Source of the DNA: Patescibacteria group bacterium
Lineage (GTDB): Bacteria; Patescibacteriota; Doudnabacteria; UBA920
Length of the DNA stretch: 46,534 nucleotides
Assembly (NCBI GenBank): GCA_038065175.1
Contig: JBBTRN010000018.1
Location: 1,445-47,978 of the forward strand
Direction of reading: 5' to 3'
The notes beneath the pieces are model-generated. The model was given only the letters and a program-made list of their open reading frames with translations. It was not told the origin of the DNA and made no database searches. How positions within the stretch are numbered: position 1 is the stretch's first letter; every line of letters starts with the position of its first letter. Positions 1-46,534 of this stretch are shown piece by piece. A program made the position numbers and the translations under genes.

Positions 1-279
1 TGTTCACGACTCCCCCAGATGTGGAACACGGTTTTGGACGGGAAGCGGCTCGTCCTTGCGTCAGCAAGGAAGCAGAGCCCGCAAAAATTGATTCCTTAAT
101 TGAAAAAGTTTTTTGCGCGCGCCCACTGAAAGATGTGTCAATTTTTGCGGGCTTTGCGCCGCCGTCAGACGGCGAGCTGCTGGGTGGGCTGGCGCGCTCC
201 GCGCGCCAGTTAGTCCAGTCCGAAAAAGGTTCGCGCAAAGTGTATAATTACAGCACCACAAATTGCGTAAGCTCAAAAT

Positions 280-308
280 TTGACAAATAAATGCTTAGAT
301 GTTAAATT
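280..308 (+). promoter_or_regulatory. sigma70-type promoter for the decarboxylase gene
   Basis: TTGACA (280-285), 17-nt spacer, TAAATT (303-308). Confidence 0.55.
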
Positions 309-466
309 ATCGCTATCCTTAACTTATATAGGAGTTGAACAGGCGAGACACTCATCTTATTTTTTCCACCAATCATGTAAAGTCAACCCAATGGCTTAAT
401 TTAACCCGCTTAAATTTTATTTTGAATAAAATAATATAAACAAATTCATTTGAATTTGTTTTTTTA

Positions 467-1861
467 ATGAAGAATATGAAAAAAAAATCTATCGCCAAGC
501 GAAAAAACGGATTCAAAAAATTCTGGCGTTTGGGCTTGGATGAATTTAATACCGGAAATTTTGATATTTCCCCTGACGGGGAACTCATAGTGCGCGAAGG
601 GAACTACCAATACAATATTTTTGATATTGTAAAAAAATACGGCACATCCACGGAAATTGTCTTCCCGACAATTATGGAAAATCGGGTCCGTGACCTTATA
701 GAAACCTTTAACGCTTACATAAAAATTTTGGGTTACAAAGGAAAATTTTATTACCATTACGCCATGAAGGCCAACCAGACAAAAGAATTTGTGCTTCCCG
801 CTGTCGCAGAAGGGGCAAATTTAGATGTGGCTTCTGCCAATGAACTTTTTATTGTCAAAAGAATGATAGAACAAGATAAATTCAACGCAAAAATCCGCGT
901 TATTTGCAATGGACCAAAAACAGAAAAATACATTAATCTAATTGAGGAACTAAAAAATAAAGGGTTAATTGTCAATCCTATAATAGAAGATTATTACGAG
1001 CTGGAAAGGATGCAAAAATTCAAGGGGGAAGTCGGCATTAGGGTAAATTTAGACATTAAGGTTCAGGCCCATTGGGATAAAAAATTTAATCGCTACGGTT
1101 TTACCGAAGAAGAATTGCTGAAAATCGGCAAAGTTAGGGGGCTGTCCACGCTTCACTACCATATTTCAAAACAAATAGAAACCATAGACGGTTTTACTAA
1201 ACCCATAAAACGCGCTTTGGCTCTGTTTGCCAAAATGAAAGAAAAAAATCCGAGCTTGGATACTTTAGACATTGGAGGAGGAGCTGGTGTGCCGTTTGAA
1301 AAGAAAAAACATTTTTATTCAGGCAAAAGCCTAATCCAACAAATAATCAAAACCGCCAAAAAGGAAAGCGACAAGCTGGGAATTAAGCATCCCAACTTAA
1401 TTGTTGAGTGGGGAAGCTATGTTGCCGCGCCAGCGCAAATTACTATATATAAAATTTTAGCCCAAAAGGAGGTAGGAAATAAAGGCAAAAACAAATGGAA
1501 TGTCATTGACGGCAGCTTCATGAACGACCTGATAGACACCTGGGCAATTCGCCAAAAATGGCATGTTGCTCCGGTAAATTACTTGAACGCAAAAAAACTG
1601 GAGCCGGTATGGTTCGCCGGCAGCTCCTGCGACAGCGACGACAAGTACACCGCAGGAGGAGAATACATTATGCTTCCCCGCCTGTCTGACTGCGACGAAC
1701 TTTATGTGGCCTTCTTTGACACCGGAGCTTACCAGGACGCCCTGGCTTCCCACCATTGTCTTTTGTCTTCCCCGGCAAAATTAATTGCCCAGAATGGGGA
1801 AATTAAAATTGCCAGAAGACGGGAGAGCCCGGAAGATGTAAGCAAGCAATTCGGATGGTAG
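467..1861 (+). CDS. speA: PLP-dependent group IV decarboxylase, most like biosynthetic arginine decarboxylase
   Basis: YAMKANQ PLP-lysine motif, LHYHI, DIGGG, SCDSDD and FFDTGAYQD motifs of the SpeA/LysA/ODC fold. Confidence 0.75.
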   Translation: MKNMKKKSIAKRKNGFKKFWRLGLDEFNTGNFDISPDGELIVREGNYQYNIFDIVKKYGTSTEIVFPTIMENRVRDLIETFNAYIKILGYKGKFYYHYAMKANQTKEFVLPAVAEGANLDVASANELFIVKRMIEQDKFNAKIRVICNGPKTEKYINLIEELKNKGLIVNPIIEDYYELERMQKFKGEVGIRVNLDIKVQAHWDKKFNRYGFTEEELLKIGKVRGLSTLHYHISKQIETIDGFTKPIKRALALFAKMKEKNPSLDTLDIGGGAGVPFEKKKHFYSGKSLIQQIIKTAKKESDKLGIKHPNLIVEWGSYVAAPAQITIYKILAQKEVGNKGKNKWNVIDGSFMNDLIDTWAIRQKWHVAPVNYLNAKKLEPVWFAGSSCDSDDKYTAGGEYIMLPRLSDCDELYVAFFDTGAYQDALASHHCLLSSPAKLIAQNGEIKIARRRESPEDVSKQFGW

Positions 1862-1951
1862 GCTGGGGATATCTCCCTCGTATAAATCCAAATAAAAGTT
1901 TACAATATATTTAGAATTTTGTTTAAACAAGATTGGAAGGCGGTGAGAATA

Positions 1952-2176
1952 ATGAAGGTACTCCATATAGTAACTTTCGTATTAATTATTGTTGGGGCCT
2001 TAAACTGGGGCCTCGTTGGCCTTTTTGATTTTAATCTAGTCATGAGAATCCTTGGCGGAGCCCCGGGTATAGAAAAATTGGTATACATTTTAGTAGGAAT
2101 TTCCGCTGTGGTAGAAATTTTTACCCACTCAAAAACCTGTCGCATGTGCAAACCAGATTCCCCCCCGAGCATGTAA
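1952..2176 (+). CDS. DUF378-family small membrane protein
   Basis: LIIVGALNWGLVGLFDFNLV...VYILVGISA signature; ATG at 1952 follows GAAGGCGGTGAG. Confidence 0.85.
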   Translation: MKVLHIVTFVLIIVGALNWGLVGLFDFNLVMRILGGAPGIEKLVYILVGISAVVEIFTHSKTCRMCKPDSPPSM

Positions 2177-2210
2177 GGACTCTGAATTCAGGTGCGGGCT
2201 TAAAACTAAA

Positions 2211-2244
2211 TTAAAAGCCGCCCGAAACACCGGGCGGCTTTTAA
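2211..2244. terminator. bidirectional intrinsic terminator
   Basis: TTAAAAGCCGCCCG-aaacac-CGGGCGGCTTTTAA between convergent genes. Confidence 0.85.
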
Positions 2245-2254
2245 AAAAACTATG

Positions 2255-3469
2255 CTAACTAACAGCCGGCTGGTCAGCAGGCGGCAAAATTTGGACTTCC
2301 GGCTTAGGCGCCTCTGCCATAGCTTTTATGGACAACCCCAAACGGTGCTCAGCCGGTTCAATGGAAATAATTTTAAACTCTTTTTCTTCGCCCATTTTTA
2401 GAACTTCCTCGGCATTTTTTATGGCCGTATGGGAAAGTTCCATAATGTGGGCGAGCCCTTGTATATCTTTGTCTAATTCTACAAATACGCCAAAGGGCAT
2501 AATCTTCGCAATTTTACCTTTGACTATCTGGCCTATTTGATATTTTTTTACGGCTTCCAGCCAAGGATCGTCCTGCAACTGTTTAATAGACAAAGAAACT
2601 CTGCCCTTGTCTATGGAAATAACTTTGGCTTTAACCGCGTCTCCGACTTTTATAATATCCTTCGGATTTTCTATCCTCTGCCAAGCAAGTTCGCTAATGT
2701 GCACCAAGCCTTCCAGTTCCCCAAATTTCACAAAAGCGCCGAAATCCACAACGCCGGTAACCATACCCTCCACAATCTGCCCGATTTTTAAACTGGACAG
2801 CTTGTGCGATAACTCCGCTTCGAAAACTGACTTTTCGCTTACAATCAACTTTTCTTCTTCGCTGTCCGCGGTAATAATCTGCACATCGAACAATTGGCCG
2901 ACATAAGATTTTAGCACTTCTAAAATTTTGGACTTGTCCCCGTCTTCCACCCTCGGGTAATGCTCCATGGATAATTGCGACACCGGCAAAAAGCCTGCGG
3001 TGCCGTTGACCTCCACCATTAAGCCTCCCTTGTTGGCTTCAATTATTTTGGTACGGACGACTTCTTTACTTTCCATTTTTTGCCTCAAAGTCTGCCAGAC
3101 TCTTTCCTGGCCGGCCTGGCGGAGGGATAATTCAACAACACCCTCCTTATTTTCGCCTTCCATTACTGTAGCAAAAATTTTATCCCCGGCATTTAAGCTG
3201 GAAAGGCTTGCCTGGTCGTCGAATAATTCACGGCCCCTTACCACACCCAGCCCGTAGCCTTCCAAATCCACATAAACTTCATTTTTACCTACCGACAATA
3301 ATTTGCCCTCTACCATGTCGCCCGGCTTTAAAACTTTTATGTCCGCGCCGGCGGTTAAAAGCTCTTGCATGGTTTGGGCGCTTTGGGCTTTGGGGTCCGC
3401 AATTTCAATGGGGGCGTTGGCTACCGCCACCGCGGACATTTGGTTTAATTGGTTATTTTGATCTGTCAT
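2255..3469 (-). CDS. rpsA: 30S ribosomal protein S1 (short, four S1 domains)
   Basis: repeated S1 motifs (FGAFVKFGELEGLVHISEL, FGVFVELDKDIQGLAHIMEL, NKGGLMVEVNG). Confidence 0.9.
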   Translation of the reverse strand: MTDQNNQLNQMSAVAVANAPIEIADPKAQSAQTMQELLTAGADIKVLKPGDMVEGKLLSVGKNEVYVDLEGYGLGVVRGRELFDDQASLSSLNAGDKIFATVMEGENKEGVVELSLRQAGQERVWQTLRQKMESKEVVRTKIIEANKGGLMVEVNGTAGFLPVSQLSMEHYPRVEDGDKSKILEVLKSYVGQLFDVQIITADSEEEKLIVSEKSVFEAELSHKLSSLKIGQIVEGMVTGVVDFGAFVKFGELEGLVHISELAWQRIENPKDIIKVGDAVKAKVISIDKGRVSLSIKQLQDDPWLEAVKKYQIGQIVKGKIAKIMPFGVFVELDKDIQGLAHIMELSHTAIKNAEEVLKMGEEKEFKIISIEPAEHRLGLSIKAMAEAPKPEVQILPPADQPAVS

Positions 3470-3481
3470 ATAATTAATGTT

Positions 3482-3509
3482 ATCCGCCGTCGCTGAAGCT
3501 ATGGCGGAT
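3482..3509. repeat. REP-like GC-rich palindrome
   Basis: ATCCGCCGT-cgctgaagct-ATGGCGGAT hairpin just upstream of rpsA. Confidence 0.55.
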
Positions 3510-3851
3510 TGTCCTCTAAAAAATGATTATTGAGGACAAAAAAATCGACCCCAATGGTTTTAGATCGATAAATTGAAAAAACTTTAGTTGCATTAATTCT
3601 TAAACGCGCCTGCTTACATAGGCTTATCTGGGATAAATGATTTATTATAAAGACGCGTAGCCAAATAAGCTTTAATATTATATAGGATTTTATTAAAATT
3701 GCAAGTCGCTGTTGGGGGGTTAAAACCCTTCCCTTTTCCTCTTAAAAAGGCTATAATAAAAATGTAAAGCGCAAAACGAAGAGCGAAAAACACGAAAAAT
3801 CTTTTAAATTTTAGACTGTTATTTTGCACTTTTCGCTTTACCTTTTAGACT

Positions 3852-4478
3852 ATGAATATCCAATACTTCGGCTTATCGAGCTTTAAAATTACCACAAAAG
3901 AAGCTGTAATTATAACTGACCCCTTCCACAAAGATTCCGGGCTCACACCCCCCCGGGGAGCCGCGGATATTTTAATTTTGGCCGACAAAACCAACAAAAA
4001 ATATTCAGCGGTTTCGGGCATTTCGGGCACGCCGTTTATGATGGATACCCCGGGGGAATACGACATGAAGGGCATAACTGTAAACGGCATACCCCTTAAC
4101 CAGGAAGAAAAATATGTAAGCGTATTTTTAATTGAAAGCGAAGACATCCGGCTGCTTAACCTTACTCACATAAAAGACTGGAGTATGAAAGAAGAGGAAA
4201 TAGAAAATTTGGGTGAAATAGATATTTTGATTCTGCCAGTGGGGGGGAATACAGTGCTGTCAGCCTCCCAGGCCAGCAAAGTGGTAAACGAAATCGAGCC
4301 GAAGATTGTTATCCCCTGCCATTATAAAATGGCGGGACTGATTTTTGATTTAGACAACGCGGAAAAATTTATAAAAGAAATGGGCGGAAAAAAAGAGGAA
4401 ATGGAAAAATTGACTCTAAAGAAAAAAGATTTGCAGGAAGAGGAGTCAAAAGTAGTGGTATTAGAGCCGCTAAGATAA
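3852..4478 (+). CDS. MBL-fold hydrolase-like protein (metal ligands degenerate)
   Basis: IQYFGLSSFKI, IITDPF, PGEYD, DILILPVGG and IVIPCHY typical of the family; HxHxDH absent. Confidence 0.8.
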   Translation: MNIQYFGLSSFKITTKEAVIITDPFHKDSGLTPPRGAADILILADKTNKKYSAVSGISGTPFMMDTPGEYDMKGITVNGIPLNQEEKYVSVFLIESEDIRLLNLTHIKDWSMKEEEIENLGEIDILILPVGGNTVLSASQASKVVNEIEPKIVIPCHYKMAGLIFDLDNAEKFIKEMGGKKEEMEKLTLKKKDLQEEESKVVVLEPLR

Positions 4479-4595
4479 TTGCGATACGGATATCCTGATC
4501 CATTCAGATGATACTGATAATACGGAACAAACATAGAAAATAGAATCAGTATTATCCGTATCATCGGTATTCAAATCCGTATATCAGTATCATAT
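4479..4595. repeat. empty inverted array of degenerate ATACGGAT/ATACTGAT units
   Basis: left arm gatacggatat...gatactgataatacgga; right arm atcagtattatccgtatc...atccgtatatcagtatc; fills the whole intergenic gap. Confidence 0.7.
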
Positions 4596-4784
4596 ATGTC
4601 CGTATTAGATAAAATCAGGAATAAACCCCACGCTGAAAAAGTGCGTTTAATCTGGATTATTTGCATAATTACCGGGGTTATACTGGTAGTGGTATGGATC
4701 TTTACCAGTAAAATTAATAAAAATATGCCGAAAGACACCAGATTGTTTCAATCAGCCAAAGAAAGTATAAAAAATTTAAAGTAA
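4596..4784 (+). CDS. small single-TM membrane protein
   Basis: 62 aa ORF with one hydrophobic helix; stop overlaps the gyrA start (TAATG). Confidence 0.7.
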
Positions 4785-7249
4785 TGCCTAAAGATTCATC
4801 AAAACCGATATCCGATAATATAGGGCTAATTAAACCCCGGGGGCTCCAAGCTGAAATGCAGGAGTCGTATTTAGATTACGCCATGAGCGTAATTGTGTCC
4901 CGCGCCTTGCCCGACGTCCGCGACGGCTTAAAACCCGTACACAGGCGAATTTTATACGTTATGCACGAGCTTGGCCTTAGGCACACTGTTAAATTCAGAA
5001 AATCCGCGGCTGTAGTCGGGGATGTCCTGGGCAAGTACCATCCCCACGGCGACCAGGCGGTTTACCAGTCCATGGTCCACATGACGCAGGATTTTTCCAT
5101 GCGCTATCCGCTAATAGACGGACAAGGAAACTTCGGCTCAATGGACGGGGACGGGGCAGCTGCCATGAGGTATACGGAAAGCAGGATGTCGGCACTGGCA
5201 GAAGAATTATTGACTGACTTGGACAAAGAAACAGTAAGCTGGCGCGACAACTACGATGCCACCAGAAAAGAACCGGCGGTTTTGCCGGGCAAACTGCCCA
5301 ATTTACTTCTAAACGGGTCGTTAGGCATTGCAGTGGGTATGGCTACGGATATCCCTCCCCATAACCTTGCTGAAATTGCCAACGCAATAATTAAACTTAT
5401 TGACGACCCGGAAAGTACCACGGAAGACTTGCTGGAATTCGTCAGCGGGCCGGATTTCCCAACCGGCGGAATTATTTACGACCTTGCGGCCATTAAGAAC
5501 GCCTACGCCACGGGCAAGGGCAGTATTGTTATGCGCGGTAAAACCGAAATTATTGAGACAAAAAGCGGTTCATACCAAATTATAATCAACGAAATCCCTT
5601 ACCGCGTTAACAAAGCCACGCTTTTAGAAAAAATGGCCGATTTGGTCAAGGACAAAAAAATTGAGGGAATAAAAGACATTAGGGACGAAAGCGACAAAGA
5701 CGGCGTGAGAGTGGTGATTGATTTAAAAAAAGAAGCTTTAGCCAACAAAATTTTAAATCAATTATTTTCCTACACCCAGCTGCAGGAAACCTTCCACATG
5801 AACATGCTGGCGCTGGTAGACGGCATTGAGCCCCATGTGCTTAACTTAAAAACTGTGTTAGAAAAATATTTGGAGCACAGGCAGTTAATTGTGAAAAAGC
5901 GGACTGAATTCGAGCTAAAAAAAGCCAAGGAGCGCGAACATATTTTAGAAGGCCTGAAAAAAGCCCTGGACCATATTGACCAAATTATCAGCGTAATAAA
6001 AAAGAGCCCGACTAAGGAAGAAGCGCAGTTAAATTTAATAAAAAAATTCAAATTTACGGAAATCCAGGCCCAAGCGATTTTAGAAATGCGGCTCCAAACT
6101 TTGGCGGGGCTCGAAAGGAAGAAAGTTGACGACGAATTAAAAGAAAAACGCGCGCTCATAGCGGAACTGGAGGATATTTTAAAATCCAGCAAGAAAATTT
6201 TAGGGATTATAAAAAGGGAAATTGTGGAATTAAAAGAAAAATTTGGCGACGAAAGAAGGACGCAGGTGGTAAAAAGCGCGGTCGGGACTTTTTCTGCTGA
6301 AGATTTAATCCCGGAAGAAAATGTAATTATTACGGTTACTAAATCGGGTTATGTAAAAAGGCTGGCGCCGGACACCTACCGCCAACAAGCGCGTGGCGGC
6401 AAGGGGGTTATTGGGCAAACCTTAAAAGAAGAGGATGTAGTGGAAAAACTGATTACTTCAAATACCCACGACGAAATTTTATTCTTTACCAACAAGGGCA
6501 GAGCTTTCCAGACCAAAGTTTATGAACTGCCCGAAGGTTCGCGCGTGTCGAAGGGCCAGGCCTTGGTCAACTTCCTGCAACTCCAGGCAGGTGAAACCGC
6601 GCAGGCAATATTGACCCTCACAAAAAAGGACCAGACCAAATTTTTAGTTATGGCGACTAAATAAGGCCTTATTAAAAAAGTTGCACGGGATGAATTTACT
6701 AAAGTAAGACGCAGCGGATTAATTGCCATCGGGCTAAAAGACAACGATGAGCTTAAATGGGTGGAAGGGACAAGCGGCGAAGACCAAATTATGCTATCTA
6801 CCCCGAACGGCCAGGCTATCCGCTTTAGTGAAAAAGACGTGCGTCCCATGGGCAGGAATGCTTCGGGCGTTGCCGGCATGCGCATAAAAAAAGACGATGA
6901 GCTTATCTCTATGGATATTATTAGAAAAGAGGCGGATATTAAAAACTTAGAAGTTTTGGTGGTTACAGAAAATGGCCTGGGCAAAAAGAGTAAAATCGCG
7001 GACTACAAAATCCAGAGGCGCGCGGGCAGTGGGGTTAAAACGCTTAAAGTTACGCCCAAGACCGGCAAAATAGTTGCAATGTATATTTTGGATCCAACCA
7101 TTGAACACGATTTGGTGGTAATTTCCAAAATGGGCCAAACCATAAGAACACCATTAAATTCCGTCTCCACTCTCGGCCGCGCCACACAAGGGGTAAGGGT
7201 TATGAGATTGGATGCGGGAGATAAAGTAGCAAGCGCGACGATAATTTAG
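4784..7249 (+). CDS. gyrA: DNA gyrase subunit A with one in-frame TAA at 6662-6664 (error or nonsense allele)
   Basis: [22 protein letters not shown] and GyrA-box QARGGKG; CTD pinwheel repeats continue in the same frame after MATK*GLIKK (822 codons in total). Confidence 0.92.
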
Positions 7250-7323
7250 CGAATAGCTGGTAGCAGGCAGTAAGTAGTACATAAAACTCCGGCAAATAGC
7301 GGAGGGCGGGGTTTAATTTTAGT

Positions 7324-7521
7324 TCAATTTAATCTTGTATATTTACCTTTCCTATAAATTAAGCTAAGGTGCCGGGTATCCTCAAATATCCATTTTTGTT
7401 CTTTTTTGGTCTTATATTCAGCAGCTTTAACATAACAGTGGCCGAGAATTTTCAAATTCTTCCCTGGCTCAAAATGCACTTCTGCTAAATGATTATTAAC
7501 CTTGGCAAAACACCAATGCAT
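7324..7521 (-). CDS. hypothetical protein
   Basis: 65 aa ORF immediately downstream of the tRNA on the same strand. Confidence 0.5.
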   Translation of the reverse strand: MHWCFAKVNNHLAEVHFEPGKNLKILGHCYVKAAEYKTKKEQKWIFEDTRHLSLIYRKGKYTRLN

Positions 7522-7536
7522 AAGCTATTTTTAATA

Positions 7537-7613
7537 TGGTGGGTGTACCTGGACTCGAACCAGGAACCGTTCGGATATAAGCCGAATGCTATAACCAATT
7601 GAGCTATACACCC
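7537..7613 (-). tRNA. tRNA-Ile (anticodon UAU)
   Basis: reverse complement GGGTGTA-TAGCTCAATTGGTTATAGCA-TTCGG-CTTATAT-CCGAA-CGGTT-CCTGGTTCGAGTCCAGG-TACACCC-ACCA; full cloverleaf with encoded CCA. Confidence 0.93.
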
Positions 7614-7716
7614 CTAAAACTTACAATATTATATTCTATCTTCATAGCAGTTTGCAATGGCAGAAATTAAACATGCTATAATGCTTATACTTTTAATCCT
7701 TAATCTATAATCTTAA

Positions 7717-8409
7717 ATGACCCAAGAAAGCCAAAAGAAAGTTTTATTCACCATAATTTTTGGAGTACTGGCGCTCGGCGCCCTCCAGGTACCCTTAAAC
7801 CAGCTGGTTGGCTCCAATGCCAAATTCACGCTCTTTGACAGTTTTGGCCCCATTGCCACCGGCTTCATTGGAACTCTGCCCGGCATAATAGCGGTATTTT
7901 TAGCCCAACTGACTAATTTCATTCTTCACGGCGCGCAAGTGGTGGATGCCGGCACAATTATCCGCTTTTTCCCTATGTTATTCGCGGCCTGGTATTTTGC
8001 AAAACCCCGGCGGATAAACATCCTAATCCCGATTCTGGCTATTACGGCCTTTAATCTCCATCCGATCGGCAGAAGTGCCTGGTACTTTTCGCTGTTTTGG
8101 CTCATCCCCATAGCTTGCGAATTTCTGCGCGATAGATCTTTGATCGCAAGAGCTCTTGGCGCGACTTTTACGGCTCATGCTGTCGGCGGCGCTTTATGGG
8201 TCTGGACCTTTGGTTTAACCAAGGAAATTTGGACATCCCTGATTCCGATGGTGGCCATGGAACGCGCCTTATTTGCCACTGGCATTTGCCTAACCTATTT
8301 GGCCATGAACAATATTTTAGCGGTGTTGGATGACAGAAAAGTGGTGGATGCCAGTGGGTTGGTGAATCAAAATTTAGTTTGGAACAAACTCCTTAGCCAA
8401 AAAGCTTAA
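7717..8409 (+). CDS. multi-pass membrane protein, ECF S-component-like (possible folate uptake)
   Basis: about 6 hydrophobic segments in 230 aa; directly upstream of a folate-type glutamate ligase; the substrate is inferred from context. Confidence 0.55.
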   Translation: MTQESQKKVLFTIIFGVLALGALQVPLNQLVGSNAKFTLFDSFGPIATGFIGTLPGIIAVFLAQLTNFILHGAQVVDAGTIIRFFPMLFAAWYFAKPRRINILIPILAITAFNLHPIGRSAWYFSLFWLIPIACEFLRDRSLIARALGATFTAHAVGGALWVWTFGLTKEIWTSLIPMVAMERALFATGICLTYLAMNNILAVLDDRKVVDASGLVNQNLVWNKLLSQKA

Positions 8410-8416
8410 AGAGATT

Positions 8417-8448
8417 CCGTTCTCCTATTCGCACGAATAGGAGAACGG
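8417..8448. repeat. perfect palindromic hairpin between two co-directional genes
   Basis: CCGTTCTCCTATTCG-ca-CGAATAGGAGAACGG; no U-tract; covers AGGAG upstream of the next ATG. Confidence 0.7.
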
Positions 8449-8456
8449 CCATACAG

Positions 8457-9209
8457 ATGCGTTTAGAAATAATTCCGATCAAAACTCAAAAATTCCTGCC
8501 GCCGAAAGATGACATTACAGATACACTCAAACATCTCCCCAAGCTCAAAGAGGGAGATGTTTTGGTCATTGCTTCTAAAATATTAGCAATTCATCAGGGA
8601 AGAACCTTAAAGCGAAAAGCGAAAAGCGACCCGTTCGACAGGCTCAGGACAAACAAGCGAAAAATTATAGAACAGGAAGCGGATTATTTTTTACCAATGC
8701 ATAAAGTTGCTAATGCGGATATTGTTTTGACGATCAAAGATCATACGCTCATACCTTCCGCAGGGATAGACGAAAGCAATGGGCAAAGATATTACATTTT
8801 GTGGCCAAAAAATTCATCGAAGGAGGCAAAAAAAATAGCTGTGATGCTAAAAAAGCGCGATAAGATAAAACGCTTTGGAGTCATTATCACCGACAGCCAC
8901 ACCACGCCTTTAAGGTGGGGGACGCAAGGCATCTCAATTGGCTTTTTTGGAATTGAACCTCTAAAAGATTACCGGGGCAAAAAAGATATTTTCGGCCGGA
9001 AATTAAAATACACGCAAAGTAATATTGTAGATAGCCTGGCTAATTTAGGTGTACTAATGATGGGCGAGGGTAAAGAACAAACGCCAATGGTGATTATCCG
9101 AGGATTTAAGAATCTTAGATTCACTAACAAAGGCACTCACCGCAAACTAGTAATTGACCCGAAAAAAGATTTGTATTACCCGCTCTTAAAGATATTCAAA
9201 AAAAGATGA
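8457..9209 (+). CDS. CofE/F420-0:gamma-glutamyl ligase family (folate gamma-glutamate ligase type)
   Basis: GDVLVIASKI, PSAGIDESN, GVIITDSHTTPLRWG, DYRGKKDIFGR and MGEGKEQTP. Confidence 0.85.
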   Translation: MRLEIIPIKTQKFLPPKDDITDTLKHLPKLKEGDVLVIASKILAIHQGRTLKRKAKSDPFDRLRTNKRKIIEQEADYFLPMHKVANADIVLTIKDHTLIPSAGIDESNGQRYYILWPKNSSKEAKKIAVMLKKRDKIKRFGVIITDSHTTPLRWGTQGISIGFFGIEPLKDYRGKKDIFGRKLKYTQSNIVDSLANLGVLMMGEGKEQTPMVIIRGFKNLRFTNKGTHRKLVIDPKKDLYYPLLKIFKKR

Positions 9210-9221
9210 AGAGGCCGCTTG

Positions 9222-9809
9222 TCACTTGCGGCCTCCTTTGGTAAAGCGACGGTTGAACACGAGGTACAACCGAGGTTCAGTATGCCCTTGGGCAAGGCTG
9301 AAGCGTAGGGCGCCGGCAAACGAAACATCGAAGCCCGCCAAACTGCCAAGCTTCCTGCTTGCTCGTGGCCCAATCTGGACCGTATCCCGCCGACCAAGTT
9401 GGTGCAAATTCTCCGTTTCTGCCCCTGCCGCAAGGCCCTTCCAAACCCGCCTTTCAACTATCACAAACTCATAAAAGGCCTGCTTGGTCAGGAACACCGC
9501 GCCTTCGGTATACAAGCGCCAACGGCCTGACTGCTTGTCGAATCGCACATCCAACATCCATTGATTCCCTTTCGGGTTCCACTGGCGCTGAATCATGCCT
9601 TCCAGCCACCAACTATTGCCGCGCCGTCCAATGCCGGCAAAAAGGTTAGTGGTACTGGGGGTTTGCGTACGCAGATTGGTAATTGACCAAGCCGGAATAA
9701 ACCAGCGGTCGCTCACATCAACCTGCAAATGAAGAACATCGCGATTCTGCCAATCCTGGGCAAAGCCATATGTACTGAACAACAAGATAAGCGAACCAAT
9801 ATTTCTCAT
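9222..9809 (-). CDS. secreted beta-strand-rich protein (beta-barrel-like)
   Basis: signal peptide MRNIGSLILLFSTYGFA|Q, alternating aromatic/hydrophobic strands, SD GAGGGG before ATG 9809. Confidence 0.65.
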   Translation of the reverse strand: MRNIGSLILLFSTYGFAQDWQNRDVLHLQVDVSDRWFIPAWSITNLRTQTPSTTNLFAGIGRRGNSWWLEGMIQRQWNPKGNQWMLDVRFDKQSGRWRLYTEGAVFLTKQAFYEFVIVERRVWKGLAAGAETENLHQLGRRDTVQIGPRASRKLGSLAGFDVSFAGALRFSLAQGHTEPRLYLVFNRRFTKGGRK

Positions 9810-9819
9810 TCTCTTCCCC

Positions 9820-10131
9820 TCACGAAAATACGACATGGATCCTGGCCTGACAGGCCTGCAAGGAATTCAGGATGCGTTCAATGTCGAACTCGTCCTCGAA
9901 GCAGTAAATTGGGACGCCACTATCGCTATTCCTAGCACTCAATTCGAGAATTACTTCTACATTCGGATTGTTTCTTTCATGCACGAACCGGAAAACTCTC
10001 CAGATTTGCTCTTCCGGTATCTCCTTTGCCCCATCCGGAACATGAAAACAGATACAGATTGATGCTGGGATGCCGACAAACTTTCTATATTCGTCCGTAC
10101 CCCCGTGATTTTTGGCGATTGCTAGTATCAT
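9820..10131 (-). CDS. hypothetical protein
   Basis: strong SD AGGAGGT before ATG 10131; co-directional with the 9809 gene. Confidence 0.55.
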   Translation of the reverse strand: MILAIAKNHGGTDEYRKFVGIPASICICFHVPDGAKEIPEEQIWRVFRFVHERNNPNVEVILELSARNSDSGVPIYCFEDEFDIERILNSLQACQARIHVVFS

Positions 10132-10235
10132 AGACCTCCTTCTTGCCAGAGCCGCCTTCTTGACGGTTAGCAAGATAGTCTATAACATACATTTGGAGTG
10201 GCCAACGCCACCACAAAATGTATTGCGGTAATCTT

Positions 10236-10982
10236 ATGGAAAATCTGATTTACCAATCTTTAGGTATTTCGCCTAACGAGGCGAAAATTTACGAATCATT
10301 GGTGGAAAGTGGCGAAGCAGGGGTTAGCGATATTTCGGTATCTGCCAAAATCCATCGGCGTAATGCTTATGACGCCATATACAGGTTAATAGACAAGGGT
10401 TTAATTTTTGAAATATTGTCCAAGGGGGAAAGCAAATACAACGCGGTTGACCCGGATAAGTTAACCGAACTGCTGGCGGAAAAGCAACAAAATTTGCAAC
10501 AAATCCTGCCCGGACTTAAAAAAAAGTTTAAACAGCGCTTCGCTCCGGAAGAAGCTTATATCTACCGCGGGCTGGAAGGACAAAAAAATATTTTCAGGGA
10601 TGTCTTGCGTGTGGGAGAGAACAGCTATTTCATTGGCGCCAAGGGCGGCTGGTACGACCCGCGGCTGACCTCTGCCCGAAAAGCGTTTTTCGCGGAAACC
10701 AACCGAAAAAAAATTAAATTCATTCAGCTCTTTGATTACGAAATTAAATCTGTGTCTGACTTCCCAAAATATTTTGAGGGCAACCTGCAATACCGGTATT
10801 TGCCCAAAGCTTATTCCACCAATTCCGCTATTCATATCTTTGGCGATTATGTTATAACCTATACGGGCATGGGCATAAAAAAACTTGACGAGAACGTTGT
10901 ATTTTTCGTTATTAGAAGCAAAAACCTTGCTGAAAGCTACCGTAAATGGTTTTGGTATATGTGGGAGATGTCTACAAAATGA
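10236..10982 (+). CDS. TrmB-family HTH transcriptional regulator
   Basis: LGISPNEAKIYESL...HRRNAYDAIYRLIDKGLI winged helix plus C-terminal effector domain. Confidence 0.85.
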   Translation: MENLIYQSLGISPNEAKIYESLVESGEAGVSDISVSAKIHRRNAYDAIYRLIDKGLIFEILSKGESKYNAVDPDKLTELLAEKQQNLQQILPGLKKKFKQRFAPEEAYIYRGLEGQKNIFRDVLRVGENSYFIGAKGGWYDPRLTSARKAFFAETNRKKIKFIQLFDYEIKSVSDFPKYFEGNLQYRYLPKAYSTNSAIHIFGDYVITYTGMGIKKLDENVVFFVIRSKNLAESYRKWFWYMWEMSTK

Positions 10983-11494
10983 AGACTAACTACATTGCCA
11001 TTGCCGCCATTACTTTAGACGGCAAAATTGCCAAAGGAAAAAACCATATGTCCGACTGGACAAGCCCAGAAGACAAAGTTTTTATGCGTGCACTACTCGC
11101 TAAATGCGACGTGGTTATAGTGGGCAACAACACTTACAAAACAGCCATAAAACCCTTGTCCAAAAGAAACTGTATTGTGTTCAGCAGGTCAGTTAATAAG
11201 CCAGTCAGAAAATCAGGCAATCTGCTATTCATAAACCCTAATAAGACAAATACAAAAAAATTAATCGGCAAACTGGGGCATCGAAACATCGCTATTCTCG
11301 GCGGCGCACAAACCTACACCTACTGTCTGGAAAACGAAATGCTGGACGAACTGTATTTAACAGTTGAGCCAATTGTCTTTGGCCAAGGGATTGTTTTATT
11401 CACCTCATCAAAAGACTTAAATAGAACCTTCCAACTCGTTTCCATGGAAAAACTTAATGAGCAAGGCACTTTGCTTTTAAAATACAAACATTAG
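10979..11494 (+). CDS. dihydrofolate reductase family protein
   Basis: AAITLDGKIA, IVGNNTY, ILGGAQTY and LDELYLTVEPIVFGQG (DHFR/RibD-C fold); ATGA overlap with the regulator. Confidence 0.85.
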   Translation: MKTNYIAIAAITLDGKIAKGKNHMSDWTSPEDKVFMRALLAKCDVVIVGNNTYKTAIKPLSKRNCIVFSRSVNKPVRKSGNLLFINPNKTNTKKLIGKLGHRNIAILGGAQTYTYCLENEMLDELYLTVEPIVFGQGIVLFTSSKDLNRTFQLVSMEKLNEQGTLLLKYKH

Positions 11495-11520
11495 ACACGC
11501 AGGCGTTATTCTGATAAAAT
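11492..11520 (+). promoter_or_regulatory. promoter of a probably leaderless TA operon
   Basis: TAGACA-17 nt-TAAAAT, ATG 8 nt downstream. Confidence 0.55.
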
Positions 11521-11528
11521 TCTATTAT

Positions 11529-11786
11529 ATGGCTCGATCAATAATTACAAAAATCAGGGGCGGTAAAATTACATTGCCTAAAGGACTCCAAAAAGAATGG
11601 GCACAAGGCGAGGTTGTTTTCATGCGCTCGCCCGGCGGGTTTACGGTTAAATCTATTACTCCTCCGTCTCTTACCACTCTCTCTGGACGCTTGAGTGAAG
11701 CGGCTAAAAAAGCAAAACTTACTCCCAAAGACGTTAAAGACGCTGTTGCCTGGGCAAGAAAAAAGACATATGCGGGTCGTGCTTGA
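11529..11786 (+). CDS. AbrB/MazE-like antitoxin
   Basis: TKIRGGKITLPK swapped-hairpin-like N-terminus; overlaps a downstream PIN gene. Confidence 0.65.
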   Translation: MARSIITKIRGGKITLPKGLQKEWAQGEVVFMRSPGGFTVKSITPPSLTTLSGRLSEAAKKAKLTPKDVKDAVAWARKKTYAGRA

Positions 11787-12352
11787 TACTAATGTATTAA
11801 TCTCGGCTTTTCTGTTTGGCGGCCGGCTAGGCAGAATAGTCAAGCTAATTGAACAAGGACAAATCGTGCCTTGTTTTATTATTTCAACCTTCGAAGAATT
11901 AAGGAAAGTCCTGGCTTATGAAAAATTTGAGCCGATTTTTCTAAACGCCAAATCTTCTACTGCCGAAGTTATCTAAGGCGTGCAGGATAAAAGTGAGATA
12001 TTAAGCGACCCTGCTACTATCCCCGACATTCTGCCCGACAATAACCCTGACAACTATAGACCTTTTGCAAAATAACATTATGGCTAATTTTCAACAATTT
12101 CGGCCATCTGGCCAATCCGCCAAAGGCGGACCGCTTAACTATGGGTAAGCATCAGAATTTATTTTGCCCAGCTACCTCGAAATTCTAAAAAATTATCTCA
12201 AAAGCTTATTTTGCAAGAGGTCTTATATTTTAGCCGCCGCGAGCACAGCCAGGGTAAAATACTTAGTTACTGGCGATAAATTATTATTGGCCCTAAGGAC
12301 TTACAAAGGCATTCCAATTATTACCCCTTCACAATTTTTAAAAATTCTTTAA
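11770..12352 (+). pseudogene. PIN-domain (VapC-like) toxin, disrupted
   Basis: MRVVLDTNVLISA...PDNY|ILAAA...LVTGDKLLL can be rebuilt to about 137 codons; TAA at 11974-11976 and a 166-bp insertion at 12058-12223. Confidence 0.85.
12058..12223. mobile_element. MITE with 18-bp terminal inverted repeats and TAT target duplication
   Basis: AGACCTTTTGCAAAATAA ... TTATTTTGCAAGAGGTCT (1 mismatch), TAT on both sides; removal restores the PIN frame. Confidence 0.88.
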
Positions 12353-12452
12353 AACAAAAATAAAAGAGCCCTGCACCAGTTGTTTCGTGACTTGAAACTT
12401 CCAGTGCAGGGCCAAGGGCATGAGATTAAGGCTCTCACAGACCATGCCTTGT

Positions 12453-13838
12453 TTATCGGTCAAAAGGCATATATCGGTTGATTTTGCTGGCAAACCAGCC
12501 GTAGAGCCCTCCCTGACCTTGCGGCAACAAAGGTGATGTTGCGCACTTGCCCAAAGGGCCAAGACCAAGGATTACGGCCAGGTAGCTGATGTTTGCCAGC
12601 CAGCGCTGCCATCGCCGCGGGTGGGTAATGGGACTCGCGAAAGCACAGAGGTCGAGATTGTAAAATTTCCGCGGATCGAAAATTAATTTCTCGATATCTG
12701 CCGGCCGGATCAGCCATCCCAAGTTCCCGGGTAGCAGCACCTTGGCCAGATATGGCCGAAGCACCACATTGGGCCAACGCCGCGCATAGCGGTAGCTGTT
12801 ACGCACCGTTGCCCACAAGTCCTTAATGCCATTGGCCGGGTAAGCCATGATCATCAAAACTTCGGAACGCAAACCAAGCCGGCCGCATTCATCGAGGCAC
12901 TCTACAACATCGCTGGTGTGGTTTTGGATTTTATTCTGTTCTTTCCACACGCTCTCGTCCGGACCGTCCACACCAAAGCCTACACACCACAATCCCGAAC
13001 AGCGAACCAATTCCCCAAAGTTGGGGATGGTTCGACTAGCCTTAAGAAATGTGTTCATGCAGGACAAGACCCGCATCCGGAACTTCACACCCGACCCGCC
13101 GAACACCTCAGCCAGCACGCGCATATACTCAGCCACGCTTTCCGGATTCTGGAAAAAATCCAGTGCGCTGGCGTAGCATTCAAGGCTGGTAAGCCCGAAT
13201 GCTTTGGCTTTATCCCGCAAAAACTCCAAATCCTGACGGAACAAACCAAGTAGGCGATGTTGCTCGCGCTCATTCTTTCGGGCTGCACAGAAATGGCAGT
13301 TGAAAATACAGCCCTGCGAAAGCACAAGGGCGAACTCGCGCGCCAGGTATAGCCGAAGCCGCTTATCCCCCATACGTTCCCAGACCGGCTGAAAAGGGAC
13401 TACGAACGCATTAGGCAAAACGCCAAAGACTTCGGCACAATCTTCCTCTGTGGCTGCCTGAATCGCGCGTTTACCGAAAATCCTACGGAACTCATCTTGC
13501 GACAACCCCCTAATCACCTGCCCTCCCAGAACCACTTGGACGTTAGGATAATTTTCCGCAACGTACTGGCAAAACTGAACTACTTGCGGAAAGTATGGGC
13601 AGCCAACAACGGACACGCCAACGACCTGGGCTTTGGCAAAAAGTCCACTGACACGGTCGTCCGCAATACAGTCAACATTCAAGTCAACAATATCTACCGT
13701 GTGGCCCGCGGCCATCAACTGCGCTGCGAATGTTAGAAGCGAACCGTTCATGTATACCTTCTGTTTCCCATAAGGGTACTGAAGATCCACGAGAACGATC
13801 TTTTTGGATGACATTTGCTGCAAAATCACTAAGTTCAT
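12453..13838 (-). CDS. cobalamin-binding radical SAM protein
   Basis: N-terminal B12-binding-like domain (VVGVSVV, VVLGG), GCIFNCHFC motif, SD AAGGAGGT. Confidence 0.85.
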   Translation of the reverse strand: MNLVILQQMSSKKIVLVDLQYPYGKQKVYMNGSLLTFAAQLMAAGHTVDIVDLNVDCIADDRVSGLFAKAQVVGVSVVGCPYFPQVVQFCQYVAENYPNVQVVLGGQVIRGLSQDEFRRIFGKRAIQAATEEDCAEVFGVLPNAFVVPFQPVWERMGDKRLRLYLAREFALVLSQGCIFNCHFCAARKNEREQHRLLGLFRQDLEFLRDKAKAFGLTSLECYASALDFFQNPESVAEYMRVLAEVFGGSGVKFRMRVLSCMNTFLKASRTIPNFGELVRCSGLWCVGFGVDGPDESVWKEQNKIQNHTSDVVECLDECGRLGLRSEVLMIMAYPANGIKDLWATVRNSYRYARRWPNVVLRPYLAKVLLPGNLGWLIRPADIEKLIFDPRKFYNLDLCAFASPITHPRRWQRWLANISYLAVILGLGPLGKCATSPLLPQGQGGLYGWFASKINRYMPFDR

Positions 13839-14022
13839 CTGAAATACCTCCTTTAGGTTTTCATAGGGCTACTAGTATTGCCCTACAAAAAACCCAAATC
13901 AGATTTTGCAACATTTTATTTTACTTTTAAAAATATCATATAAACATAGTATTGTCAATTATTAGCGTCAAAATTGTGTTATAAAATCCTCATATTTTAA
14001 AGGTTTTTATATACTTTATAAT

Positions 14023-14066
14023 TTTTGTCGAAAACTATTGACACAAATGAAGATGTTAGCTATTAT
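14023..14066 (+). promoter_or_regulatory. promoter with overlapping palindromic operator candidate
   Basis: TTTTGTCG-N7-TTGACACAA; TTGACA-17 nt-TATTAT then ATG 6 nt later. Confidence 0.55.
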
Positions 14067-14072
14067 CCTAAT

Positions 14073-14867
14073 ATGATCGAAAACAATTCTCCCATTTATA
14101 AAAACCTTTTATCTATAGGTTTTAGCGAAAAAGGGGCCAGTGTGTATTTAGCGCTTTTGGAATTAGGCAAACGCACAGTCTCGCCCATTGCCAGAAAAGC
14201 CGGCATCAATAGAACAACGGCCTATGATGTATTGGATTCACTGGTTGGAAAGGGTTTAGTAAGCGTTTCGGGCAAAGAACCACTGCAGGAATACGTCGCG
14301 GAATCGCCGGACAAAATCCTGCTATTGGCCCAAAGAGAAATTGAAAGCAAACAACAACATTTAAAACAAGCTGAAAATCTAGTGCCTCAATTAAAGTCGC
14401 TCCATAACATTTCAGACCGCGCTAAAATCACTTTCTATGAAGGCAAACAGGGGCTTGAACAGGTATATGAAGATACTTTAACCTCCCACGAACAAATCCG
14501 CGCCTATGCTACTTATGACGATATGGAAAAGGCCTTGCCTGGCTACTTTCCTAAATATTTTTACAGACGTGCAAAAAAAGGCATAAAAATCCGTGCTATT
14601 TTTCCTCATACGGAAGCCGGGGTTAAGCTTGCGGGACAAAACAAAGAACAATTAAGGGAAACTGCAATTGTGCCAATACAAGATTTTTATTTTACTCCCG
14701 AAATTAATATTTATGACAATAAAACCATGATCGCTTCGTGGAAAGAAAAATTAGGCATAATAATAGAAAGCGCTGAGATAGCCGACGCAATGAAAAAAAT
14801 TTTTGAACTCGCCTGGGCAGAGGCAAAGAGACTAGAAGCAAACTCTAGTCAGACATCCAAAAACTAA
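14073..14867 (+). CDS. TrmB-family HTH transcriptional regulator
   Basis: GFSEKGASVYLALLELG...NRTTAYDVLDSLVGKGLV, FYEGKQG and EINIYDNK. Confidence 0.85.
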   Translation: MIENNSPIYKNLLSIGFSEKGASVYLALLELGKRTVSPIARKAGINRTTAYDVLDSLVGKGLVSVSGKEPLQEYVAESPDKILLLAQREIESKQQHLKQAENLVPQLKSLHNISDRAKITFYEGKQGLEQVYEDTLTSHEQIRAYATYDDMEKALPGYFPKYFYRRAKKGIKIRAIFPHTEAGVKLAGQNKEQLRETAIVPIQDFYFTPEINIYDNKTMIASWKEKLGIIIESAEIADAMKKIFELAWAEAKRLEANSSQTSKN

Positions 14868-14872
14868 AACAT

Positions 14873-15130
14873 ATGTTTTATTGCTACATTCTAAAAAGCA
14901 AAAAGGATAACAATCTTTATATTGGTTCAACAACTGACTTAAAGAGAAGGTTTCTTGAACACAATTCTGGTTTAGTAAGGTCTACAAAATCACGATTGCC
15001 CCTTAAGCTAATCTATTATGAGGCGTATTCTGCTGAAGCAGACGCCCGCCATAGGGAACATAATTTAAAACTGCGTTCTAAGGCTTTAGCTCAGTTACTA
15101 AAACGGATTCCTAAATCCATGCAGGGATAG
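14873..15130 (+). CDS. GIY-YIG nuclease family protein
   Basis: FYCYILKS...LYIGSTTDLKRRFLEHN...LIYYEAY...ARHRE. Confidence 0.9.
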   Translation: MFYCYILKSKKDNNLYIGSTTDLKRRFLEHNSGLVRSTKSRLPLKLIYYEAYSAEADARHREHNLKLRSKALAQLLKRIPKSMQG

Positions 15131-15132
15131 AC

Positions 15133-15232
15133 CCCCACACCAAAGTTTCCATTTGATGCACCGTAATTTTAGTAAAATTATCTAAAATCTATTACCCACC
15201 GATGAATTTTTATCAGAGCTTTGGTGTGGGGG
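15133..15232. mobile_element. non-autonomous CCC...GGG element with TAGAC direct repeats
   Basis: ACCCCCACACCAAAG (15131-15145) / CTTTGGTGTGGGGGT (15219-15233) perfect inverted repeat; TAGAC at 15128 and 15233. Confidence 0.75.
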
Positions 15233-15261
15233 TAGACAAGTCCTAAAATATCTGCTATAAT
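15233..15261 (+). promoter_or_regulatory. sigma70-type promoter with extended -10
   Basis: TAGACA-17 nt-(TGC)TATAAT. Confidence 0.65.
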
Positions 15262-15568
15262 ACCTATAGAAAAGTCATTCTTCTTCCCGCATAAAGCGGA
15301 GACAGAAAGAAACAAAAACAAAAACAATTTTATAGCCTTTGCCCTGCCCGTCCGCCTTTGGCAGACAATTTATGGGCAAAAGGACATTAAAGTCTTCTTG
15401 GGCTTTTCCTAAAAACCTCTTGTGCCATAATCCCTCGAAAGGGCAGGTACTCTAAGGGGTTTTTATTTTACCCCGGTAGAGAATGCGCTAATGATAGTAA
15501 TAATGGTAAGACTGGATTTTTTTGGAATGATAACGGTTTACCCCGCAAACTTGTTTTATGGGGTTTAC

Positions 15569-15597
15569 TTGACAAATAAACCGATTATATTTAAAAT
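15569..15597 (+). promoter_or_regulatory. promoter of the RHH-PIN operon
   Basis: TTGACA-17 nt-TAAAAT. Confidence 0.65.
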
Positions 15598-15630
15598 AAT
15601 ATTAAATATTATTGATAAATTTTTTCATTT

Positions 15631-15894
15631 ATGAGAACTACAACGAATGTTTCGATTACAGTCGCGCCGTCCTTATTGAAAGAGGCTAATGGTATTGCCA
15701 AAAGGGAAGGCCGGACACAAAGCGGGTTGTTTCGCGAGGCCTTAAGAAGGTATATAATGCAGGCGCAATTTCGTCAGCTCCAAAATTACGGCAAAACAAA
15801 AGCTAAGGCCATGGGCATTAAGTCATCGGATGTCAACCGGCTAATCCATGAATACAGACAGGAAAAAAGAACGGCTGCCAAAAATAATAGTTGA
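15631..15894 (+). CDS. CopG/ribbon-helix-helix antitoxin
   Basis: VSITVAPSLLKEANGIAKREGRTQSGLFREALRRY RHH pattern upstream of a PIN gene. Confidence 0.8.
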   Translation: MRTTTNVSITVAPSLLKEANGIAKREGRTQSGLFREALRRYIMQAQFRQLQNYGKTKAKAMGIKSSDVNRLIHEYRQEKRTAAKNNS

Positions 15895-16294
15895 TACAAA
15901 CATTTATGTATCTGCTTACATCTTCGGGGGGTTGCCTTCCGAAATTCTTGAACTTGCCCAAACTAAGAAAATAATTTTGTTTCTTTCACCGGAAATAATT
16001 AGAGAACTGGCTTCAATTTTAATACGCAAATTCTTTTGGACCCAAAGCCAAATTGACGATTTAACTAAAAACATACTCCAATTTGCCTTTTTAAATTATC
16101 CACACAGACCGGTAGCAGACGCTTTAGAAGACCCCGATGACCACCGAATTTTAGAATGTGCCCTAGAAGCTGAAGCTGACTGCGTGGTAAGCGGAGATAA
16201 TCACCTCTTGAAATTAAAAACTTTTTCAGGCATTGCAATTTTAACCCCTCGCCAATTCTTAGAAACTTACGGCTTCTTAAATAAAAAAGCATAG
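15848..16294 (+). CDS. PIN-domain (VapC-like) toxin
   Basis: IIVDTNIYVSA, DPDDHRILECA and VVSGDNHLL; exact start uncertain. Confidence 0.88.
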   Translation: MNTDRKKERLPKIIVDTNIYVSAYIFGGLPSEILELAQTKKIILFLSPEIIRELASILIRKFFWTQSQIDDLTKNILQFAFLNYPHRPVADALEDPDDHRILECALEAEADCVVSGDNHLLKLKTFSGIAILTPRQFLETYGFLNKKA

Positions 16295-16300
16295 GTACAC

Positions 16301-17062
16301 ATGCTCTACATTGTAGCCACCCCCATAGGCAATTTGAAGGATATTAGCATGCGCGCGATTGAGGCTTTAAGAGCGTGTGATTTTATAATTGCGGAGAATC
16401 CGAATTACTCAAAAAGGCTTTTGCAGTATATTGACGCCTTGCCTGTCATTGCGAGGAGGAGTGCGGCCGACGACGAAGCAATCCATTCCAAAAAAAAGAT
16501 TGCTTCGCCCCTCGAAGACTCGGGGCTCGCAATGACAAGAAAAGAAATCGTTCAATTCGCGGAGTTCAATGAACAGCAAGTAGTGAAGGACATAACGAGA
16601 AGATTAATGAAAAACGATGGATGTTTAATAACCGATGCGGGCACGCCGGGCATTTCCGATCCAGGATTCCGCTTAGTGCGCGAATGCGTAAAAAATAACA
16701 TTCAAGTGGTGCCTATCCCAGGAGCCAACGCCGCCATTGCTGCCTTGTCTGCTTCGGGTTTGCCAACGGATAAATTTTTATTTTTGGGTTTCCTGCAAAA
16801 AACCGCAACAAAAACCGTAGAAGCTTTACAAGCCACCGCGGATGCGGAAGCCACGGCAATTTTTTATGAATCACCGGAACGCATCCTAAAAACTATATCT
16901 TACATCTCAAATGCCTTTCCAACATCGCAGGTCGTTGTTGCCAGGGAACTAACCAAAATCCACGAGGAATTCATTCGAGGTACGCCAATGCAGGTTATGG
17001 ATAACTTAAAAAACCGGCCGTCTATAAAAGGAGAATTAACGGTATTAATATCATTTAAATGA
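16301..17062 (+). CDS. rsmI: 16S rRNA C1402 2'-O-methyltransferase
   Basis: MLYIVATPIGNLKDI, TDAGTPGISDPG, FYESPER and ARELTKIHEE; carries an in-frame palindromic insert. Confidence 0.93.
   Translation: MLYIVATPIGNLKDISMRAIEALRACDFIIAENPNYSKRLLQYIDALPVIARRSAADDEAIHSKKKIASPLEDSGLAMTRKEIVQFAEFNEQQVVKDITRRLMKNDGCLITDAGTPGISDPGFRLVRECVKNNIQVVPIPGANAAIAALSASGLPTDKFLFLGFLQKTATKTVEALQATADAEATAIFYESPERILKTISYISNAFPTSQVVVARELTKIHEEFIRGTPMQVMDNLKNRPSIKGELTVLISFK
16444..16537. repeat. palindromic element inserted in frame in rsmI
   Basis: TGTCATTGCGAG...GAAGCAATC...GATTGCTTC...CTCGCAATGACA; second copy at 46166-46248. Confidence 0.85.
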
Positions 17063-17081
17063 ACAAGAGTGATCAAGAATT

Positions 17082-17465
17082 ATGAATGACAAGAATAAAT
17101 ACAAAGACGGTAAAAATTTGCAAAAAAGGACTAAACAATTTGCTATTCGAATTATTAAACTTGCCCGATTTCTAGAAAAAGATCCTATCACACGGATGAT
17201 TGGCCGACAAATCTTTCGATCTGGAACATCCATTGCTGCAAACTACCGAGCTTCTTGCCGCTCCAGATCTGTTAAGGAATTTATTGCCAAATTGGGCATA
17301 GTAATTGAAGAAGCGGACGAAACTGAATTCTGGTTAGAATTACTGATTGAGTCCAGGTTGGTTGAACCAAATTTAATACAAGACCTTTTAAAAGAAGCTG
17401 ATGAAATAACAGCCATTATGGTAAGCTCAAAAAATTCAACAATAGCCAATCAGAAAAAAGAATAA
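17082..17465 (+). CDS. four-helix-bundle protein (23S rRNA IVS protein-like)
   Basis: QIFRSGTSIAANYRA...FIAKLGIVIEEADETEFWLELL. Confidence 0.9.
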   Translation: MNDKNKYKDGKNLQKRTKQFAIRIIKLARFLEKDPITRMIGRQIFRSGTSIAANYRASCRSRSVKEFIAKLGIVIEEADETEFWLELLIESRLVEPNLIQDLLKEADEITAIMVSSKNSTIANQKKE

Positions 17466-17507
17466 TTCTTATCATTCTTAATTATTCTCTAATTCTTATG
17501 TATTCCT

Positions 17508-18227
17508 ATGTCCGGGCACAGCAAATGGAGCCAAATTAAACGGACCAAAGGCGTTTTAGACCAAAAGCGCGGTTTGTTGTTTTCTAAGCTGTCAAAAAAA
17601 ATCAGTATAGCAGTCAAGGAAGGCGGGGGAAGCGGAGACCCGGGCGTGAATTACAAACTTAAAGCGGTGATAGACTACGCGCGCGACCAGGGTATGCCGA
17701 ATGATAACATTGAACGCGCGATCAAAGCCGCAACGGGCGGGGAAGCGGGACAAATTCAGGAAGCAGTTTACGAAGGCTACGGCCCTTTTGGCACGGCATT
17801 TTTGGTGGAAACGGCAACAGACAATACCAACAGAACATACCAGAACATCAAACATATTTTTACAAAACACGGCGGTTCCATAGGCGCGCAAAATTCCGTT
17901 GCCTGGCAGTTTACGGCTAAAGGACAAATTTTAGTGGAACGCGACGGTAATTTATCAGCCATTGAACTTACGGCAATTGATGCAGGGGCAGAGGATGTAA
18001 GGGCGTCGGAAGAGGGTCTAGAGGTTTATACCAAGCCTTTGGATTTGCAAAAAATTAAAGAAGCTCTTTCATCAAAAGGCGCAAAAATCGCTCGGGCGGA
18101 TATAATTAAAGAATCTTCCCAAGGCGTGAATCTTACAGATGAGCAAAAACCAAAAGTTGACGCTTTATTTGCTGAATTAGAAAACAACGAAGATGTGATA
18201 GCGGTACATACGAGCGCGAACCTGTAG
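17508..18227 (+). CDS. yebC: YebC/PmpR family protein
   Basis: MSGHSKWSQIK, MPNDNIERAI, YEGYGP and TDNTNRT. Confidence 0.93.
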   Translation: MSGHSKWSQIKRTKGVLDQKRGLLFSKLSKKISIAVKEGGGSGDPGVNYKLKAVIDYARDQGMPNDNIERAIKAATGGEAGQIQEAVYEGYGPFGTAFLVETATDNTNRTYQNIKHIFTKHGGSIGAQNSVAWQFTAKGQILVERDGNLSAIELTAIDAGAEDVRASEEGLEVYTKPLDLQKIKEALSSKGAKIARADIIKESSQGVNLTDEQKPKVDALFAELENNEDVIAVHTSANL

Positions 18228-18274
18228 TAAAAAACTGATAATTGATAATAAATAACTTATAACTAAAACAAACT

Positions 18275-18640
18275 ATGGCGTATAAGTTTAGAGACTGGCA
18301 AGTTTACAAAGACGCCAGAAAATTAAGACAAGAAATTAACCGACTTACTAAAACTTTTCCCAAAGATGAGCAATATATTCTTATTGACCAAATTAGAAGA
18401 GCCATTCTGTCGGTAATTTTACAAATTGCTGAAGGCTCTAACCGAAAAACTGAGAAAGACAAAAATCTCTTTATTAATCGGGCTTTGACATCTTTGGATG
18501 AGGTTATTGCTTGTTTTGATTGCGCTTTTGATGATAACTACATTTCTAAGGAAAAATTGGAAGAATTGGAGACTAAAATTGAAAATGTTTCTAGGCAGCT
18601 TAGAGGTTTTGCAAAGTATATTTCCAAAAGTTATAAGTAA
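18275..18640 (+). CDS. four-helix-bundle protein (23S rRNA IVS protein-like)
   Basis: FPKDEQYILIDQIRRAILSVILQIAEG...ALTSLDEV. Confidence 0.9.
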   Translation: MAYKFRDWQVYKDARKLRQEINRLTKTFPKDEQYILIDQIRRAILSVILQIAEGSNRKTEKDKNLFINRALTSLDEVIACFDCAFDDNYISKEKLEELETKIENVSRQLRGFAKYISKSYK

Positions 18641-18670
18641 TTAATTATAAATTATTAGTTAAAATTATTT

Positions 18671-19162
18671 ATGCTTATATTAGGAATCGACCCCGGCACG
18701 GCCACCACCGGCTACGGGATAATAGAAATTGCTAAATCGAAAGACCAGCCTAAGCTGGTTGATTTTGGGGTGATTTCGACAAAGCCTAAACTGTCCGACG
18801 CCGAACGATTGCAAATTCTCGCAGACGACATTTTAAAACTTATAAAAAAATATAAACCGGGTTGTGTTGGGGTGGAAAAACTATTTTTTACCACTAACCA
18901 AAAAACGGTTATGGCAGTAAGCCAGGCTAGGGGAGCAGTGCTTTATGTCCTGCAAAAAAGCAAAATCCCAATTATGGAATTTACCCCGCTTCAAGTGAAA
19001 AGTTTTATTTGCGGCTACGGCAAGGCAGACAAGAAACAGGTGCAGTACATGGTACAAAAAACTTTTAAACTAAAAGCCGTGCCCAAACCAGACGACGCGG
19101 CAGACGCGCTCGCCGTGGCCTTGTGCGCCGGGTTTTTCCACAATAAGGCCTTGTCCCGTTAA
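18671..19162 (+). CDS. ruvC: Holliday junction resolvase
   Basis: ILGIDPG, VEKLFF, QARG, GYGKADKKQV and DDAADALA. Confidence 0.95.
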   Translation: MLILGIDPGTATTGYGIIEIAKSKDQPKLVDFGVISTKPKLSDAERLQILADDILKLIKKYKPGCVGVEKLFFTTNQKTVMAVSQARGAVLYVLQKSKIPIMEFTPLQVKSFICGYGKADKKQVQYMVQKTFKLKAVPKPDDAADALAVALCAGFFHNKALSR

Positions 19163-19237
19163 TTTTTACTAAGATCAAATAATTTCATTAACTGGGGACA
19201 GGATAAGTATAATCCACAGAAAATTATTTACTTGGGG

Positions 19238-19266
19238 TAGACATAAAACCCGCTAGTTGCTATAAT
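19238..19266 (+). promoter_or_regulatory. sigma70-type promoter with extended -10
   Basis: TAGACA-17 nt-(TGC)TATAAT. Confidence 0.65.
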
Positions 19267-19355
19267 CCCTGCACGATTGTATTTGCAATCGCTTAGTCTA
19301 AAAAATAACAGTTCCTAAAGCTAAAAAACTTTGGGAACCATGGAGACAATCAAAA

Positions 19356-19481
19356 ATGTTTTTTGATGACGAACCAGTGGATGGCGGCACCGACGGCGGA
19401 GCAGTCCCTGCCCCTAGCGCGCCTGCTGATGAAGCAGAAACTACCAGCACTAGCGACAGCACAAGCGGCGAAGCCATGTAA
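19356..19481 (+). CDS. 41-aa acidic low-complexity microprotein (not in the ORF track)
   Basis: MFFDDEPVDGGTDGGAVPAPSAPADEAETTSTSDSTSGEAM; has its own promoter, a GGAG upstream and a terminator. Confidence 0.65.
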   Translation: MFFDDEPVDGGTDGGAVPAPSAPADEAETTSTSDSTSGEAM

Positions 19482-19497
19482 AAACAGCTGAATCCAC

Positions 19498-19540
19498 AAA
19501 TAACAAAACCCCCTCACAGAGAGGGGGTTTTGTTATTTTT
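19498..19540. terminator. bidirectional terminator overlapping the tyrS 3' end
   Basis: AAATAACAAAACCCCCTC-acaga-GAGGGGGTTTTGTTATTT. Confidence 0.85.
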
Positions 19541-20707
19541 TTTCTCGAACCAGTAAAATCTTCTTTTACCCACTTGGATCAATCGCTTCTTACTGATATC
19601 TTCAATTATCTTATCCTCTTTCACAACTTCATTATCAATTTTAACACCGCCTTGCTCAACTAACCTTTTAGCTTCTGATTTACTAACGCCAAATAAGAAT
19701 GAAGTTGTTCCGGAAACCGTAGGTATAATATTGGGCGGCAAAAGCCTATATTTAATACCACTCGGCAACTCTTTTTTACTAAACAAACTCATAAAAGCAT
19801 TTTTTGCATCAACTGATTTCTTTTCACCGTGATACAGGGCAGTAACGCTCTGGGAAAGAATGAGTTTTTGATCGCGAGGATTATTTAATTCTTTCATTAC
19901 CCGCTTAATTTCTTCTCCCGGGGTTCGGGTAGCCAGCAAAAAATATTTCTCTATTAAATTGTCCGGAATAGACATAATCTTGCCGAACATGTTATTGGGT
20001 TCGTCGGTAATATTCACCACATTACCCCAGGAAGAGGACATTTTGCGTCCGTCCGTGCCTTCCATTAAAGGCACCATCAAAATATCCTGCGGCTTTTGTT
20101 TGTAAAACGGCTGGATGGTTCTGCCTGCTAATAAATTAAACCTTTGGTCAGTACCGCCTAATTCCACATCGGCCTTAACCGCGACCGAATCGTAGCCTTG
20201 CATTAAAGGGTACATCAGTTCCCGAAAAGAGACCCTTTTGCCGGTCTTCATCCGCAAGGCAATATTTTCGCGGGCTGCCATTTCATGCAGACCGAATAAG
20301 TTTGCCATTTCGGCAATTTCCAAAAATCCGAGCTTTTTCAGCCATTCCGAATTATAGTGGGTTTCGGTTTTTTTCTTATCTAATATTTTAAAGGCTTGTT
20401 CAAAATAAGTTTTCAAGTTGGCCTTAACCTGTGCCGGGCTTAACATTGGCCTTTCGGAATCTTTATCTGAAGTGTCACCAATTAGCCCTGTGAAATCGCC
20501 CACAATAAAAACCACCTTGTGCCCAAGTTCCTGGAAGGCACGAAGTTTCCATAAAACCACTGCCCGGCCAATGTGAATGTTCGGGGAAGTGGGGTCAATG
20601 CCCAATTTGACGCGAAGTTTCTTTTTGCCTTTTAAGGCCGCCTCTAAATGGGCTTTGTCTATTACTTCTTCCACGCCGCGGGTTAAAATACCTTCTATAT
20701 TGTTCAT
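19514..20707 (-). CDS. tyrS: tyrosine--tRNA ligase
   Basis: GIDPTSPNIHIG, YPLMQGYD, GGTDQRFN, KMSSS and a C-terminal S4 domain. Confidence 0.95.
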   Translation of the reverse strand: MNNIEGILTRGVEEVIDKAHLEAALKGKKKLRVKLGIDPTSPNIHIGRAVVLWKLRAFQELGHKVVFIVGDFTGLIGDTSDKDSERPMLSPAQVKANLKTYFEQAFKILDKKKTETHYNSEWLKKLGFLEIAEMANLFGLHEMAARENIALRMKTGKRVSFRELMYPLMQGYDSVAVKADVELGGTDQRFNLLAGRTIQPFYKQKPQDILMVPLMEGTDGRKMSSSWGNVVNITDEPNNMFGKIMSIPDNLIEKYFLLATRTPGEEIKRVMKELNNPRDQKLILSQSVTALYHGEKKSVDAKNAFMSLFSKKELPSGIKYRLLPPNIIPTVSGTTSFLFGVSKSEAKRLVEQGGVKIDNEVVKEDKIIEDISKKRLIQVGKRRFYWFEKKNNKTPSL

Positions 20708-20744
20708 ATGATTAATTATATCACTGATTATTTAGGGATCAAAG

Positions 20745-21701
20745 TTAATTATTTGGGTGTTTTAAAATCCAATCCAAGGCCTTGGATATTTGATCAAATG
20801 AGCTAAAAATTAAGTATGAATGATGCAAGCTGTGTGGGCTCCTGTCTAGCTTAGGAAACAAACTTACATCAAAGTTAATTTTTTTTACGTTTTGGCTGCC
20901 AGCATTATTTAATTCCCCAAAAGAGGATATCAACCCTGCGCCAATGACTAAATTTTTACCACCCTCCTTAATAAATCCAAATTCCATACTATTCCACCAC
21001 AACCGTTCAGCCATAAATTGTTGACCCTCTTCCTTGCATTTCATAAAAACTTGACCAAACTTTTGAGCCAGTTCTTTTATTTCAGGATTTACAAGCATAG
21101 GTAAGTGGCCAAAGATATCATGAAAAATATCCGGTAGCGGAATAAAATCCAACTCTTTCATAGTTCGGATATAATTGGTTCGCATAATCCGTCTTTGCGA
21201 CAAAAAATGAAACCACGGCGCGTCTTCTGCATACTGTATGTTAGTAACTTCAGTTTTCCATTTCGCAACAGTAAACAGGCGTTCGTCCAACTCTTCTAAA
21301 TTAGGCAGTTTATTTGGGTTAATATTTAACAATTTTAGCCCTTCCCAAAACCACGGATGAACCTTACCCTTTAAACTCTTAAACTGACGCTCAAATAATT
21401 TTTGCCAAATAACATGAGCTTTAGGGTCAGTTATGGACAAAACTTTTAAATCACTAAATTTTGTACTGTAAAATTTACTGTCCAAAAGCTTAGCCAGCTG
21501 CCAGTCTTTTTCAGTTACTATATCTCCGGCATCGTGGGTGGTAAGCAGGACATTAATCTTGTTGCTTTTTAATGACCAGTCAGGATCATGACCCAAAGCC
21601 AAAATACTCGGCTTACAAGCAGCCACAAAATCCAATGCCTCCTGGTTATTGGAAAAAACGAACGTCTTAACAAGTTTATTATTTTGATTCTGCCATTGCA
21701 T
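20745..21701 (-). CDS. pterin-4a-carbinolamine dehydratase fused to phenylalanine 4-hydroxylase
   Basis: N-terminal PCD-like region (KTFVF, GHDPD, LTTHDAG); C-terminal PDIFHDIFGHLPML, MEFG and GAGLISSFGE with the His/His/Glu iron ligands. Confidence 0.85.
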   Translation of the reverse strand: MQWQNQNNKLVKTFVFSNNQEALDFVAACKPSILALGHDPDWSLKSNKINVLLTTHDAGDIVTEKDWQLAKLLDSKFYSTKFSDLKVLSITDPKAHVIWQKLFERQFKSLKGKVHPWFWEGLKLLNINPNKLPNLEELDERLFTVAKWKTEVTNIQYAEDAPWFHFLSQRRIMRTNYIRTMKELDFIPLPDIFHDIFGHLPMLVNPEIKELAQKFGQVFMKCKEEGQQFMAERLWWNSMEFGFIKEGGKNLVIGAGLISSFGELNNAGSQNVKKINFDVSLFPKLDRSPHSLHHSYLIFSSFDQISKALDWILKHPNN

Positions 21702-21729
21702 ATTTATTTATTCTTTAATAATTAAAAAT

Positions 21730-21761
21730 AAAAAAACCACCTGGCAGAGCCAAGCGGTTTT
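21730..21761 (-). terminator. attenuator terminator upstream of the hydroxylase
   Basis: minus strand AAAACCGCTTGGC-tct-GCCAGGTGGTTTTTTT. Confidence 0.75.
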
Positions 21762-21782
21762 GAAAATAAAAGCAAATTCAAA

Positions 21783-21848
21783 TTACCGCGAACTCTGCAA
21801 AGAGGGACGGTAAGTATACATATTAAATTTAACGGTAACTTTTTTCAT
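21783..21848 (-). CDS. attenuator leader peptide MKKVTVKFNMYTYRPSLQSSR
   Basis: 21 aa with F-x-x-Y-x-Y, lying between the promoter and alternative hairpins. Confidence 0.7.
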   Translation of the reverse strand: MKKVTVKFNMYTYRPSLQSSR

Positions 21849-21858
21849 ATCTGTTCGT

Positions 21859-21887
21859 ATAATATAGTAATAGACCTAATTTGTCAA
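21859..21887 (-). promoter_or_regulatory. promoter of the leader/hydroxylase transcript
   Basis: minus strand TTGACA-17 nt-TATTAT. Confidence 0.7.
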
Positions 21888-21923
21888 TTAGAACACAAAA
21901 AAGTTATAATCTTAGGACATGAG

Positions 21924-22198
21924 TCCCGTTAGAGAAACCCTATATATTATACTTATATTTTACAAAGCTTCAAAGACGGGAAGCAATATACAGGCTGTTG
22001 CAAAAATTTACGGAAGCGTTTCAAACAGCATAACAATAACCTAGTGCCATCAACCAAAGGTCGAGCTCCATTTGTTTTAATATATTATGAAGCGTGTTTA
22101 AATAAAGATGACGCTTTTGCCAGAGAACGCTATCTTAAAAGCGGGATGGGCAAACGCTATTTAAAAAATCGTTTGAAACGCTTCCTTTCTCTAACGGG
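21924..22198. mobile_element. CCC...GGG element carrying a GIY-YIG gene, inserted at the PBP start codon
   Basis: ATGAG-TCCCGTTAGAGA ... TCTCTAACGGG-ATGAA. Confidence 0.8.
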
Positions 22199-22202
22199 AT
22201 GA
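21942..22202 (+). CDS. GIY-YIG nuclease family protein (ATA in place of a start; possible pseudogene; not in the ORF track)
   Basis: YYTYILQSFKDGKQYTGCCKNLRKRFKQHN...LIYYEAC...AFARERYLKSG. Confidence 0.8.
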   Translation: MYYTYILQSFKDGKQYTGCCKNLRKRFKQHNNNLVPSTKGRAPFVLIYYEACLNKDDAFARERYLKSGMGKRYLKNRLKRFLSLTG

Positions 22203-25075
22203 AGATTTACAGCTATCGCATAAAAAAACGCTCTCACGGGTCAATTAAAACCTCGAAATTCAAATTCCCAAAATTACCCTTTCGGCTACCGTTTAAATTT
22301 AAGCGGCCGAAGAATGTTTGGACATTAATTTTTCGCGCGTTTGCCATGGGCATTTTATTTATTGCCCTGCTGTTTTTATATTATGCCAAAGACCTGCCGG
22401 ATCCCAACAAATTAATTGAAAGGGATGTGGCCGAAAACACCAAAATCTTTGACCGGGAAGGCAAATTGCTTTATGAAATACACGGCGAGGTAAAACGCAC
22501 ATTGATAGAACTTGACCAAATCCCTGAATACGCAAAACAAGCGTCAATTGCCATTGAAGATAAAGATTTTTACAACCACCATGGTTTGTATTTTAGGGGG
22601 ATTGCCCGTTCGCTCTTCCGCTATGTTATTAACCTTGGGCCCGAAGGGGGCGGAGGCAGTACTTTAACCCAACAATTTGTCAAAAACGCTATTTTAACCA
22701 ATAAAAAAACTTTTGGACGAAAAATTCCCGAGGCAATTTTAAGCTTAGAAATAGAAGCCAGGTTTTCCAAAGAAGAAATCCTAAAACTCTACTTAAACGA
22801 AATCCCCTACGGACGCAATGCCTACGGCATTGAAGCCGCGGCCTTTGGTTATTTTGGCAAATCTGCCAACGAGTTAAGTTTGGCCGAAAGCGCTTACCTG
22901 GCGGCATTACCCCAAGCGCCGACATTCTATAACCCCTTAGGCCCGAACCGAGCCGCTTTGGACGCAAGGAAAGACCGGGTCCTTGCGGCCATGCGAGAAC
23001 AGGGCTACATTAGTCCCGAACAGGAAAAAACCGCAACCGAAGAAAAAGTGGAATTTTTAAAAACCAAGACCGCCATTTCCGCGCCGCATTTTGTGTTGAT
23101 GGTGCAGGATTATTTAGCTAAAAAGTACGGAGAAAAAACCCTGGCTGAAGGCGGGCTTAGAGTTTATACTACCCTGGACTCCGGCCTGCAAAAAATTGCG
23201 GAAGAAGCGATTAAAGCCAGGGCAGAAACTAATTCCACGAAATACAATGCCCAAAACGCCAGCCTGGTTGCCGTTGACCCTAAAACCGGACAAATTTTAG
23301 CCCTGGTGGGAAGCAAAGATTACTTTGGGGAGAGTTTCCCTAAAGACTGCAGACCAGGAAAAACATGCCTGTTTGAGCCCAACGTGAACACCGCTCTTTC
23401 GCAGCTCCAACCCGGCTCAAGTTTTAAGCCTTATGTCTACGCAACGGCTTTCGGCAGGGATTATAAATTCGCCCCTGCCGCCATGCTTATTGATGTAGTT
23501 ACCAACTTCGGCACTTTTAACGGTAAAAACTATGCGCCTGAAAACTATAACAACAGAGAGCATGGCCCGGTTTCCATGCGTTCTGCATTGGCAGGCAGTT
23601 TGAACATCCCGGCGGTAAAAACCCTGGCCTTGGTTGGGGTGGACAAAGCAGTCCAGGTGGCGCGGGATTTAGGCATAACCAGCCCCATGGCTGACTGCGG
23701 CCTGTCTTTAGTTTTGGGAGGATGCGAAGTGAGATTAATAGACCACGTGGCCGCGTTTGGGGTTCTGGCCAACGGGGGCGTCAAAAACGAAAAAACCGCC
23801 ATATTAAAAGTCCTGGACAAGAACGGAAACACACTGGAAGAATTTGAGGAAAATCCAAAAGAAATTTTGGATCCCCAAGCCGTGTACCAACTTATAAGCA
23901 TAATGACGGACAACAACGCAAGAAGCTTTGTGTTTGGGGCCAACTCGCCTTTGACTTTGCCGGGCAGGGAAGTAGCGGCAAAAACCGGCACAACGCAAAA
24001 TTGGCACGACGGCTGGACTATGGGCTTTACGCCTTCTTTAGCCGCCGGAGTCTGGGCTGGGAATAACTGCGGGGGGGCGAACCCTAAATGCCTTATGAAA
24101 GAAGGGGCGGACGGCGTTTTTGTAGCAGCGCCTATCTGGAACCAATTCATGAAAGAAGCGCTAAAAGACAAACCTGCCGAAAGGTTCAAAGAACCCCCGG
24201 GGATTACGCGAATTATTGTTGACGCAACTTCCGGCAAACTCCCTACTGCCAACAGCCCCTCTACCAAAGAGGAGGTGTTTGCCGATTACAACCGGCCGCA
24301 AGATTATGACAATATTCACATTAGCTTGGCCTACGACTCTTTAACCAATCTACCCGCTGACCCTACAACCCCGCCTGAACGAATCACTTACAAAAACTTC
24401 ACGGTTTTCCAAAGCGAACAACCGCAAAACCCCGGCTGGGAAAATCCTGTAAGGGATTGGGCGATTAAGAACGGATACCTCTACCCTTCCAGGGTGCCTA
24501 CAAACCCAACCCAACCCGGATTTGGGGAAATTTCCGCCAGGATCACTAGCCCGTCAGACGGGCAACAAATTGAATCTTTGCCGTTTTTTGTGGGGGTTGA
24601 GGCTCAAGGCACGAACCCAATTGCCAGAGTGGATTTATTTATTGACGGGCTTTTTATTAAAAGTATGAATACCGCGCCCTACCGTTTTGAGGTCAATAAA
24701 ATCCTTTCCAATGGCCAGCATGTGGTGGCCGCAAAAGCATTGGACGCTGCCGGTAATATTGCGGATGCCAGTATAATAATTAGTTTCGGATCCCAGGGCG
24801 GTCTGGAATTAACCGACCCGGCGTATAACACATTAGCCCTATTCCCGATTACCCTGGCCGCGCAAAGCGCAAAAAAGTACGAATTAGTGAATTTTTATTA
24901 TTTGGAAGGTGAAATTGAAAAATTAATCGGGAAAGCGGAAAAGATAGAAAATGTGGGAGGGGGCTTCCGCTACAGCTTAGTTTGGGACAACGCGCCCGAT
25001 ATAAAAGAATTTTGGGTTTTTGCCAAAACTCCTGACGGGCAGGAGACAAAAAAAGTGAAGATAACAGTACCATAA
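22199..25075 (+). CDS. class A penicillin-binding protein (PBP1A family) with C-terminal Ig-like domain
   Basis: TM anchor, EDKDFYNH and GSTLTQQ transglycosylase motifs, GSSFK and KTGT transpeptidase motifs. Confidence 0.93.
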   Translation: MKIYSYRIKKRSHGSIKTSKFKFPKLPFRLPFKFKRPKNVWTLIFRAFAMGILFIALLFLYYAKDLPDPNKLIERDVAENTKIFDREGKLLYEIHGEVKRTLIELDQIPEYAKQASIAIEDKDFYNHHGLYFRGIARSLFRYVINLGPEGGGGSTLTQQFVKNAILTNKKTFGRKIPEAILSLEIEARFSKEEILKLYLNEIPYGRNAYGIEAAAFGYFGKSANELSLAESAYLAALPQAPTFYNPLGPNRAALDARKDRVLAAMREQGYISPEQEKTATEEKVEFLKTKTAISAPHFVLMVQDYLAKKYGEKTLAEGGLRVYTTLDSGLQKIAEEAIKARAETNSTKYNAQNASLVAVDPKTGQILALVGSKDYFGESFPKDCRPGKTCLFEPNVNTALSQLQPGSSFKPYVYATAFGRDYKFAPAAMLIDVVTNFGTFNGKNYAPENYNNREHGPVSMRSALAGSLNIPAVKTLALVGVDKAVQVARDLGITSPMADCGLSLVLGGCEVRLIDHVAAFGVLANGGVKNEKTAILKVLDKNGNTLEEFEENPKEILDPQAVYQLISIMTDNNARSFVFGANSPLTLPGREVAAKTGTTQNWHDGWTMGFTPSLAAGVWAGNNCGGANPKCLMKEGADGVFVAAPIWNQFMKEALKDKPAERFKEPPGITRIIVDATSGKLPTANSPSTKEEVFADYNRPQDYDNIHISLAYDSLTNLPADPTTPPERITYKNFTVFQSEQPQNPGWENPVRDWAIKNGYLYPSRVPTNPTQPGFGEISARITSPSDGQQIESLPFFVGVEAQGTNPIARVDLFIDGLFIKSMNTAPYRFEVNKILSNGQHVVAAKALDAAGNIADASIIISFGSQGGLELTDPAYNTLALFPITLAAQSAKKYELVNFYYLEGEIEKLIGKAEKIENVGGGFRYSLVWDNAPDIKEFWVFAKTPDGQETKKVKITVP

Positions 25076-25166
25076 AAATTACTAATGCCGAATTACTAAT
25101 GTCTAATCAATTTCTGTTGTTTAAATGCTTTAATTGGACATTTTGATATTAGTCATTGATTAGGAA
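25076..25166. repeat. empty inverted array of degenerate short repeats
   Basis: actaatg/tctaatc units on the left, cattttg/attagtc/gattagg units on the right; fills the intergenic gap. Confidence 0.55.
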
Positions 25167-25169
25167 TTG

Positions 25170-26402
25170 ATGAATTATTTAATCGTCCTCACAATCCTTC
25201 TCACTCCTGCCTACGCAATTAGGTTTAATATTTTTGGATTGTCCACAAATTTGCTAATGCTCTGGGTATTTTTTGTTTGGGTAATTTTTACATTTTACTT
25301 AACTGTCAACAATGAATGGGCCAAGTATATCGAGTTTAAATTATCACTGGATAAAAAAATTCTTGCCTTTATAAGCCTATTCTTTGCAGCCGCATTGATT
25401 AGCCTATTTTGGCAAGGCTTTAGCCAGGAAAAACTTGGGCAGTTTATTGTTCTGTTTATACAGCCAATTAGCTTGTTTATCATTGCGTCCTATACATGGT
25501 ATAAAAATCCTGATTCTAAACCCTTAATCCTTAATACTTGCTACTTGCTACTTGCGACCATGGGCCTCTTTGCCATCATCCAATACTTCACGCTTCTAGG
25601 CCTGCCGCCTGAATACTGGGGCAACAGCATGGAGCCGAAAAGGGTAATTGCGTTTTTTTCACATCCTAATTTTTATGCACTATTTATAGCTCCTTTATTG
25701 GCTTTTCTTATTCCTGACGCCTTTTCGGCAATTTCAAATTTCTCCGCCAAAGGCGGACAAATTTCAAAACTCTGGAAACCTATTTGCTGGACAATCGGGG
25801 CAATCGGGCTATTATTATCGCTATCTAGAGCGGGCTGGCTCGGGCTTGGGGTAGCTGGGCTAGTTTACTTATTTTTTGCTGCCGACAGAGCAATAAAAAA
25901 AATCGCCTCTGTTGTAGTAATTGTTATGGTTATTGTTATTGTTTCCGTCCCTAACCTCCGGTGGCGCTTTGTCCTACCCTTCTACGGCGAAAAGTCTGCT
26001 GTGTCTAGACTTAGCCTTTGGGAAACAGGGTGGAAAGGCGTAAAGGAGTCACCAATTTTGGGTCTGGGACTTACAGGCTTTTCAAATAATTGGAACAAAC
26101 TAAATACGGATCCAAATTTAGATACGCATAACTACCCGCATAATATATTTTTAAATTTATGGGTAGAAACGGGGATAATAGGACTTATGAGTCTTATAGG
26201 ACTAATAGGACCTTTAATTTATCGGGGACTTCGTTCTGTTTCCTCCTCCTTGAGGGGGGAGGGGCAGGGTGGGGGTGATGCGATAAAACTCGGCGTTGCG
26301 CTCTTCCTTATAGCTCTCCTGTCCCAAGGCCTCTTAGACAACCCTTACTTTAAAAACGATTTAGCTATGGTGTTTTGGATAGTGTTGTCTTTAGGGTTCT
26401 AA
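25170..26402 (+). CDS. O-antigen ligase (WaaL/Wzy_C) family membrane protein
   Basis: many TM helices, FSHPNFYA, LSLSRAGW and YPHNIFL. Confidence 0.88.
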   Translation: MNYLIVLTILLTPAYAIRFNIFGLSTNLLMLWVFFVWVIFTFYLTVNNEWAKYIEFKLSLDKKILAFISLFFAAALISLFWQGFSQEKLGQFIVLFIQPISLFIIASYTWYKNPDSKPLILNTCYLLLATMGLFAIIQYFTLLGLPPEYWGNSMEPKRVIAFFSHPNFYALFIAPLLAFLIPDAFSAISNFSAKGGQISKLWKPICWTIGAIGLLLSLSRAGWLGLGVAGLVYLFFAADRAIKKIASVVVIVMVIVIVSVPNLRWRFVLPFYGEKSAVSRLSLWETGWKGVKESPILGLGLTGFSNNWNKLNTDPNLDTHNYPHNIFLNLWVETGIIGLMSLIGLIGPLIYRGLRSVSSSLRGEGQGGGDAIKLGVALFLIALLSQGLLDNPYFKNDLAMVFWIVLSLGF

Positions 26403-26414
26403 CTATGTTAAAAT

Positions 26415-26687
26415 ATGGCAATGCAGACTAAACTGAAAAATCGAATAATTATTGACCCGAGGGTTATGGTCGGCAAACCCATAATAAAAGGCACGCGGAT
26501 TACCGTGGAGTTGATTTTGCGTTTGCTGGCGCAAGGCCAACCTGTGGAAGAAATCCTTGATAATTACCCGCACTTAAAAAAAGAAGATATTCGCGCGGCA
26601 ATCGAGTATGCGGCCGAACTTTTGGAAAGAGAAGCTGTCTACCCTTTAACAACCACTGCCTATGCCAAGGTTAAGACTGTTGCTTGA
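26415..26687 (+). CDS. DUF433 antitoxin
   Basis: DPRVMVGKPIIKGTRITVE...YPHLKKEDIRAA. Confidence 0.9.
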   Translation: MAMQTKLKNRIIIDPRVMVGKPIIKGTRITVELILRLLAQGQPVEEILDNYPHLKKEDIRAAIEYAAELLEREAVYPLTTTAYAKVKTVA

Positions 26688-27015
26688 CGAAAATATTGGG
26701 AAGACGACAGCTGAAATACTTCGAAAAGATCGAAATGATGTTGTGAGCGTATCAGAAGACTACCGAGGCCAAGCAGATGAAGCTATTCTAAAAATCGCTG
26801 TCAAAAGCAAACGAATTATTGTTACGCTTGATAAAGATTTCGGCACGCTAGTGCATTTACACTCCCGCAAACATACTGGGGTTATTTTATTGCGCTTGGA
26901 TGACGAATCTCCAAAAAATATTTATAAAATCTTGAAATCTATACTAAAACAGCCATCAAAAAACCTAAAAGGCAAATTCATTGTCGCAACAGAAACCAAA
27001 ATCAGGCTGAAATAA
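26662..27015 (+). CDS. DUF5615/PIN-like toxin
   Basis: LLLDENI, DEAIL, IVTLDKDFG and GVILLR; paired with DUF433. Confidence 0.88.
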   Translation: MPRLRLLLDENIGKTTAEILRKDRNDVVSVSEDYRGQADEAILKIAVKSKRIIVTLDKDFGTLVHLHSRKHTGVILLRLDDESPKNIYKILKSILKQPSKNLKGKFIVATETKIRLK

Positions 27016-27075
27016 AAAACAAGGGCGGAACGACTTTCATCGCCCGCCCTTGAGGGCATTAACCTTTGTTGAAGG

Positions 27076-27663
27076 CTATCTCTGAGCTCGGTAGTTAATT
27101 TTTCTGAGCTGGATTCTCCCCCCGCAGCCAGGGCAGTAGTGGATTCGCCGCCGAATCGTCCTAATTTGGGAGTTAGCATTGTCAGACCAAAAAGTCTCGT
27201 GGCGCTCCCCATTGAAGCACCTAATCCCGACCTCACCCAGACTAGTAGTCTGCGCGGACGACTGCTCCGGAAAATAACGAAGCACTTCAACCTCAAGGCA
27301 AAACTTTTGTACCTTCTTTTCCTTTTTAATGATCGCTAAAGCGCGTTTGCGCGCCCTTCGTTCATATTGCCTATTAAGCTCCTGCTGAGTGATCTGTTCA
27401 CTAAATAACAATTTGGCGCCCACTAAGCTAGCAGGGCTGAGTGCATTGCAATTAACCACCAAGTAGCGTCCACTTCCCTCAAAGCCTGCGGCCTGAACTA
27501 CCTCCCCCAGATCACCCTTCCTAAGCTTCCCTGAATTGTCAGGGGCCATAACCTTAAAACACCCTGCGGGCAGATCACGCGCTCCATTTTTCGAAAGAAG
27601 TCTAACCTGGCCTCCTTCTGCTGCTTCTGCTATTTTTATCTCAATTCCAGAAACCCTTTTCAT
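27076..27663 (-). CDS. hypothetical protein with C-terminal Zn-ribbon-like motif
   Basis: SD AAGGAGGAG; C-x5-H ... CPGCGG. Confidence 0.6.
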   Translation of the reverse strand: MKRVSGIEIKIAEAAEGGQVRLLSKNGARDLPAGCFKVMAPDNSGKLRKGDLGEVVQAAGFEGSGRYLVVNCNALSPASLVGAKLLFSEQITQQELNRQYERRARKRALAIIKKEKKVQKFCLEVEVLRYFPEQSSAQTTSLGEVGIRCFNGERHETFWSDNANSQIRTIRRRIHYCPGCGGRIQLRKINYRAQR

Positions 27664-27815
27664 TTAACTCCTCCTTCTTTTGCGTATTCATACCCCGCAG
27701 GGTGTTTTGGTTTTAACCAAGAAGAATACCAGAAATACAAAAATTGACAATTGTAGTCATCGTATGATATAGTATATTTAGCCTTATTTAAGGCTAAATA
27801 TTTATTTTATTTATA

Positions 27816-27839
27816 TTTTGTCGGGTAAGGTTGACACAA
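27816..27839 (+). promoter_or_regulatory. operator candidate, second copy
   Basis: TTTTGTCG-N7-TTGACACAA with arms identical to 14023-14046. Confidence 0.55.
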
Positions 27840-27847
27840 TCTATTAA

Positions 27848-27877
27848 CTGGATTCCGGCTCGTAGGCCGGAATGACA
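27848..27877. repeat. REP-like palindrome (half element)
   Basis: CTGGATTCCGGC-tcgtag-GCCGGAATGACA. Confidence 0.6.
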
Positions 27878-27883
27878 AATGAA

Positions 27884-28702
27884 ATGGATTATAAAATAGC
27901 TGAAAAACTTAATAACCTAGGACTCCAACCCAATGAATCTAAAATTTATTTGGCTTTATTGGAATTGGGTAAAGGAACAGTGACTCAAATAAGCCAGGCG
28001 GCGCAGTTAAACCGTACAACGGGCTATGATGTTCTAGAAAGACTGGCCCTGTATGGACTGGCAAGCCGAGCGGGCAGTGGCATAAACAAAAAAATGTACG
28101 CGGCCGAACCTCCAATTAGGCTTAAACAATATCTGGAAAATAAAAAAACCCAAGCTGAACAGCGATTGGCTAGGGCAGATGAAACTCTTTCCGATCTATT
28201 AGGGATTTACAAAAAAGACAATAAACCGGTCATTAAATTTTTTGAAGGCAAAGAAGGTATTAAAAATATTTATTGGCATACGCTGGAAAGCAAAAGTCCG
28301 ATTTATTCCATTTTGGATTTAAGTATATACCTGCCTGACTACGACCAATTCGGTAAAGAATATATTAGGGAGCGTAGCCAAAGAGGGATAAAAGAAAAAG
28401 CTTTGGTAATAAAAAATCAGACAGCCATAGACTACTACGAAGCCGTTTACAAACATAACAAACATTTCCAAAAGTTTACTGAATACCGCTGGCTAAATAA
28501 GCAATTCCCCTTCATCCCGGCCGCGGAAGTTAATATATATGATGATACGGTTATGGGTGTACTGGCCAAATCCGGCGAAAACGCGGCGTTTGAAATTATT
28601 AACCCTTCCTTTGCCAATTCTTTAAAAATGATTTTTGAACTTGCTTGGGACAGCACCGGCAATAAAATAATTCCGTTATCGTCTTTGCGAGTACTACAAT
28701 AA
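27884..28702 (+). CDS. TrmB-family HTH transcriptional regulator
   Basis: LGLQPNESKIYLALLELG...NRTTGYDVLERL, FFEGKEG and EVNIYDD; start at 27872 or 27884. Confidence 0.85.
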   Translation: MDYKIAEKLNNLGLQPNESKIYLALLELGKGTVTQISQAAQLNRTTGYDVLERLALYGLASRAGSGINKKMYAAEPPIRLKQYLENKKTQAEQRLARADETLSDLLGIYKKDNKPVIKFFEGKEGIKNIYWHTLESKSPIYSILDLSIYLPDYDQFGKEYIRERSQRGIKEKALVIKNQTAIDYYEAVYKHNKHFQKFTEYRWLNKQFPFIPAAEVNIYDDTVMGVLAKSGENAAFEIINPSFANSLKMIFELAWDSTGNKIIPLSSLRVLQ

Positions 28703-28736
28703 TTCACGATCGTGAATTATTGTAGTACTAAATTTT

Positions 28737-29609
28737 ATGACCATACCAACAAAAAAACTAAACAACGGATTTGAAATGCCGGTGTTTGGTTTGGGGACAT
28801 CGGGAATGGGGAATAATGTGCCCTTAATTAGTCTGTTCAAAGATTCTTCCAAGGATGTTAATGCAATCAAAACCGCCATTGACTTAGGCATTACTCACAT
28901 TGACACCGCGGAAATTTACGCTAATGGTGAGGCGGAAAAACTAGTGGGAAAGGCCATAAAAGATTCCGAGAGAGAAAGGTTGTTTGTAGTTTCCAAAGCT
29001 TATCTTTGGCATTTAACTTACAGTAAGATTAAAAAGGCTGTGCTAGGGAGCCTAAAAAGATTAGGTACAAATTATTTAGACCTTTATTTAATGCACCGCT
29101 ATCCGGGAGATGACAAATTACAAGAATGCGTTAAAGCAATGGATGAATTAATAGAAGAAGGTTTAATAAAACATTTTGGCGTTAGCAACTTTAACTTACA
29201 GCATACGAAAGACACTATGTTGTTAAGTAAACATCCCCTCAGAGCAAACCAAGTCCATTACAATTTAATTTTTCGGGAACCCGAAACAACCGGACTTTTG
29301 GAATACTGCCAACGGAACAATATAATGTTAATTGCCTGGCGACCGGTAGAGAAAGGCGAGTTGGCAAATCCAAAAACAGAAATTTTAAGTGCTCTGGGTG
29401 TGAAATATCAAAAAAGTCCGGCACAAATCGCTATTAATTGGCTCATCTCTCAACCAAATGTCGTCACGCTTTCTAAAACCAGCAATATTACTCACCTTAA
29501 GGACAATTTAGGCGCTGTTGGCTGGCAGATGGGACAAGCCGACATTGAATTCTTGAGAAAAAATTTTCCCTCCAAGCAAAAAATATCTAACAGGCTTCCG
29601 TTGGAATAA
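28737..29609 (+). CDS. aldo/keto reductase
   Basis: MPVFGLGT, IDTAEIY, SLKRLGTNYLDLYLMH and GVSNF. Confidence 0.92.
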   Translation: MTIPTKKLNNGFEMPVFGLGTSGMGNNVPLISLFKDSSKDVNAIKTAIDLGITHIDTAEIYANGEAEKLVGKAIKDSERERLFVVSKAYLWHLTYSKIKKAVLGSLKRLGTNYLDLYLMHRYPGDDKLQECVKAMDELIEEGLIKHFGVSNFNLQHTKDTMLLSKHPLRANQVHYNLIFREPETTGLLEYCQRNNIMLIAWRPVEKGELANPKTEILSALGVKYQKSPAQIAINWLISQPNVVTLSKTSNITHLKDNLGAVGWQMGQADIEFLRKNFPSKQKISNRLPLE

Positions 29610-29611
29610 TT

Positions 29612-29639
29612 TAAAATCCCGAATTAACCCGGGATTTTA
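29612..29639. terminator. bidirectional terminator
   Basis: TAAAATCCCG-aattaacc-CGGGATTTTA between convergent genes. Confidence 0.75.
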
Positions 29640-29640
29640 T

Positions 29641-30111
29641 TTATCTTTTTAGCCGTATAACCACTTTTCGGTAAGGCTCGCGGTCTATGCTCACGCTTTC
29701 GGCTTCTGGAAAATTTTCCTGGACATAAGCGTGTACGAGCCGGCGCTCAAAGTTAGGCATGGGTTCTAAAGCCACGGCTCGGCCGGTTTTTTTTATGTGC
29801 TCCACGGCAGCGCGCGCGGTTTCCTTTAAAAACCATTCGCGCTTCATTTTATAATCATCCACATCCAGGATAAACCAAAACGGCTCCTTTAAGGCATTTT
29901 GAGCTATCTGCCCTAATACAATCTGCAAGGCCTGTAAATGCGCCCCCTGCCGGCCAATTAATAAGTAGGAGTCGGCACCGGCAAAAATATTAAACACCAA
30001 GCCTTTGGTAATACTTTCCTCGTACGACACCTCCGCGTTTGAAAAACCCATTTTTACTAGGGTTTCTTTAACAAGGTTAAGAACAATTTCTATTTTGGAA
30101 TAATCGGTCAT
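29641..30111 (-). CDS. jag: Jag/EloR-type KH+R3H RNA-binding protein
   Basis: LLIGRQGAHLQALQ, LDVDDY and MPNFERRLVH; downstream of yidC. Confidence 0.88.
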   Translation of the reverse strand: MTDYSKIEIVLNLVKETLVKMGFSNAEVSYEESITKGLVFNIFAGADSYLLIGRQGAHLQALQIVLGQIAQNALKEPFWFILDVDDYKMKREWFLKETARAAVEHIKKTGRAVALEPMPNFERRLVHAYVQENFPEAESVSIDREPYRKVVIRLKR

Positions 30112-30175
30112 GTTCTAGTGATTAGTGCTAAGTGACTAGTGACTAGAAAAATCTAATCACTAAACACTAATCACT
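30112..30175. repeat. empty inverted array of TAGTGAY 7-mers
   Basis: tagtgattagtgctaagtgactagtgactag / ctaatcactaaacactaatcact between the yidC stop and jag start. Confidence 0.75.
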
Positions 30176-30881
30176 GACCACTTGCCTGCGCTCGCTGGCG
30201 GTTAATAATATACTGCTGGCCTATGCCAAAAAGGGTGGTTACCACCCAATAAAGAGGCAAGCCCGCGGGAAAATTCCAGGCGATTACCACGCTTACAACC
30301 GGCAGCATATACGTCATTTGCATAGACATAATTTTCTGCGTTGAGTCTGTCGGGCCGCTACCGCCTTTCGGCGCCATTAATTTAGACTGCCAAAACTGGG
30401 TTAAGCCTGCCAATACGGCCAGGACATGGCTGGGTTTGGACAAATCTAATAAACCCAGGAACATTGGACTTAAATGCTCCGGGCGCTTAATAAAACTATA
30501 AAGCCCGGTTAGTTCCCCGGTTAAAGCCTGGGTAAAAACAAAATACAAAGAAATTAAAATTGGCAGCTGGATGAGTAAAGGCAGGCAGGAAGAAAAAGGA
30601 TTTACTTTATGCTCTTTGTACAAGTCCATCATTGCTTTTGCCTGCGCCTGCTGGTCATTTTTATATTTCTCCCTAATCTCGTTCATCTTCGGCTGTATGG
30701 CCGTCATGGCCGCCTGGCTCTTGAGGGATTTGTGGAAAGAGGGGGCGAGGGCCAAGCGGATAAGCATGGTTAAAAGGATTATAACCACGCCAATATCCGG
30801 GATAATGTTATAGAACAAAATTAAAACATTCAACAACACCGGCACTAAAATAAAATTTTTGGAAAAAGGATTTAGGATCAT
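30171..30881 (-). CDS. yidC: membrane protein insertase
   Basis: IQPKMNEIREKY, SCLPLLIQLPI and PAGLPLYWVV. Confidence 0.93.
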   Translation of the reverse strand: MILNPFSKNFILVPVLLNVLILFYNIIPDIGVVIILLTMLIRLALAPSFHKSLKSQAAMTAIQPKMNEIREKYKNDQQAQAKAMMDLYKEHKVNPFSSCLPLLIQLPILISLYFVFTQALTGELTGLYSFIKRPEHLSPMFLGLLDLSKPSHVLAVLAGLTQFWQSKLMAPKGGSGPTDSTQKIMSMQMTYMLPVVSVVIAWNFPAGLPLYWVVTTLFGIGQQYIINRQRAQASGQ

Positions 30882-30914
30882 AAATAAATAACTGTTTTTT
30901 CTCCCAAAGACTCT

Positions 30915-31169
30915 TTAGTCACTTTGGGCCACATCAATCGAAGGTTCAACCCAAGGATTACATCTTAATATTCTTTTTAACCCCAACCGCAAACCGCGCA
31001 GCACGCCAAAACTTGCCACCGCGTTTTTTGTATACTCGCTGCAAGAAGGATAGTGTCGGCAAAACCCGTAAGGGTAATTTGCCCTAAACACCCCATGGTC
31101 AGGGGAAATTGTAATTTGATAAAAAGCTATTAACTTAATAATTATTTTTTTTGCGTGAAAATTATTCAT
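30915..31169 (-). CDS. yidD: membrane protein insertion efficiency factor
   Basis: YQITISP, CRHYPSCSEY and RILRCNPW. Confidence 0.92.
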   Translation of the reverse strand: MNNFHAKKIIIKLIAFYQITISPDHGVFRANYPYGFCRHYPSCSEYTKNAVASFGVLRGLRLGLKRILRCNPWVEPSIDVAQSD

Positions 31170-31503
31170 GCTTATAAAGACCGGCTGTTATTAACAATTT
31201 TTTTAAGCTTAGTACCATGTACTTTTCCTGCTCCATCGCCACCTTAGGCTTTAATACCAAAATATAATCCCCGGACGCGAGATTTGTCATATTCAATCTT
31301 ACAAATTCCCTTATTATCCGCTTTAAGCGGTTTCTTTTGACAGCCCTTTTAGAAACCTTGGTGGAAACTACAGCCGTAAACCTTAAGGAGCCTCCCGAAT
31401 TTAAAAATTTCAAATTAAAAAAGGGGCTAAAAAAACTCCGCCCCCGCGCAAACACCTTTTTAATATCCCGGTCTTTGGCGAGACGGTTTTTTTTATTAAG
31501 CAT
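31162..31503 (-). CDS. rnpA: ribonuclease P protein component
   Basis: MLNKKNRL and KVSKRAVKRNRLKR. Confidence 0.92.
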   Translation of the reverse strand: MLNKKNRLAKDRDIKKVFARGRSFFSPFFNLKFLNSGGSLRFTAVVSTKVSKRAVKRNRLKRIIREFVRLNMTNLASGDYILVLKPKVAMEQEKYMVLSLKKLLITAGLYKHE

Positions 31504-31579
31504 AAATTTAACAAAATCTGGAATCAACAAGGCTGGCTTGTACCGGTTCAACCATTATTTCGTTTTCCGGTTTAGGAGT

Positions 31580-31714
31580 TTAGACTGTGAGTTTCTTGCG
31601 CCCCTTTTGCCTGCGTCTTCCCAAAACTGCGCGCCCCGTCCTGGTTTGCATGCGTTTAAAAAATCCATGGCGGGTTTTTCGTTTTTTTACTTTTGGCTGA
31701 TATGTTCTTTTCAT
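31580..31714 (-). CDS. rpmH: 50S ribosomal protein L34 (not in the ORF track)
   Basis: [44 protein letters not shown]. Confidence 0.95.
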
Positions 31715-31828
31715 CCTGTTAGAAATTAAAATAATTATTGATAAAAATTGTGTATGCGTTCCTTAATCCCTTTTTACCCTTTAAAACAAACAGTGGGAAT
31801 ATGATCCAAAATTTGCTTTCTAACGGGA
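31715..31828. mobile_element. empty CCC...GGG element inserted at the rpmH start codon
   Basis: minus strand ATGAA-TCCCGTTAGAAA ... TTTCTAACAGG-ATGAA. Confidence 0.8.
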
Positions 31829-31841
31829 TTCATACCGGCTA

Positions 31842-31870
31842 ATTATAATAAAAAAACTGGCCGGGGTCAA
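31842..31870 (-). promoter_or_regulatory. rpmH operon promoter
   Basis: minus strand TTGACC-17 nt-TATAAT. Confidence 0.75.
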
Positions 31871-31899
31871 CCCTGCTAATAATTTTTTATTTGGCCACA

Positions 31900-32012
31900 C
31901 CTTTTCCACATTTAATCAACAAGGCTAACCAAACTCCTTTTAATCATGGGTACTTATACCTAGTTTACATGTTGATAACCCCTCTGGTAGAATACCTCCA
32001 CTGATACACAGA
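31900..32012. promoter_or_regulatory. DnaA-box cluster upstream of dnaA
   Basis: TTTTCCACA 31902, TAATCAACA 31913, TGTTGATAA 31970 and TGATACACA 32002 (near matches to TTATNCACA). Confidence 0.55.
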
Positions 32013-32096
32013 TGGTTGCTAATGGCGCTAATTTTCTGTTGAGGATGCCAGGGTATTATTTGTGTTATTGATGTTTAATTAATGCATCTGTGGCCT

Positions 32097-33455
32097 ATGA
32101 ATAACCAACAACTCTGGCAAGCCATACTTGGAAGCCTGGAAGTTTCATTGAGCAAAGCCAATTTTAATACTTGGTTTAAAAATACGAGCATTGTTGAAAG
32201 AGGTGCTAATTTTATAGTACTTAATGTGCCCAGTGCATTTAACCGGGACTGGATAGCAAACAAGTACCACCAGGAAATGCTTAAAAGCCTAAAAACGCTC
32301 ACCCCCGAAATCCGCGAAATAAAGTATCGGATAGGGGGCTCAAAAGACCCACAAACCCCACCATCCCAACCCTACACCAACCGTGAAATAAAAAGCTTGG
32401 AAAATTCCAGGTCTAAGACCTCCCCAAGCAACCACACCTCAACCCTAAACCCCAAGTATGTTTTTGAAACTTTCATTGTGGGTAAAAATAACGAGCTAGC
32501 TCATGCCGCGGCCTCCGCAGTGGTCAAAAGCCCTGGAGGACAATACAACCCCTTGTTTATTTACGGCGGGGTTGGTCTGGGAAAAACCCATCTTATGCAG
32601 GCGGTTGGACACAAAATTTTAAACTCCTTAGGCACAAACAAATTATTGTATGTTACCTGTGAGAAGTTCACCAACGACTACATTGAATCCCTTAGGGAAA
32701 AACGAATGGATGATTTTAAAAAAAACTACCGCGACTTGGGTGCGCTCCTGGTTGACGATATCCAATTTTTAGCCGGCAAAGAAAGTACCCAGGAAGAATT
32801 CTTCCACACCTTTAACGAGTTAAGGGATAAGGGAAGGCAGATAATTATCACCTCTGACCGCCCACCAAAGGAAATACCCGCAATTGAGCAAAGGCTTATT
32901 TCCAGGTTCGAAGGCGGAATGGTTGCCGATATCCAAGCCCCAGATTTAGAAACCAGAATGGCGATTCTAAAAAATAAAATGGAGAAGCGCCCCTCTCAAA
33001 TTTCCGAAGAGATACTTTTTTACATTGCGGAAAATATACAAAGTAATGTAAGGGAGCTTGAGGGTGCCCTAAACCGACTTGTTGTTTACCAACAAATGGA
33101 AAACAAAGGTTTGGTGCTCGAACAGGCAAAAAACATCTTAACCAGCCTTATTTCCTCAAAAAAACGGATGGTGTCGCCAAAAAAAATCGCCGATGTGGTT
33201 GCGGAATTTTACAATATCCAATTCGAGGATCTAATAAAACAATCGAGGAAAAAAGAGTTTGTAAAACCCAGGCAGATTGCAATGTATTTGATACGAAAAG
33301 AGTTGGAAAATTCATTTCCTTCAATTGGGGATTTTTTCGGGGGCCGGGACCACACTACTGTAATGCACGCGGTTGATAAAATCAATAGTATGGTTTCAAA
33401 CAAAATACAATTCAAACAAGAGGTTGATTTAATCCTTAATAAGTTGTTAATATAA
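32097..33455 (+). CDS. dnaA: chromosomal replication initiator
   Basis: YNPLFIYGGVGLGKTHL, LLVDDIQF, NVRELEGAL and GRDHTTV. Confidence 0.97.
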   Translation: MNNQQLWQAILGSLEVSLSKANFNTWFKNTSIVERGANFIVLNVPSAFNRDWIANKYHQEMLKSLKTLTPEIREIKYRIGGSKDPQTPPSQPYTNREIKSLENSRSKTSPSNHTSTLNPKYVFETFIVGKNNELAHAAASAVVKSPGGQYNPLFIYGGVGLGKTHLMQAVGHKILNSLGTNKLLYVTCEKFTNDYIESLREKRMDDFKKNYRDLGALLVDDIQFLAGKESTQEEFFHTFNELRDKGRQIIITSDRPPKEIPAIEQRLISRFEGGMVADIQAPDLETRMAILKNKMEKRPSQISEEILFYIAENIQSNVRELEGALNRLVVYQQMENKGLVLEQAKNILTSLISSKKRMVSPKKIADVVAEFYNIQFEDLIKQSRKKEFVKPRQIAMYLIRKELENSFPSIGDFFGGRDHTTVMHAVDKINSMVSNKIQFKQEVDLILNKLLI

Positions 33456-33638
33456 TAGGGATGGTTGTAAGACAAAAATCTGGTAACTCAAAAGGGGTTT
33501 TACCGCCAACAAAATATCCCCTGCGGTGGTGTGTATAAAACCCACCCAAAACCCCACCAACCACTGATTATTTTGTAGATATTGACATTCCCACACCCCT
33601 TATTATTACTTTGTTTTAAATACTTATATTATACTATT
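33456..33638. other. oriC candidate (dnaA-dnaN intergenic region)
   Basis: DnaA box TGTGTATAA 33530, ATTCCCACA 33587 followed by CCCC and trio-like TATTATTACT in an AT-rich tract; the + strand looks G-richer to the right. Confidence 0.65.
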
Positions 33639-34721
33639 ATGAAAATAATATGCACCCAAGAAAATTTACACTCCGGTCTGGGTATTGCTGTAAAAATAAT
33701 TTCAGCAAACAATACCCTCCCAATCCTTAATAATATTTTACTCAAAACCGAAAATGGACAATTAAAAATTTCTTCAACCAACCTTGAGGTGGCAATTAAT
33801 ACAAAGATTAGATGTAAAATTGAAGAACAGGGACAAATAACAGTTGGGGGGAAAACCCTTAACGAATTAATTAACACCCTGCCGAATGAAAACCTGGAAC
33901 TATACACTGATAAAAACAATTTGGTAATAAAAACAGAAAGCCAGGAATTTAAAATAAAAACACTACCCGTGGAAGAATTCCCCCTCATACCAGAAACCCA
34001 AAGCAATAACACAACCAGTTTTGAGCAGGAAAAATTAAAGCAGGCAATCAACCAAGTTGTATTTTCCGCGTCGCAAAACCAAACCCAACCCGAAATTTCA
34101 GGAATTTATCTCAGTTTAAAAGGTGGTGAAGCAAGATTTGCGGCAACAGACAGATATAGGCTTGCGGAAGCGATTATTCCGGCAGAGGGTTTGGCAGAGG
34201 TAATAATCCCGCAAAAAACAACATTGGAAGTTGCCAGAATTTTGTCTTTAAGACCGGAAAAAGTAGAGGTTGGGTTTTCGGAGAACCAAATATTTTTCAC
34301 AATAGGACAGACCGATGTTATTAGCAGGCTTGTGGATGGGCAATATCCGGATTATAAAAACATTATCCCGGATAATTTTAATTCCACAATGGTGGTGGAA
34401 AAAAATAAACTACAAAATGCTTTAAAAGCCAATGCGCTGTTTTCCCAAAATTCCAGCAGTGTGAGAATGGCTTTCGCGGGGGGCAAATTGACGATCTCTT
34501 CGGAGTCAGAGGGATTGGGGAGCGGGATTGTTGATATCCAGGCAAAAGTCGAAGGGGAAGAAGGGAGTTTGTTGTTAAATTTTAAGTACGTTTTGGATTT
34601 TTTGGCACAACTACAAGGGGGCTCTGTGGTTATTAAAGTTGTAAACGACACCTCGCCGGCAGTGTTTGTCCCGGAAGGGCGAAGCGATTATTTGTATTTA
34701 GTTATGCCGATTAAGATTTAA
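33639..34721 (+). CDS. dnaN: DNA polymerase III beta clamp
   Basis: LPILNNILL, STNLE, ATDRYRLA, GQYPDY and LVMPI. Confidence 0.95.
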   Translation: MKIICTQENLHSGLGIAVKIISANNTLPILNNILLKTENGQLKISSTNLEVAINTKIRCKIEEQGQITVGGKTLNELINTLPNENLELYTDKNNLVIKTESQEFKIKTLPVEEFPLIPETQSNNTTSFEQEKLKQAINQVVFSASQNQTQPEISGIYLSLKGGEARFAATDRYRLAEAIIPAEGLAEVIIPQKTTLEVARILSLRPEKVEVGFSENQIFFTIGQTDVISRLVDGQYPDYKNIIPDNFNSTMVVEKNKLQNALKANALFSQNSSSVRMAFAGGKLTISSESEGLGSGIVDIQAKVEGEEGSLLLNFKYVLDFLAQLQGGSVVIKVVNDTSPAVFVPEGRSDYLYLVMPIKI

Positions 34722-34804
34722 TGGTTAGTGAGGGCCGGTTTTAAGTCAAGATAAAGCTGGTAGTTTTCATGCCGCTGCAACCCGAGGGTTTTTCAGTTCT
34801 GCGT

Positions 34805-35902
34805 ATGCGTATAAAAAACATTAAAATTAAAAATTTTAGAAATTACCCGGATTTGGATTTGGAAATTACGGGTGATGTGGTGGTATTAACCGGGCCTAAT
34901 GCTGTGGGGAAAACTAATCTTTTGGAATCCGTTTATTTTGCTTCGCTTTTTAAATCTTTTCGCGATGATACGGAATTCATATTTTTGAAGGACTCGAATC
35001 GGTTGGAGCTGTCCGTTGATATTGAAAAAGAGGGGAGCTCCCATGCCCTGGAAATATTTTTAGAGAGAAGGGATAAGGTGTATGCCAATTTTCGCATAGA
35101 CGGGGTAAAAAAGAAAAGGAAGGAAGCGCAGGGCTATGTGAGTGTTGTGGTTTTTGATCCTACAGACGTGGAGATGTTCAGCCGCCCGCCGGAAGCGAGG
35201 CGGAAATATTTAAACATGGTGCTGTGCCAAAAAAGCCCTGCGTACCTGGAAATTTTGGGGGATTATAAAAAAGTCTTGTTCCAAAAGACCAAATTGCTTT
35301 TGGCAGTGAAACAGGGTTTGGGGTCGGGCGAGGACTTGGCCGCCTGGAATCAACAGCTTGTGGATTTGGGGAGCGAGATAGTTTTAGAGAGGCGAAAGTT
35401 TATTAATTTTCTGAATAATAATATTTCTGAAGTTTACACTACCATTTCCGGGTTTCACCGGCCGGTGGAAGTCTGGTACGACGGATTTGAGGGCGAGGAC
35501 AAAGAGGATTTAGGCGCACAGTTTTTTAGCAGGCTGGAAGCGCTAAAAAATAAAGAAGGGCTTTTGGCTTCCTGTTTAGTAGGCCCCCACAGGGACGATT
35601 TTTCCTTAAAAAGCGAAGGGCTTTTTTTGCCCCCATTTTCCTCCAGGGGGGAACTAAGAAGCCAGGTGCTGGCATTAAAAATTTTGGAGCTCGAGTATTT
35701 AAGCAAGGGGGAAGAAAAACCAATACTGCTTTTAGACGACGTGCTTTCGGAGTTGGATGACACAAGACGCGAATATTTACTTAAGTTTTTGCAGGGGAAA
35801 TTCCAGACATTTATTACCACCACCATGGCGTTGGATATGCCGGCCCAGCATATAAGTTTGTCGCCAGCCGAGGAAGTGGAGGAGGTCGGCCAAGCCCAAT
35901 AG
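34805..35902 (+). CDS. recF: DNA replication/repair protein RecF
   Basis: NFRNY, GPNAVGKTNLLE, GPHRDD, SRGE and LLLDDVLSELD. Confidence 0.95.
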   Translation: MRIKNIKIKNFRNYPDLDLEITGDVVVLTGPNAVGKTNLLESVYFASLFKSFRDDTEFIFLKDSNRLELSVDIEKEGSSHALEIFLERRDKVYANFRIDGVKKKRKEAQGYVSVVVFDPTDVEMFSRPPEARRKYLNMVLCQKSPAYLEILGDYKKVLFQKTKLLLAVKQGLGSGEDLAAWNQQLVDLGSEIVLERRKFINFLNNNISEVYTTISGFHRPVEVWYDGFEGEDKEDLGAQFFSRLEALKNKEGLLASCLVGPHRDDFSLKSEGLFLPPFSSRGELRSQVLALKILELEYLSKGEEKPILLLDDVLSELDDTRREYLLKFLQGKFQTFITTTMALDMPAQHISLSPAEEVEEVGQAQ

Positions 35903-35945
35903 AAAAAACAAGAACCAATTTTAAAAATCCTTCTTGGCTGTCATG

Positions 35946-35973
35946 CCTTCGGTAGATCTCCCGAAGGGAGACA
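35946..35973. repeat. REP-like palindrome
   Basis: CCTTCGG-tagatctc-CCGAAGG with overlapping TCTCCCGAAGGGAGA. Confidence 0.5.
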
Positions 35974-36109
35974 ATTGAAGGTTTTCGGCCATTTGGCCAA
36001 AAAAATTTATCCGCTTAACTTTCAGTTAAACATCAAAATTTATTTTGCCCAACCGGTTCAAAAATCTTCAATTTCGCCTAAAAATTATTTTTCAAACAGG
36101 TTCCCAAAT

Positions 36110-36472
36110 ATGAATAAAACCAACCCAAAATTAAAAATTTTCGTAAAAAGTAAGTCCGGCATAGGCGCGAAAAAAACCAAAGGCTTTGTCGGAATATCAA
36201 ACGCCATAGAAGGCCATCCCAAGTCTAAAATTTTAAAACAGGCGTTTTACAAGCATAGGGCAATAAACACATGGGAAAAGGCGGTTTCAGAATTTTTTGA
36301 GGGAGCCGAGGCCCAAAGCAAGGCGGTGGACTTTAAAGAAGGGGTGCTAATGGTCGCCTGTTTGTCGAAAGACCTTGCGTATAAAATAAAAGCCTTTGCC
36401 CAAAGGATAATTTATATTTTAAACCAGCTTATTGGCAAGGATTTAGTTTTTGCTATAAGAGTTGAATATTGA
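36110..36472 (+). CDS. DciA/DUF721-like protein
   Basis: W...V...SKAVDFKEGVLMVAC...A pattern and position after recF. Confidence 0.7.
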   Translation: MNKTNPKLKIFVKSKSGIGAKKTKGFVGISNAIEGHPKSKILKQAFYKHRAINTWEKAVSEFFEGAEAQSKAVDFKEGVLMVACLSKDLAYKIKAFAQRIIYILNQLIGKDLVFAIRVEY

Positions 36473-36597
36473 TGTCTTATTTTTGATTCTCAAGCCAAAC
36501 AGTATCAGTCCTGGGTGGGCGCATACATAAATTAGCAAAATTCACCAAAAAGTTCTATAATAAGAGGGCTTTAATTAACCATTAAAATCTTAAATTT

Positions 36598-36822
36598 ATG
36601 GTCGAAATAATTTCAATAAAAAAGGAAATGGACAACTTAGATGAGCAGGATAAGCAAAAGCGAGAAAATTATGAAAAATTTAAAAAAGAGGCCGAACCTA
36701 AAATTTAGGCAGAAATGGCCAAAATGAGGCAAGAAAATCCTGATATGAACGAAGAGGCTCTTCGGCTTGCCGCAATTAGTTACTTAGCGGATAAAAAAGG
36801 TACTTGGAGAGGTGAAAAATAG
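36598..36822 (+). pseudogene. hypothetical charged protein with in-frame TAG at 36706-36708
   Basis: MVEIISIKKE...EPKI*AEMAKMRQENP...GEK; coding-like on both sides of the stop. Confidence 0.4.
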
Positions 36823-36845
36823 AATTTATTAAATTGGCAAATGGT

Positions 36846-37307
36846 ATGTCAAAACACGATAACCCAACTCCCGAAATAAGTGGCGACGCAATAGCAGATA
36901 AATACGCAGAGAGCTTAATTAAATTTCTTGAGCAAGGCCGTGGACTAAGCCCTGCAACTAAAGAGCGGTTACTAAAGGCTTTAAGTGGGCAAAGCCATTC
37001 GGAAACAAGCCGAGCAATAAGTAGTCTTGTAATGGAAAGGTCAGCCGTTGTCCAACCACAAAGAACAATGCCCCCTCAAAGGGGGGAAACAGAAACAGGG
37101 TCAAGCGTGGAGCAAACAATTCTTAACAATTTGGATAAAGCTGACAGACAGTCAAATAGAAGCCCACAAAAATTTGCAGAATTTTTTCGTAACCTTCTGC
37201 CAAGCGGATATGAAGTAGGATTAATAAAGGTTCCTCGCAGCAGAGCTGGCGAGGTATTAACTGCAAGGGGAGAACTATCATTTCGGAGCAAAGCTCCGAG
37301 GTATTAA
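36846..37307 (+). CDS. hypothetical protein, possibly truncated by palindromic insertions
   Basis: ORF ends just after a hairpin; coding-like sequence resumes at about 37360-37599 in another frame. Confidence 0.5.
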   Translation: MSKHDNPTPEISGDAIADKYAESLIKFLEQGRGLSPATKERLLKALSGQSHSETSRAISSLVMERSAVVQPQRTMPPQRGETETGSSVEQTILNNLDKADRQSNRSPQKFAEFFRNLLPSGYEVGLIKVPRSRAGEVLTARGELSFRSKAPRY

Positions 37308-37726
37308 ACCTGTATTAGCTCCTCGGCTCGCAAGATAATCCTTAAGGATTATCTTGACTCGCTCTACGTCGCGAATAAAAGGACAAATAGCGGAATTTAC
37401 TGCCCCAAACGGCATAACAATTTTAGTTTGTCCTTTGGGAAATACACGGCTTGCCTCTTTACCAGATTATGTTGGTATGTTCAACATTGGAGGCAAAAAC
37501 CAAGGTGCAAATATCCCAGTTATGAGAGTTTTAAAGCCAGCAGTTTTAGGAAGTGGAAGAAAGTTAATGCAAAAGGGTTTATTATCTACCGATTACTAAA
37601 AACTTATCCAGCAATTTCGCCGAGTAACCGTAACTGCCGAAAACTTGCACCCAATCCATAGTTCTATAATCGTCCCTTAGACCGCTCCAAAGAAAAATAC
37701 CCAAGTTTTTAGACGGAGTTTTGTAA

Positions 37727-38191
37727 TTATTTCAAGGTTTTACTTTTGATACCCAGTGCGCGGTGGACGAGTTCGCTGGAACTTTGCGCTTTGCCGCCGC
37801 CGACATTGTAGACCATTTTAATACCAACCCGTTCACAGGTTTTTATATCTTTAAAAAGTGATGATTCGGGGTTTGCGGCATCGGCTTCGTTTCTGTCCCC
37901 GCCGTTGGCAAAAACATCCGGCCTTATCTCTTCCAATTCTTTGGCAACGGACATGTCTTCCGGGCTCTCCGGATGCCCGGTGAGCCTGGCTTCATCAACA
38001 TCCCGCAGGGCCTCAATGATGGCCTTGCGTTCGTTTTCATCCATAAACACAAAACCCTTTTTTGCCATAAGCCAATTGTCGTTATTTATTAGCACAATTA
38101 AATAATCGCCAAGTTTTTTGGCGGCTATAAATAACTGGACATGGCCTATGTGGAGCGGATCAAACCCGCCGGAGACAAGAACCTTTAGCAT
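37727..38191 (-). CDS. cytidylyltransferase-like (HIGH) nucleotidyltransferase
   Basis: SGGFDPLHIGH, KKG, ER, PDVFANGGDR and SSS. Confidence 0.88.
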   Translation of the reverse strand: MLKVLVSGGFDPLHIGHVQLFIAAKKLGDYLIVLINNDNWLMAKKGFVFMDENERKAIIEALRDVDEARLTGHPESPEDMSVAKELEEIRPDVFANGGDRNEADAANPESSLFKDIKTCERVGIKMVYNVGGGKAQSSSELVHRALGIKSKTLK

Positions 38192-38230
38192 AATTGATGA
38201 TTATTTATTAATAATTGATAACTGAAAATT

Positions 38231-38599
38231 CTAAGGTTTGTTGTGATTAGTGATATATTTATCCAGCCCACGAAGTTGTTTGCCGATGTTTTCGGTTTTT
38301 TCCATAAAATATATGTGCTGATCTTGGCTAATATAGCCATCGTCAAATGCAGAATCCAGACACGCAACAACTTCAAAAAGAGAAGTTAAGGAGCGGTTTA
38401 TAAAAACGCTTTTGTCTTTTTCTGTTTTTCTTTCAGACCCTTCGGCTATCTGCAGAAGTACAGAGAGCATAGCTCGCCTCGTTTGGTCGACTAACAGGTA
38501 TTTTTCTTCAACAGGGTAGGCTATTAGAATTTTGTTTACTTCCTTTTTCAGTGTACGTGCGTCTATATACACCTGCCAAGATTGAAACCTAAAAGCCAT
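38231..38599 (-). CDS. four-helix-bundle protein, close paralog of 18275-18640
   Basis: WQVY, YLLVDQTRRAMLSVLLQIAEGSERKTEKDK; flanked by a perfect 16-bp inverted repeat (38207-38222/38605-38620). Confidence 0.9.
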   Translation of the reverse strand: MAFRFQSWQVYIDARTLKKEVNKILIAYPVEEKYLLVDQTRRAMLSVLLQIAEGSERKTEKDKSVFINRSLTSLFEVVACLDSAFDDGYISQDQHIYFMEKTENIGKQLRGLDKYITNHNKP

Positions 38600-38639
38600 A
38601 GGCGGTTATCAATTATTAATTATCAATTATCAATCAGCT

Positions 38640-39185
38640 TTAATTGTGGTGGGCGTTCGTGCGCTGTTCGGGCGGGATTTTTTCGTAAAGGTCGAGGATT
38701 AGTTTGTTAATGGAACCAGGGTTTGGCACGTCTGAAAATTCAAAACGTTCTATGCTGGCCGCGGTTTGCACATACACATCGCCGTAGTTAAAGACAGTGC
38801 CTAAAACCCCGCTTACTTCGCTGGTTACATCTTCTATGTTTTCTATGTGGAGCTCGGAAACTTCGTGGTGGAAAAGCCCAACTTGGTCTATGTCTACAAT
38901 CCTGCGGTCAGTAATGATTTGCACGTTTAGGTAGTAAAACAGCCAAATTAAAAAAAGCGACAAGGTCAAGAATATGGTGTAAACCTGGAGAAATAGTTTG
39001 GTAACCGCGCCAATAGAGCCCTCAAACAGCCCGGGGAGCCAGACTCCCCCATAGCGCCTGAACAAGACTAGCGCCGCGGCAAACATAAACCAAATGAAAA
39101 GTTTTTTCAATAAAACCACCCAGTGCTGGCGCACCACAATATAAATTTTTTCGTCTTCCAGCTGGCTGGGGAAAAGTTTATGCAT
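38640..39185 (-). CDS. bacterial PH-domain membrane protein
   Basis: RQHW, two TMs, ITDRRIVDIDQVGLF and FNYGDVYVQTA. Confidence 0.8.
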   Translation of the reverse strand: MHKLFPSQLEDEKIYIVVRQHWVVLLKKLFIWFMFAAALVLFRRYGGVWLPGLFEGSIGAVTKLFLQVYTIFLTLSLFLIWLFYYLNVQIITDRRIVDIDQVGLFHHEVSELHIENIEDVTSEVSGVLGTVFNYGDVYVQTAASIERFEFSDVPNPGSINKLILDLYEKIPPEQRTNAHHN

Positions 39186-39277
39186 AGGCTAGTAATTGAT
39201 GATTGATAATTTATTATTGATAACTGCTTAGTTTGGTTTTAAGTAATCAATCATTAATCAACAATTATCAATTAATT
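39186..39277. repeat. empty inverted TGATAAT-type array homologous to the arms around 38231-38599
   Basis: TAATTGATGATT and ATTGATAACTG also occur at 38191 and 38214; right arm aatcaatcattaatcaacaattatcaatta. Confidence 0.75.
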
Positions 39278-39485
39278 AAACAATGTTTTGTAAAGTTGAA
39301 TGGGATTGGGCGAGGATTGTAAGAAAGAAAAAAGAAAACACCAAAGCTACCACAAGGCTAAGACCGCGTTTTTCTCCGTATTTAATAAGTACATAAATGC
39401 CAAAAGCAGCCAAAAAAACCATTACGGCGGCTAATACGTAGTAAATTCCGCCAATAACCATGTTGGCAAAAAGGGAAAAATTCAT
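39276..39485 (-). CDS. small two-TM membrane protein
   Basis: 69 aa with two hydrophobic helices, in operon. Confidence 0.7.
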   Translation of the reverse strand: MNFSLFANMVIGGIYYVLAAVMVFLAAFGIYVLIKYGEKRGLSLVVALVFSFFFLTILAQSHSTLQNIV

Positions 39486-39547
39486 AGTTTAATTAATTTC
39501 TAATGGATAATTGAATGCCCATAACCAAAAATTAGTTATCAGTTGTT

Positions 39548-40594
39548 TTAAAGAATGCTTTGTTGGCCGCTTGCGGAAACCGGGGGGATAATGTCCAGGT
39601 GCTTATAAGCGGCTTCCGTGGGCTGTCTGCCTTTAGGAGTCCTTAAGATCAGCCCCAGCCGCAGAAGGAAGGGTTCGTGGATGTCTGAAATGGTATCTTC
39701 TTCTTCGCCTGTGGCCGCGGCCAGGGTGTTAAGCCCCACAGGCCGGCCTTGGAATTTGTGGATTAAGGCTTCTAAAATTCTTCGGTCGTTTTTATCCAGA
39801 CCCAAATTGTCAACCTCCAACAGCTCCAAAGCTTCTTTGGCCGTGTCTAAAAGAATTGTATCATGGCCGTGGACCTGGGCAAAATCTCTCACGCGCCTTA
39901 AAAGCCGATTGGCAATCCGCGGGGTGAAGCGCGAACGGCGGGAGAGCTCCCCGGCCGCCGCTTTTTCCAAATCCGCGTTTAAAATTTTTCCGCTGCGTTC
40001 AATAATCCTTTCAATTTCTTCCGGTTCATAGTATTCCAGGCGGTAAGTCGCCCCAAAGCGGTCCCTTAAAGGCGCGGACAAAAGTCCGATCCGCGTGGTA
40101 GCGCCAATTAAAGTAAACTTAGGCAGTTCCATGCGGATGCTTCTTGCTCCCGGTCCTTTGCCCAGGACAATGTCCAAAAAGCCGTCCTCCATTGCCGGGT
40201 ACAAAATTTCCTCCACTGCTTTATTCAGCCTATGGATTTCGTCAACAAATAAAATGTCGCCCTCGGAGAGGTTGGTTAAGACAGAAGCCAAATCGCCGGC
40301 GCGCTCAATGGCCGGACCGGAAGTTATTTTAATGTTGCTGCCGATTTCCCGTGCGACAATATGCGCCAGCGTGGTTTTGCCCAGACCCGGGGGTCCATAA
40401 AATAAAATATGCTCCAAATGCTCCTTTCTCTGTTTTGCTGCCCCCAGGAGGATTTTGAGGTTCCGTTTTACCGACTCCTGGCCAATGTAGTCTTCAAAAT
40501 TGCCCGGCCGAAGGGTTTGTTCAATGACGATTTCGTCGTCATTAGCAGTGCTTGAGGCTAGGTCATCGGTTTTAGGTTTTTTTGATTCGATCAT
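39548..40594 (-). CDS. ruvB: Holliday junction branch migration helicase
   Basis: [30 protein letters not shown] and RTPKGR. Confidence 0.96.
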
Positions 40595-40599
40595 TTTTT

Positions 40600-40672
40600 A
40601 TTAGGTAGCTAGTAGGGGGTAGCTGGTAGCCAAATTGCCTGGCTAAATGCTACTCGCTACTTGCTAAATGCT
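40600..40672. repeat. empty inverted GGTAGCT/TGCTACT-type array
   Basis: ggtagctagtag...gtagctggtagc / gctaaatgctactcgctacttgctaaatgct between the vanW stop and ruvB start. Confidence 0.7.
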
Positions 40673-41969
40673 AGTTGGTTGGCATCTGCACGCCTGTTGA
40701 CGGTGCGGCGGTGGGGTAAGTTTCCTGTTTATGGAACAGAGCAGGCGACTGGTAAACTGACTTAAAAGTCGAAGTTGCGGTTTTGCCGCCGTTTTCCACT
40801 ATGCGGGTCCATTCCGCCTTCATACTGCCGTCAGTTTTTCTCTCATATGAAAAAGGTTTTTGCAAAGTTACCTTTCGTTCGTCGCGCGTGCCGTAAAATT
40901 CAAAAATTAAAGTATAGGAGTCTTTAATATAGGGCCAGACTAGAATGTGGCCGGGGGTGTCATTAATAAATTTTAAGTCAATGACTCCGGGGTAAATAGT
41001 GGCGTCCGTGCCTTGGGGCGAATAGTACTGCACGGCATAGGAGTGGTTTTTTCTTTGGGTAATGGGGATGCCCGCCTTCATGGCTGCCCTAAAGGTGGTG
41101 GAAGAGACTTGGCATAACCCGCCGCCAAATTCCGGTACTGTGCCGGTTTTTTTGATGACCAGCTCGGGCAAAAAGCCGTTTTCTGCCTCCACTGGTCCCA
41201 AAATTTTGTTAAAACTAAATTCTTCCCCGGGAGCAATAATTGCGCCCTTAAATTTGGTGAGGCCGACTTTAATATTATGGATGCGGTTTTTGGGACTGCC
41301 TTTGAAATTGGATTCACCGGTGGCTATTAATTCATTAATACCCATAGGGTTGGTTTCAGCCAAAGATTTTAACGGCTTGTCAATTTCAATCGCCAGTTCC
41401 GCCCGGGGTTCAGATCTCTCCAAGGCTCCCAGGATTATTAGGGTTGAAGAAAAAATATCCAGACTAAGCCCGTCTTTGGGAGGCGTAAAATTTACAGCCT
41501 GATTCACAGCCGTAGTATTTTTAAGCTCAAGGCTCGGTTCGGCTTTGGCAATATTAATCTTCCCGGATAAAGTTTTTAAGTAGTTGTAAATTTTTTCAGG
41601 ACGGTTTTTGTATATTACAATCCTTTCCTGGAATTTGTTAAAGTTAGCTGGCGCGCCGTTAATTCCATTTATTTCCATAATAGCAGTGTGGGTTGATTCG
41701 GAAGATGCAGAGAAAATTTGGGACCCGACGGTTTTTTCCGTCCCCAGACCCAAATATTTTTTTAACGCTGTTTGCGAACCATCCTGCTTTTCCAACAAAT
41801 TTTTTTTTGCAATGACCCCAATGCCTTTAAATGATTCAAGGGTATCTTCTCGGATCTCGGTTTCTTTCCCGGCATATAAAAGCTCAAAAGCCCGGACAGT
41901 TTTTAGCCGGTAGTTGAAAGCGCTTAAAATAACCAACACGAGAAAAAAAATTTTAATTCTGGCTTCCAT
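40671..41969 (-). CDS. VanW-family protein
   Basis: RIHNI, PGEEFSFN, GGGLCQVSST, RKNHS and DATIY; N-terminal TM. Confidence 0.88.
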   Translation of the reverse strand: MEARIKIFFLVLVILSAFNYRLKTVRAFELLYAGKETEIREDTLESFKGIGVIAKKNLLEKQDGSQTALKKYLGLGTEKTVGSQIFSASSESTHTAIMEINGINGAPANFNKFQERIVIYKNRPEKIYNYLKTLSGKINIAKAEPSLELKNTTAVNQAVNFTPPKDGLSLDIFSSTLIILGALERSEPRAELAIEIDKPLKSLAETNPMGINELIATGESNFKGSPKNRIHNIKVGLTKFKGAIIAPGEEFSFNKILGPVEAENGFLPELVIKKTGTVPEFGGGLCQVSSTTFRAAMKAGIPITQRKNHSYAVQYYSPQGTDATIYPGVIDLKFINDTPGHILVWPYIKDSYTLIFEFYGTRDERKVTLQKPFSYERKTDGSMKAEWTRIVENGGKTATSTFKSVYQSPALFHKQETYPTAAPSTGVQMPTN

Positions 41970-42366
41970 GGGTAAAATGAATCATTATGGCGTTAGGCGG
42001 CAAATATTTTTTTATTTTATCCGCCCATTCAATAAGCACAACCGCGTCTTTTTTCCCCCACAGATCGGTTATGCCCAAGGCCCTTACTTCACTAATGTTT
42101 TTAGTCCGGTATAAGTCTAAATGAAAAAGCATAATTTTCTTCTTATTCTTTGGCAAGAGACCCCTAAAGATGTTCATGAGCACAAAAGTCGGGCTGGTAA
42201 TCCTGTTCTTTACCTTTAAGCGTTTTGCCAGCGCTCGGGCGAAAGCTGTTTTTCCGCTTCCTAATTCGCCTATAAGAGCCAGAACTTCGCCGCCCCGGAG
42301 TTTATGGGCAATATTCTTAGCAGCATCGGGTATTTGTGAGAGGTTGAGGGTAGTGTGTTTTTGCAT
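41953..42366 (-). CDS. tsaE: tRNA t6A biosynthesis ATPase
   Basis: GELGSGKT, ITSPTF, HLDLYR and LIEWA. Confidence 0.93.
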   Translation of the reverse strand: MQKHTTLNLSQIPDAAKNIAHKLRGGEVLALIGELGSGKTAFARALAKRLKVKNRITSPTFVLMNIFRGLLPKNKKKIMLFHLDLYRTKNISEVRALGITDLWGKKDAVVLIEWADKIKKYLPPNAIMIHFTHGSQN

Positions 42367-42369
42367 TGT

Positions 42370-42468
42370 CTTTCAGATGTATCAGATTAATCGGATAAAT
42401 CAGAATAATTAGAAATCGTGGATATATGATCCGATTTATCTGATTTCTGATTATTCCGATATTCTGAC
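42370..42468. repeat. empty inverted ATCAGAT/ATCGGAT-type array
   Basis: tcagatgtatcagattaatcggataaatcaga / atccgatttatctgatttctgattattccgatattctga upstream of tsaE. Confidence 0.7.
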
Positions 42469-42484
42469 CTTATTTTACCCTGAA

Positions 42485-42513
42485 TTGACCCTGGAGGCAA
42501 AATCATCTATAAT
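42485..42513 (+). promoter_or_regulatory. sigma70-type promoter
   Basis: TTGACC-17 nt-TATAAT. Confidence 0.65.
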
Positions 42514-42559
42514 ACAAAATCGTTTAATCTCGCGGGTAAAATTTTTTTTAAAAAGTCTT

Positions 42560-43726
42560 ATGCCAGACAGCGATTCCACCAAACAATTTTTTAACCAGCT
42601 TAACAATGCCAAACGGATCTTAATTGCGCTCCCGGCAGGGTTAAGCGCGGACGCAGCCAGCGCAGGCAGCGCTTTGGCAATGTTTTTAAAGCGCCTTAAT
42701 AAGGAAGTGGAGGTTCTTGCTTCTGAGAATTACGAAGACAGCCTTCCATTTTTGCCAAAAACTGGACTCTTAAAGCTGGTTTTAAATTCGTCCCAAAGCC
42801 TGGCCGTGGTTGTTGATACCACAAAAAAAGCCTTGGAGGAAATAAGCTACGCGCAGGAAGAAGGGCGGGCGAAAATTTTTCTAAAGGGCAAAACCGAAAT
42901 TTTTACCCCCGAAGAAGTGTCTTTTGAAACTGTAAGGAATACCCCTTACGACCTGGCGATTATTTTAGGCGCGCAGGATTTAAATGATTTAGGCACGGTT
43001 TTTGCGCAAAACCCCGATTTGTTTTATGAGACTCCAAAAATAAATATAGACAACAATCCAGGCAATAAGCTTTTTGGCGCAATAAACTTAATTGACATAA
43101 ACGCGGCATCGCTTTCCGAGATTATTACGACGATGCTCCAGGAATACGAGACCGACCTTTTTAATGAAGATATTGCCACCTGCCTTTTAGCCGGCATAAT
43201 GGCAAAAACCAACAGCTTCCAGCATGCGCAGGTTAGCCCTAAGAGTTTTATTCAGGCCGGGCTACTTGTGGAGAAAGGCGCGCGCCAGCAGGAAATTGTC
43301 CGCGCGCTTTTTAAAACCCGGTCCTTGCCGCTTTTGAAGTTATGGGGCAGAAGCCTGGCCAGGCTTAAGGATTTTGGCGATTGGACCTTGTCGCAGTTGA
43401 ATTTTTCTGACTTTGAGAAAGCAGAGGCCGACGAGACTTACCTGCCGCAGGTATTAAAGGATTTGCTCGAAAATTTGTCCGGCAAACTTGCGGTGGGGAT
43501 TGTGAGCCAGACAGACCCTTCGGGCGGCTTAAAGTTGGTTATAGCTTTCAAGAGAGGTGTTGATGTCCCCGGGCTATTCGGTGAATTTGGGGCAGGCCGG
43601 ATCTTGCCTTTAGCCGTTCCCGGCGCTTACGATGCATGGCAATTTAACATCGATAGTTTTTCTTTGGAAGAAGTTGAGGCCAAATTGGTTTCGTTAATGC
43701 CCAAACTTTTGCCCAAGCTTTCTTAA
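42560..43726 (+). CDS. DHH/NrnA-like phosphoesterase homolog (catalytic motifs degenerate)
   Basis: INIDNNPGN (for IDHH), FGAINLID, IATCLLAGI, TNSFQ and LKLWGR. Confidence 0.75.
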   Translation: MPDSDSTKQFFNQLNNAKRILIALPAGLSADAASAGSALAMFLKRLNKEVEVLASENYEDSLPFLPKTGLLKLVLNSSQSLAVVVDTTKKALEEISYAQEEGRAKIFLKGKTEIFTPEEVSFETVRNTPYDLAIILGAQDLNDLGTVFAQNPDLFYETPKINIDNNPGNKLFGAINLIDINAASLSEIITTMLQEYETDLFNEDIATCLLAGIMAKTNSFQHAQVSPKSFIQAGLLVEKGARQQEIVRALFKTRSLPLLKLWGRSLARLKDFGDWTLSQLNFSDFEKAEADETYLPQVLKDLLENLSGKLAVGIVSQTDPSGGLKLVIAFKRGVDVPGLFGEFGAGRILPLAVPGAYDAWQFNIDSFSLEEVEAKLVSLMPKLLPKLS

Positions 43727-43798
43727 CCTCTTTAATTAATGATATAATGCCTTTAATAGGGCGCAGCCCCTTTAGAAATCAAAATCAAAATTTTATTT

Positions 43799-45454
43799 AT
43801 GCCCACGCATCATTTTTTGCCCGGCACCGAAGAAGACCTCAAACGCACGCTGTTTGATGTTAACCGAAAAATGCAGGAAGAGGAGGTTAAGACGAAAGCC
43901 TCGTCTTTGGGGTTGCCTTATGTGGATTTATTTAATTTTCCCATTGATTTTAACGTGTTTGGTTTGTTAACGGAAGAAGAAGCCCGGGCAGCCGAAGCCG
44001 TTGTTTTTTACAAAGAACAAAACGATTTGCGCATTGCCACCCTAAATCCATTAAACGCCTTGTTAAAAAATAAATTAAAGGAATTTTCCGAAAAAAATAA
44101 AGTCGGATTATATTTGCTTTCATCCCAGAATTTTGCGAGAATTTTGAGCCTGTACGACAAAGTCCCAAAATTTAAGGCCAGGGTGCAGGACGAGGCCATA
44201 AAAATTGATAAGCAAAAAGATTTTTTGGCAGAATTGAAGGGCCTGAAAAATTTGTCTTTCCAGCAGCAAAAAAGCATGTCTGAATTAATGGAAATTATTT
44301 TTGGGACAGCGGTTGAGCTTAGGGTTTCGGACATTCATTTTGAGCCGGAAGAGCATTTTGTGAAATTACGCTTCAGGATCGACGGGGTACTGCACGACAT
44401 GCTTCATATTAACCTGAATTTGCAAAAAAGCCTCACGGTTCGTTTGAAAATTCTTGCGAAATTAAAATTTAACATTTCTAAAGTTTCCCAGGACGGGAGG
44501 ATGACTTTTCTTTATTTAGGCAAGCCTATAGATGTCCGCGTTTCTGTCCTGCCCAGCGCTTACGGGGAGGAGATTGTTATGAGGTTGCTTGGAGTAGACA
44601 ACATAGGCTTAAAAGTGTCGGAGCTGGGGTTGGGCGAAAAGGCGGAAGCACTGCTACGGAAAGCCTTGAATAGGCCGAATGGGATGATTATTACCACAGG
44701 CCCCACCGGTTCCGGTAAAACCACAACATTATACGCCTGTTTAAACGAACTGAATGACCCCGGTGTTAAAATTATTACTTTAGAAGATCCTGTTGAGTAT
44801 AAATTAGAAGGAATTGTGCAAACCCCAATAGATCATAACCATGATTTTGATTTTGCAAAGGGCCTGCGCGCGGTGTTAAGGCAAGACCCGGATATTATTA
44901 TGGTAGGGGAAATAAGGGACCAGGAGACCGCGGAAACCTCCATGCAGGCGGCGCTTACCGGGCATTTGGTTTTAAGCACCCTTCATACCAACGACTCTTC
45001 CGGGGCAATCCCCAGGCTAATTAACATGGGCGTTAAGCCGTTTGTCGCGGCGCCGGCCTTGTCTTTAATAATGGCGCAGAGGCTGGTTAGGCGGCTATGT
45101 CCGGCCTGTAAAAAAACAGCCCAGCTTAGCCCCCAGGTTTTAGAAAAGTGCGTTTATGTTTTAAAACAAATTCCCGAAAGCGCCGGAATAAATTTGCCGA
45201 AAGTTTATCAGTTTTTCCACAGTACCGGGTGCGCGGAGTGCGGAAATTTAGGCTATAAGGGGCGGTTGGGGATTTATGAGCTTATGGAGAACACTGAAGC
45301 TATTCAAAAGTTAATTTTTGAACAAGGCTCCATGAGCCAGTTTAAGAAAACCGCGGTTAAGCAAGGCATGGTAACTTTGGCTCAAGACGGCTTGCTAAAA
45401 GCGCTAGCAGGGCTTACAGATGTAGAGGAGGTGTTCAGGGTGGCAATGGAATAA
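43799..45454 (+). CDS. GspE/PilB family assembly ATPase
   Basis: SDIHFEP, RFRIDGVL, TGPTGSGKTTTLY, LRQDPD, STLHTN and a tetracysteine motif. Confidence 0.93.
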   Translation: MPTHHFLPGTEEDLKRTLFDVNRKMQEEEVKTKASSLGLPYVDLFNFPIDFNVFGLLTEEEARAAEAVVFYKEQNDLRIATLNPLNALLKNKLKEFSEKNKVGLYLLSSQNFARILSLYDKVPKFKARVQDEAIKIDKQKDFLAELKGLKNLSFQQQKSMSELMEIIFGTAVELRVSDIHFEPEEHFVKLRFRIDGVLHDMLHINLNLQKSLTVRLKILAKLKFNISKVSQDGRMTFLYLGKPIDVRVSVLPSAYGEEIVMRLLGVDNIGLKVSELGLGEKAEALLRKALNRPNGMIITTGPTGSGKTTTLYACLNELNDPGVKIITLEDPVEYKLEGIVQTPIDHNHDFDFAKGLRAVLRQDPDIIMVGEIRDQETAETSMQAALTGHLVLSTLHTNDSSGAIPRLINMGVKPFVAAPALSLIMAQRLVRRLCPACKKTAQLSPQVLEKCVYVLKQIPESAGINLPKVYQFFHSTGCAECGNLGYKGRLGIYELMENTEAIQKLIFEQGSMSQFKKTAVKQGMVTLAQDGLLKALAGLTDVEEVFRVAME

Positions 45455-45541
45455 CTCCATCTACGGATTACGGATAAGATACCAATATACCGATGAAGTA
45501 ATCCGTATACCCGTAATAAATTGGTAATTGGTAGATAATAT

Positions 45542-45919
45542 ATGACTGAGCTTTTGCATAAAGAATTAAGCGGGCAAATTATTGGCGCCCTATTTGAAGT
45601 GCATAATAATTTAGGTAACGGGCTTTTAGAAAAATATTACCAAAGAGGTCTGGCGGCTGAATTTCAGAAACGTGGCGTTAGTTTTCAGGAACAAGTTTCG
45701 GTTTCGATGTCTTATAAAGGTAAATCAATAGGTCGGCGGGTATTAGATTTTCTGGTTGATGGGAAGGTGGTTGTAGAAATAAAAAAAGACAATTATTTTT
45801 CCAGGCAGCATATTGAGCAGGCAACCAGTTATCTAAAAGCGTTAAATTTAGAACTTGCTATTTTGGCAAACTTTACAGGCGGGGGAGTAAAGTTTAAGCG
45901 CATATTAAATTTGTATTAG
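45542..45919 (+). CDS. GxxExxY protein (PD-(D/E)xK-like)
   Basis: LGNGLLEKYY, DFLVDGKVVVEIK, QATSYL and ANF; flanked by 32-bp inverted arms. Confidence 0.9.
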   Translation: MTELLHKELSGQIIGALFEVHNNLGNGLLEKYYQRGLAAEFQKRGVSFQEQVSVSMSYKGKSIGRRVLDFLVDGKVVVEIKKDNYFSRQHIEQATSYLKALNLELAILANFTGGGVKFKRILNLY

Positions 45920-45989
45920 TCATCCATTCGTATATTGGTAAAGAATCGGTAATCTGTAGATAACCCGCGGGAATAAGCGGTATTTTGTA

Positions 45990-46018
45990 TTGACAAAATT
46001 AGGAAAATGCTGTATAAT
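45990..46018 (+). promoter_or_regulatory. consensus sigma70 promoter
   Basis: TTGACA-17 nt-TATAAT. Confidence 0.8.
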
Positions 46019-46165
46019 TTTTAGTCCCTGAAAAATGGGGCTATTTTTTGCATCTTTAACAATATAATAGGAGGATACAATAGGAGAAGGAAACCCTGTA
46101 CTACTCGCTTCCGCTTGAGTGCAGGGTAAGATGCTCGTTATTTTGGGCAGATTGGTTATTTACAC

Positions 46166-46248
46166 TTGTCATTGCGAGGAGTCCCGACTTGTTGGGACGA
46201 CGCGGCAATCTAGAGTATAGATTGCTTCGGATGCACTCGCAATGACAA
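46166..46248. repeat. palindromic element, same family as the rsmI insert
   Basis: TTGTCATTGCGAG...GCAATCTA...TAGATTGC...CTCGCAATGACAA. Confidence 0.85.
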
Positions 46249-46316
46249 AAGTATCCAGCCTGCCCAGAGTAACGGGCATGATTATAGCCGGGCAGCCCCC
46301 GGCAAGGAGGGACGCC

Positions 46317-46534
46317 ATGTCCCGCATGACGAGCGTTCTGATAATTTTTTCGCTGGCCTTGGCCAGCGCGCTTTTGGCCCAGCCTACGCCCCAACCTCCA
46401 TCGATGGTGGGAGGCATGGGACAAACTATTGCAGTTCCACTCCACCCCTTTGCCGCCCCTCGATTGCAGGGGGCGGATACTGCCCATGAGCCTCGTTGTC
46501 CACTCGGAGAAACGGGCGTGTCAATGGTCATGTA
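46317..46534 (+). CDS. secreted protein, partial (runs off the window)
   Basis: SD AAGGAGG; MSRMTSVLIIFSLALASALLA|QPTP signal peptide; frame open to the window end. Confidence 0.65.
   Translation, partial: MSRMTSVLIIFSLALASALLAQPTPQPPSMVGGMGQTIAVPLHPFAAPRLQGADTAHEPRCPLGETGVSMVM

Follow-up and report, generated by a model that had tools for sequence, protein, structure and literature searches.

Decades after they became known, heptamer repeats (STRR, GGGAATC, TAACTGA) and the intervening sequences of rRNA still have no agreed origin or function. The STRR of cyanobacteria are one example of bacterial heptamer tandem repeats. REPINs and MITEs are short, dispersed, gene-less intergenic hairpins whose ends recur on a less common form that bears a gene, and which occur as diverged copies within a genome; the REPIN/RAYT systems were reportedly set out by Bertels and Rainey in 2011. 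According to the available excerpts of two papers, GGGAATC arrays form 70-75 convergent pairs per Xanthomonas genome (PMC4692102) and TAACTGA repeats occur in Beggiatoaceae and cyanobacteria (PMC4679880). As excerpted, these repeats are intergenic tandem 7-nt units, lie mostly between aligned ORFs within 50 bp of a start or stop, often stand directly 5' of starts lacking a Shine-Dalgarno (SD) motif, can form stem-loops as convergent pairs and vary in position between related genomes; one unit per genome is described, G-quadruplexes or translational regulators are discussed, and the excerpts draw no link between the arrays and a bracketed gene. For the Coxiella burnetii intervening sequence (IVS) in 23S rRNA, the sections available of PMC4990558 describe an S23p ORF within a 28-bp stem-loop cut by RNase III and a variable copy number of GACAGAT heptamers before the ORF, and regard the IVS as a selfish element.

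We analysed a 46,534-nt stretch (the window) of a 1.03-Mb CPR/Patescibacteria genome, where the original prediction had placed inverted arrays of 7-9-mers in the gaps before start codons. This was borne out: all seven arrays fold as a single long imperfect hairpin each, with z-scores from -1.94 to -6.66 against 200 dinucleotide shuffles per array. The arrays, including one absent from the earlier list, and two solo half-arrays are as follows, with the shuffles that folded equally well in brackets after each z-score.

3759..3846, no strand: empty array hairpin in a divergent gap, ending 5 nt 5' of the Lactamase_B_3 ATG (3852; Pfam); 3755-3855 folds with z -1.94 (11/200), the weakest of the seven, the right arm having fewer units
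4478..4588, no strand: empty array hairpin of TACGGAT/TACTGAT-type units (the GxxExxY dialect, see below), occupying the gap between 3852-4478 and a 62-aa ORF at 4596; 4476-4600, z -3.56 (0/200)
7250..7280, no strand: solo half-array of TAGCTGG-type units, period 7, beginning directly 3' of the stop of the gyrA C-terminal ORF
7690..7716, no strand: solo half-array of period-7 TAATCNN units that runs up to the ATG at 7717
25076..25166, no strand: empty array hairpin of ACTAAT units between the PBP1 and Wzy-like genes, a member of a 17-copy dispersed family; 25073-25170, z -2.94 (2/200)
30117..30175, no strand: empty array hairpin of TAGTGAn heptamers from yidC to jag/khpB, with the yidC stop codon within the first unit and the far end 5 nt 5' of the jag/khpB ATG; 30108-30176, minus strand, z -6.66 (0/200)
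39193..39274, no strand: empty array hairpin of the TTGATAA unit family, shared with the filled cassette 38192..38639 about 550 nt away; 39183-39280, minus strand, z -3.29 (2/200)
40606..40666, no strand: empty array hairpin of GTAGCnn heptamers from a vanW-like gene to ruvB; 40592-40675, minus strand, z -3.99 (0/200)
42373..42467, no strand: empty array hairpin of TCAGAT/TCGGAT units, period about 9, in a divergent gap, 6 nt from the tsaE start; 42364-42470, z -3.70 (0/200)
45455..45541, no strand: further array hairpin of TACGGAT units, 26 bp, z -3.5, with the left arm of the GxxExxY cassette 45520..45965 coming immediately after it

Independently, TRF placed period-7 repeats at 30115-30146, 30153-30175, 39193-39223, 39246-39272 and 40604-40630, and period-9 repeats at 4545-4593 and 42373-42404. 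The five arrays predicted from 4479, 25076, 30112, 39186 and 40600 do occupy the gap between co-directional ORFs, and those predicted from 3760 and 42370 lie in divergent gaps. The two half-arrays are real period-7 runs that show no complementarity to each other. Contigs from other runs span the arrays at 39186, 40600 and 42370 with zero differences, so the arrays are not an assembly artefact.

The same kind of arms also brackets genes. The window holds four such filled cassettes, three around a four-helix-bundle (4HB) gene and one around a GxxExxY nuclease gene of the PD-(D/E)XK type.

17063..17507, plus strand: filled 4HB cassette, gene 17082-17465 (TIGR02436, 3.6e-24), left arm AAGAAT-type, right arm of ATTCTTA units
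18228..18670, plus strand: filled 4HB cassette, gene 18275-18640 (TIGR02436, 5.7e-27), left arm of TTGATAA/AACTTAT units, plus a right arm
38192..38639, minus strand: filled 4HB cassette, gene 38231-38599, TTGATAA/TTATCAA arms
45520..45965, plus strand: filled GxxExxY cassette, nuclease gene 45542-45919 (TIGR04256, 1.7e-33), GGTAAT/TACAGAT-type arms

All three 4HB genes match PF05635/TIGR02436, the protein family of the S23p IVS, and gene 18275-18640 also matches PDB 2gsc (Xanthomonas XCC0516; 2.2e-9). As in the IVS, the ORF of these cassettes sits in the loop of a stem formed by terminal inverted repeats; tandem heptamers of varying copy number stand immediately 5' of it, as GACAGAT does in Coxiella, and the IVS stem of about 20-30 bp has its counterpart in the 26-bp median stem of the array hairpins (65 co-directional shells, as we call the gene-less arrays). 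Unlike the IVS, all copies studied here lie between protein-coding genes rather than in a 23S rRNA helix, the arms are entire unit arrays, and most copies are gene-less: an S23p-family ORF occupies the loop of the three window cassettes but not of the seven empty arrays or of GxxExxY cassettes. A second cargo, the GxxExxY nuclease, has the same layout here, and RNase III cleavage, demonstrated for the IVS, can only be supposed for these arrays.

Across the genome, both-sided arms were found at 9 of 10 loci of PF05635 (4HB, '23S-rRNA intervening-sequence protein') and at 8 of 11 loci of PF13366 (GxxExxY PD-(D/E)XK), where two further loci have one-sided arms and one has none. The flanks of a cassette fold together. 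In relatives, where 27 + 25 loci were inspected by eye, most carry inverted unit arrays on both flanks, which upholds the proposed link to cargo genes: the same arms bracket 4HB (PF05635) and GxxExxY (PF13366) genes here and elsewhere. The cargo gene is co-oriented with the upstream gene in 18/18 scorable cases (chance about 0.01, given 78% co-directional neighbour pairs). In the GxxExxY copies, the putative nuclease residues E30, D69, E79 and K81, all retained in gene 45542-45919, are invariant in 32/32, which suggests a nuclease under selection. Both cargo families are large families of 'hypothetical proteins', and PF13366 is entered as 'Unknown' in PMC3424549.

Inverted unit arrays occupy 109/624 intergenic gaps of the genome, compared with 10/624 shuffled gaps and 9/624 coding windows, and are found in divergent (12/64) and convergent (7/84) gaps as well. 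Period 7 accounts for 55 of 78 scored arms and period 6 for none. Although each array has its own unit within the window, as originally stated, this does not extend to the genome, where the arrays form dispersed families of 17, 8, 8, 4 and 3 members that can be aligned over their full length including the loop (67-89% identity) and vary by entire units at the outer ends. No full-length partner exists within the genome for the largest shell family (CAAAT units), and no two shells are more than 88.6% identical, which gives no hint of a recent burst. Arrays and cassettes share arm types: the unit families TAGTGA, GTAGC, TTGATAA, TTGACAAAAT, CGAAT, CAGAT and CTAAAT are common to shells and cassette arms. 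The shells thus have inverted ends shared with a longer gene-bearing element, as MITEs do, and resemble REPINs and MITEs in being short, dispersed, gene-less and divided into diverged families. They differ in their linked genes, which encode a four-helix bundle and a protein of PD-(D/E)XK fold instead of a Y1 or DDE transposase, in their ends, where arrays of 7-10-nt units take the place of a single palindrome and no target-site duplication was seen, and in that the Y1 gene of this genome (C30) has its own, different palindrome. Compared with heptamer repeats, the arrays likewise consist of head-to-tail intergenic units of 5-11 nt (mostly 7) and form close convergent pairs near starts and stops between aligned ORFs, but a single genome here has many unit families, nearly always in inverted pairs, and two cargo-specific dialects.

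The arm dialect tracks the cargo type. Arm 4-mers called the cargo correctly in 56/60 de-duplicated cassettes, whereas 0/1000 label permutations did as well (maximum 0.70). 4HB arms have period 7 in 28/40 strong arms; GxxExxY arms have periods of 7-10 and a core [TC]AC-N-R-A-W. Nearest-centroid assignment divided 74 clean shells 37/37 between the dialects, with small margins. The arrays also co-occur with the cargo genes across genomes: six gene-rich relatives had 28 array loci in 400 kb (7.0 per 100 kb) and seven relatives without either gene had 4 in 373 kb (1.1 per 100 kb; GC is similar in these), in a small sample of conveniently picked regions from non-independent kin, as against 7.7 per 100 kb in the genome itself and 0.5 in shuffled sequence. 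Within GxxExxY cassettes, the unit subtype did not track the protein tree (13 changes, shuffled mean 14.6, 59/500 shuffles as low), and a recognition code of one protein for one unit is therefore unsupported; shared ancestry of arms and cargo, instead of binding, could account for the dialects.

Comparison of orthologous junctions shows the arrays to be insertions and not structures conserved by the host. In 37.7-43.8 kb, neither the cassette nor any of the three arrays is present in the same-genus relative G001: cassette 38192..38639 is missing, arms and gene, in favour of an 18-nt g37727/bPH junction, and the junctions equivalent to arrays 39193..39274 and 40606..40666 measure 31 and 23 nt. 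Array 25076..25166 is likewise missing from the orthologous junction of G001. The ruvB operon was compared in 11 relatives: its junctions there are ancestrally tight, at 3-40 nt in most cases, with sporadic arrays at other junctions and of other units. At the yidC>jag junction this genome has TAGTGA units, whereas G001 and G004 have units of GAATTA type and G002 and G003 have nothing; unit arrays occur there in 9 of 26 more distant relatives and other hairpins in 3, with 14 having neither. No target-site duplication was recognisable at the junctions compared, where relatives are only about 70-77% identical in DNA and too diverged, and no transposition event or excision polymorphism was seen, the contigs of other runs being identical.

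These results are probably best explained if the empty arrays are gene-less shells, MITE-like non-autonomous or decayed, of two related kinds of small cassette. One kind would consist of inverted short-unit arrays around a four-helix-bundle gene (PF05635/TIGR02436) and the other of such arrays around a GxxExxY PD-(D/E)XK nuclease gene (PF13366/TIGR04256), and cassettes and shells alike would have been inserted at very short stop-to-start junctions of housekeeping operons, which would be why the arrays seem to occupy the gap and abut both codons. We infer that the arms are the DNA-level substrate of machinery belonging to the element, perhaps the conserved nuclease, and that slippage alters the number of units. 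Once the operon is transcribed, pairing of the arms would give a stem of about 26 bp that tucks the insert away, such that stop and start remain adjacent, and by analogy with rRNA intervening sequences RNase III could cut this stem and make the insertion tolerable. Our literature search found no paper connecting these arrays with 4HB and GxxExxY genes.

The opposite order of events, in which arrays arise first, by slippage and template switching or as mobile hairpins, and small genes later home into their loops, is unlikely. One architecture is indeed used by two unrelated cargo families, the GxxExxY nuclease with its intact catalytic residues could be a homing endonuclease, and shell loops look like what joining the inner ends of cassette arms would give (TAGTGA shells and C6:5026), a likeness that fits either direction. 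G001 also has empty arrays at two junctions that hold 4HB cassettes here; these, however, consist of units different from the cassette arms, one of the other dialect, and are not one pad in an empty and an occupied state. At the g37727/bPH junction an entire cassette is present here against a plain 18 nt in G001, and loss appears to be under way, with no gain seen: broken or truncated cargo genes lie between arms on three contigs (C11, C30, C49), and G002 has a 4HB N-terminal remnant at a junction that holds an intact cassette in this genome. The evidence points to whole cassettes, arms with gene, having probably been gained at tight junctions, with decayed intermediates, rather than to the originally suggested landing pads for cargo genes.

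We consider it improbable that the hairpins are a host-selected RNA device, kept, as the original prediction suggested, for stop-start coupling or for programmed mRNA processing in SD-poor operons. In the 65 co-directional cases the median distance is 4 nt from the stop codon to the beginning of the array stem and 9 nt from the end of the stem to the start codon, compared with 12.5 and 13.5 nt for 80 other strong hairpins; the stem is long enough for RNase III, whose gene is present in the genome; and 926/1121 genes lack any SD-like motif, because of which coupling may matter in this genome. The stem ends are therefore as close to stop and start as had been anticipated, but this is also what insertion into a short junction would produce, and the length left unpaired (median 13 nt) shows no difference from that of ordinary short junctions (median 9.5 nt; p = 0.40). 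Likewise, the starts behind arrays do lack SD motifs, which is not peculiar to them, given the genome-wide count. Sense and antisense strands are equal across 90 co-directional arrays (286 vs 285 G-U pairs; energy p = 0.53), although a sense bias does appear in non-array hairpins (p = 0.004). Arrays sit in gaps that are not co-directional too, are missing or replaced at orthologous junctions within the genus, where sister operons have plain tight junctions, and in the largest family show almost no covariation (1 compensatory cell in 11 pairs). That the hairpins evolved for translational coupling is not supported by these observations; the hairpin possibly keeps stop and start adjacent incidentally, making insertion tolerable, and processing by RNase III at array stems is plausible.

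Origin as an immobile, gene-independent by-product of slippage of the STRR/LSSR type, with inverted pairs made by template switching, is very improbable. The dominance of period 7 matches the general heptamer-repeat excess, attributed to polymerase slippage (Mrazek 2007, as cited in the excerpts of PMC4679880), and shells do vary by entire units; yet dispersed family members have loops and non-repeated cores in common, the arms are closely tied to two specific gene families, and arrays are rare in the sampled stretches of relatives without those genes despite similar GC. The chance that the arrays are REP/REPINs mobilised by a RAYT-type Y1 transposase, or intrinsic terminators, is minimal: the hairpin shape and intergenic placement are similar and the genome has two Y1_Tnp matches, but the better one (C30) has on either side a perfect, GC-richer palindrome of another kind in place of unit arrays, the weaker (C4) has no evident palindrome or array alongside, and in place of a GC-rich stem with a U tract, the arrays have a median stem GC of 27% and TTTT after just 6 of the 47 with a tail of at least 6 nt, with none of the terminator-like sites in 37.7-43.8 kb coinciding with an array.

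Beyond the cassette reading of this genome, we tentatively suggest, as a broader and rather speculative view, that rRNA intervening sequences, unexplained heptamer repeats and many REP-like hairpins belong to one undescribed class of mobile cassette. Inverted short-unit arrays would be its working ends, and the GxxExxY nuclease or the pentameric four-helix-bundle protein would be the element's own factor, each with its own dialect. The targets would be transcribed junctions, either operon stop/start sites or rRNA helices, where the arms would fold in RNA and RNase III would remove the insert, sparing the host gene products; this would amount to intron-like harmlessness without splicing. One compact genome displays shells, two cassette kinds, cargo-specific dialects, and gain and loss at operon junctions together, and with all these pieces side by side a vague repeat class becomes a testable mobile-element hypothesis with named proteins and DNA and RNA sites.

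On the cassette reading, about one gap in six in such genomes would be recent selfish DNA, which bears on the annotation of starts, promoters and small RNAs in CPR, and array hairpins are readily misread as regulatory structures. In the window, array 42373..42467 sits just 5' of a consensus-like promoter at 42485-42513 (TTGACC-17-TATAAT, 11/12); this array abuts only the tsaE start at 42366, and the supposed TTG start alongside, at 42485, is more probably that promoter's -35 box.

All seven inverted arrays named in the original prediction (starting near 3760, 4479, 25076, 30112, 39186, 40600 and 42370) are present in the sequence. Each folds as a single long, imperfect hairpin; against 200 dinucleotide shuffles the z score is weakest for 3755-3855, at -1.94, and reaches -6.66 for 30108-30176. 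Tandem Repeats Finder independently returned arm periods of 7 or 9. Five of the seven fill gaps between co-directional ORFs, as had been claimed, and the remaining two occupy divergent gaps; the genes beside them are ordinary housekeeping genes (yidC, jag, ruvB, vanW-like, tsaE, gyrA, PBP1 and Wzy-like). The host genome, 1.03 Mb in 60 contigs at 97.9% completeness, has as its closest named relatives CPR/Patescibacteria MAGs labelled Daviesbacteria, Doudnabacteria and similar, and the window DNA is also present in groundwater-metagenome runs. Because contigs from other runs match three of the window arrays letter for letter, the arrays are not assembly artefacts; in the parts covered, these contigs showed no variants, no array indels and no joints at arrays. 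Two short exact contigs from the single RNA-library run fall within ruvB and the DHH gene, and reveal neither array transcription nor RNA ends. The sole match in an Rfam search of the window was a tRNA.

We then treated the whole genome with gene calls from a simple codon-score ORF picker (1137 genes), which is crude enough that two of the seven window arrays are missing from the genome-wide tables; gene starts were compared with homologues for the ruvB operon only. Folding of 624 gaps of 30-300 nt gave a median z of -2.3, with z < -3 in 248. A strict word test demanded two or more copies of a 5-mer, spaced 5-14 nt apart, on the left side of a gap and the same for its reverse complement on the right; it detected inverted arrays in 109 of the 624 gaps, compared with 10/624 shuffled gaps and 9/624 coding windows. 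Co-directional gaps account for 90 of the 109 (out of 476 such gaps), divergent gaps for 12 (out of 64) and convergent gaps for 7 (out of 84). Of the 78 arms scored, 55 had period 7; periods 8-10 came next in frequency, and none had period 6. The claim that each array has its own unit does not extend to the genome: all-vs-all comparison of 82 arrays revealed five dispersed families of 17, 8, 8, 4 and 3 members, alignable over at least 60% of their length, loop included, at 67-89% identity, and the window array at 25076 belongs to the 17-copy family. Family members differ by whole units at their outer ends.

Similar arrays bracket genes. The genome contains 10 loci with PF05635 matches (11 matches in total), three of which lie in the window, and at 9 of the 10 loci inverted unit arrays stand on both sides of the gene, wedged between the neighbour genes. 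These proteins match TIGR02436 (four helix bundle protein, hereafter 4HB), and one matches the solved Xanthomonas protein XCC0516 (2gsc). A second cargo family, PF13366/TIGR04256 (GxxExxY, with a PD-(D/E)XK fold), surfaced from a blind screen for genes with mutually inverted arrays on two flanks, a noisy procedure that flagged 51 of 1137 genes when a control with random pairing still gave 29 of 1096. Its 12 matches fall at 11 loci, including one in the window (45542-45919); arms occur on both sides at 8 loci and on one side at 2, and the remaining locus, where the gene forms part of a longer fused ORF, lacks them. The nuclease signature (E30, D69 and E79-x-K81) is invariant in all 32 intact copies, and broken or truncated cargo genes still lie within arms on contigs C11, C30 and C49. 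In all 18 scorable cases the cargo gene has the orientation of the upstream gene, an outcome expected about 1 time in 100 by chance, since 78% of adjacent gene pairs are co-directional. Across up to 40 relatives, most of the 27 and 25 loci examined have the same bracketed layout, as judged by eye. Our literature search (which covered papers without their supplements) found none that connects unit arrays with 4HB or GxxExxY genes lying between them. Work by Elhai in 2008, reportedly on small dispersed repeats within heptamer arrays of Nostoc, may bear on the array question.

Our comparison shows that the empty arrays (shells) and the cassettes belong to one repeat system: empty arrays and cassette arms are built from the same unit families, and the two forms can be near neighbours, as in the window.
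39193-39274: TTGATAA shell, about 550 nt from the cassette at 38192-38639
38192-38639: TTGATAA cassette

Comparison with relatives demonstrates gain and loss of shells and cassettes at operon junctions. The gene order g37727-bPH-tm69-ruvB-vanW-tsaE is conserved in 11 relatives, with junctions mostly of 3-40 nt, and in the congeneric genome G001 the four junctions of this operon compare with ours as follows.

Junctions of the ruvB operon
Junction 1: 18 nt in G001; 448-nt cassette in our genome
Junction 2: 31 nt in G001; 90-nt array in our genome
Junction 3: 5 nt in G001; 62-nt gap without an array in our genome
Junction 4: 23 nt in G001; 76-nt array in our genome

Other relatives have arrays of other units at different junctions of this operon. 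The yidC>jag junction is similarly variable.

The yidC>jag junction
Our genome: TAGTGA heptamers
G001 and G004: GAATTA-type units
G002 and G003: nothing

Of 26 further relatives, 9 have unit arrays at this junction, two of which are half-arrays; 3 have hairpins of another kind and 14 have neither. The PBP1>Wzy junction is tight in G001. The arrays are insertions, not conserved host structures. Target-site duplications were not recognisable at the compared junctions, where the relatives are too diverged. At the counterpart of the junction occupied in our genome by the intact 4HB cassette 18228-18670, two congeneric relatives, G003 (L236:1063-1428) and G002 (L243:1972-2337), carry an orphan 121-aa ORF without a Pfam family. 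In G002 this unrelated ORF comes after a seven-codon 4HB start and a stop. An 82-aa orphan ORF lies at another junction. Operon junctions are hot spots for varied small inserts.

Relatives carry 0-14 4HB and 0-7 GxxExxY genes. We ran the array test, adapted to 6-mers, on stretches from relatives at both extremes of cargo count. In this small sample of conveniently chosen stretches, from kin that are not independent, arrays were rare in the relatives for which neither cargo gene had been found.

Array loci and cargo genes
7 genomes with neither gene: 4 array loci (3 in the 34%-GC genome) in 373 kb, 1.1 per 100 kb
6 gene-rich genomes: 28 array loci in 400 kb, 7.0 per 100 kb
Our genome: 50 array loci in 651 kb, 7.7 per 100 kb
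Shuffled DNA of our genome: 1 array locus in 200 kb, 0.5 per 100 kb

The arms also form two dialects, each linked to a cargo type. Arm 4-mer composition alone predicted the cargo in 56 of 60 cassettes (leave-one-out nearest centroid; 60 retained from 70 after dropping near-duplicate arms), and none of 1000 label permutations exceeded 0.70. Arms of 4HB cassettes are enriched in AGTA, AAGT, TAAG, GTAG and TAGC and mostly have period 7 (28 of 40 strong arms), and GxxExxY arms are enriched in CGAA, TACG, ACGA, TACA, CAGA and CGGA, with periods 7-10 and a core that we read as [TC]AC-N-R-A-W; the two dialects with their different periods therefore account for the 7-9-mers originally described. Co-evolution of protein and unit within the GxxExxY family was unsupported: for 27 of the 32 proteins we counted 13 changes, where shuffles averaged 14.6 and 59 of 500 were as low. 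Set aside were four proteins that lacked a clear unit class, and L144, which nearly duplicates L143. Because the variable core letters do not track the protein tree, the dialect is ambiguous in meaning, and may reflect recognition of the constant part of the core or mere shared descent of arms and gene.

The original prediction had proposed that the hairpins may bring stop and start codons together and so preserve translational coupling. Stem ends are indeed close to both codons, as that idea requires, at a median of 4 nt past the stop and 9 nt ahead of the start in 65 clean co-directional shells, but a hairpin dropped into a native short junction must touch both, and the unpaired remainder of the shells (median 13 nt) is not different from that of ordinary short junctions (median 9.5 nt; p = 0.40). 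Starts behind arrays do lack Shine-Dalgarno (SD) motifs, as claimed, but this is not special to array genes: an SD-like word at -18 to -4 is absent in 926 of 1121 genes, with only a weak positional peak, and a strong GGAG/GAGG-type word occurs in 84 of the 1121; a search for the conserved 16S 3'-end motif found none in this genome. Sense-strand folding bias is absent in the 90 co-directional arrays (p = 0.53; 286 G-U pairs sense, 285 antisense), but such a bias does exist in hairpins below z = -3 that are not arrays (p = 0.004). An analysis of covariation among 12 hand-picked CAAAT-unit hairpins, which overlap the 17-member family, was uninformative, the consensus fold having only 11 pairs with 1 compensatory cell. 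The missing strand bias, the junction turnover and the native junction geometry together argue against coupling as an evolved device, leaving it only in a weaker, passive form.

The arrays between 37.7 and 43.8 kb contain no promoters of note. A near-consensus sigma-70-type promoter (TTGACC, 17 nt, TATAAT) lies at 42485-42513, and the TTG previously taken as a start beside array 42370 is probably its -35 box; since the promoter overlaps this TTG of the ORF list, the true start of the DHH-family gene is probably further downstream. Arm polarity relative to transcription ("left arm always CAAAT") says nothing about orientation, because an inverted repeat is identical on both strands. Arms capped with three-frame stops for incoming ribosomes were rejected, stops per 100 nt being 7.7 inward, 7.9 outward and 7.4 shuffled; in the same order, 47, 39 and 25 of the 148 arms had a stop in every frame. 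A terminator role is disfavoured by TTTT after only 6 of 47 stems and a median stem GC of 27%.

Related arrangements have been described elsewhere. The account of the Coxiella 23S intervening sequence in the relevant part of PMC4990558 is of a selfish 428-nt element whose inverted ends pair as a 28-bp stem that RNase III cleaves, with an S23p ORF in the loop behind two to three GACAGAT heptamers, variable in number among strains. The portion of PMC4692102 on Xanthomonas GGGAATC heptamer arrays gives 70-75 convergent pairs, preferentially between aligned ORFs and <50 bp from starts or stops, and that of PMC4679880 on Beggiatoaceae and cyanobacteria places TAACTGA repeats just 5' of SD-less starts. 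For PF13366, the relevant entry in PMC3424549 gives the function as "Unknown".

We infer that shells are non-autonomous or decayed cassette copies, the step in which we have most confidence. Unit number would drift via slippage. With less confidence, the arms may act at the DNA level as sites for the element's own protein, the nuclease being the obvious candidate; a retro-mobility route is unlikely, as reverse TRANSCRIPTASE (PF00078) has no match in the 97.9%-complete genome. Most tentatively, the arms may pair in the operon transcript, leaving the insert as a side branch with stop and start still adjacent, and the stem would be a likely substrate for RNase III, whose gene is present in this genome. 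Such a side branch would account for the tolerance of these insertions precisely at junctions and, elsewhere, in rRNA helices.

The Y1 transposase on contig C30 is an unlikely array mobiliser, since its own palindrome differs from the unit arrays. This Y1_Tnp (IS200/RAYT-like) gene, C30:4117-4758, has a perfect palindrome on both sides, about 20 bp per arm and of GAGATGGTCATCTTCTCGG type, with copies at C30:4057-4116, downstream of the gene and also at C30:1293-1389; gene and palindrome make up a REP/RAYT-like system distinct from the unit arrays. Palindromes of similar appearance occur at C9:46476-46704 and C22:37286-37375. The genome also holds longer MITE-like elements of at least two families, about 170-260 nt long, with termini TAGACCTGTTG... 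and CAGGACTTACG...
C3:4986-5258: MITE-like element, within the loop of a GTTGTGG/CCACAAC unit array
C54:11087-11269: MITE-like element
C54:13018-13228: MITE-like element
C44:27629-27927: MITE-like element
C59:7385-7651: MITE-like element
C22:42844-43053: MITE-like element

Within the window, a perfect, GC-richer 14-bp hairpin without tandem units (8410-8456, CCGTTCTCCTATTCG..., z -7.0) makes up a whole co-directional gap. The gyrA gene (4784-7249) contains a single in-frame TAA at 6662-6664, beyond which the frame continues to 7249 as normal GyrA C-terminal repeats; alignment with G001 across this stretch shows unchanged length. Possible explanations of the TAA are an assembly error, a nonsense mutation and read-through. 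Finally, a tRNA-Ile with anticodon TAT (UAU), uncommon in bacteria, lies at 7537-7613 on the minus strand between two unrelated solo half-arrays, beside an orphan 65-aa ORF (7324-7521).

Follow-up and report, generated by a model that had tools for sequence, protein, structure and literature searches.

On its minus strand, the window (the whole 46,534-nt stretch of DNA that was analysed, from contig JBBTRN010000018.1 of a Patescibacteria group bacterium, an ultrasmall inhabitant of groundwater) encodes a fusion of pterin-4a-carbinolamine dehydratase (PCD) and phenylalanine hydroxylase (PAH). The gene is preceded by a predicted promoter, a short open reading frame (ORF) with two Tyr codons and an intrinsic terminator hairpin, and is followed by tyrS, the gene for tyrosyl-tRNA synthetase; the coordinates of these features are collected in Table 1. 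Within the fusion protein, the PCD domain spans residues 2-74 (PF01329, 5e-15) and the PAH domain residues 127-309 (PF00351, 5e-22), the latter being identified from its sequence. The original prediction had named phenylalanine hydroxylase as the regulated enzyme, and this stands as far as the PAH domain is concerned, with the correction that the gene encodes not PAH alone but a PCD-PAH fusion. Its best relative of solved structure is the Chromobacterium PAH 1ltu (E 3.4e-33), and in an alignment with its relatives the FHDxFGH stretch and residues H194, H199 and E240 are invariant; we take these three residues to be the iron ligands of a 2-His-1-carboxylate site. The closest PCD-PAH proteins, P0001-P0004, are metagenomic and 45-52% identical to that of the window. 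Two scans of metagenome contigs recovered nothing of their DNA, and the PCD genes that a scan of genome contigs turned up were all stand-alone genes of Bacteroidota MAGs, none of them having a PAH within 3 kb.

Table 1. Positions of the features at the leader, PCD-PAH and tyrS locus, in window coordinates
Feature	Position	Strand	Details
Predicted sigma-70-type promoter	21859..21887	-	11 of 12 consensus positions matched
Promoter elements (predicted promoter of the leader)	-35, 21887-21882; -10, 21864-21859	-	TTGACA, 17-nt spacer, TATTAT
Predicted leader ORF	21783..21848	-	MKKVTVKFNMYTYRPSLQSSR; 21 codons plus stop; ATG at 21848; stop codon TAA, 21785-21783
Candidate regulatory codons TAT-ACT-TAC	21810..21818	-	Tyr-Thr-Tyr; TAT 21818-21816 (codon 11), TAC 21812-21810 (codon 13)
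Segment 1, TTACCG	21808..21813	-	Overlaps second Tyr codon; pairs with CGGTAA of segment 2
Segment 2, GCAGAGTTCGCGGTAA	21783..21798	-	Last leader codons and stop; partner is segment 1 or 3
Segment 3, ACCGCTTGGCTCTGC	21744..21758	-	Antiterminator 3' strand; also terminator 5' arm and loop
Intrinsic terminator hairpin	21733..21761	-	13 pairs, 6 of them G-C; 3-nt loop; -16.8 kcal/mol
U-tract, TTTATTTTTA	21723..21732	-	Directly after terminator hairpin
PCD-PAH fusion, putative regulated gene	20745..21701	-	318 residues; PF01329 5e-15, PF00351 5e-22
tyrS promoter-like site TTGATC-16-TATAAT with TG	20715..20742	-	In the 37-nt gap after PAH
tyrS (tyrosyl-tRNA synthetase)	19514..20707	-	PF00579 1.1e-69, plus S4 domain
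Two-way terminator hairpin, end of tyrS	19498..19538	.	

The tyrS gene begins 37 nt past the stop codon of PCD-PAH. No terminator was found in this gap, and transcription that starts at the leader promoter and passes the terminator can therefore extend into tyrS. The promoter-like site that the gap does contain resembles the situation in relatives, where the same kind of -10 hexamer lies upstream of tyrS.

The ATG of the leader ORF lies 10 nt past the -10 hexamer, and no Shine-Dalgarno sequence precedes it. The predicted 5' UTR is 2-4 nt long, and the ORF is thus predicted to be almost leaderless. Such starts, close to a promoter and lacking a Shine-Dalgarno sequence, look normal in this clade as judged from its tyrS genes, in which the -10 hexamer ends 3-9 nt before the ATG in 12 of 30 genomes and a Shine-Dalgarno-like word precedes the gene in 1 of 30. 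When the region 21600-22000 was compared with contigs from four DNA runs, the contigs were either identical or unrelated, the sole difference being a 2-nt deletion at 21897.

Downstream of the Tyr codons, the leader RNA offers a set of competing pairings. The minimum-free-energy fold includes the 1:2 hairpin, TTACCG (21813-21808) with CGGTAA (21788-21783); masking of the Tyr-codon region makes the antiterminator, GCAGAGttcGCGGT (21798-21785) with ACCGCttggCTCTGC (21758-21744), the best fold; and the terminator hairpin is followed by TTTATTTTT and sits 32 nt upstream of the PCD-PAH ATG (21701). Thus the minus-strand promoter, leader peptide and U-tract terminator that the original prediction had read from the DNA are all at the place it gave, as are its 1:2 hairpin and, under masking, its antiterminator. 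Its assignment to the layout of the trp, phe and his attenuators agrees with the order found here (promoter, ORF, 1:2, antiterminator, 3:4), with pairings that are mutually exclusive in the masked folds.

In the masked-folding analysis, bases covered by a ribosome were forced to be single-stranded, with the cover assumed to extend 10 nt 3' of the A-site codon. The free leader RNA folded into the 1:2 hairpin plus the terminator (-31.3 kcal/mol). With the A site occupied by either TAT or TAC and the 3' arm of the terminator not yet made, the antiterminator formed (-16.1 kcal/mol), segment 2 (GCAGAGTTCGCGGT, 21798-21785) pairing with ACCGCTTGGCTCT, which comprises the 5' arm and loop of the terminator; 10 of the 12 bases of that arm were paired in this stalled state. 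Mask 49, which puts the last Tyr codon in the A site, still gave the antiterminator as the best fold of the full-length RNA (-22.6), and a ribosome placed at the stop codon, inside segment 2, left nothing but the terminator (-17.1). In the masked folds, then, segment 2 is exposed on a Tyr stall and covered when the ribosome stands at the stop codon. The distance from TAC to segment 2 is 11 nt, barely enough to clear a stalled ribosome. In silico, the four-segment layout and the ribosome geometry hold up.

We regard the leader as most probably a transcription attenuator of the ribosome-mediated, leader-peptide kind, sensing charged tRNA-Tyr and lying before PCD-PAH. Transcription would start a few bases before the leader ATG, with a ribosome translating the 21-codon ORF just behind the polymerase. 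Given plentiful Tyr-tRNA, this ribosome would reach the stop codon (21785-21783) and cover segment 2, leaving segment 3 to pair with segment 4, and the terminator and its U-tract would release the transcript 32 nt short of the gene. Given scarce Tyr-tRNA, the ribosome would instead stall when TAT or TAC occupies the A site, and would cover segment 1; segment 2, now free, would pair with segment 3 before the 3' arm of the terminator is made, and the polymerase would read into PCD-PAH and probably on into tyrS. Should the leader not be translated at all, hairpins 1:2 and 3:4 would both form and transcription would stop. The outcome would be conversion of Phe to Tyr only when Tyr is short, with the pterin being recycled by the fused PCD domain. 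The reading in the original prediction, that stalling at the Tyr codons permits read-through, is supported by the modelled folds and also by the recurrence of the design.

This recurrence before PAH genes elsewhere in the phylum is the main support for the attenuator. PAH-domain matches were absent from 60 relatives and from 145 other genomes of the class, and among 400 genomes sampled in the phylum only one had a match (G201, with 31% identity to the PAH of the window). A search around G201 gave 12 PAH places in 11 of the 205 genomes of its order, and 401 genomes of its class contributed 5 more, for a total of 17 outside the window. Three of these (L058, L062 and L064) are at contig ends and were left out, leaving 14 that could be evaluated. 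The original prediction had proposed looking for conserved Tyr codons and for helix covariation upstream of homologs; as to the first, 8 of the 14 evaluable places carry an upstream ORF of 12-24 codons with YY or YYY, followed by an antiterminator and a terminator. In these eight leaders the stop codon lies 22-33 nt before the terminator, which ends 18-28 nt before the PAH ATG. The predicted leader peptides are MMFNTYYASSGR (L049), MKFSWLSSVAYYYPPLGGG (L050), MKLSWLSSATYYYPPLGGG (L052), MFKRFQTPVSYYYRSCGGLSAY (L051), MNTRLSQTASYYYRSCGGLTAY (L057), MNPTRIPSAASYYASRLYREL (L054), MNIRQSISSTYYLNLSV (L056) and MHRQFSNSYWYYYGSCGGLYSYCQ (L061). Four of the 14 places (L053, L055, L059 and L060) are clearly without a leader, L060 being a second PAH copy in a genome whose other copy has one. 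Neither L063, with one Tyr codon and a weak hairpin, nor L065, from a code-25 genome and with a split or ambiguous gene start, was counted as a leader.

The PAHs with leaders are about 31% identical to that of the window, and the leaders themselves could not be aligned except within the subgroups L050/L052 and L051/L057/L061, so that the design is common while the sequences are unrelated. Tyr runs are the only feature common to all nine leader peptides, with Tyr making up 29 of their 177 residues. Of 12 loci, 8 have a short upstream ORF with a doubled Tyr, and the corresponding figure for any other residue is at most 5. Both TAT and TAC are used across the leaders, one of which is GC-rich and reads TAC TAC TAC; this mixed usage indicates that it is the amino acid, and not an RNA word, that is conserved. 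Tyr stands at codon 11 in seven of the nine leaders (that of the window and six of the eight others), which favours the ATG at 21848 as the start of the window leader over an internal ATG at codon 10. The best promoter-like site is predicted to end 4-10 nt before the leader ATG in six of the nine. At four loci phhA and then a separate PCD gene come after the leader, and the fusion in the window can accordingly be seen as the same two-enzyme module. Several features are peculiar to the window: the fused PCD-PAH, the split Tyr pair (two non-adjacent codons, Y-T-Y, where the other PAH leaders have adjacent runs), the ORF predicted to be nearly leaderless, and a tyrS gene within reach of read-through.

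The masked folds extend to this set as well. With the ribosome at the stop codon only the terminator forms in all nine leaders, and on a Tyr stall at least half of the 5' arm of the terminator is paired in eight of nine, L049 being the weak one. In an alignment of L051, L057 and L061 (A3), two compensatory pairs were found in the antiterminator and one in the terminator, and column 99 covaries with both of its alternative partners (U-A-U versus C-G-C). Covariation, the second of the proposed checks, is therefore present in both helices of A3, but with three sequences only, and 71 of 500 shuffles do as well.

Statistics from the window alone are modest, and on these numbers a chance arrangement of hairpins beside a short ORF in AT-rich intergenic DNA could be entertained. 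For the 171-nt leader the folding energy is -35.1 kcal/mol (z = -3.05), a value matched by 1 of 200 dinucleotide shuffles. The antiterminator duplex was set against shuffles under two definitions. With a mask reaching 10 nt beyond the last Tyr codon and only the 5' arm of the terminator as partner, the window gave p = 0.049 and the Fisher value was 0.083 with one value per related group; L049, L054, L056 and L061 were not significant in this test. Under a second definition, picked after the first result, in which the mask starts from the first Tyr codon and the partner is the arm plus loop, the window gave p = 0.011, eight of the nine leaders gave p <= 0.034, and the value was 1.8e-5 with one value per group. 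The L049 antiterminator was no better than shuffles in either test. Chance is nevertheless a very improbable explanation, against which stand the reappearance of this design upstream of the same gene family in sequences that are unrelated, and the result of a scan of the 1.03-Mb assembly. That scan found 468 terminator-like sites, 39 of them followed within 80 nt by a same-strand ORF of at least 100 aa, and the site in the window was the sole arrangement of promoter, short ORF and terminator among them; no other attenuators were found by this crude scan, which took in perfect stems and ATG starts only.

The abundance of such hairpins, 468 in one genome, could also be taken to favour a plainer reading, namely that the hairpin is a constitutive leaky terminator, serving as an insulator after the divergent promoter, or belongs to a small RNA or peptide gene, with no sensing involved. 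Furthermore, Tyr-Tyr words such as TATTAT arise easily in AT-rich DNA. As a control, the 250 nt upstream of tyrS were inspected in 29 relatives: an upstream ORF with Y.?Y occurred in 4 and a terminator-like hairpin in 2, with both in only one, where the hairpin lies inside the ORF and upstream of the Tyr pair. We consider a leaky terminator or small gene unlikely, since the antiterminator overlaps exactly that part of the ORF which a terminating ribosome would cover, and since the layout recurs before PAH in eight other genomes, the GC-rich TAC TAC TAC leader included. Moreover, with the neighbouring genes divergent, there is no upstream gene on the same strand that would need a terminator here.

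An alternative of similar weight, also unlikely though perhaps slightly less so, accepts the switch as real and supposes that it is set by an RNA-binding protein, a small ligand or an uncharged tRNA, the short ORF being incidental. Attenuation mediated by proteins or tRNA is well known from TRAP, PyrR and the T-box, and the leader ORF, for which translation is a matter of prediction, has no Shine-Dalgarno sequence and starts 10 nt past the -10 hexamer. What argues for the ribosome as the reader is the open frame itself, which the nine leaders share together with synonymous Tyr codons and a stop codon 22-33 nt ahead of the terminator, and which places 10 codons before the Tyr run in seven of nine, while no RNA sequence or fold is common to them. 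In addition, no Rfam family, T-box included, matches the leader, and the locus contains no candidate regulator gene. Over the whole window, Rfam returned no family at its gathering score except one tRNA elsewhere, and at E <= 10 the region 21600-22100 gave only weak, terminator-driven matches, with no T-box (RF00230) among them.

The last result bears directly on a further possibility, in which the leader would be a degenerate T-box riboswitch with UAC as its Tyr specifier, controlling PAH and tyrS together. T-box riboswitches (RF00230) before tyrS sense the charging of tRNA-Tyr through a choice between terminator and antiterminator, and they commonly control tyrS in Firmicutes; in the window, tyrS does lie downstream and a UAC codon is present. 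There is, however, no Rfam match even at E <= 10, and the leader is only about 150 nt long and has no Stem I. The word UUGG does occur in an internal loop of the antiterminator, but on its 3' strand, and the conserved bulge of the T-box antiterminator is on the 5' strand. With the upstream regions of tyrS in 29 relatives also being free of any leader, we judge a T-box to be the least probable of the explanations considered here, and return to the leader-peptide attenuator.

The relatives also inform the history of the locus. In these 29 genomes tyrS has a short upstream promoter region, beyond which a divergent gene lies in most (judged by eye and uncounted); at the same-genus locus L016 this gene is PBP1A-like. 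None has a leader upstream of tyrS, and the idea that the Tyr leader is an ancestral regulator of tyrS was rejected on this ground. In the genome of the window, a GIY-YIG gene, the leader and PCD-PAH sit between PBP1A and tyrS. The G+C fraction of these three is 0.36-0.38, compared with 0.41-0.44 for tyrS and about 0.5 for PBP1A. From this lower G+C, and from its place between PBP1A and tyrS, the module looks inserted.

The metabolic setting is that of a 1.03-Mb genome which is 97.9% complete. At this completeness, no match over the family cut-off was obtained for prephenate dehydrogenase, and the same was true of chorismate synthase and prephenate dehydratase; likewise, the genome gave no match for the Tyr breakdown genes 4HPPD and homogentisate dioxygenase (hmgA). 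Because genes for Tyr and Phe synthesis and for Tyr breakdown were not found, a role of PAH in supplying Tyr, rather than in catabolism, is plausible, and the anabolic role that the original prediction gave to PhhA fits this genome. Nor did the host genome yield GTP cyclohydrolase I, FolE2 or PTPS, so the pterin cofactor would have to be acquired, which is a difficulty for the model.

A more far-reaching and rather doubtful proposal, which we put forward tentatively, is that of a leaderless attenuator in which the ribosome loads on a 5'-terminal AUG without a Shine-Dalgarno sequence, the 10-codon spacer times ribosome and polymerase, and the whole travels between lineages as a cassette. Were this so, ultrasmall bacteria would possess a self-contained module for Tyr supply, made up of leader, PCD-PAH and, here, tyrS by read-through. 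The attenuator as such would make Tyr a further amino acid sensed through leader peptides, and phenylalanine hydroxylase a further target of such attenuation; its regulatory logic would indicate the purpose of PAH in reduced genomes, which is to make Tyr from scavenged Phe and not to degrade Phe. Few cis-regulatory sensors have been proposed in this phylum of ultrasmall and mostly uncultured bacteria, and the attenuator would be one of them. It also suggests that ribosome and polymerase may be coupled there on ORFs without a Shine-Dalgarno sequence or a real 5' UTR.

The model invoked here is that of Yanofsky, as embodied in the leader-peptide attenuators of trpL-trpEDCBA, pheL-pheA, hisL, thrL, leuL and ilv. 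As in these classical enterobacterial systems, the window has a promoter-proximal ORF with codons matched to the product, mutually exclusive 1:2, 2:3 and 3:4 hairpins, and a terminator before the gene. It differs from them in that its codons are for Tyr and its target is a hydroxylase that converts Phe to Tyr, not a de novo pathway; in that its upstream ORF has no Shine-Dalgarno sequence and, by prediction, almost no 5' UTR; and in that none of the shikimate-pathway genes searched for was found in its host, whose genome measures about 1 Mb. Likewise, the leader differs from a T-box (RF00230) in having no match to the model, no Stem I and no T-box sequence, and in that its proposed reader is the ribosome. 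In the full-text literature searched, which covers journals outside subscription, a Tyr-codon leader for phhA is undescribed; among the matches listed for attenuation or leader peptides in Patescibacteria there was no such device, and a search for phenylalanine hydroxylase together with Candidate Phyla Radiation found none either. Leader peptides were at one time known from Proteobacteria and Actinobacteria, with Firmicutes then added, according to the excerpted text of PMC2965389. The classical leader-peptide attenuators are covered in excerpts of PMC11802643 and PMC1183508, and the former describes trpL, pheL, pheM and the Corynebacterium aroR leader (Phe-Tyr-Phe).

In the pheM leader of E. 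coli pheST, codons for the cognate amino acid attenuate a synthetase operon (PMC11802643, in excerpt), and the window similarly has an aminoacyl-tRNA synthetase gene downstream of its leader, with tyrS following PAH. Unlike pheST, however, tyrS in the window keeps a promoter-like site of its own, and no leader precedes tyrS in the 29 relatives, so that tyrS, if it is controlled at all, would be so as a by-product of the site at which PAH was inserted. The aroR leader, before aroF of Corynebacterium glutamicum, shares with the window a leader peptide with aromatic codons before a gene of aromatic amino acid metabolism; there, the excerpted text of PMC11802643 states, Phe limitation acts by stalling and Tyr availability has no effect, whereas Tyr codons are the only ones common to the PAH leaders.

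The nearest comparison on the side of the enzymes is with Pseudomonas, in which phhA is under the control of PhhR and sigma-54 and the phhABC genes unite PAH with PCD (PMC1173090, in excerpt). The same source predicts attenuators before tyrA operons, and its excerpts mention no leader peptide. The window and phhABC thus share the same PAH and PCD enzyme module and differ in how, and to what end, it would be controlled: the genes for 4HPPD and hmgA, which belong with breakdown, were not found in the host of the window, and whereas phhABC is placed under a protein activator and serves the breakdown of Phe and Tyr, the PCD-PAH gene of the window would be governed by an RNA device that reads the supply of Tyr.

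Seven of the nine leaders (the window's own and those of L050, L051, L052, L056, L057 and L061, PAH loci in other genomes of the phylum) carry Tyr at exactly codon 11, 30 nt from the ATG, even though no relationship is seen among the ten codons ahead of it; the length of the spacer is fixed. Within the leader ORF of the window the heptamer TTACCGT occurs twice, one copy lying at codons 4-6 and the other at the Tyr-Arg codons. The CGGTAA of segment 2, at the end of this ORF, could pair with either copy, as far as complementarity goes, and a stalled ribosome would leave the upstream copy exposed behind itself.

Features of the window, with coordinates and strand
Feature	Position	Strand	Remarks
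PCD-PAH fusion gene	20745-21701	-	N-terminal PCD joined to PAH
TTACCGT copies in leader ORF	21836-21842 and 21807-21813	-	
GIY-YIG domain ORF	21933-22202	+	PF01541, 8.4e-14
Promoter and terminator-like hairpin	27744-27812	+	TTGACA, -10-like TATGAT, hairpin, T-run
Hairpin of this unit	27774-27801	+	12 pairs, AT-rich

Two PAH copies, L050 and L060, are present in a single genome, G540. The copy with 51% identity to the query PAH, that of genome G201, is preceded by a YYY leader; the copy with 40% identity has only a promoter, located after the terminator of the upstream gene.

The tyrS gene itself appears to be leaderless in much of the clade. Among the loci from 30 genomes (L015-L044), a TGnTATAAT-type -10 element ends 3-9 nt before the tyrS ATG in 12, and a Shine-Dalgarno-like word precedes the gene in one.

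Elsewhere in the window, a terminator-like hairpin was also observed immediately 3' of a promoter, directly following its TATGAT and followed in turn by the T-run, with the whole unit located about 70 nt upstream of an ORF.

The GIY-YIG ORF, which lies within an apparently inserted stretch, has no ATG, GTG or TTG in frame ahead of residue 38 of the open frame, and reads RNPIYYTYILQS at the position of the usual MYY start. The TGA that ends this ORF overlaps, as ATGA, with the start codon of PBP1A. The gene may be decaying, or translation may begin at a rare start codon.

The fusion of PAH to an N-terminal PCD is, judged by sequence comparison, a rare arrangement. Among the homologs listed, only P0001-P0003 (45-52% identical) combine the two domains in the same order, and in P0006 they are reversed, PAH then PCD. 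At other loci of the phylum a separate PCD gene comes after phhA, and at L059 PCD precedes PAH as a distinct gene, the two overlapping by ATGA. The PAH-like genes at L062 and L065 contain 4-5 in-frame TGA codons, and a single frame at L065 holds only the C-terminal half of the PAH domain. Both genes score better under translation table 25, which indicates that the PAH module is also found in lineages reading TGA as glycine.

Follow-up and report, generated by a model that had tools for sequence, protein, structure and literature searches.

A GIY-YIG gene between inverted repeats at the start of a PBP1A gene

The window, meaning the whole stretch of 46,534 nucleotides of a Patescibacteria group bacterium that was analysed here, carries a gene for a class A penicillin-binding protein (PBP1A) whose start codon begins at the last base of a short element with perfect terminal inverted repeats. 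The parts of the locus, with the paired arms assigned to two helices termed P1 and P2, are as follows.

21881..21910, + strand: promoter of the host PBP1A gene, with -35 TTGTCA (21881-21886), an 18-nt spacer and -10 TATAAT (21905-21910); 11 of 12 consensus matches
21919..21921, + strand: ancestral leaderless PBP1A start, left of the element; ATG 8 nt after the -10 box, relatives having TATAAT-N6-10-ATG
21919..22044, + strand: 41-aa out-of-frame ORF from the captured ATG, crossing the left arms of P1 and P2
21920..21923, + strand: left copy of the 4-bp target repeat, TGAG; in the family, flanking 4-mers are identical in 33/103 loci
21924..22199, + strand: whole element, 276 bp, bounded by perfect 14-nt inverted repeats
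21924..21937, + strand: left terminal inverted repeat TCCCGTTAGAGAAA, the 5' arm of helix P1; 14/14 complementary, with covariation
21942..22202, + strand: GIY-YIG nuclease frame, 86 codons plus TGA; sole gene of the element
22012..22026, + strand: 5' arm of the internal helix P2; perfect 15-nt inverted repeat with 22171-22185
22171..22185, + strand: 3' arm of helix P2, directly adjoining the right terminal repeat
22186..22199, + strand: right terminal inverted repeat, the 3' arm of P1; exact complement of the left repeat
22199..25075, + strand: class A penicillin-binding protein, the host gene; Transgly 1e-56, Transpeptidase 5e-17 (Pfam)
22200..22203, + strand: right copy of the 4-bp target repeat, TGAA; the TGA within it is the nuclease stop

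As described in the initial annotation, TATAAT at 21905-21910 is followed after 8 nt by the ATG at 21919-21921 ahead of the element, and the nuclease stop (TGA, 22200-22202) overlaps the PBP1A start (ATG, 22199-22201). The right terminal repeat itself codes for the C-terminus of the nuclease (..SLTG), and its final A is the A of the PBP1A ATG. The annotated inverted repeats are present, but are complementary over 14 of 14 positions and not over 12. A repeat also exists where a duplication of ATGA had been proposed, but if one counts outward from the repeats, TGAG lies on the left and TGAA on the right, an imperfect duplication that matches at three of four positions, and the repeat of the family is 4 bp long. 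The second perfect inverted repeat of 15 nt, P2, was absent from the annotation.

The annotation saw no transposase or integrase in the window, and none of these families was detected among the 41 window ORFs scanned at E<=1e-5 or, in a separate search of four proteins, at E<=0.01. An Rfam scan of 21650-22350 gave no score near any gathering score, and a Pfam search with the 41-aa ORF (21919..22044) was without match. The motif CCCGTTAGAG, with at most one mismatch, occurs at six sites in the window compared to 1.63 expected, a count that 0 of 100 shuffles reached. Minigenes elsewhere in the window (23S_rRNA_IVP and PDDEXK_3) are likewise bracketed by inverted repeats, of 30-37 nt. An integron attC cassette was also considered and rejected, there being no second core site after the right repeat.

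Across the family alignment P1 is 98.7% paired and P2 79.4% paired, and 11 of the 15 P2 pairs have changed on both sides. The covariation score was 0.303, compared to 0.146 for shuffled alignments (reached in 0 of 500) and 0.05-0.10 for slid ones, and both helices lie within the minimum-energy fold (z=-5.8 as RNA, z=-3.8 as DNA). No strand signal was seen in P2, with 32 G-T to 24 A-C cells. Both P2 arms encode K-R-F motifs. The codons of these motifs come close to complementing themselves, and coding could therefore account for part of P2 as a by-product.

Filled and empty alleles of the insertion site

The gene at 22199..25075 was the sole match to a PBP query in this genome. Its promoter block is kept in the same-genus genomes G002 and G003, and this host promoter now drives the element. 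Among 30 PBP loci examined, a GIY-YIG gene lies upstream of PBP only in that of the window itself, which supports the annotated picture of a minimal mobile cassette at a near-leaderless start codon. Removal of the element restores, as had been anticipated, the arrangement of relatives, where a -10-like hexamer precedes the PBP ATG by 6-10 nt in 11 of 15 loci (leaderless type). The comparison of PBP upstream regions that the initial annotation had suggested yielded the empty allele, the PBP locus of G001 being a clean empty site (TATAAT-N8-ATGAAAG). At the 5' end of guaB, members of the genus carry an insertion, G004 carries a different one and another four relatives have none, and filled and empty alleles of one site were accordingly seen at both the PBP and the guaB locus. 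No arm-like sequence was found at the empty PBP sites of relatives.

In four sets of assembled contigs, we found no contig joining across the element at its flanking repeats and no empty-site contig, while one contig in X7 spans the whole focal element with 0 differences. A single, weak joint at 21937->22182 was seen in set X9 (likeness limit 88, side 21), and it most likely stems from a different copy of the repeat. Contigs that break off at the repeats are uninformative.

The reading frame of the focal copy

The GIY-YIG frame is interrupted by a TAG at 21930-21932 and open from 21933. Homology begins at an ATA codon, and this frame offers neither ATG nor GTG nor TTG ahead of the domain, the ATG at 21919 lying in another one. 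In the nearest relatives the nuclease start reads ATG AGT CCC GTT AGA GAA AAA TTT ATG TGG. In the focal copy, one nucleotide fewer separates the ATG from the domain, and the internal ATG has become ATA. Because one base is lost and the internal ATG is now ATA, the focal nuclease is without a canonical start, and the focal element is, as judged from this frame, probably a decaying, non-autonomous copy. A programmed frameshift that would rescue the ORF was rejected, as no canonical slippery heptamer is visible at 21933-21942.

Further copies in the same genome

Two further copies with the same anatomy were identified in this genome (C29 and C45), with the repeats TATG and TGAA. The intact own-genome copies encode nucleases of 92-102 aa. 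With 38-49% amino acid identity, the copies in this genome are old, and there is thus no sign of recent activity here. The host genes of C29 and C45 have no close orthologs among 25 relatives, and the only homolog found for them, of LysE, is 53% identical and starts ATGAAT without an element. Five ORF-less elements of 95-118 bp with the same repeat type are also present, and two of these have 4-bp duplications (TCAA and TTAA). Other cassettes of this genome lie within broken tRNA genes and contain a complete tRNA gene with the matching anticodon, and the GIY-YIG copies of C15 are flanked by a 22-nt duplicate of the 5' part of a tRNA. A paralog resembling the Ssn nucleases, with flanking repeats of about 40 nt, lies at C45:17195-17410.

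The genome encodes one tyrosine recombinase and two Y1_Tnp proteins. Searches for DDE_Tnp_1 and rve in the genome were without match, and the own-genome motif searches gave no match near either Y1 gene. The search with PF13843 (piggyBac-type) was uninformative, since its controls were silent too.

A family of repeat-bounded elements across bacteria

Relatives numbered 255 among genome contigs and 509 among metagenome contigs, and the best 80 of each set were taken further. Identities of up to 74-80% were seen across CPR, Omnitrophota, Desulfobacterota, Bacteroidota and others; in relatives with genomes near 1 Mb, the matches per genome ranged from 0 to 14. The 163 loci, which were picked by similarity to the three start-codon copies and include redundant entries (repeated junctions L046=L138, L136=L140, L163=L164=L166, L078=L082, L079=L192), comprise 125 with terminal repeats, 26 without a repeat and 12 at contig edges, giving terminal repeats in 125 of 151 loci away from contig edges. 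In each element, a gene for a single-domain GIY-YIG nuclease of the Slx1/UPF0213 type, about 90 aa long, lies between two terminal inverted repeats of 13-14 bp that begin with YCCNGT. The repeats are complementary over 13 positions, the variable ones of which covary (94-96% compared to 31-59% when shuffled), and the repeat type tracks the tree of the GIY-YIG protein (19 changes; shuffled mean 60.8, minimum 53, n=97).

Identical flanking 4-mers occur at 33 of the 103 anchored loci, whereas 1000 shuffles gave 9.3 such loci on average and never more than 16; the 4-mers were TGAA (20 loci), TGGA (4), TGAG (3), TATG (2) and four others. Over all copies the 4-bp flanking repeat varies among TGAA, TGAG, TGGA, TATG, TTAA and TCAA. 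The remaining 70 anchored loci have no flanking duplication, and many of them have longer, deliberately imperfect ends (TTCA/TAAA or TTTA/TGAA). Tandem junctions of the order right repeat, TGAA, left repeat were observed at L046, L131, L138, L041, L122 and L153. In one genome of Galbibacter, two copies share a 402-bp unit with 92% identity, part of which supplies two different epimerase-type genes with a replacement N-terminus. Plasmid and phage collections gave no protein match at E<=1e-8.

Position of the elements at translation starts

An ORF of at least 80 aa starts at the junction in 28 of the 33 loci with identical 4-mers; in the controls this was so for 12.1% of positions drawn at random and for 22.1% when random ATGAR sites were taken. 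For 25 of these 28 starts, the start codon consists of the last base of the element and TG, and in 20 of the 33 loci the nuclease stop TGA is formed by the first 3 nt of the right flanking repeat. The host ORFs are unrelated genes, and for 22 of the 25 scanned a Pfam match, such as RuvX, MurB, topoisomerase I, L10 or YchF, begins within the first 15 residues. At the left end, the upstream ATG is in frame and open into the nuclease in 25 of 34 elements of the ATGRR type, where the left repeat abuts an ATG, and an internal ATG is present in only 12 of the 34. A life within the translation start is evident in the statistics of frames and overlaps, and its function is inferred.

The annotation had also suggested tabulating the distance to -10 boxes. 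Of 37 elements, 11 have a -10-like hexamer at 6-12 nt ahead of the ATG that they abut, compared to 6 of 45 control ORF starts; this is suggestive of a leaderless context but does not amount to a rule, and it is no defining feature of the family. The association with start codons may owe much to selection, and since only insertions at the 5' end are both tolerated and expressed, targeting need not explain it.

The nuclease and its relation to known systems

The focal protein matched PF01541 (GIY-YIG) with 52.3 bits (cut-off 22.6, E=7.4e-14). Residues Y5, Y16, G18, R26, H30, E50 and E62 are invariant in 30 sequences, and we take them to be the Tyr of GIY, the Tyr-x-Gly, Arg, His and Glu that are catalytic in the GIY-YIG superfamily. 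Its predicted structure (pLDDT 91.8) consists of three strands and three helices and contains the beta-beta-alpha-beta-alpha core of GIY-YIG proteins. The best fold match in the PDB was 1ZG2, followed by Slx1 (6SEI, 6SEH, 7CQ2) and At-HIGLE (7WME) with TMq values of 0.61-0.69; UvrC (0.50) and I-TevI (0.46) were weaker, and 1ZG2 was the sole PDB match by sequence (E=1e-5). The predicted fold is closest to that of Slx1-type structure-specific nucleases. Slx1, UPF0213 (YhbQ-like) and At-HIGLE have the minimal domain and the invariant Y, G, R, H and E in common with the focal nuclease, which is unlike Slx1 in that the latter has a partner, Slx4, and a RING domain. In NCBIfam no family scored above its cut-off for the focal protein; TIGR01453 reached 29.4 bits (cut-off 56.05) over the first 83 of its 215 profile positions only, with no further domain. 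Standalone bacterial GIY-YIG members are regarded as vertically inherited housekeeping genes and not as mobile cassettes in the consulted part of PMC1564403.

The nearest published relatives of the focal nuclease are the Ssn ssDNA nucleases. According to the consulted sections of Chenal et al. (2025; PMC11893778), Ssn proteins are single-domain GIY-YIG nucleases that cut ssDNA beside hairpin repeats flanking their own genes, and the authors noted an IS-like look and drew the comparison with IS200/IS605 and REP/RAYT. As far as these sections go, Ssn and the focal family have in common a lone GIY-YIG domain of about 90 aa (86 codons in the focal copy), bracketing by inverted repeats that vary together with the protein, and repeats that also occur without the gene. 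In contrast, Ssn genes have a self-contained hairpin (NTS/SRM) on each side, whereas the focal element has one arm per end with the gene as the loop, and the 4-bp duplication, the start-codon site, the borrowed ATG and the overlap of stop and start are not described for Ssn in these sections (PMC11893778). The focal element is without self-folding SRM hairpins on its flanks, and its arms pair across the gene. The comparison with Ssn at the sequence level was made with the Ssn-like paralog of the same genome only, to which the focal protein is 35% identical, and no Ssn structure was found in the PDB by sequence with either the focal protein or this paralog as query.

Among other mobile DNA, the IS200/IS605 and REP/RAYT elements are small, have hairpin ends and gene-less miniatures, act on single strands and depend on flanking tetranucleotides. 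Their transposases are HUH tyrosine enzymes that work through covalent intermediates and leave no duplication, whereas the only protein of the focal element is a hydrolytic GIY-YIG nuclease. Correia and Rickettsia palindromic elements have terminal inverted repeats and short duplications, are co-transcribed with their neighbours and survive in frame in coding regions, as the guaB copy does; we know of no linked protein gene and no start-codon rule for either of them.

Proposed mechanism and alternative explanations

Taken together, the region is very probably a mobile GIY-YIG element inserted in a start codon, with an expression design that borrows this start; mobility itself is suggested by sequence comparison. 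The element would have entered a 4-bp TGAA overlapping the PBP1A start (ATGAA) and duplicated it, and the host promoter and original ATG, at PBP1A a leaderless 5' end, now open the element. In intact relatives, ATG-R-repeat reads in frame into the nuclease, whose ORF exits through the right repeat and stops at the TGA of the duplicated TGAA, while the last base of the element and TG give the host gene a new start codon, ATG or GTG. Termination-reinitiation would then yield the host protein, as would melting of the P1 and P2 helices, which when folded keep the host AUG at the stem base. In the focal copy the 41-aa out-of-frame ORF crosses both left arms and would thus still unmask the PBP start.

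The opposite reading, that the ORF is a resident of the locus whose structured leader regulates PBP1A, could draw on the very stable, conserved helices that hold the PBP AUG at the stem base and on the overlapping stop and start codons. It is scarcely credible, as the ORF is absent from 29 of 30 PBP loci, the same type of element precedes unrelated genes in many phyla, and duplications and miniature copies exist. Also very improbable is the initial proposal that a host tyrosine recombinase of the Xer type moves a circular copy with a dif-like site of two 10-bp arms and a 6-bp spacer. Head-to-tail joining of the ends does give a palindrome around ATGAGT, the genome has one tyrosine recombinase gene, and the tandem junctions have the order expected of joined ends, although re-insertion into a regenerated ATGAA explains them equally well. 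However, each boundary has a single arm of 13-14 bp, and nothing resembling an arm is seen in empty targets; the flanking repeat varies in sequence and spans 4 bp, and a fixed overlap of 6-8 bp was not seen; the targets are dozens of different genes. The site in the window, beside the PBP gene and about 10 kb from dnaA, does not correspond to a chromosomal dif, and identical types of ends are found in bacteria from many phyla, between which the Xer/dif systems would presumably differ.

Somewhat less remote, but still improbable, is that an unlinked transposase, for instance a Y1 HUH protein or one not known, acts on the repeats in trans with the GIY-YIG gene as cargo. The ORF-less and tRNA-carrying copies with the same ends, the repeat-bracketed 23S_rRNA_IVP and PDDEXK_3 minigenes and the two Y1_Tnp genes would be in line with this. 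On the other hand, no protein other than the nuclease accompanies the ends from phylum to phylum, neither DDE_Tnp_1 nor rve was found in the genome, the motif has no match near the Y1 genes and HUH elements make no duplications; the repeat type also follows the GIY-YIG tree (19 changes against a mean of 60.8), though linkage alone would give the same. The strongest of the alternatives, yet unlikely, is a spread of the homing type, in which the nuclease breaks an empty target and repair copies the element in from a filled one, the flanking repeats being microhomology or carried-along sequence. GIY-YIG proteins are classic homing nucleases, and I-TevI and Seg resemble the focal gene as selfish GIY-YIG genes between or inside host genes. 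The common unit of the Galbibacter copies with its replacement N-terminus, the tRNA-carrying cassettes in broken tRNA genes of the same anticodon and the tRNA duplicates at C15 would also fit. The flanks of the start-codon copies are nevertheless alike over 4 bp only and their hosts are unrelated genes, and the 86-aa catalytic domain, with its low TIGR01453 score, comes without any DNA-binding domain, unlike I-TevI and Seg with their long ones. Homing neither needs nor explains terminal inverted repeats or ORF-less miniatures with 4-bp duplications, and to our knowledge free-standing or intron-borne homing endonucleases of the GIY-YIG type have neither terminal inverted repeats nor target duplications.

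Because of the Slx1-like fold and the Ssn relatives, and because the tyrosine-recombinase idea is unsupported, self-driven mobility is the better, still unproven, model. We give an even chance to the element's own nuclease recognising the folded ends, which would be a hairpin or cruciform from P1 with P2 stacked on top, and cutting with a 4-nt stagger, after which host repair or ligation would complete the move. Since GIY-YIG enzymes cut DNA by hydrolysis, with no covalent intermediate, the nuclease alone cannot join DNA, and joining of the element ends would need host functions. A simple cut-and-paste model does not account for the longer, imperfect ends at many of the 70 loci (of 103) that have no duplication. 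More tentatively, the elements might represent a new superfamily of prokaryotic DNA transposons, with a Slx1/Ssn-like GIY-YIG nuclease of about 90 aa as sole protein, specialised in translation starts and using a folded single-strand or cruciform intermediate (P1 and P2) and 4-bp duplications.

Implications

The family is large, spread over many phyla and apparently undescribed. We know of no insertion-sequence family that has a GIY-YIG nuclease as its sole enzyme. Our literature search found no paper on repeat-bounded GIY-YIG elements at start codons, and the supplementary tables of Ssn homologs in PMC11893778 might include members. If our reading is true, these elements would form an additional class of mobile DNA, one with many copies among uncultured bacteria, and would offer a testable link between families of hairpin repeats and a mobilising enzyme. 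Many orphan genes annotated as 'GIY-YIG nuclease family protein', as well as mis-called gene starts, would be explained, and the compact pairs of nuclease and site may become tools, as proposed for the Ssn enzymes. The parasite would enter essential genes harmlessly by replacing the start codon that it destroys, borrowing promoter, ribosome entry and ATG and giving back translational coupling together with a new ATG or GTG, and could in this way sit harmlessly before essential genes in very small genomes.

Structure and surroundings of the focal element

The focal element occupies 276 bp at the start codon of a gene for a class A penicillin-binding protein (PBP) of 958 aa, and the locus carries the following features:

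21881-21886, + strand: -35 box TTGTCA, 18 nt before the -10 box
21905-21910, + strand: -10 box TATAAT, 8 nt before ATG 21919
21919, + strand: upstream ATG, then AG, directly left of the element
21924-21937, + strand: left terminal repeat TCCCGTTAGAGAAA, a 14-mer perfectly complementary to the right one
22186-22199, + strand: right terminal repeat TTTCTCTAACGGGA, followed by TGAAG...
22200-22202, + strand: stop codon TGA of the GIY-YIG gene, overlapping the PBP ATG at 22199-22201

The reading frame between the terminal repeats encodes a GIY-YIG domain (Pfam E=7.4e-14). The layout of TATAAT, 8 nt, ATG and repeats described in the initial annotation was correct, as were the overlap of the nuclease stop with the PBP start and the lack of a transposase or integrase gene, these families giving no match at E<=1e-5 among 41 scanned window ORFs or at E<=0.01 among four scanned locus proteins. 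It had missed that the nuclease frame lacks a canonical start, with TAG at 21930-21932 and no ATG, GTG or TTG ahead of the domain, ATG 21919 opening a different frame of 41 codons. Also missed was another inverted repeat, perfect over 15 nt (22012-22026 / 22171-22185); since it directly abuts the 14-nt right terminal repeat, 29 consecutive bases at the 3' end are paired.

The gene upstream (20745-21701, minus strand) encodes a pterin-4a-carbinolamine dehydratase domain fused to an aromatic amino acid hydroxylase domain, and in relatives with a readable upstream gene the PBP-adjacent gene is tyrS instead. An intergenic block at 21774-21830 (AAATTCAAATTACCGCGAACTCTGCAAAGAG...), flanked by the upstream gene's terminator and the PBP promoter, is conserved in the same-genus genomes G002 and G003 and had no match in Rfam. 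The replication-origin cluster (30171-35902: yidC and rnpA, both on the minus strand, then dnaA, dnaN, recF) lies about 10 kb from the element. Elsewhere in the window, gyrA is seemingly split into 4784-6664 (topoisomerase IV/gyrase A domain and first propeller blades) and 6761-7249 (remaining C-terminal blades), with a gap of about 100 nt. Other repeat-bracketed minigenes stand between housekeeping genes at 18233-18660, 38193-38634 and 45459-45961; two carry 23S_rRNA_IVP genes (inverted repeats of 32 nt, 88%, and 30 nt, 87%) and one a PDDEXK_3 nuclease gene (37 nt, 78%), and such minigenes seem to be commonplace in this genome.

Insertion at the ancestral PBP start codon

The PBP gene was present in all 41 related genomes searched, and among 30 fetched loci (about 1.5 kb upstream each) only the window's own had a GIY-YIG gene upstream of it. 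In 11 of the 15 upstream regions inspected from relatives, the PBP ATG is preceded at 6-10 nt by a -10-like hexamer, and therefore the PBP gene was ancestrally leaderless or nearly so, in agreement with the near-leaderless insertion site initially proposed. The expected empty allele was likewise found, the same-genus genome G001 reading TATAAT-N8-ATGAAAG. This arrangement thus identifies ATG 21919 as the old PBP start, with the element placed within ATGA|A, and by this comparison of upstream regions we regard the element as an insertion at the ancestral PBP start codon. In G002 and G003, about 130 nt of non-coding DNA separate the same promoter from the PBP ATG, and in G003 this leader begins immediately past TATAAT with CCCGTTAGAGAAAC, which matches the left repeat exactly; the long leader may therefore be the remnant of a decayed element. 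The leaders of G003 (L012) and G002 (L013) also contain, some 40 nt ahead of the PBP ATG, ATTCCCGCTTTCGCGGGAAT, which fits the dRS3 pattern ATTCCC-N8-GGGAAT as quoted in the paper on the Ssn family of GIY-YIG nucleases (PMC11893778).

Related elements in the own genome and public collections

The own genome holds 10 matches to the focal nuclease. The copies on contigs C29 and C45 have inverted repeats of their own (CCCAGTAATACAAC...) with compensatory differences between the two, and are flanked by TATG/TATG and TGAA/TGAA. In both, the left copy of the flanking repeat is part of an ATG reading in frame into the nuclease (in C45 no start other than this captured ATG is present), and the right copy restores a start codon, ATG or GTG, to a glycosyltransferase gene and a LysE-type gene. 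Among related genomes of about 1 Mb, 0 to 14 protein-profile matches were found per genome, many with internal stops, and 31 of 41 genomes had at least one. Other GIY-YIG genes observed were one in the window (14873-15130; 48% identical to the focal protein, own ATG, without terminal repeats), directly followed by a perfect 15-nt hairpin pair (15131-15233), and an Ssn-like paralog (YYVYIMTN...) at G000:C45:17195-17410 (L009:1441-1731), which lies between inverted repeats that are imperfect, about 40 nt long and built around the perfect 16-nt core TTGTCATTGCGAGGAG.

A search with an alignment of three proteins gave 255 relatives on genome contigs (one genome per species) and 509 on metagenome contigs; the 80 best from either set, together with three own copies, made up the 163 loci analysed. 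Identity to the focal protein reached 74-80% among these best 80, in MAGs labelled Komeilibacteria, Magasanikbacteria, Saccharibacteria, Omnitrophota, Desulfobacterales, Gammaproteobacteria, Bacteroidota and others. Terminal repeats were found in 125 loci, while 12 lay at contig edges and 26 had no repeat scoring at least 10. The ends could be anchored on a conserved CCNG in 103 loci (96 distinct end pairs), where complementarity extends over 13 positions from YCCNG and covaries at every variable one (94-96% matched vs 31-59% shuffled); the four bases outside the repeats are non-complementary. Repeat type tracks the protein tree (19 changes, where shuffling gave 60.8 on average and never fewer than 53; n=97), which indicates that the protein moves together with its ends as a single unit, a result that linkage alone would also give.

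Flanking repeats and host start codons

Flanking 4-mers were identical in 33 of the 103 anchored loci (shuffled mean 9.3, maximum 16 in 1000), in a set of loci related to each other and picked by similarity to start-codon copies, with the junction repeats L046=L138, L136=L140, L163=L164=L166, L078=L082 and L079=L192 counted separately. The identical 4-mers were TGAA (20), TGGA (4), TGAG (3), TATG (2) and CGCA, TAAG, TTTA and TTTT (1 each); because the right-hand TGA is also a conserved stop codon, the non-TGAA pairs are the cleaner evidence of a repeat copied from the target. In 20/33, the right repeat copy begins with the three bases of the nuclease stop.

In 28 of these 33 loci an ORF of at least 80 aa starts at the junction (controls from the same loci: 12.1% of positions and 22.1% of ATGAR sites chosen at random), and 25 of the 28 use a start codon made of the element's last base plus TG. 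A Pfam scan of 25 junction ORFs gave matches for 22, nearly all beginning at ORF residues 1-15 and profile position 1-8, and covering diacylglycerol kinase, sortase, RuvX, succinyl-CoA ligase, response regulator, sugar nucleotidyltransferase, MnhB, MurB, topoisomerase I (x2), radical SAM, AbiEii, several glycosyltransferases, YchF, CofD, ribosomal protein L10, AAA ATPase and PrgI. Judged by these profile alignments, the junction ORFs start at the true N-termini of unrelated genes. With an alternative definition of the class, an ATGRR directly against the left repeat (34 loci), a junction ORF was found in 31 and a 4-5-bp direct repeat in 29; the upstream ATG was in frame and open into the nuclease in 25, and an internal ATG was present in only 12. 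A -10-like hexamer precedes the abutting ATG by 6-12 nt in 11/37 elements vs 6/45 control starts, and therefore a leaderless context like the focal one is common, not a rule. In some lineages (e.g., L051, L059) the right repeat contains AGGAGG, 9 nt before the rebuilt ATG. Junctions of right repeat, TGAA and left repeat (L046, L131, L138, L041, L122, L153) suggest re-insertion into a regenerated target.

The own genome also contains five ORF-less elements of 95-118 bp with CCCCGTTAGAAAA-type ends, two of which show clean duplications (TCAA, TTAA). The TTAA copy (98 bp; G000:C31:7602-7699, L215:303-400) lies at codons 8/9 of guaB and severs the old N-terminus MKPIIEAL, an element-internal ATG reading via the right repeat (..SFLTG) into ..TFDDVLLVP; this insertion is kept in frame in G001-G003. 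A different ORF-less element sits exactly on the guaB start in the related genome G004 (ATGA|TCCCGTTAGAGAT...ATCTCTAACGGGA|TGAT), and the site is empty in G008, G027, G009 and G026.

Other insertions were observed in tRNA and protein genes. Cassettes sharing the CCCCGT...ACGGGG ends of these elements at G000:C2:18275-18392 and G000:C44:4176-4279 carry intact tRNA Val-CAC and Thr-TGT, each nested in a broken tRNA gene of the same anticodon, and further end fragments surround the C2 locus. At G000:C15:3357-4146, two identical GIY-YIG copies with scaffold Ns between them each have, on their upstream side, 22 nt that duplicate the 5' part of the following tRNA-Gln gene, which looks like insertion into a tRNA gene with its 5' end restored. 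In one Galbibacter sp. isolate genome, two 402-bp units (L087:1434-1834, L091:1433-1834; 92% identical) sit in the N-terminal coding region of two different epimerase-type genes, each with a replacement N-terminus ending ..LLITGGAGFIG.

Folding and probable decay of the focal copy

The predicted minimum-energy fold of the focal element holds P1, the helix of the paired terminal repeats, and the adjacent internal helix P2, both as RNA (-80.9 kcal/mol, z=-5.8) and as DNA (z=-3.8). P2 lies at the same place in 22/103 loci (at least 13/15 positions complementary). In an alignment of 40 elements, P1 was 98.7% paired with 5/13 pairs changed on both sides, and P2 79.4% paired with 11/15 so changed; the covariation score was 0.303 vs 0.146 shuffled (0/500 reach it) and 0.05-0.10 for slid partners. 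Part of the P2 signal may be coding, because K-R-F motifs, with their nearly self-complementary codons, are encoded by both arms, and P2 gave no strand signal (G-T vs A-C cells 32 to 24).

The nearest relatives (76-80% aa identity) read ATG AGT CCC GTT AGA GAA AAA TTT ATG TGG TAT..., compared to which the focal copy is one base shorter between ATG and domain and has the internal ATG changed to ATA. The remainder of its frame is intact, and P1 and P2 are both perfect. The focal copy is thus probably decaying, and its nuclease may be made poorly or not at all. In the predicted fold, the A and U of the PBP AUG are paired at the base of P1. The 41-codon ORF of the captured ATG still runs across both left arms, and therefore its translation would release the 3' segment of 29 nt from pairing and make the PBP AUG accessible.

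Possible modes of movement and relation to known systems

A structure model from 30 sequences (pLDDT 91.8) matched the bacterial UPF0213 protein 1ZG2, At-HIGLE (TMq 0.69) and Slx1 nuclease domains (TMq 0.61-0.64, rmsd 2.2-2.5 A), and more weakly I-TevI (0.46) and UvrC (0.50); by sequence, 1ZG2 was the only structure matched (E=1e-5). According to the titles of the matched structure entries, Slx1-type enzymes cut branched DNA. The Ssn paper describes single-domain GIY-YIG enzymes of about 94 aa that cut ssDNA beside hairpin repeats flanking their genes, an arrangement its authors liken to an insertion sequence (PMC11893778). The element enzyme is nearest to Slx1/UPF0213, and on the functional side to Ssn. 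A proposed action of the element's own nuclease on the folded ends is favoured by its Slx1-like fold, by the example of Ssn, by helices that covary and by the joint inheritance of protein and ends.

The host tyrosine recombinase acting on a dif-like site, as proposed in the initial annotation, could be supplied by the one tyrosine recombinase gene of the genome. However, each boundary has a single arm, empty sites have none, the flanking repeat is 4 bp and variable, target genes are many and the same ends recur across phyla, all of which speak against this model; Xer/dif elements also differ from the focal element in their defining features. DDE_Tnp_1 or rve had no match in the 1.03-Mb genome, and two Y1_Tnp (HUH) transposase-like genes (G000:C30:4318-4548, G000:C4:5087-5395) had no element end motif near either in own-genome motif searches. 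A simple cut-and-paste move is difficult to reconcile with a GIY-YIG enzyme, which can only hydrolyse, and with the 70/103 loci lacking a duplication; among these, the ends bear the extension TTCA/TAAA in 10 loci or TTTA/TGAA in 9, and perfectly complementary extended ends are nearly absent (about 1 in 20). Instead of a duplication, some lineages have a replacement 5' end of the host gene, as in the two Galbibacter copies and the tRNA-in-tRNA cassettes, a pattern more like homing. The focal element itself does not belong with I-TevI-type homing enzymes.

Ssn genes have self-folding hairpins on each side, a feature that the focal element lacks. In the literature searched, we found no account of GIY-YIG elements that are bounded by repeats and sit at start codons with 4-bp duplications. 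In conclusion, the focal element works like an insertion sequence, plus a translationally coupled upstream gene, and there is a reasonable, if less than even, chance that it stands for a new transposon superfamily.

Follow-up and report, generated by a model that had tools for sequence, protein, structure and literature searches.

A short insertion at the rpmH start codon of a Patescibacteria group bacterium, probably a cargo-less member of a hairpin-ended family widespread in the phylum

Introduction

Bacterial MITEs, such as the Correia (NEMIS) elements of Neisseria, are short insertions with terminal inverted repeats (TIRs) and a target duplication, which are co-transcribed with a neighbouring gene and whose arms can pair in the mRNA. 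The palindromic elements of Rickettsia are mini-insertions that survive in coding genes by keeping the reading frame. The IS200/IS605 and REP/RAYT systems rely on HUH tyrosine transposases, have subterminal hairpins at each end and create no target duplication. The known routes by which an insertion becomes harmless to its host are splicing and the avoidance of genes. We know of no strand-joining activity among GIY-YIG nucleases and of no demonstrated transposition by one of them.

The closest known system to the one described here is, as far as the main text of its description goes, that of the GIY-YIG nucleases of the Ssn type, whose genes are flanked by hairpin repeats (NTS/SRM). Ssn nucleases cut single-stranded DNA beside their hairpin repeats, and their motif–gene–motif layout was likened to an insertion sequence by the authors of that work (Chenal et al. 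2025, PMC11893778). Here we analyse the region upstream of rpmH, the gene for ribosomal protein L34, in a Patescibacteria group bacterium, for which an original prediction made from the sequence had proposed a cargo-less mobile element.

Structure of the rpmH locus

All coordinates are positions in the window, the whole stretch of 46,534 nt that was analysed, and the rpmH locus is read on the minus strand. Upstream of rpmH the promoter TTGACC-17-TATAAT is followed by 8 nt (TAGCCGGT), ATGAA, TCCCGTTAGAAA, 91 nt, TTTCTAACAGGA and the ATG of rpmH (Table 1). This predicted layout was borne out, with an interior of 91 nt and a confirmed uORF of 19 codons. The -35/-10 pair matches the consensus at 11 of 12 positions with a spacer of 17 nt, and TAGCC after the -10 box is common to several relatives; the native sequence thus extends about 5–6 nt beyond this box. 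The element itself is 115 nt long (31714-31828, minus strand) and carries a TGAA direct repeat on both flanks. The prediction had placed ATGAA at both ends; TGAA is indeed repeated, but the second ATG takes its A from the end of the element; this A rebuilds the start codon and lies outside the duplication. The arms pair at 11/12 positions, CAGG replacing the CGGG of the perfect arm, and the beginning of the uORF product, MNPVR, is set by ATGAA together with the left arm.

Table 1. Features of the rpmH locus and of its cargo-carrying sister copy, in window positions
Feature	Position	Strand	Basis or remark
-35 hexamer TTGACC, native rpmH promoter	31865..31870	-	sequence; recognisable in relatives
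-10 hexamer TATAAT, native rpmH promoter	31842..31847	-	sequence; relatives
Left ATGAA, with left TGAA copy at 31832-31829	31829..31833	-	8 nt past -10, leaderless-type position
uORF of 19 codons, MNPVRKQILDHIPTVCFKG, plus stop	31774..31833	-	opened by left ATG
Left terminal arm TCCCGTTAGAAA	31817..31828	-	exact match to family arm
Interior, 91 nt, AT-rich	31726..31816	-	unlike the interiors of other copies or the nuclease gene
Right terminal arm TTTCTAACAGGA; its final A opens the rpmH ATG	31714..31725	-	1 mismatch to perfect arm
Right TGAA copy, TG of the rpmH ATG and AA of codon 2	31710..31713	-	sequence
rpmH (L34, 44 aa, intact; ATG 31714-31712)	31580..31714	-	61-86% identity to the L34 proteins of 19 relatives
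Sister copy of 276 nt with cargo, at the start codon of the PBP gene	21924..22199	+	same arms, GIY-YIG ORF inside

We consider it probable that these 115 nt are a non-autonomous copy of a hairpin-ended insertion family widespread in the phylum, now transcribed as a leader. The best reading of the locus is an insertion at the DNA level with a 4-bp target duplication that now serves as a passive 5' leader. The element would have entered the DNA at the TGAA overlapping the rpmH start (A-TGAA-AAG), TGAA would have been duplicated in the process, and the last base of the element would have restored the ATG. The native promoter would now transcribe the element within a leader about 125 nt long, and the old start codon would persist 8 nt past the -10 box, opening the uORF.

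A family with common ends

The family was searched for with the exact pattern CCCGTTAGA-N60-100-TCTAACGGG, the reversed pattern serving as control. The pattern was present in 12/41 genomes (this one and 40 relatives) and in 44/401 genomes sampled across the phylum, and the control gave 0 in every genome of both searches. In the window, CCCGTTAGAAA (at most 1 mismatch) has 6 sites against 1.58 expected, a number reached by none of 100 shuffles. Two of these sites, at 42878 and 43768, would form a third arm pair, but they stand in the wrong relative order and lie partly in coding sequence; their occurrence is probably due to chance.

Fourteen paired-arm copies of 71-276 nt were found in this genome, with the ends [T/C]CCCGTTAGA ... 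TCTAACGGG[A/G] in inverted order. Their flank duplications are TGAA, TGGA, TCAA, TAAA, TGTA or TTAA. The rpmH copy belongs with them: its arms are inverted, its direct repeat is a 4-bp TNNA word and its last base is the first base of a start codon. At guaB, whose identity as the IMPDH gene was confirmed, deletion of the element and of one TTAA restores ...EALTFDDVLLVP. The copies at RmuC and Vut_1, two unrelated genes, are identical at 90/94 positions, which points to recent movement. Variant arms such as ACCGTTGCAGAC were seen in genome G004, and the loop may hold the nuclease gene, filler of about 90 nt, a tRNA gene or just 8-16 nt.

Short size, terminal inverted repeats, target duplication and the presence of several copies are shared with MITEs, as are the probable co-transcription with the adjoining gene and the ability of the arms to pair in the mRNA. 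The family differs from MITEs and Correia elements in that only the ends, of about 12 nt, are common and no interior is shared, no DDE transposase partner was seen, the duplication is TNNA and not TA, and insertion is tied to start codons. Similarity of interiors was detected in 1/78 pairs of copies, the other pairs being at shuffle level; such unrelated interiors, unlike those of ordinary MITE families, count against the preferred reading, as do the TTTA or TTCA words found in place of a direct repeat on one side of several copies. For the interior of the rpmH element the best local score was 16 (shuffle maximum 15), and the score against the PBP element was 11 (shuffle 95% level 15). The ends presumably resemble those of piggyBac/IS1380 elements (CCC...TAGAAA, TTAA). 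GTTAGAA/TTCTAAC was also considered as an integron attC-like site, which was dismissed since the arm order is the reverse of that in attC.

The rpmH region in related genomes

None of the rpmH loci of 19 relatives has paired arms. Similarity to these relatives resumes precisely at the rpmH ATG, and their leaders cannot be aligned with the present one. The notion that this is a normal 5' UTR in which an inverted repeat arose by chance, for which only the shortness of the arms speaks, is refuted by this absence and by the family counts with their controls of 0. The proposed comparison of rpmH upstream regions speaks for a derived insertion and shows no conservation of sequence or structure in the leaders of the relatives.

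The promoter TTGAC-N16-18-TAnnnT was recognised upstream of rpmH in 16/19 relatives, and in all 16 the distance from the -10 box to the ATG is 24-121 nt, against 8 nt here when the element is taken out. Simple insertion at this start codon consequently requires that the old leader was lost as well, of which no trace was seen at rpmH; this additional step weighs against the preferred reading. So does the result of the search for an empty rpmH site among the contigs of four metagenome DNA runs matching window positions 21000-33000, in which no such contig was seen and contigs break at the element.

In the predicted fold of the leader the arms are able to pair, the stem adjoins the rpmH AUG and the uORF spans the 5' arm. 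Such an arrangement would suit a domesticated regulatory leader in which stem and uORF control L34 synthesis, for instance by translation-dependent unmasking of the AUG or by feedback of L34, and in relatives the arms of the family are intact at orthologous positions across genera. However, a search with an exact pattern recovers only copies with intact arms, so this apparent conservation is partly a matter of ascertainment. The fold is no more stable than those of shuffled sequences (z -1.25), and an Rfam E-value scan of window positions 21000-33000 gave no family match and no intron, only four irrelevant sub-threshold hits. Together with the absence of the element from rpmH in 19/19 relatives and the identical ends at dozens of unrelated genes, this makes a regulatory role improbable.

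Nuclease-carrying members and the PBP copy

At the PBP gene, the layout of the sister copy is TTGTCA-18-TATAAT-8 nt-ATGAG, TCCCGTTAGAGAAA ... TTTCTCTAACGGGA, then TGAAG. Layout, ends and 8-nt offset are those of the rpmH copy, and the prediction that the latter belongs to this family and lacks the cargo is supported. In genome G001 the PBP gene shows the empty site, TATAAT-8 nt-ATGAAAG; a clean empty site, as known for MITEs, was seen for this copy only. A strain variant detected in two metagenome runs has ATGAA for ATGAG at 21923, which makes the duplication at the PBP copy perfect. One low-depth contig omits 244 nt between the arms of this copy, with just 21 nt on one side, and was not relied on. 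A high-depth contig with both arms 16 nt apart represents another locus or organism and not an empty site.

The GIY-YIG ORF of the PBP copy (21936-22202) matches PF01541 at residues 4-70 (E 8e-14), and its TGA stop is located in the flank. It begins with ATA instead of ATG and does not share the frame of the left ATG at 21919, from which we judge this nuclease to be probably inactive. It is the sole same-arm nuclease copy in this genome, and its condition is a further point against the preferred reading.

Full-size members, the PBP copy included, number 8 in 8 genomes and measure 270-277 nt, with an ORF between the arms for a single-domain GIY-YIG nuclease of 86-87 aa. The same-end elements that would be the autonomous partners of a MITE-type family thus encode this nuclease and not a known transposase. 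In 8/8 full-size elements the flank supplies the stop codon of the nuclease with its first 3 nt (TGA or TAA), and this stop often overlaps the rebuilt host ATG as ATGA. In 5/8 the host ATG coincides with the junction, and in 2/8 it lies 10-12 nt downstream; in two full-size copies (L094 and L102) it is in frame with the nuclease. Nuclease homologues with at least 60% identity were found in 5/12 pattern-positive genomes against 1/29 pattern-negative ones; the remaining 7/12 pattern-positive genomes had none at this level, which also speaks against the preferred reading.

The closest solved structure is UPF0213 BH0048 (1zg2, E 5e-7), a group which we take to be a CDD subfamily distinct from Ssn (cd10448). 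The group I intron endonuclease model TIGR01453 scored the nuclease below its cut-off (34 vs 56 bits). A nuclease paralogue also present in this genome is bracketed by repeats of the GTCATTGCGAGG type, similar to the NTS core.

According to the main text on Ssn, the likeness extends to the single-domain GIY-YIG protein of about 90 aa, the position of the gene between copies of its own inverted-repeat motif, the scattering of this motif in many copies around genes and the differences in nuclease/motif pairs between lineages (PMC11893778). The Ssn flanks described there are, in contrast, self-contained hairpins of 20-50 nt (PMC11893778), while here the arms are halves of one long-range palindrome, and the present family adds 4-bp duplications, insertion at start codons, a stop borrowed from the flank and the ATGA overlap with the host gene. 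That main text makes no mention of start codons, duplication, Patescibacteria or Candidate Phyla. With IS200/IS605 and REP/RAYT, which are discussed there too (PMC11893778), the family shares short non-autonomous palindromic derivatives and would share a small nuclease acting on single-stranded hairpins. By analogy with Ssn, the chances seem about even that the family nuclease mobilises the element.

Association with start codons

The family had been predicted to target the translation starts of housekeeping genes, and this tie is clear in the counts. In this genome 7 copies lie firmly, and 2 more uncertainly, on start codons (7-9 of 14); the figure is 22/36 in relatives and 5/8 among nuclease-carrying copies. 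For comparison, 1.5% of sites of the duplicated type are A+TG opening an ORF of at least 100 aa. Host genes are mostly housekeeping ones, coding for L34, L9, LigA, PBP, GreA, Hpf, IMPDH, UvrD and a Mur ligase, and Pfam domains start with the Met at the junction, as with residues 1-45 of L9. A -10 box lies 6-8 nt ahead of five of the copies in this genome. The genome has a leaderless signature, -10-like boxes peaking 6 nt upstream of ATGs (45 vs about 9 background, 806 ORFs), and its Shine-Dalgarno words are weak.

Whether this pattern reflects targeting or survival has to be considered. Elements might insert at any T-N-N-A, those persisting being the ones that rebuild a start (A-TGRA plus a terminal A or G), keep the frame or hit a rare neutral spacer, so that the rpmH position would be mere survivorship. 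This fits a genome that is about 90% coding, the varied TNNA words duplicated, and the three copies here and about 14 in relatives that lie away from starts. The intragenic survivors are precisely those that keep a usable frame. Copies ending in C...G made GTG from ATG, as at LigA, which indicates that ATG was part of the site. However, 50-64% of copies are at starts against about 15% for start TGRA among non-coding plus start TGRA (a rough, uncomputed estimate). Two copies with a TCAA duplication follow an ATG in the other register, hinting at a link to starts, and nuclease-carrying copies lie in sense orientation at or immediately before starts in 7/8 cases. Survivorship without targeting deserves serious thought, yet we lean against it.

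In full-size copies, the host promoter and start codon would drive the nuclease, and the ATGA overlap would return ribosomes to the host gene. The reinitiation originally proposed is thus architecturally plausible for cargo copies; at rpmH, where the uORF ends 57 nt ahead of the ATG, the overlap type is inapplicable. Tentatively, and at less than even odds, we suppose that L34 is translated by fresh initiation at the rebuilt AUG, whose surroundings are AU-rich and poor in Shine-Dalgarno sequences, as usual in this genome; ribosomes translating the uORF may help by melting the arm–arm stem that would otherwise abut the AUG.

Put together, these features allow speculation about a selfish element of about 275 nt which would be moved by an Ssn-like GIY-YIG nuclease with no transposase and would aim at start codons. 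It would borrow the promoter and start of the host (as an MNPVR...-nuclease fusion), take its stop from the duplicated target and hand ribosomes back through ATGA, at no cost in rpmH, rplI, ligA and PBP. Cargo-less, tRNA-carrying and mini-hairpin forms would be derivatives, the tRNA-carrying ones replacing the tRNA gene they broke. This scenario, in our opinion, falls short of an even chance. At about 275 nt it would be, to our knowledge, the smallest gene-carrying mobile element. If true, it would show how the recently described mini-nucleases of the Ssn type can live selfishly, by insertion with duplication, in a phylum for which no earlier discussion of them is known to us, and would represent an unreported route to harmless insertion through a rebuilt start codon and stop/restart signals in all frames. 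Neither the start-codon habit nor the restart design was found in the literature searched on GIY-YIG nucleases, mobile elements and target duplication. If the element is merely a decayed repeat, the rpmH copy is ordinary leader junk.

There are also practical consequences. Near these elements, annotation of candidate-phyla genomes will mis-call starts and 5' leaders, extensions of N-termini, inserts in frame and tRNA genes that are broken or nested, and assemblies break at them. They also provide natural material for studying leaderless and reinitiation-type translation where Shine-Dalgarno sequences are hardly used.

Insertion in DNA or excision from RNA

The original prediction had also allowed for removal of the element from the RNA. 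The arms would pair and the element would be excised, by RNase III-type cleavage or by cutting and ligation, restoring a leaderless or nearly leaderless rpmH mRNA. Excision would explain harmless insertions at start codons and within genes, and the ability of the arms to pair is consistent with it. So are the TTTA...TGAA flanks of some copies, whose pairing requires that G-U pairs be permitted on the sense strand. One copy lies within a conserved motif of a dihydroorotase-like gene, where the frame is intact and 25 codons are added; this too could be accommodated by excision, as could units with related stems that interrupt tRNA-like genes.

In some copies, however, element sequence seems to be translated as part of host proteins. 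An in-frame extension of 15 codons, which starts from an ATG inside the element, shows protein-level conservation between two genera (MSDKQKKIDNEISNG, MSDQQKKIDNEISNG), and the guaB copy provides an in-frame ATG. The right arm has a signal in every frame: TAA in one, TGA in the second, and an open passage into the host ORF in the third. Direct 4-bp repeats mark insertion in DNA, no Rfam family was matched, and the interrupted outer tRNA genes are decayed. Nothing in the data points to excision or to bypass of the hairpin by ribosomes. Removal at the RNA level is accordingly disfavoured, and we regard such excision as unlikely; an RNA intron at rpmH is probably not what we are dealing with.

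The preferred reading, a DNA insertion now passively transcribed, can be set beside other elements that spare their hosts. The dihydroorotase-like ORF with its added codons recalls the palindromic elements of Rickettsia, from which the family differs in that most copies are at start codons and a nuclease-carrying form exists. Like IStrons (PMC4227781) and group I introns with GIY-YIG homing endonucleases, the family renders its own insertion harmless to the gene it enters and has a GIY-YIG nuclease as cargo. At 115-277 nt and without an Rfam match the present elements are too small for a ribozyme, and their harmlessness would come from the rebuilt start and the stop/restart signals, not from splicing.

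tRNA-associated units

The outer tRNA genes interrupted by related stems lack a stem strand or have an 8-nt anticodon loop, a decay expected of dead genes and not of spliced ones. A splice rule was sought for 12 such units with 49 boundary combinations each; aragorn accepted outer tRNAs for 3/12 units, each with many boundaries, and no rule emerged. Neither a covariance search nor aragorn found tRNA genes for Phe, Tyr, His, Cys or Asn in the assembly, in which they detected 33 and 32 tRNA genes, respectively; the five may be unassembled or interrupted, and they carry no weight in the argument. Self-contained mini-hairpins with the family stem exist elsewhere.

The rpmH copy and its family

The 115-nt element lies between the rpmH promoter and the rpmH start codon (Table), in a locus with the gene order jag-yidC-yidD-rnpA-rpmH, divergent from dnaA-dnaN, which marks the neighbourhood of the replication origin. 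Its arms (inverted terminal repeats) pair at 11 of 12 positions, the rpmH ATG takes its A from the end of the right arm, and both flanks carry the direct repeat TGAA. A 19-codon ORF, MNPVRKQILDHIPTVCFKG, begins at the upstream ATG. The layout originally noted on the minus strand (TTGACC-17-TATAAT, 8 nt, ATGAA, arms, L34 ATG) is borne out, and the larger copy at the start of the PBP gene is built alike: TTGTCA-18-TATAAT-8 nt-ATGAG, a 276-nt element (window 21924-22199) and TGAAG. Elsewhere on the minus strand, in the rpmH-dnaA spacer, GTTATCAACATGTAAA (31964-31979) and TGTGGAAAAGGTGTGG (31895-31910) are kept in most of 19 relatives and resemble origin or promoter motifs of the DnaA-box type; TTCTAACAGG, which precedes GTTATCAACATGTAAA in relatives, by itself resembles one element arm.

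Coordinates of features of the rpmH copy and of other units (G, genome, with G000 the genome of the window; C, contig)
Feature	Location	Strand	Remarks
-35 box of rpmH promoter	window 31870-31865	minus	TTGACC; promoter scan
-35/-10 spacer, rpmH promoter		minus	17 nt; promoter scan
-10 box of rpmH promoter	window 31847-31842	minus	TATAAT; promoter scan
Interval from -10 to upstream ATG		minus	8 nt, TAGCCGGT
ATGAA 5' of left arm	window 31833-31829	minus	
Left arm	window 31828-31817	minus	TCCCGTTAGAAA
Interior	between arms	minus	91 nt, AT-rich
Right arm	window 31725-31714	minus	TTTCTAACAGGA
rpmH ORF	window 31580-31714	minus	L34, 44 aa
tRNA-carrying units	G000 C2:18081-18470; C6:20875-20975; C9:21006-21109		
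tRNA-carrying units	G000 C23:12685-12758; C43:26013-26089		regions
tRNA-carrying units	G000 C44:3939-4046 and 4177-4278; C48:1903-2052; C51:6286-6436; C34:6894-7052		
GIY-YIG paralogues	G000 C29:9852-10097; C45:14647-14889; C45:17195-17410; C15:3354-4048; window 14873-15130		

Six matches to an 11-nt arm with at most one mismatch occur in the window against 1.58 expected, a number reached by none of 100 shuffles. The arms of one of the three pairs in the window (42878/43768) are wrongly ordered, and this pair was taken as chance. G000 as a whole (1.03 Mb in 60 contigs) holds 14 paired copies, 71-276 nt long, with the ends [T/C]CCCGTTAGA...TCTAACGGG[A/G]. The exact pattern CCCGTTAGA-N60-100-TCTAACGGG is present in 12 of 41 genomes (G000 and 40 relatives) and in 44 of 401 genomes sampled evenly across the phylum, with at most 26 copies per genome, and the reversed pattern used as a control was found in no genome of either search. 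Common ends, 14 copies and an empty control place the rpmH copy in one family with the PBP copy, as had been proposed, and rule out chance. The interiors are otherwise unrelated: among 78 pairs of them in G000 only one is similar (the RmuC and Vut_1 copies, 90/94 bases identical), and the rpmH interior scored at shuffle level against all other interiors and the nuclease gene. A mini-hairpin form with arms only 16 nt apart, on a high-depth contig (depth 50-160) that aligns to window 31726-31817, occurs in all four metagenome runs and derives from another locus or organism. Comparable mini-hairpins of 30-50 nt lie at C9:1537-1566 and C10:16934-16983 of G000 and also occur in genome G028.

Evidence for insertion into DNA

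When the regions upstream of rpmH were compared in 19 relatives, paired arms were found in none (0/19), so that the region is not a conserved ordinary 5' UTR, as the original reading requires. DNA similarity to G000 restarts precisely at the rpmH ATG. A TTGAC-N16-18-TAnnnT promoter is recognisable 5' of the gene in 16 of the 19, and the promoter is taken as native because several relatives also carry TATAATTAGCC. The lone TCTAACAGG of three relatives is part of a conserved block beside GTTATCAACATG, farther upstream and outside the leader.

Three observations lead us to read the flank repeats as target duplications. Deleting the guaB copy together with one TTAA gives back ...EALTFDDVLLVP, with IMPDH as the downstream ORF (the guaB start of G004 reads MIKIERALTFDDVLLVPN); in G001, a genome of the same genus, the orthologous PBP gene has the empty site TATAAT-8 nt-ATGAAAG; and a metagenome strain variant, ATGAA for ATGAG at 21923, makes the duplication around the PBP copy perfect. 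The elements insert as DNA with a 4-bp duplication, rebuilding the start codon, and the rpmH element is very probably such a DNA insertion. One point at this locus is at odds with a plain insertion: the -10 box and the rpmH ATG are 24-121 nt apart in each of the 16 relatives whose promoter can be recognised and 8 nt apart in G000 once the element is subtracted; either the old leader was lost in the lineage or it was replaced by the event. Leaders of 112-121 nt with other repeat-like inserts occur in two relatives (loci L002 of G010 and L005 of G004), and locus L012 of G017 has a different palindromic insert directly 5' of the rpmH promoter. The rpmH leader seems to be a tolerant landing place.

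A nuclease-carrying form

Within the PBP copy lies a GIY-YIG frame of 86 codons (PF01541, E 8e-14). When 146 genomes of the order were searched for the same ends 180-400 nt apart, 12 gave matches, and the fetched loci include eight complete elements with the nuclease gene as cargo, in eight genomes, each of 270-277 nt with a GIY-YIG ORF of 86-87 aa. In all eight the right arm encodes the nuclease C-terminus (...KRFLSLTG), and the flank supplies the stop codon with its first three bases (the TGA in TGAA or the TAA in TAAA). In five, the last base of the element and the flank form the ATG of a long host ORF, so that the stop of the nuclease and the start of the host gene share the sequence ATGA; two others have the host ATG 10-12 nt farther downstream. 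At loci L094 and L102 the left ATG, which comes from the host, is in frame with the nuclease and leads into it (MNPVRDNY-MHYVY..., MSPVRANQ-MFYVY...); the MNPVR and MSPVR uORFs noticed earlier are, judged by sequence, remnants of this host-ATG/nuclease fusion. The PBP copy of the window is one base shorter, and its nuclease is probably dead because ATA replaces ATG and the frame does not match that of the left ATG. Variants with other arms (G004 ACCGTTGCAGAC, G017 GGCCGTTAGAGAC) are built to the same design, and that of G004 also has the ATGA overlap.

Nuclease homologues of at least 60% identity occur in 5 of 12 genomes with the exact arm-pair pattern and in 1 of 29 without it, a comparison among kin genomes and not an independent test. 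That sole pattern-negative genome contains a cargo element, and the 11 of the 41 kin genomes that have no nuclease match at 1e-8 are all pattern-negative. GIY-YIG paralogues number ten in 1 Mb of G000, several being framed by other inverted-repeat families (CCCAGTAATACAAC..., GCTTGTCATTGCGAGGAG...), and a tRNA-Gln D-loop holds two tandem GIY-YIG copies, each preceded by a repeat of the first 20 nt of the tRNA and by a ACCCGCCTGAGGCGGGT hairpin.

The nearest described system is Ssn/SRM. PMC11893778 describes Ssn nucleases as GIY-YIG proteins of a single domain whose cuts in single-stranded DNA fall next to hairpin repeats of their own; these repeats also frame their genes. The present family differs in forming a single long-range palindrome whose loop holds the gene, in its target duplications, in inserting on start codons, in borrowing the nuclease stop codon from the flank and in its phylum. 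No description of any of these five features was found in the literature searched, and the terms start codon, duplication and Patescibacteria are absent from the main text of the Ssn paper (PMC11893778). By analogy with Ssn nucleases, the nuclease would recognise the arm-arm hairpin in single-stranded DNA; that it is also the mover of the element we regard as evenly balanced.

Start codons and host genes

In G000 the right junction forms the start codons of rpmH, the PBP gene (Transgly/Transpeptidase), RmuC, the Vut_1 transporter, LigA, L9 (Pfam N-domain from residue 1) and a 190-aa ORF. Two other junctions start ORFs that are short (51 and 89 aa) and lack Pfam support, giving seven firm and two uncertain start-codon copies of 14. 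The ATG is part of the insertion site, since copies with C...G ends turned it into GTG (LigA). In 11 relatives, a junction ATG, GTG or TTG starts an ORF that is 100 aa or longer, or that reaches the end of the fetched flank, in 22 of 36 fetched copies. A Pfam domain begins within about the first 10-20 residues in 14 of these (L9, GreA, Hpf, IMPDH, UvrD, a Mur ligase, HIT and others) and as late as residues 56-100 in three more (LysM, DUF3105, cyclophilin). Under a crude null, A+TG opens at least 100 aa at 1.5% of all sites of the duplicated kind (5.9% of TGAA sites), and the predicted tie of the family to gene starts holds against it.

Recurrent hosts are L9 (G000 and G012), guaB (G000 and G004), a gene whose product starts MKI[ST]NLNK (G036 and G004) and one whose product starts MDKI[VI]SLCKRRGFVFPGS (G001, G003 and G017; loci L081, L079 and L078; two genera). 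The last product has no Pfam match and presumably resembles glycyl-tRNA synthetase. An element-internal ATG gives this gene a 15-codon in-frame extension conserved between the two genera, and its left duplication is increasingly decayed (TGGA, TGAA, TTTA) across the three genomes.

Two further copies in G000 lie inside genes in ways that leave these usable. The 98-nt guaB copy (C31:7602-7699), with its TTAA duplication, follows codon 8, and an element-internal ATG is in frame with the remainder of IMPDH (MAKKISILNKKNQASFLTG-LTFDDV...). A 71-nt copy plus TGAA makes exactly 25 in-frame codons inside a 426-aa dihydroorotase-like ORF (C30:11240-11310; locus L125, ORF 174-1454), placed at the junction ...FQ-M|NPPLR. 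The sequence that encodes MNPPLR in the host itself (ATGAACCCCCCGTTAAGA) is similar to ATGAA followed by an element arm.

Translation across the element

Among 806 long ORFs of G000, -10-like boxes peak 6 nt 5' of the first ATG (45 vs about 9 at other spacings) and Shine-Dalgarno words are barely enriched, a strong leaderless signature. Given this genome habit and the five copies in G000 that sit 6-8 nt past a -10-like box, many host genes were probably leaderless, like the PBP gene of G001. The right arm, ...TTTCTAACGGGATGAA, has a TAA 4 nt 5' of the ATG in one frame and a TGA overlapping the ATG in another, and the remaining frame is open (..ISNG-M..) into the host gene; in four cargo-less copies of relatives a uORF spans the whole element and ends at this TAA. 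These translation signals in all three frames argue against removal of the element at the RNA level, one of the routes by which initiation had been thought to be preserved, as do the seeming translation of element sequence in several hosts and the decayed look of tRNA-like genes broken by related units.

In the family, the host promoter and initiation codon would drive nuclease production, nuclease translation would terminate at the borrowed flank stop, and ribosomes could restart on the overlapping host ATG. Reinitiation, another proposed route, fits the ATGA overlap of the five cargo copies; at rpmH overlap restart is unavailable because this copy lacks a gene and the uORF ends 57 nt 5' of the ATG. 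L34 would be made there by fresh initiation at the rebuilt AUG, and uORF ribosomes may open the stem that the predicted leader fold puts against this AUG (z-score only -1.25). We offer this translation scenario as a tentative model, on balance somewhat doubtful.

tRNA-carrying units

Only 32-33 tRNA genes are detectable in G000, a genome rated 98% complete, and none for Phe, Tyr, His, Cys or Asn was detected in the whole genome; as many tRNA nests are near contig ends, these genes may be unassembled or interrupted. Intact tRNA genes occur inside units with CCCCG...CGGGG stems (Table), whose sequences vary yet still pair (CCCCGTTAAAT, CCCCGCACCATT, CCCCGTCACCC). The units break a second tRNA-like gene, usually a decayed one, in its D-loop, anticodon loop or T-arm, and inner and outer tRNA are of equal anticodon type in several cases (Val-CAC in Val-CAC, Thr in Thr, Pro in Pro). 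Such a unit looks like an insertion that brings a replacement for the gene it breaks.

Follow-up and report, generated by a model that had tools for sequence, protein, structure and literature searches.

The four-helix-bundle (4HB) gene at positions 38231–38599 of the window (the whole stretch of 46 534 nt analysed here) is part of what is apparently a widespread and undescribed family of mobile cassettes. In the reading that we prefer, with a probability of roughly 0.6, these are selfish cassettes of the intervening sequence (IVS) type, which reside in operon spacers and whose arms would pair in the transcript and loop out the cargo, with the stem presumably being cut by RNase III. Such a cassette consists of a promoterless small ORF, coding for a 4HB protein or a GxxExxY/PDDEXK_3 nuclease and co-oriented with the host operon, and of two arms of ~30 nt that bracket this ORF, are composed of degenerate tandem 7-mers and are inverted copies of each other. 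The elements in the window are listed in Table 1.

Table 1. Cassettes and cargo-less elements in the window; the sense strand of the focal filled cassette is the minus strand.
Feature	Position	Strand	Description
Cargo ORF of the focal cassette, 4HB protein, 122 aa	38231–38599	minus	PF05635 23S_rRNA_IVP, TIGR02436
5′ arm of the focal cassette	38599–38636	minus	made of degenerate TTGATAA 7-mers; bordered by the bPH-like stop codon (38640–38642) and the cargo ATG (38599)
3′ arm of the focal cassette	38191–38228	minus	ends 1 nt ahead of the ATG of the cytidylyltransferase-like gene (38191)
Empty element, same arm type as focal	39193–39274	minus	arms 39193–39225/39242–39274, 33 nt, 82% complementary, 16-nt loop
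Second filled cassette, yebC–ruvC junction	18233–18660	plus	arms 18233–18264/18629–18660; 4HB ORF 18275–18640
Third filled cassette, 5′ of yebC	17066–17488	plus	AAGAAT-type arms 17075–17096/17465–17486; divergent 4HB ORF 17082–17465
GxxExxY/PDDEXK_3 cassette	45459–45961	plus	ORF 45542–45919; arms 45459–45495/45925–45961, 37 nt, 78% complementary
Empty hairpin, AGTGATT type	30117–30182	.	7-periodic arms of 31 nt, 77% complementary, 4-nt loop

In a Pfam profile search the focal cargo matched PF05635 (23S_rRNA_IVP) with an E-value of 4e-23 (82 bits, cut-off 33.8), and it matched TIGR02436 (‘four helix bundle protein’) with an E-value of 1.3e-19, which places it in the cargo family of IVSs. The first-pass annotation had described this gene as bracketed by inverted arrays of degenerate TGATAAT units that run from the upstream stop to the downstream start codon. 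Both features were confirmed: a perfect 16-bp match (38207–38222/38605–38620) lies inside arms of 30 nt each with 87% complementarity (38193–38222/38605–38634), and the arms fill the spacers towards the bPH-like gene upstream and the cytidylyltransferase-like gene downstream. The Smith–Waterman (SW) score of the flank pair was 40–41, compared to a mean of 14.6 and a 99th percentile of 25 for a null in which spacers of this genome that are not neighbours were paired. Folding of the sense RNA of the whole cassette (460 nt) gave an MFE and a centroid structure that both have the arms paired (z −4.54, none of 100 shuffles as good), and the ORF is enclosed, as in an IVS, by a long stem formed from the flanking inverted repeats.

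Several other assignments were considered for the focal cassette and rejected. It is not a classic IVS in a 23S rRNA helix, as it sits between two genes of bPH-like and cytidylyltransferase-like proteins, and Rfam yielded a single tRNA and nothing else in the window. The cargo does not qualify as the Avd protein of a diversity-generating retroelement (bAvd 24.9 bits versus a cut-off of 40, DivGenRetAVD 26.4 versus 80), and no RVT_1 match to a reverse transcriptase was found in the whole genome, which is 97.9% complete. The arms are not intrinsic terminators either: no terminator-like site was observed at them, none of 37 hairpins with 7-periodic arms in the genome lies at a convergent junction, and terminator and promoter scans stayed at chance level with no match at the arms. 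Contigs of four further DNA runs (X5, X6, X8 and X9), which can display no rare alleles, were compared with positions 26600–46534 of the window; they are identical to the cassette and the empty hairpin where they cover these, and we found no allele that skips either element.

The first-pass annotation had also pointed to a pair of facing arms without cargo one gene further on, to a close paralog with the same arm type between yebC and ruvC and to a divergent homolog with an AAGAAT-type arm, and all three were recovered (Table 1). The empty element fills the spacer between the gene of a 69-aa membrane protein and the bPH-like gene; its arms are 85–87% identical to those of the filled focal cassette, and its fold was matched by only 2 of 200 shuffles (z −3.29). 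We considered that it might be a deletion derivative of a filled copy, but its loop resembles the final 11 nt of the cargo ORF too weakly (8/11) to show this. At the yebC–ruvC junction the arms measure 32 nt, are of the CTGATAA type and are 88% complementary, and the encoded 4HB protein shares 58% identity with the focal cargo; the 22-nt arms of the third cassette are 86% complementary.

Throughout the 1.03-Mb genome (G000) we found 10 4HB (PF05635) loci and 11 GxxExxY/PDDEXK_3 (PF13366) loci, the latter from 12 matches, two of which are halves of one broken gene. A genome-wide inverted-repeat search of the 4HB flanks had been proposed as a check at the first pass; by inspection of the flanks, inverted 7-mer arms are present at nearly all 10 4HB and 11 GxxExxY loci, with a unit that differs from locus to locus, and 8 of 9 4HB genes lie above the 95th percentile of flank complementarity among other crude genes (953 scanned overall). 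Arrays with a period of 7 and at least three copies number 274 in this genome, compared to 59 for period 6 and 30 for period 8. A total of 110 distinct canonical 7-mers was counted among 263 arrays, and single-linkage clustering of the units merged 257 of the 263 so that no grouping was gained. The genome-wide occurrence, the second cargo family (GxxExxY nucleases) and the MITE-like empty copies go beyond what the first-pass annotation had described.

The layout is shared by related genomes. We collected 68 cassettes from 25 of them, after dropping 4 of 72 for a run of N or a cargo outside 90–200 aa. The median SW score was 28.5 for cognate arms versus 13 for non-cognate pairs, and the cognate arms exceeded the non-cognate 95th percentile in 51 and the 99th percentile in 39 of the 68 cassettes; in the remaining 17, which include mis-called ORF ends, the arms were no better than the non-cognate controls. 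Base identity at lag 7 was 0.40/0.41 in the arms versus 0.24 in coding sequence. For 52 of the 68 cargo ORFs we observed same-strand ORFs on both sides at a distance of ~40 nt, and the median distance of the outer arm ends is 0 nt to the upstream stop codon and 2 nt to the following start codon; added together, the two outer gaps do not exceed 15 nt in 35 of 43 cassettes. The dN/dS values of the cargo (0.07–0.24 where measurable) indicate that the encoded proteins are under purifying selection. In the syntenic region the density of 7-mer arrays correlates with the copy number of 4HB and GxxExxY genes (Spearman 0.68, n = 21, uncorrected for phylogeny).

Elements exist both filled and as multi-copy, cargo-less (MITE-like) copies with common arms, and for 12 of 17 filled cassettes one or more empty copies with the same type of arm were found at other places in the genome. 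The multi-copy empty families are marked by an inner, non-repeat sequence that is conserved across loci, and terminal inverted repeats are thus combined with multiple dispersed copies of common sequence, as in MITE or foldback elements. The 37 hairpins with 7-periodic arms are distributed over 35 co-directional, 2 divergent and 0 convergent junctions, compared to a baseline of 420, 66 and 69. With the heptamer-arm layout as a simple rule, hundreds of hairpins in the intergenic regions of reduced genomes can be annotated.

Comparison of orthologous junctions shows that the cassettes are insertions, which have been acquired, lost and replaced among closely related genomes. The gene order ruvB–mem69–bPH–CTP is kept in 29 loci of relatives, mostly with spacers of 0–20 nt, and the focal 4HB gene is absent from all 29. 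At the up253|yebC junction we observed a filled cassette in 3 genomes, an empty hairpin in 2 and a spacer of 1–9 nt in 11; filled, empty and tight states also occur at yebC|ruvC, and tight orthologous junctions in relatives measure 0–12 nt. The polymorphism of filled, empty and absent alleles for which a search had been suggested therefore exists. Moreover, G010 carries a GxxExxY cassette at a site where G000 holds homologous arms without cargo, and one and the same junction is occupied by a GxxExxY cassette in G003 and by a 4HB cassette in G000, two genomes of one genus. L064 carries the focal cassette as a frameshifted orthologue, the yebC|ruvC cassette was found in L061–L063, and a profile search of the related contigs with an alignment of two proteins returned only 4 loci. 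Similar arms together with similar cargo were observed at different junctions, for example in the two TGATAAT-type cassettes of the window and in the L042 cassette and C39 of G000. These observations support the view that arms and gene behave as one insertable unit. At the junctions compared, where the flanks are strongly diverged, no target-site duplication was visible, and we found neither a transposase linked to the elements nor an excision product.

The two arms are also tied to each other. Within groups of the same arm type, cognate arm pairs scored 34.8 versus 25.9 for non-cognate pairs (Mann–Whitney p 7e-5), which shows, at the level of sequence, that the two arms of each element co-evolve with their complementarity kept. 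The relation between arm and cargo is looser. A specific arm sequence for every protein subfamily had been suggested, and this holds among close relatives, with common arms being found only between cassettes whose cargo is more than ~50% identical; it does not hold overall, as arm and cargo similarity are uncorrelated for 4HB (Mantel 330/999) and weakly correlated for GxxExxY (10/999). In orthologous cassettes with 85% identical proteins the 7-mers already differ. Arm type follows cargo only among close relatives.

Bacterial rRNA IVSs have been known since 1990, and those of Coxiella and Leptospira resemble the cassettes in carrying the same PF05635 cargo, in inverted repeats that form a stem of ~28–41 bp, in tandem heptamers in the 5′ arm, as seen in Coxiella, and in a sporadic distribution. 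The kinship is direct, because in the family-level relative G007 the same layout lies inside the 23S rRNA gene, where a 4HB ORF is placed between 41-nt arms of GTTAGAG-type 7-mers. The 23S rRNA gene is not assembled in G000, and an Rfam scan at 20 of the about 100 4HB loci of relatives revealed no neighbouring rRNA. In the Coxiella IVS, according to PMC4990558, the 5′ arm carries GACAGAT heptamers immediately before the ATG and is a site of cleavage by RNase III, and PMC11270868 describes insertions in CPR rRNA genes with 23S_rRNA_IVP and GIY-YIG ORFs. In contrast to rRNA IVSs, the copies in the window lie between protein-coding genes, a second cargo family (GxxExxY) is carried on the same chassis, cargo-less multi-copy forms exist and excision by RNase III is presumed.

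In an operon spacer, an IVS-type cassette would act in the polycistronic transcript, where its arms would pair into a long stem with the cargo looped out. This stem would bring the upstream stop codon beside the downstream start codon, so that the operon would stay functional. By analogy with rRNA IVSs, where such cutting has been demonstrated by experiment, host RNase III, for which a gene is present in this genome, would cut the stem and free the cargo mRNA. Concerning the movement of the DNA copy, our best guess is that a structure-specific cut may be followed by copying of the cargo between hairpins with matching arms, which would provide the homology.

It is also conceivable, although we consider it rather unlikely, that the arms act at the DNA level only: a protein, perhaps the cargo itself, would recognise them as terminal inverted repeats or iterons, or they would form a hairpin or cruciform that is cut by a structure-specific nuclease (GxxExxY, PD-(D/E)XK), with the cargo being copied into matching hairpins. 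Any pairing in RNA would then be incidental. The G:U-compatible mismatches of the arms have no strand bias (45 sense versus 45 antisense), which is the prediction of constraint at the DNA level and provides no support for selection acting on a single RNA strand; a role of the arms in DNA therefore has to be taken into account. The same direction is indicated by the arms common to filled and empty copies, by the nuclease nature of three (PDDEXK_3, DUF559 and GIY-YIG) of the four small cargo families between inverted repeats in this genome, and by CACGGAT/CACAGAG-like units, which are found repeatedly next to the GxxExxY genes of CPR, Bacteroides, Bernardetia and Treponema. The 5-mers ACGAA, CGGAT and CAGAT were observed only in arms of GxxExxY cassettes and GTAAG and AAGTA only in 4HB arms (nominal p 0.004–0.05), yet none of 307 tests for such family-specific 5-mers passed the Bonferroni correction (best p 0.0044, threshold 1.6e-4). 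Strict reading of the arm sequence is disfavoured by arms that differ at 85% identical cargo, and the 110 distinct units count against the DNA-level reading. Furthermore, an element acting purely in DNA should tolerate either orientation as well as convergent or divergent spacers, yet the cargo is co-oriented and the empty hairpins are almost exclusively co-directional, and the stems of rRNA IVSs are known RNase III substrates according to the accessible text of PMC4990558.

The turnover at junctions bears on another explanation, which we regard as very improbable: that the hairpins are host RNA processing or stability sites which arose in place by replication slippage of 7-mers, like cyanobacterial STRR, with small genes merely surviving alongside and nothing being mobile. 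Cassettes with similar arm and cargo at different junctions, different cassettes at one junction in two genomes of one genus and the inner sequence shared by empty copies across loci all speak against such an origin, as do the genomes with neither 4HB nor GxxExxY genes, in 6 of 6 of which arrays are absent from the syntenic region. On the other side stand the pervasiveness of period-7 arrays compared to periods 6 and 8, related AAACATN-type hairpins, found between yebC and ruvC in members of four genera, which could reflect conservation, and the gene-less inverted heptamer pairs of Xanthomonas, as given in the accessible part of PMC4692102. Chance complementarity of AT-rich, low-complexity spacers is refuted by the controls: the focal arms are indeed AT-rich and repetitive, and sequence of this kind is more prone than random sequence to match its own reverse complement, but they far exceed the same-genome null and the shuffles (z −4.5 for the filled and −3.3 for the empty element), units containing GC occur at many loci (e.g. 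CAGTGAT, GTAGCAA and CGCGGAT), and cognate arms outscore non-cognate arms of the same type.

The selfish IVS-type cassettes share features with several other known systems. In the FB elements of Drosophila the long inverted arms consist of short tandem repeats, and an internal gene may be present or absent. Inverted arms of tandem repeats, arms common to filled and empty copies, multi-copy empties and rapid turnover correspond to MITE and foldback elements; however, no transposase or target-site duplication was identified here, the arms are only ~30 nt long and insertion is confined to stop/start junctions within operons. Integron cassettes are promoterless small ORFs with attC on one side, arranged in arrays next to an integrase gene. 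They are comparable in their promoterless ORFs, which share the orientation of a promoter outside the cassette, and in an imperfect inverted repeat whose structure, but not sequence, is conserved, whereas in our cassettes the repeat halves flank the ORF and the cassettes are single and scattered over many contigs. REP/RAYT systems likewise involve short hairpin-forming intergenic repeats. Two Y1_Tnp genes are present in the genome, one of them flanked by its own 20-bp palindromes; the palindromes (GAGATGGTCATCTTCTCGGC type) are perfect 18–20-mers with no 7-periodicity (p7 = 0.00), unlike any cassette arm, and a REP/RAYT assignment was rejected.

Cyanobacterial short tandem heptamer repeats (STRR) were reportedly described by Mazel et al. 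in 1990, and intergenic heptamer repeats are found in Cyanobacteria and Bacteroidetes. Like the arms, intergenic heptamer repeats are tandem 7-mers in mostly co-directional spacers and often end by a start codon. The accessible text of PMC4692102 describes inverted GGGAATC heptamer pairs without genes in Xanthomonas, with 70–75 convergent pairs able to form stem-loops, and that of PMC4679880 describes intergenic TAACTGA repeats in Beggiatoaceae. In these portions of the two sources there are one or few units per genome, tied to no gene family, and the roles proposed for the repeats are G-quadruplex or translational ones; here, in contrast, 110 distinct units form inverted arms around two specific gene families. 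In the full-text literature searched, we found no link of heptamer arms to 4HB/GxxExxY genes outside rRNA, and one of the searches yielded only the study on insertions in CPR rRNA genes. The cassette layout also occurs on plasmid copies in cyanobacteria and Bacteroidota, with 4HB genes between heptamer arrays on plasmids of Nostoc, Geminocystis, Anabaena, Stanieria and Picosynechococcus, and some of the plasmid copies examined have direct instead of inverted arrays or no arrays. On the Nostoc/Anabaena plasmids, 4HB cassettes occupy the cas6|cas4 or nrdB|nrdA junctions.

A broader proposal, which we put forward only tentatively, is that heptamer foldback arms and the two protein families, 4HB and GxxExxY, might form one ancient cross-phylum mobile system, of which the 23S rRNA IVSs would only be the best-known sites and which would be the source of the heptamer repeats in cyanobacteria (STRR), Bacteroidota, Xanthomonas and CPR. 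The cargo would home into the loops of matching hairpins and be silent at the RNA level through loop-out or excision by RNase III. If true, bacterial messenger RNA would have ‘intervening sequences’ of its own that code for proteins, namely the cassettes. To our knowledge, the origin, the spread and the role of the ORF of rRNA IVSs are still unexplained, as is the over-representation of heptanucleotide repeats in prokaryotes, and we know of no function for the 4HB and GxxExxY families, which are among the largest small ‘hypothetical’ families in Cyanobacteria, Bacteroidota and CPR. One testable architecture joins the rRNA IVSs, these two families and the heptamer repeats: a cargo ORF with self-complementary heptamer arms, exact insertion between stop and start codon, and filled, empty and absent states per site. 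If the arms restore the expression of the operon around the inserted gene, this would be a new mode for a mobile element to hide in an essential transcript.

As a minor observation, stop codons in all three frames occur in 37% of the 68 5′ arms compared to 21% after shuffling (maximum 32%, 200 shuffles). We dropped three-frame stop devices as the main explanation of the 5′ arms because this enrichment is modest, and in the 3′ arms such stops occur at the shuffled level.

The genome under study (G000, Patescibacteria; 1.03 Mb in 60 contigs, 42.7% G+C, 97.9% complete; the window corresponds to contig C18, 1445-47978) has Candidatus Doudnabacteria metagenome bins as its nearest named records. The 122-aa ORF at 38231-38599 was found to match PF05635 (23S_rRNA_IVP, E 4e-23) and TIGR02436 ('four helix bundle protein'), and we use '4HB' as the family name for PF05635/TIGR02436 proteins; with Avd models the same ORF scored below the model cut-offs. 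The first-pass annotation had described this gene as bracketed by inverted 7-mer arms, with a cargo-less facing copy one gene further on and with arms also at the 4HB paralog (18275) and the divergent homolog (17082), and each of these observations was borne out (see table for the focal cassette and the empty element). Chance complementarity of the focal arms was ruled out by controls, and a terminator scan found no T run 3' of them. The 62-nt spacer between ruvB and the gene of the 69-aa membrane protein (39486-39547) carries CTGATAACT/AGTTATCAG-like pieces, possibly a weaker, decayed hairpin of the focal arm type.

Features of the focal locus (window coordinates) and plasmid 4HB loci with inverted arms; SW, Smith-Waterman arm complementarity score
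Feature	Location	Description
Focal gene order, minus strand		ruvB, 69-aa membrane protein, bPH-like, 122-aa ORF 38231-38599, cytidylyltransferase-like
Focal cassette arms	38193-38222 / 38605-38634	30 nt, 87% complementary
Empty element, spacer one gene further on	39193-39225 / 39242-39274	focal-type arms face to face, 82% complementary, 16-nt loop
Nostoc edaphicum plasmid 4HB	nrdB-nrdA junction	TAGGGAG inverted arms, SW 63
Geminocystis plasmid 4HB		inverted heptamer arms
Anabaena sp. 90 plasmid 4HB	cas6-cas4 junction	inverted heptamer arms
Stanieria plasmid 4HB		inverted heptamer arms
Picosynechococcus plasmid 4HB	cas10-cmr3 junction	inverted heptamer arms
Riemerella plasmid 4HB		inverted heptamer arms

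The finding holds up, and what the window shows is the tip of an architecture that is general. G000 contains 10 PF05635 loci (one broken) and 11 loci of PF13366 (PDDEXK_3, that is TIGR04256 GxxExxY; two or three broken or truncated). At nearly all of them tandem 7-mers, in some arms replaced by 8-mers, stand 5' of the ATG and their reverse complement 3' of the stop, and the repeat unit differs locus by locus (CAGTGAT, GTAGCAA, TGATAAT, AAAGTAA, ATTGACAAA, TACGAAC, ACAGATA, CACGGAT, ACTAAAT). In a genome-wide check of all adjacent spacer pairs, 29 of 503 scored higher than 99% of non-adjacent pairs. They span mostly 4HB and GxxExxY genes; the other genes spanned include DUF559, GIY-YIG, a Y1 transposase gene and regulator genes whose palindromes are operator-like. 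Tandem arrays with at least three copies numbered 274 for period 7, 59 for period 6 and 30 for period 8, and 178 of 293 merged arrays lay for the most part in intergenic DNA, though by crude gene calls coding sequence makes up about 82% of the genome. On contig C22 (35659-35988) we observed a GxxExxY ORF whose frame stays open across its 3' heptamer arm (translated as SGNSDSNSGNSG) and on into a RuvX/YqgF-like gene, making a fusion ORF of 289 aa; the end of the RuvX/YqgF-like gene likewise consists of translated heptamers.

We analyzed the regularities of the cassettes in a set of 68 (35 4HB and 33 GxxExxY; 4 of 72 were dropped). Cognate arms exceeded non-cognate arms at the 95th percentile in 51 and at the 99th in 39 of the 68 cassettes, and lag-7 identity was 0.40 in the arms versus 0.24 inside the cargo. 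The stems aligned in 51 cassettes had a median of 31 positions and comprised 1315 Watson–Crick pairs versus 255 mismatches. Same-strand ORFs lie on both sides of the cargo in 52/68. In 43 cassettes, the median distance of the outermost arm bases was 0 nt to the stop codon upstream and 2 nt to the start codon that follows. The cargo is under purifying selection, with dN/dS of 0.07-0.24 where measurable and pN/pS of about 0.2-0.3 where synonymous sites were saturated. Across 25 related genomes, 4HB copies number 0 to 14 and GxxExxY copies 0 to 10; how densely 7-mer arrays occur in a syntenic region of 14-20 kb tracks the summed copy number of the two families (Spearman 0.68, n = 21, without phylogenetic correction), and no array was found in this region in any of the six genomes that lack 4HB and GxxExxY.

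That arm type goes with protein clade, as had been suggested as a possibility from the window, held only at short range; the overall correlation was absent for 4HB and weak for GxxExxY. For pairs at different loci the arm 6-mer overlap rose above background only if cargo similarity exceeded about 120 bits (mean arm Jaccard 0.07 versus 0.02 for 4HB, 0.06 versus 0.02-0.03 for GxxExxY), and the overall Mantel comparison of arms with cargo gave 330/999 for 4HB and 10/999 for GxxExxY. Orthologous cassettes with 85% identical proteins kept just the 4-nt core AGTG of the unit. Some 5-mers occur beside one cargo family only, none of them significant after multiple-test correction. Within groups of the same arm type the two arms of an element match each other better than they match the arms of relatives (34.8 versus 25.9, p 7e-5), which indicates that arms co-evolve.

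For the empty copies we scanned 555 G000 spacers of 40-400 nt, each against 200 shuffled spacers, and found 166 in which a hairpin outscored all 200 shuffles; in 37 of these hairpins the arms reach 18 nt or more and are clearly 7-periodic. These 37 are not operon-end terminators, because 35 occupy co-directional junctions, two occupy divergent junctions and none a convergent one, versus 420, 66 and 69 for all spacers. Inner non-repeat sequence is common to several empty hairpins, which therefore constitute multi-copy families resembling MITEs (miniature transposable elements with inverted repeats). Of the 17 filled cassettes in G000, 12 have one or more empty counterparts with their arm type elsewhere in the genome.

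Comparison of orthologous loci revealed filled, empty and absent states. The junction upstream of yebC is 4HB-filled in G000 and two relatives (G013 and G017, the latter copy truncated), is occupied by an empty hairpin in two genomes and by short single arrays in three others, and measures 1-9 nt in 11. Between yebC and ruvC a 4HB gene was found in G000 only among 30 loci compared, the others showing empty hairpins (about nine), other ORFs (three) or 0-12 nt (15); three named metagenome bins have the cassette at this junction. The clearest filled/empty case is a CGCTGAT/ATCAGCG pair adjoining the end of one conserved gene, which encloses a GxxExxY gene in the relative G010 and nothing between homologous arms in G000. 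At one junction within one genus, a GxxExxY cassette with CACAGAT arms (G003) is found versus a 4HB cassette with different arms (G000). At the focal locus, relatives share the gene order from ruvB to the cytidylyltransferase-like gene in 29 loci, not one of which has a 4HB gene next to the bPH-like gene at the focal junction; this spacer is mostly 0-20 nt, and neighbouring spacers show sporadic hairpins of other 7-mer types. One named bin (L064) carries, at this very junction, an orthologue of the focal cassette that is frameshifted and 77% identical and has TGATAAT-type arms. Mapping 55 cassettes of relatives back onto G000 gave 7 junctions filled with the same cargo family, 1 with the other family, 20 gaps of at least 110 nt without either cargo (an empty hairpin in a few, other sequence in most) and 5 tight junctions; the other 22 could not be placed at any one G000 junction, as a flank was not found for 19 and the flanks were not adjacent for 3. 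Good arms are kept around frameshifted or stop-containing cargo in L042 (G017; 1082-1445), L064 (2501-2864) and G000 contigs C11 (5313-5659) and C30 (8376-8682), and such intact arms around decayed cargo are consistent with cassettes that invade, decay and are lost in cycles.

The cassettes are best read as being of the rRNA intervening sequence (IVS) type, sited outside rRNA. In a family-level relative (G007) a 114-aa 4HB ORF lies within the 23S rRNA gene between arms of 41 nt (80% complementary, GTTAGAG/GTTGGGG-type 7-mers), its stop codon directly preceding the 3' arm. Passages of one study describe for the Coxiella IVS a 5' arm of three or four tandem GACAGAT heptamers, a copy number that differs between strains and cleavage by RNase III at the first repeat (PMC4990558), and a passage of another reports 23S_rRNA_IVP and GIY-YIG ORFs in CPR rRNA gene insertions (PMC11270868). 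The G007 23S rRNA gene, spanning 4960 nt versus a 2925-position model, has one further insertion, which carries an ORF of 175 aa (L162, 3038-3565). By tblastn we found 33 plasmid records with 4HB relatives, mostly cyanobacterial, and picked ten loci before their flanks were seen. Inverted heptamer arms are present at 6 of the 9 annotated loci (see table), and the other three have direct arrays on both sides, a one-sided array and no array, respectively; the unannotated tenth (Gemmatirosa) has arrays with a weak inverted match. Among seven plasmid GxxExxY loci, clear heptamer arms occur at two (Bacteroides finegoldii, SW 45; Bernardetia, SW 36) and an 11-bp inverted repeat in Treponema, while the remaining four have no arms or other arrangements. 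Three of the nine plasmid 4HB genes, these three on cyanobacterial plasmids, lie inside CRISPR-Cas operons (L146, L150, L152), between cas6 and cas4 in two genera and between cas10 and cmr3 in one; the cas6-cas4 gene of the Pseudanabaena plasmid (L146, 290-870) has about 15 AAAGCTA upstream and about 10 AAAAGCC downstream, in tandem and direct, not inverted.

In full-text literature with few subscription journals we found no report tying heptamer arms to 4HB or GxxExxY genes outside rRNA; excerpts of two heptamer-repeat papers (PMC4679880, PMC4692102) leave these genes unmentioned, and PDDEXK_3 function is given as unknown (PMC3424549). The finding bears on heptamer repeats that are so far unexplained and on two large uncharacterised protein families, 4HB and GxxExxY.

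An RNA-level mechanism is plausible but unproven. Cargo direction equals operon direction, the elements keep away from spacers between convergent or divergent genes, the stem base brings stop and start codons together, the arms are paired in predicted folds, G000 encodes RNase III and the rRNA IVS offers a precedent; however, G:U-compatible mismatches are equally frequent on both strands, which is neutral or speaks against the RNA level. No reverse transcriptase is encoded in G000, so movement via RNA is unlikely. The cargo nucleases and the arms common to filled and empty copies suggest that cargo may be copied into hairpins with matching arms.

Two genes of other small nuclease families, DUF559 (C22, 30571-30927) and GIY-YIG (C45, 17132-17425), are flanked in G000 by GC-rich inverted repeats, not AT-rich heptamers, and may be more cargo types of such cassettes. 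On C30 (4060-4801) a 213-aa IS200-like Y1 transposase (PF01797) has an identical perfect 18-20-bp palindrome on either side (GAGATGGTCATCTTCTCGGC type); resembling palindromes are present on C58, C30, C9 and C22, and this looks like a REP/RAYT system distinct from the heptamer hairpins. Trp-repressor-like/ArsR-like regulator genes on C26 (1939-2563), C22 (46624-47151), C17 (15132-15407) and C21 (6295-6564) have one perfect palindrome upstream that is repeated immediately downstream of the ORF; these palindromes are operator-like sites, dissimilar to heptamer arms.
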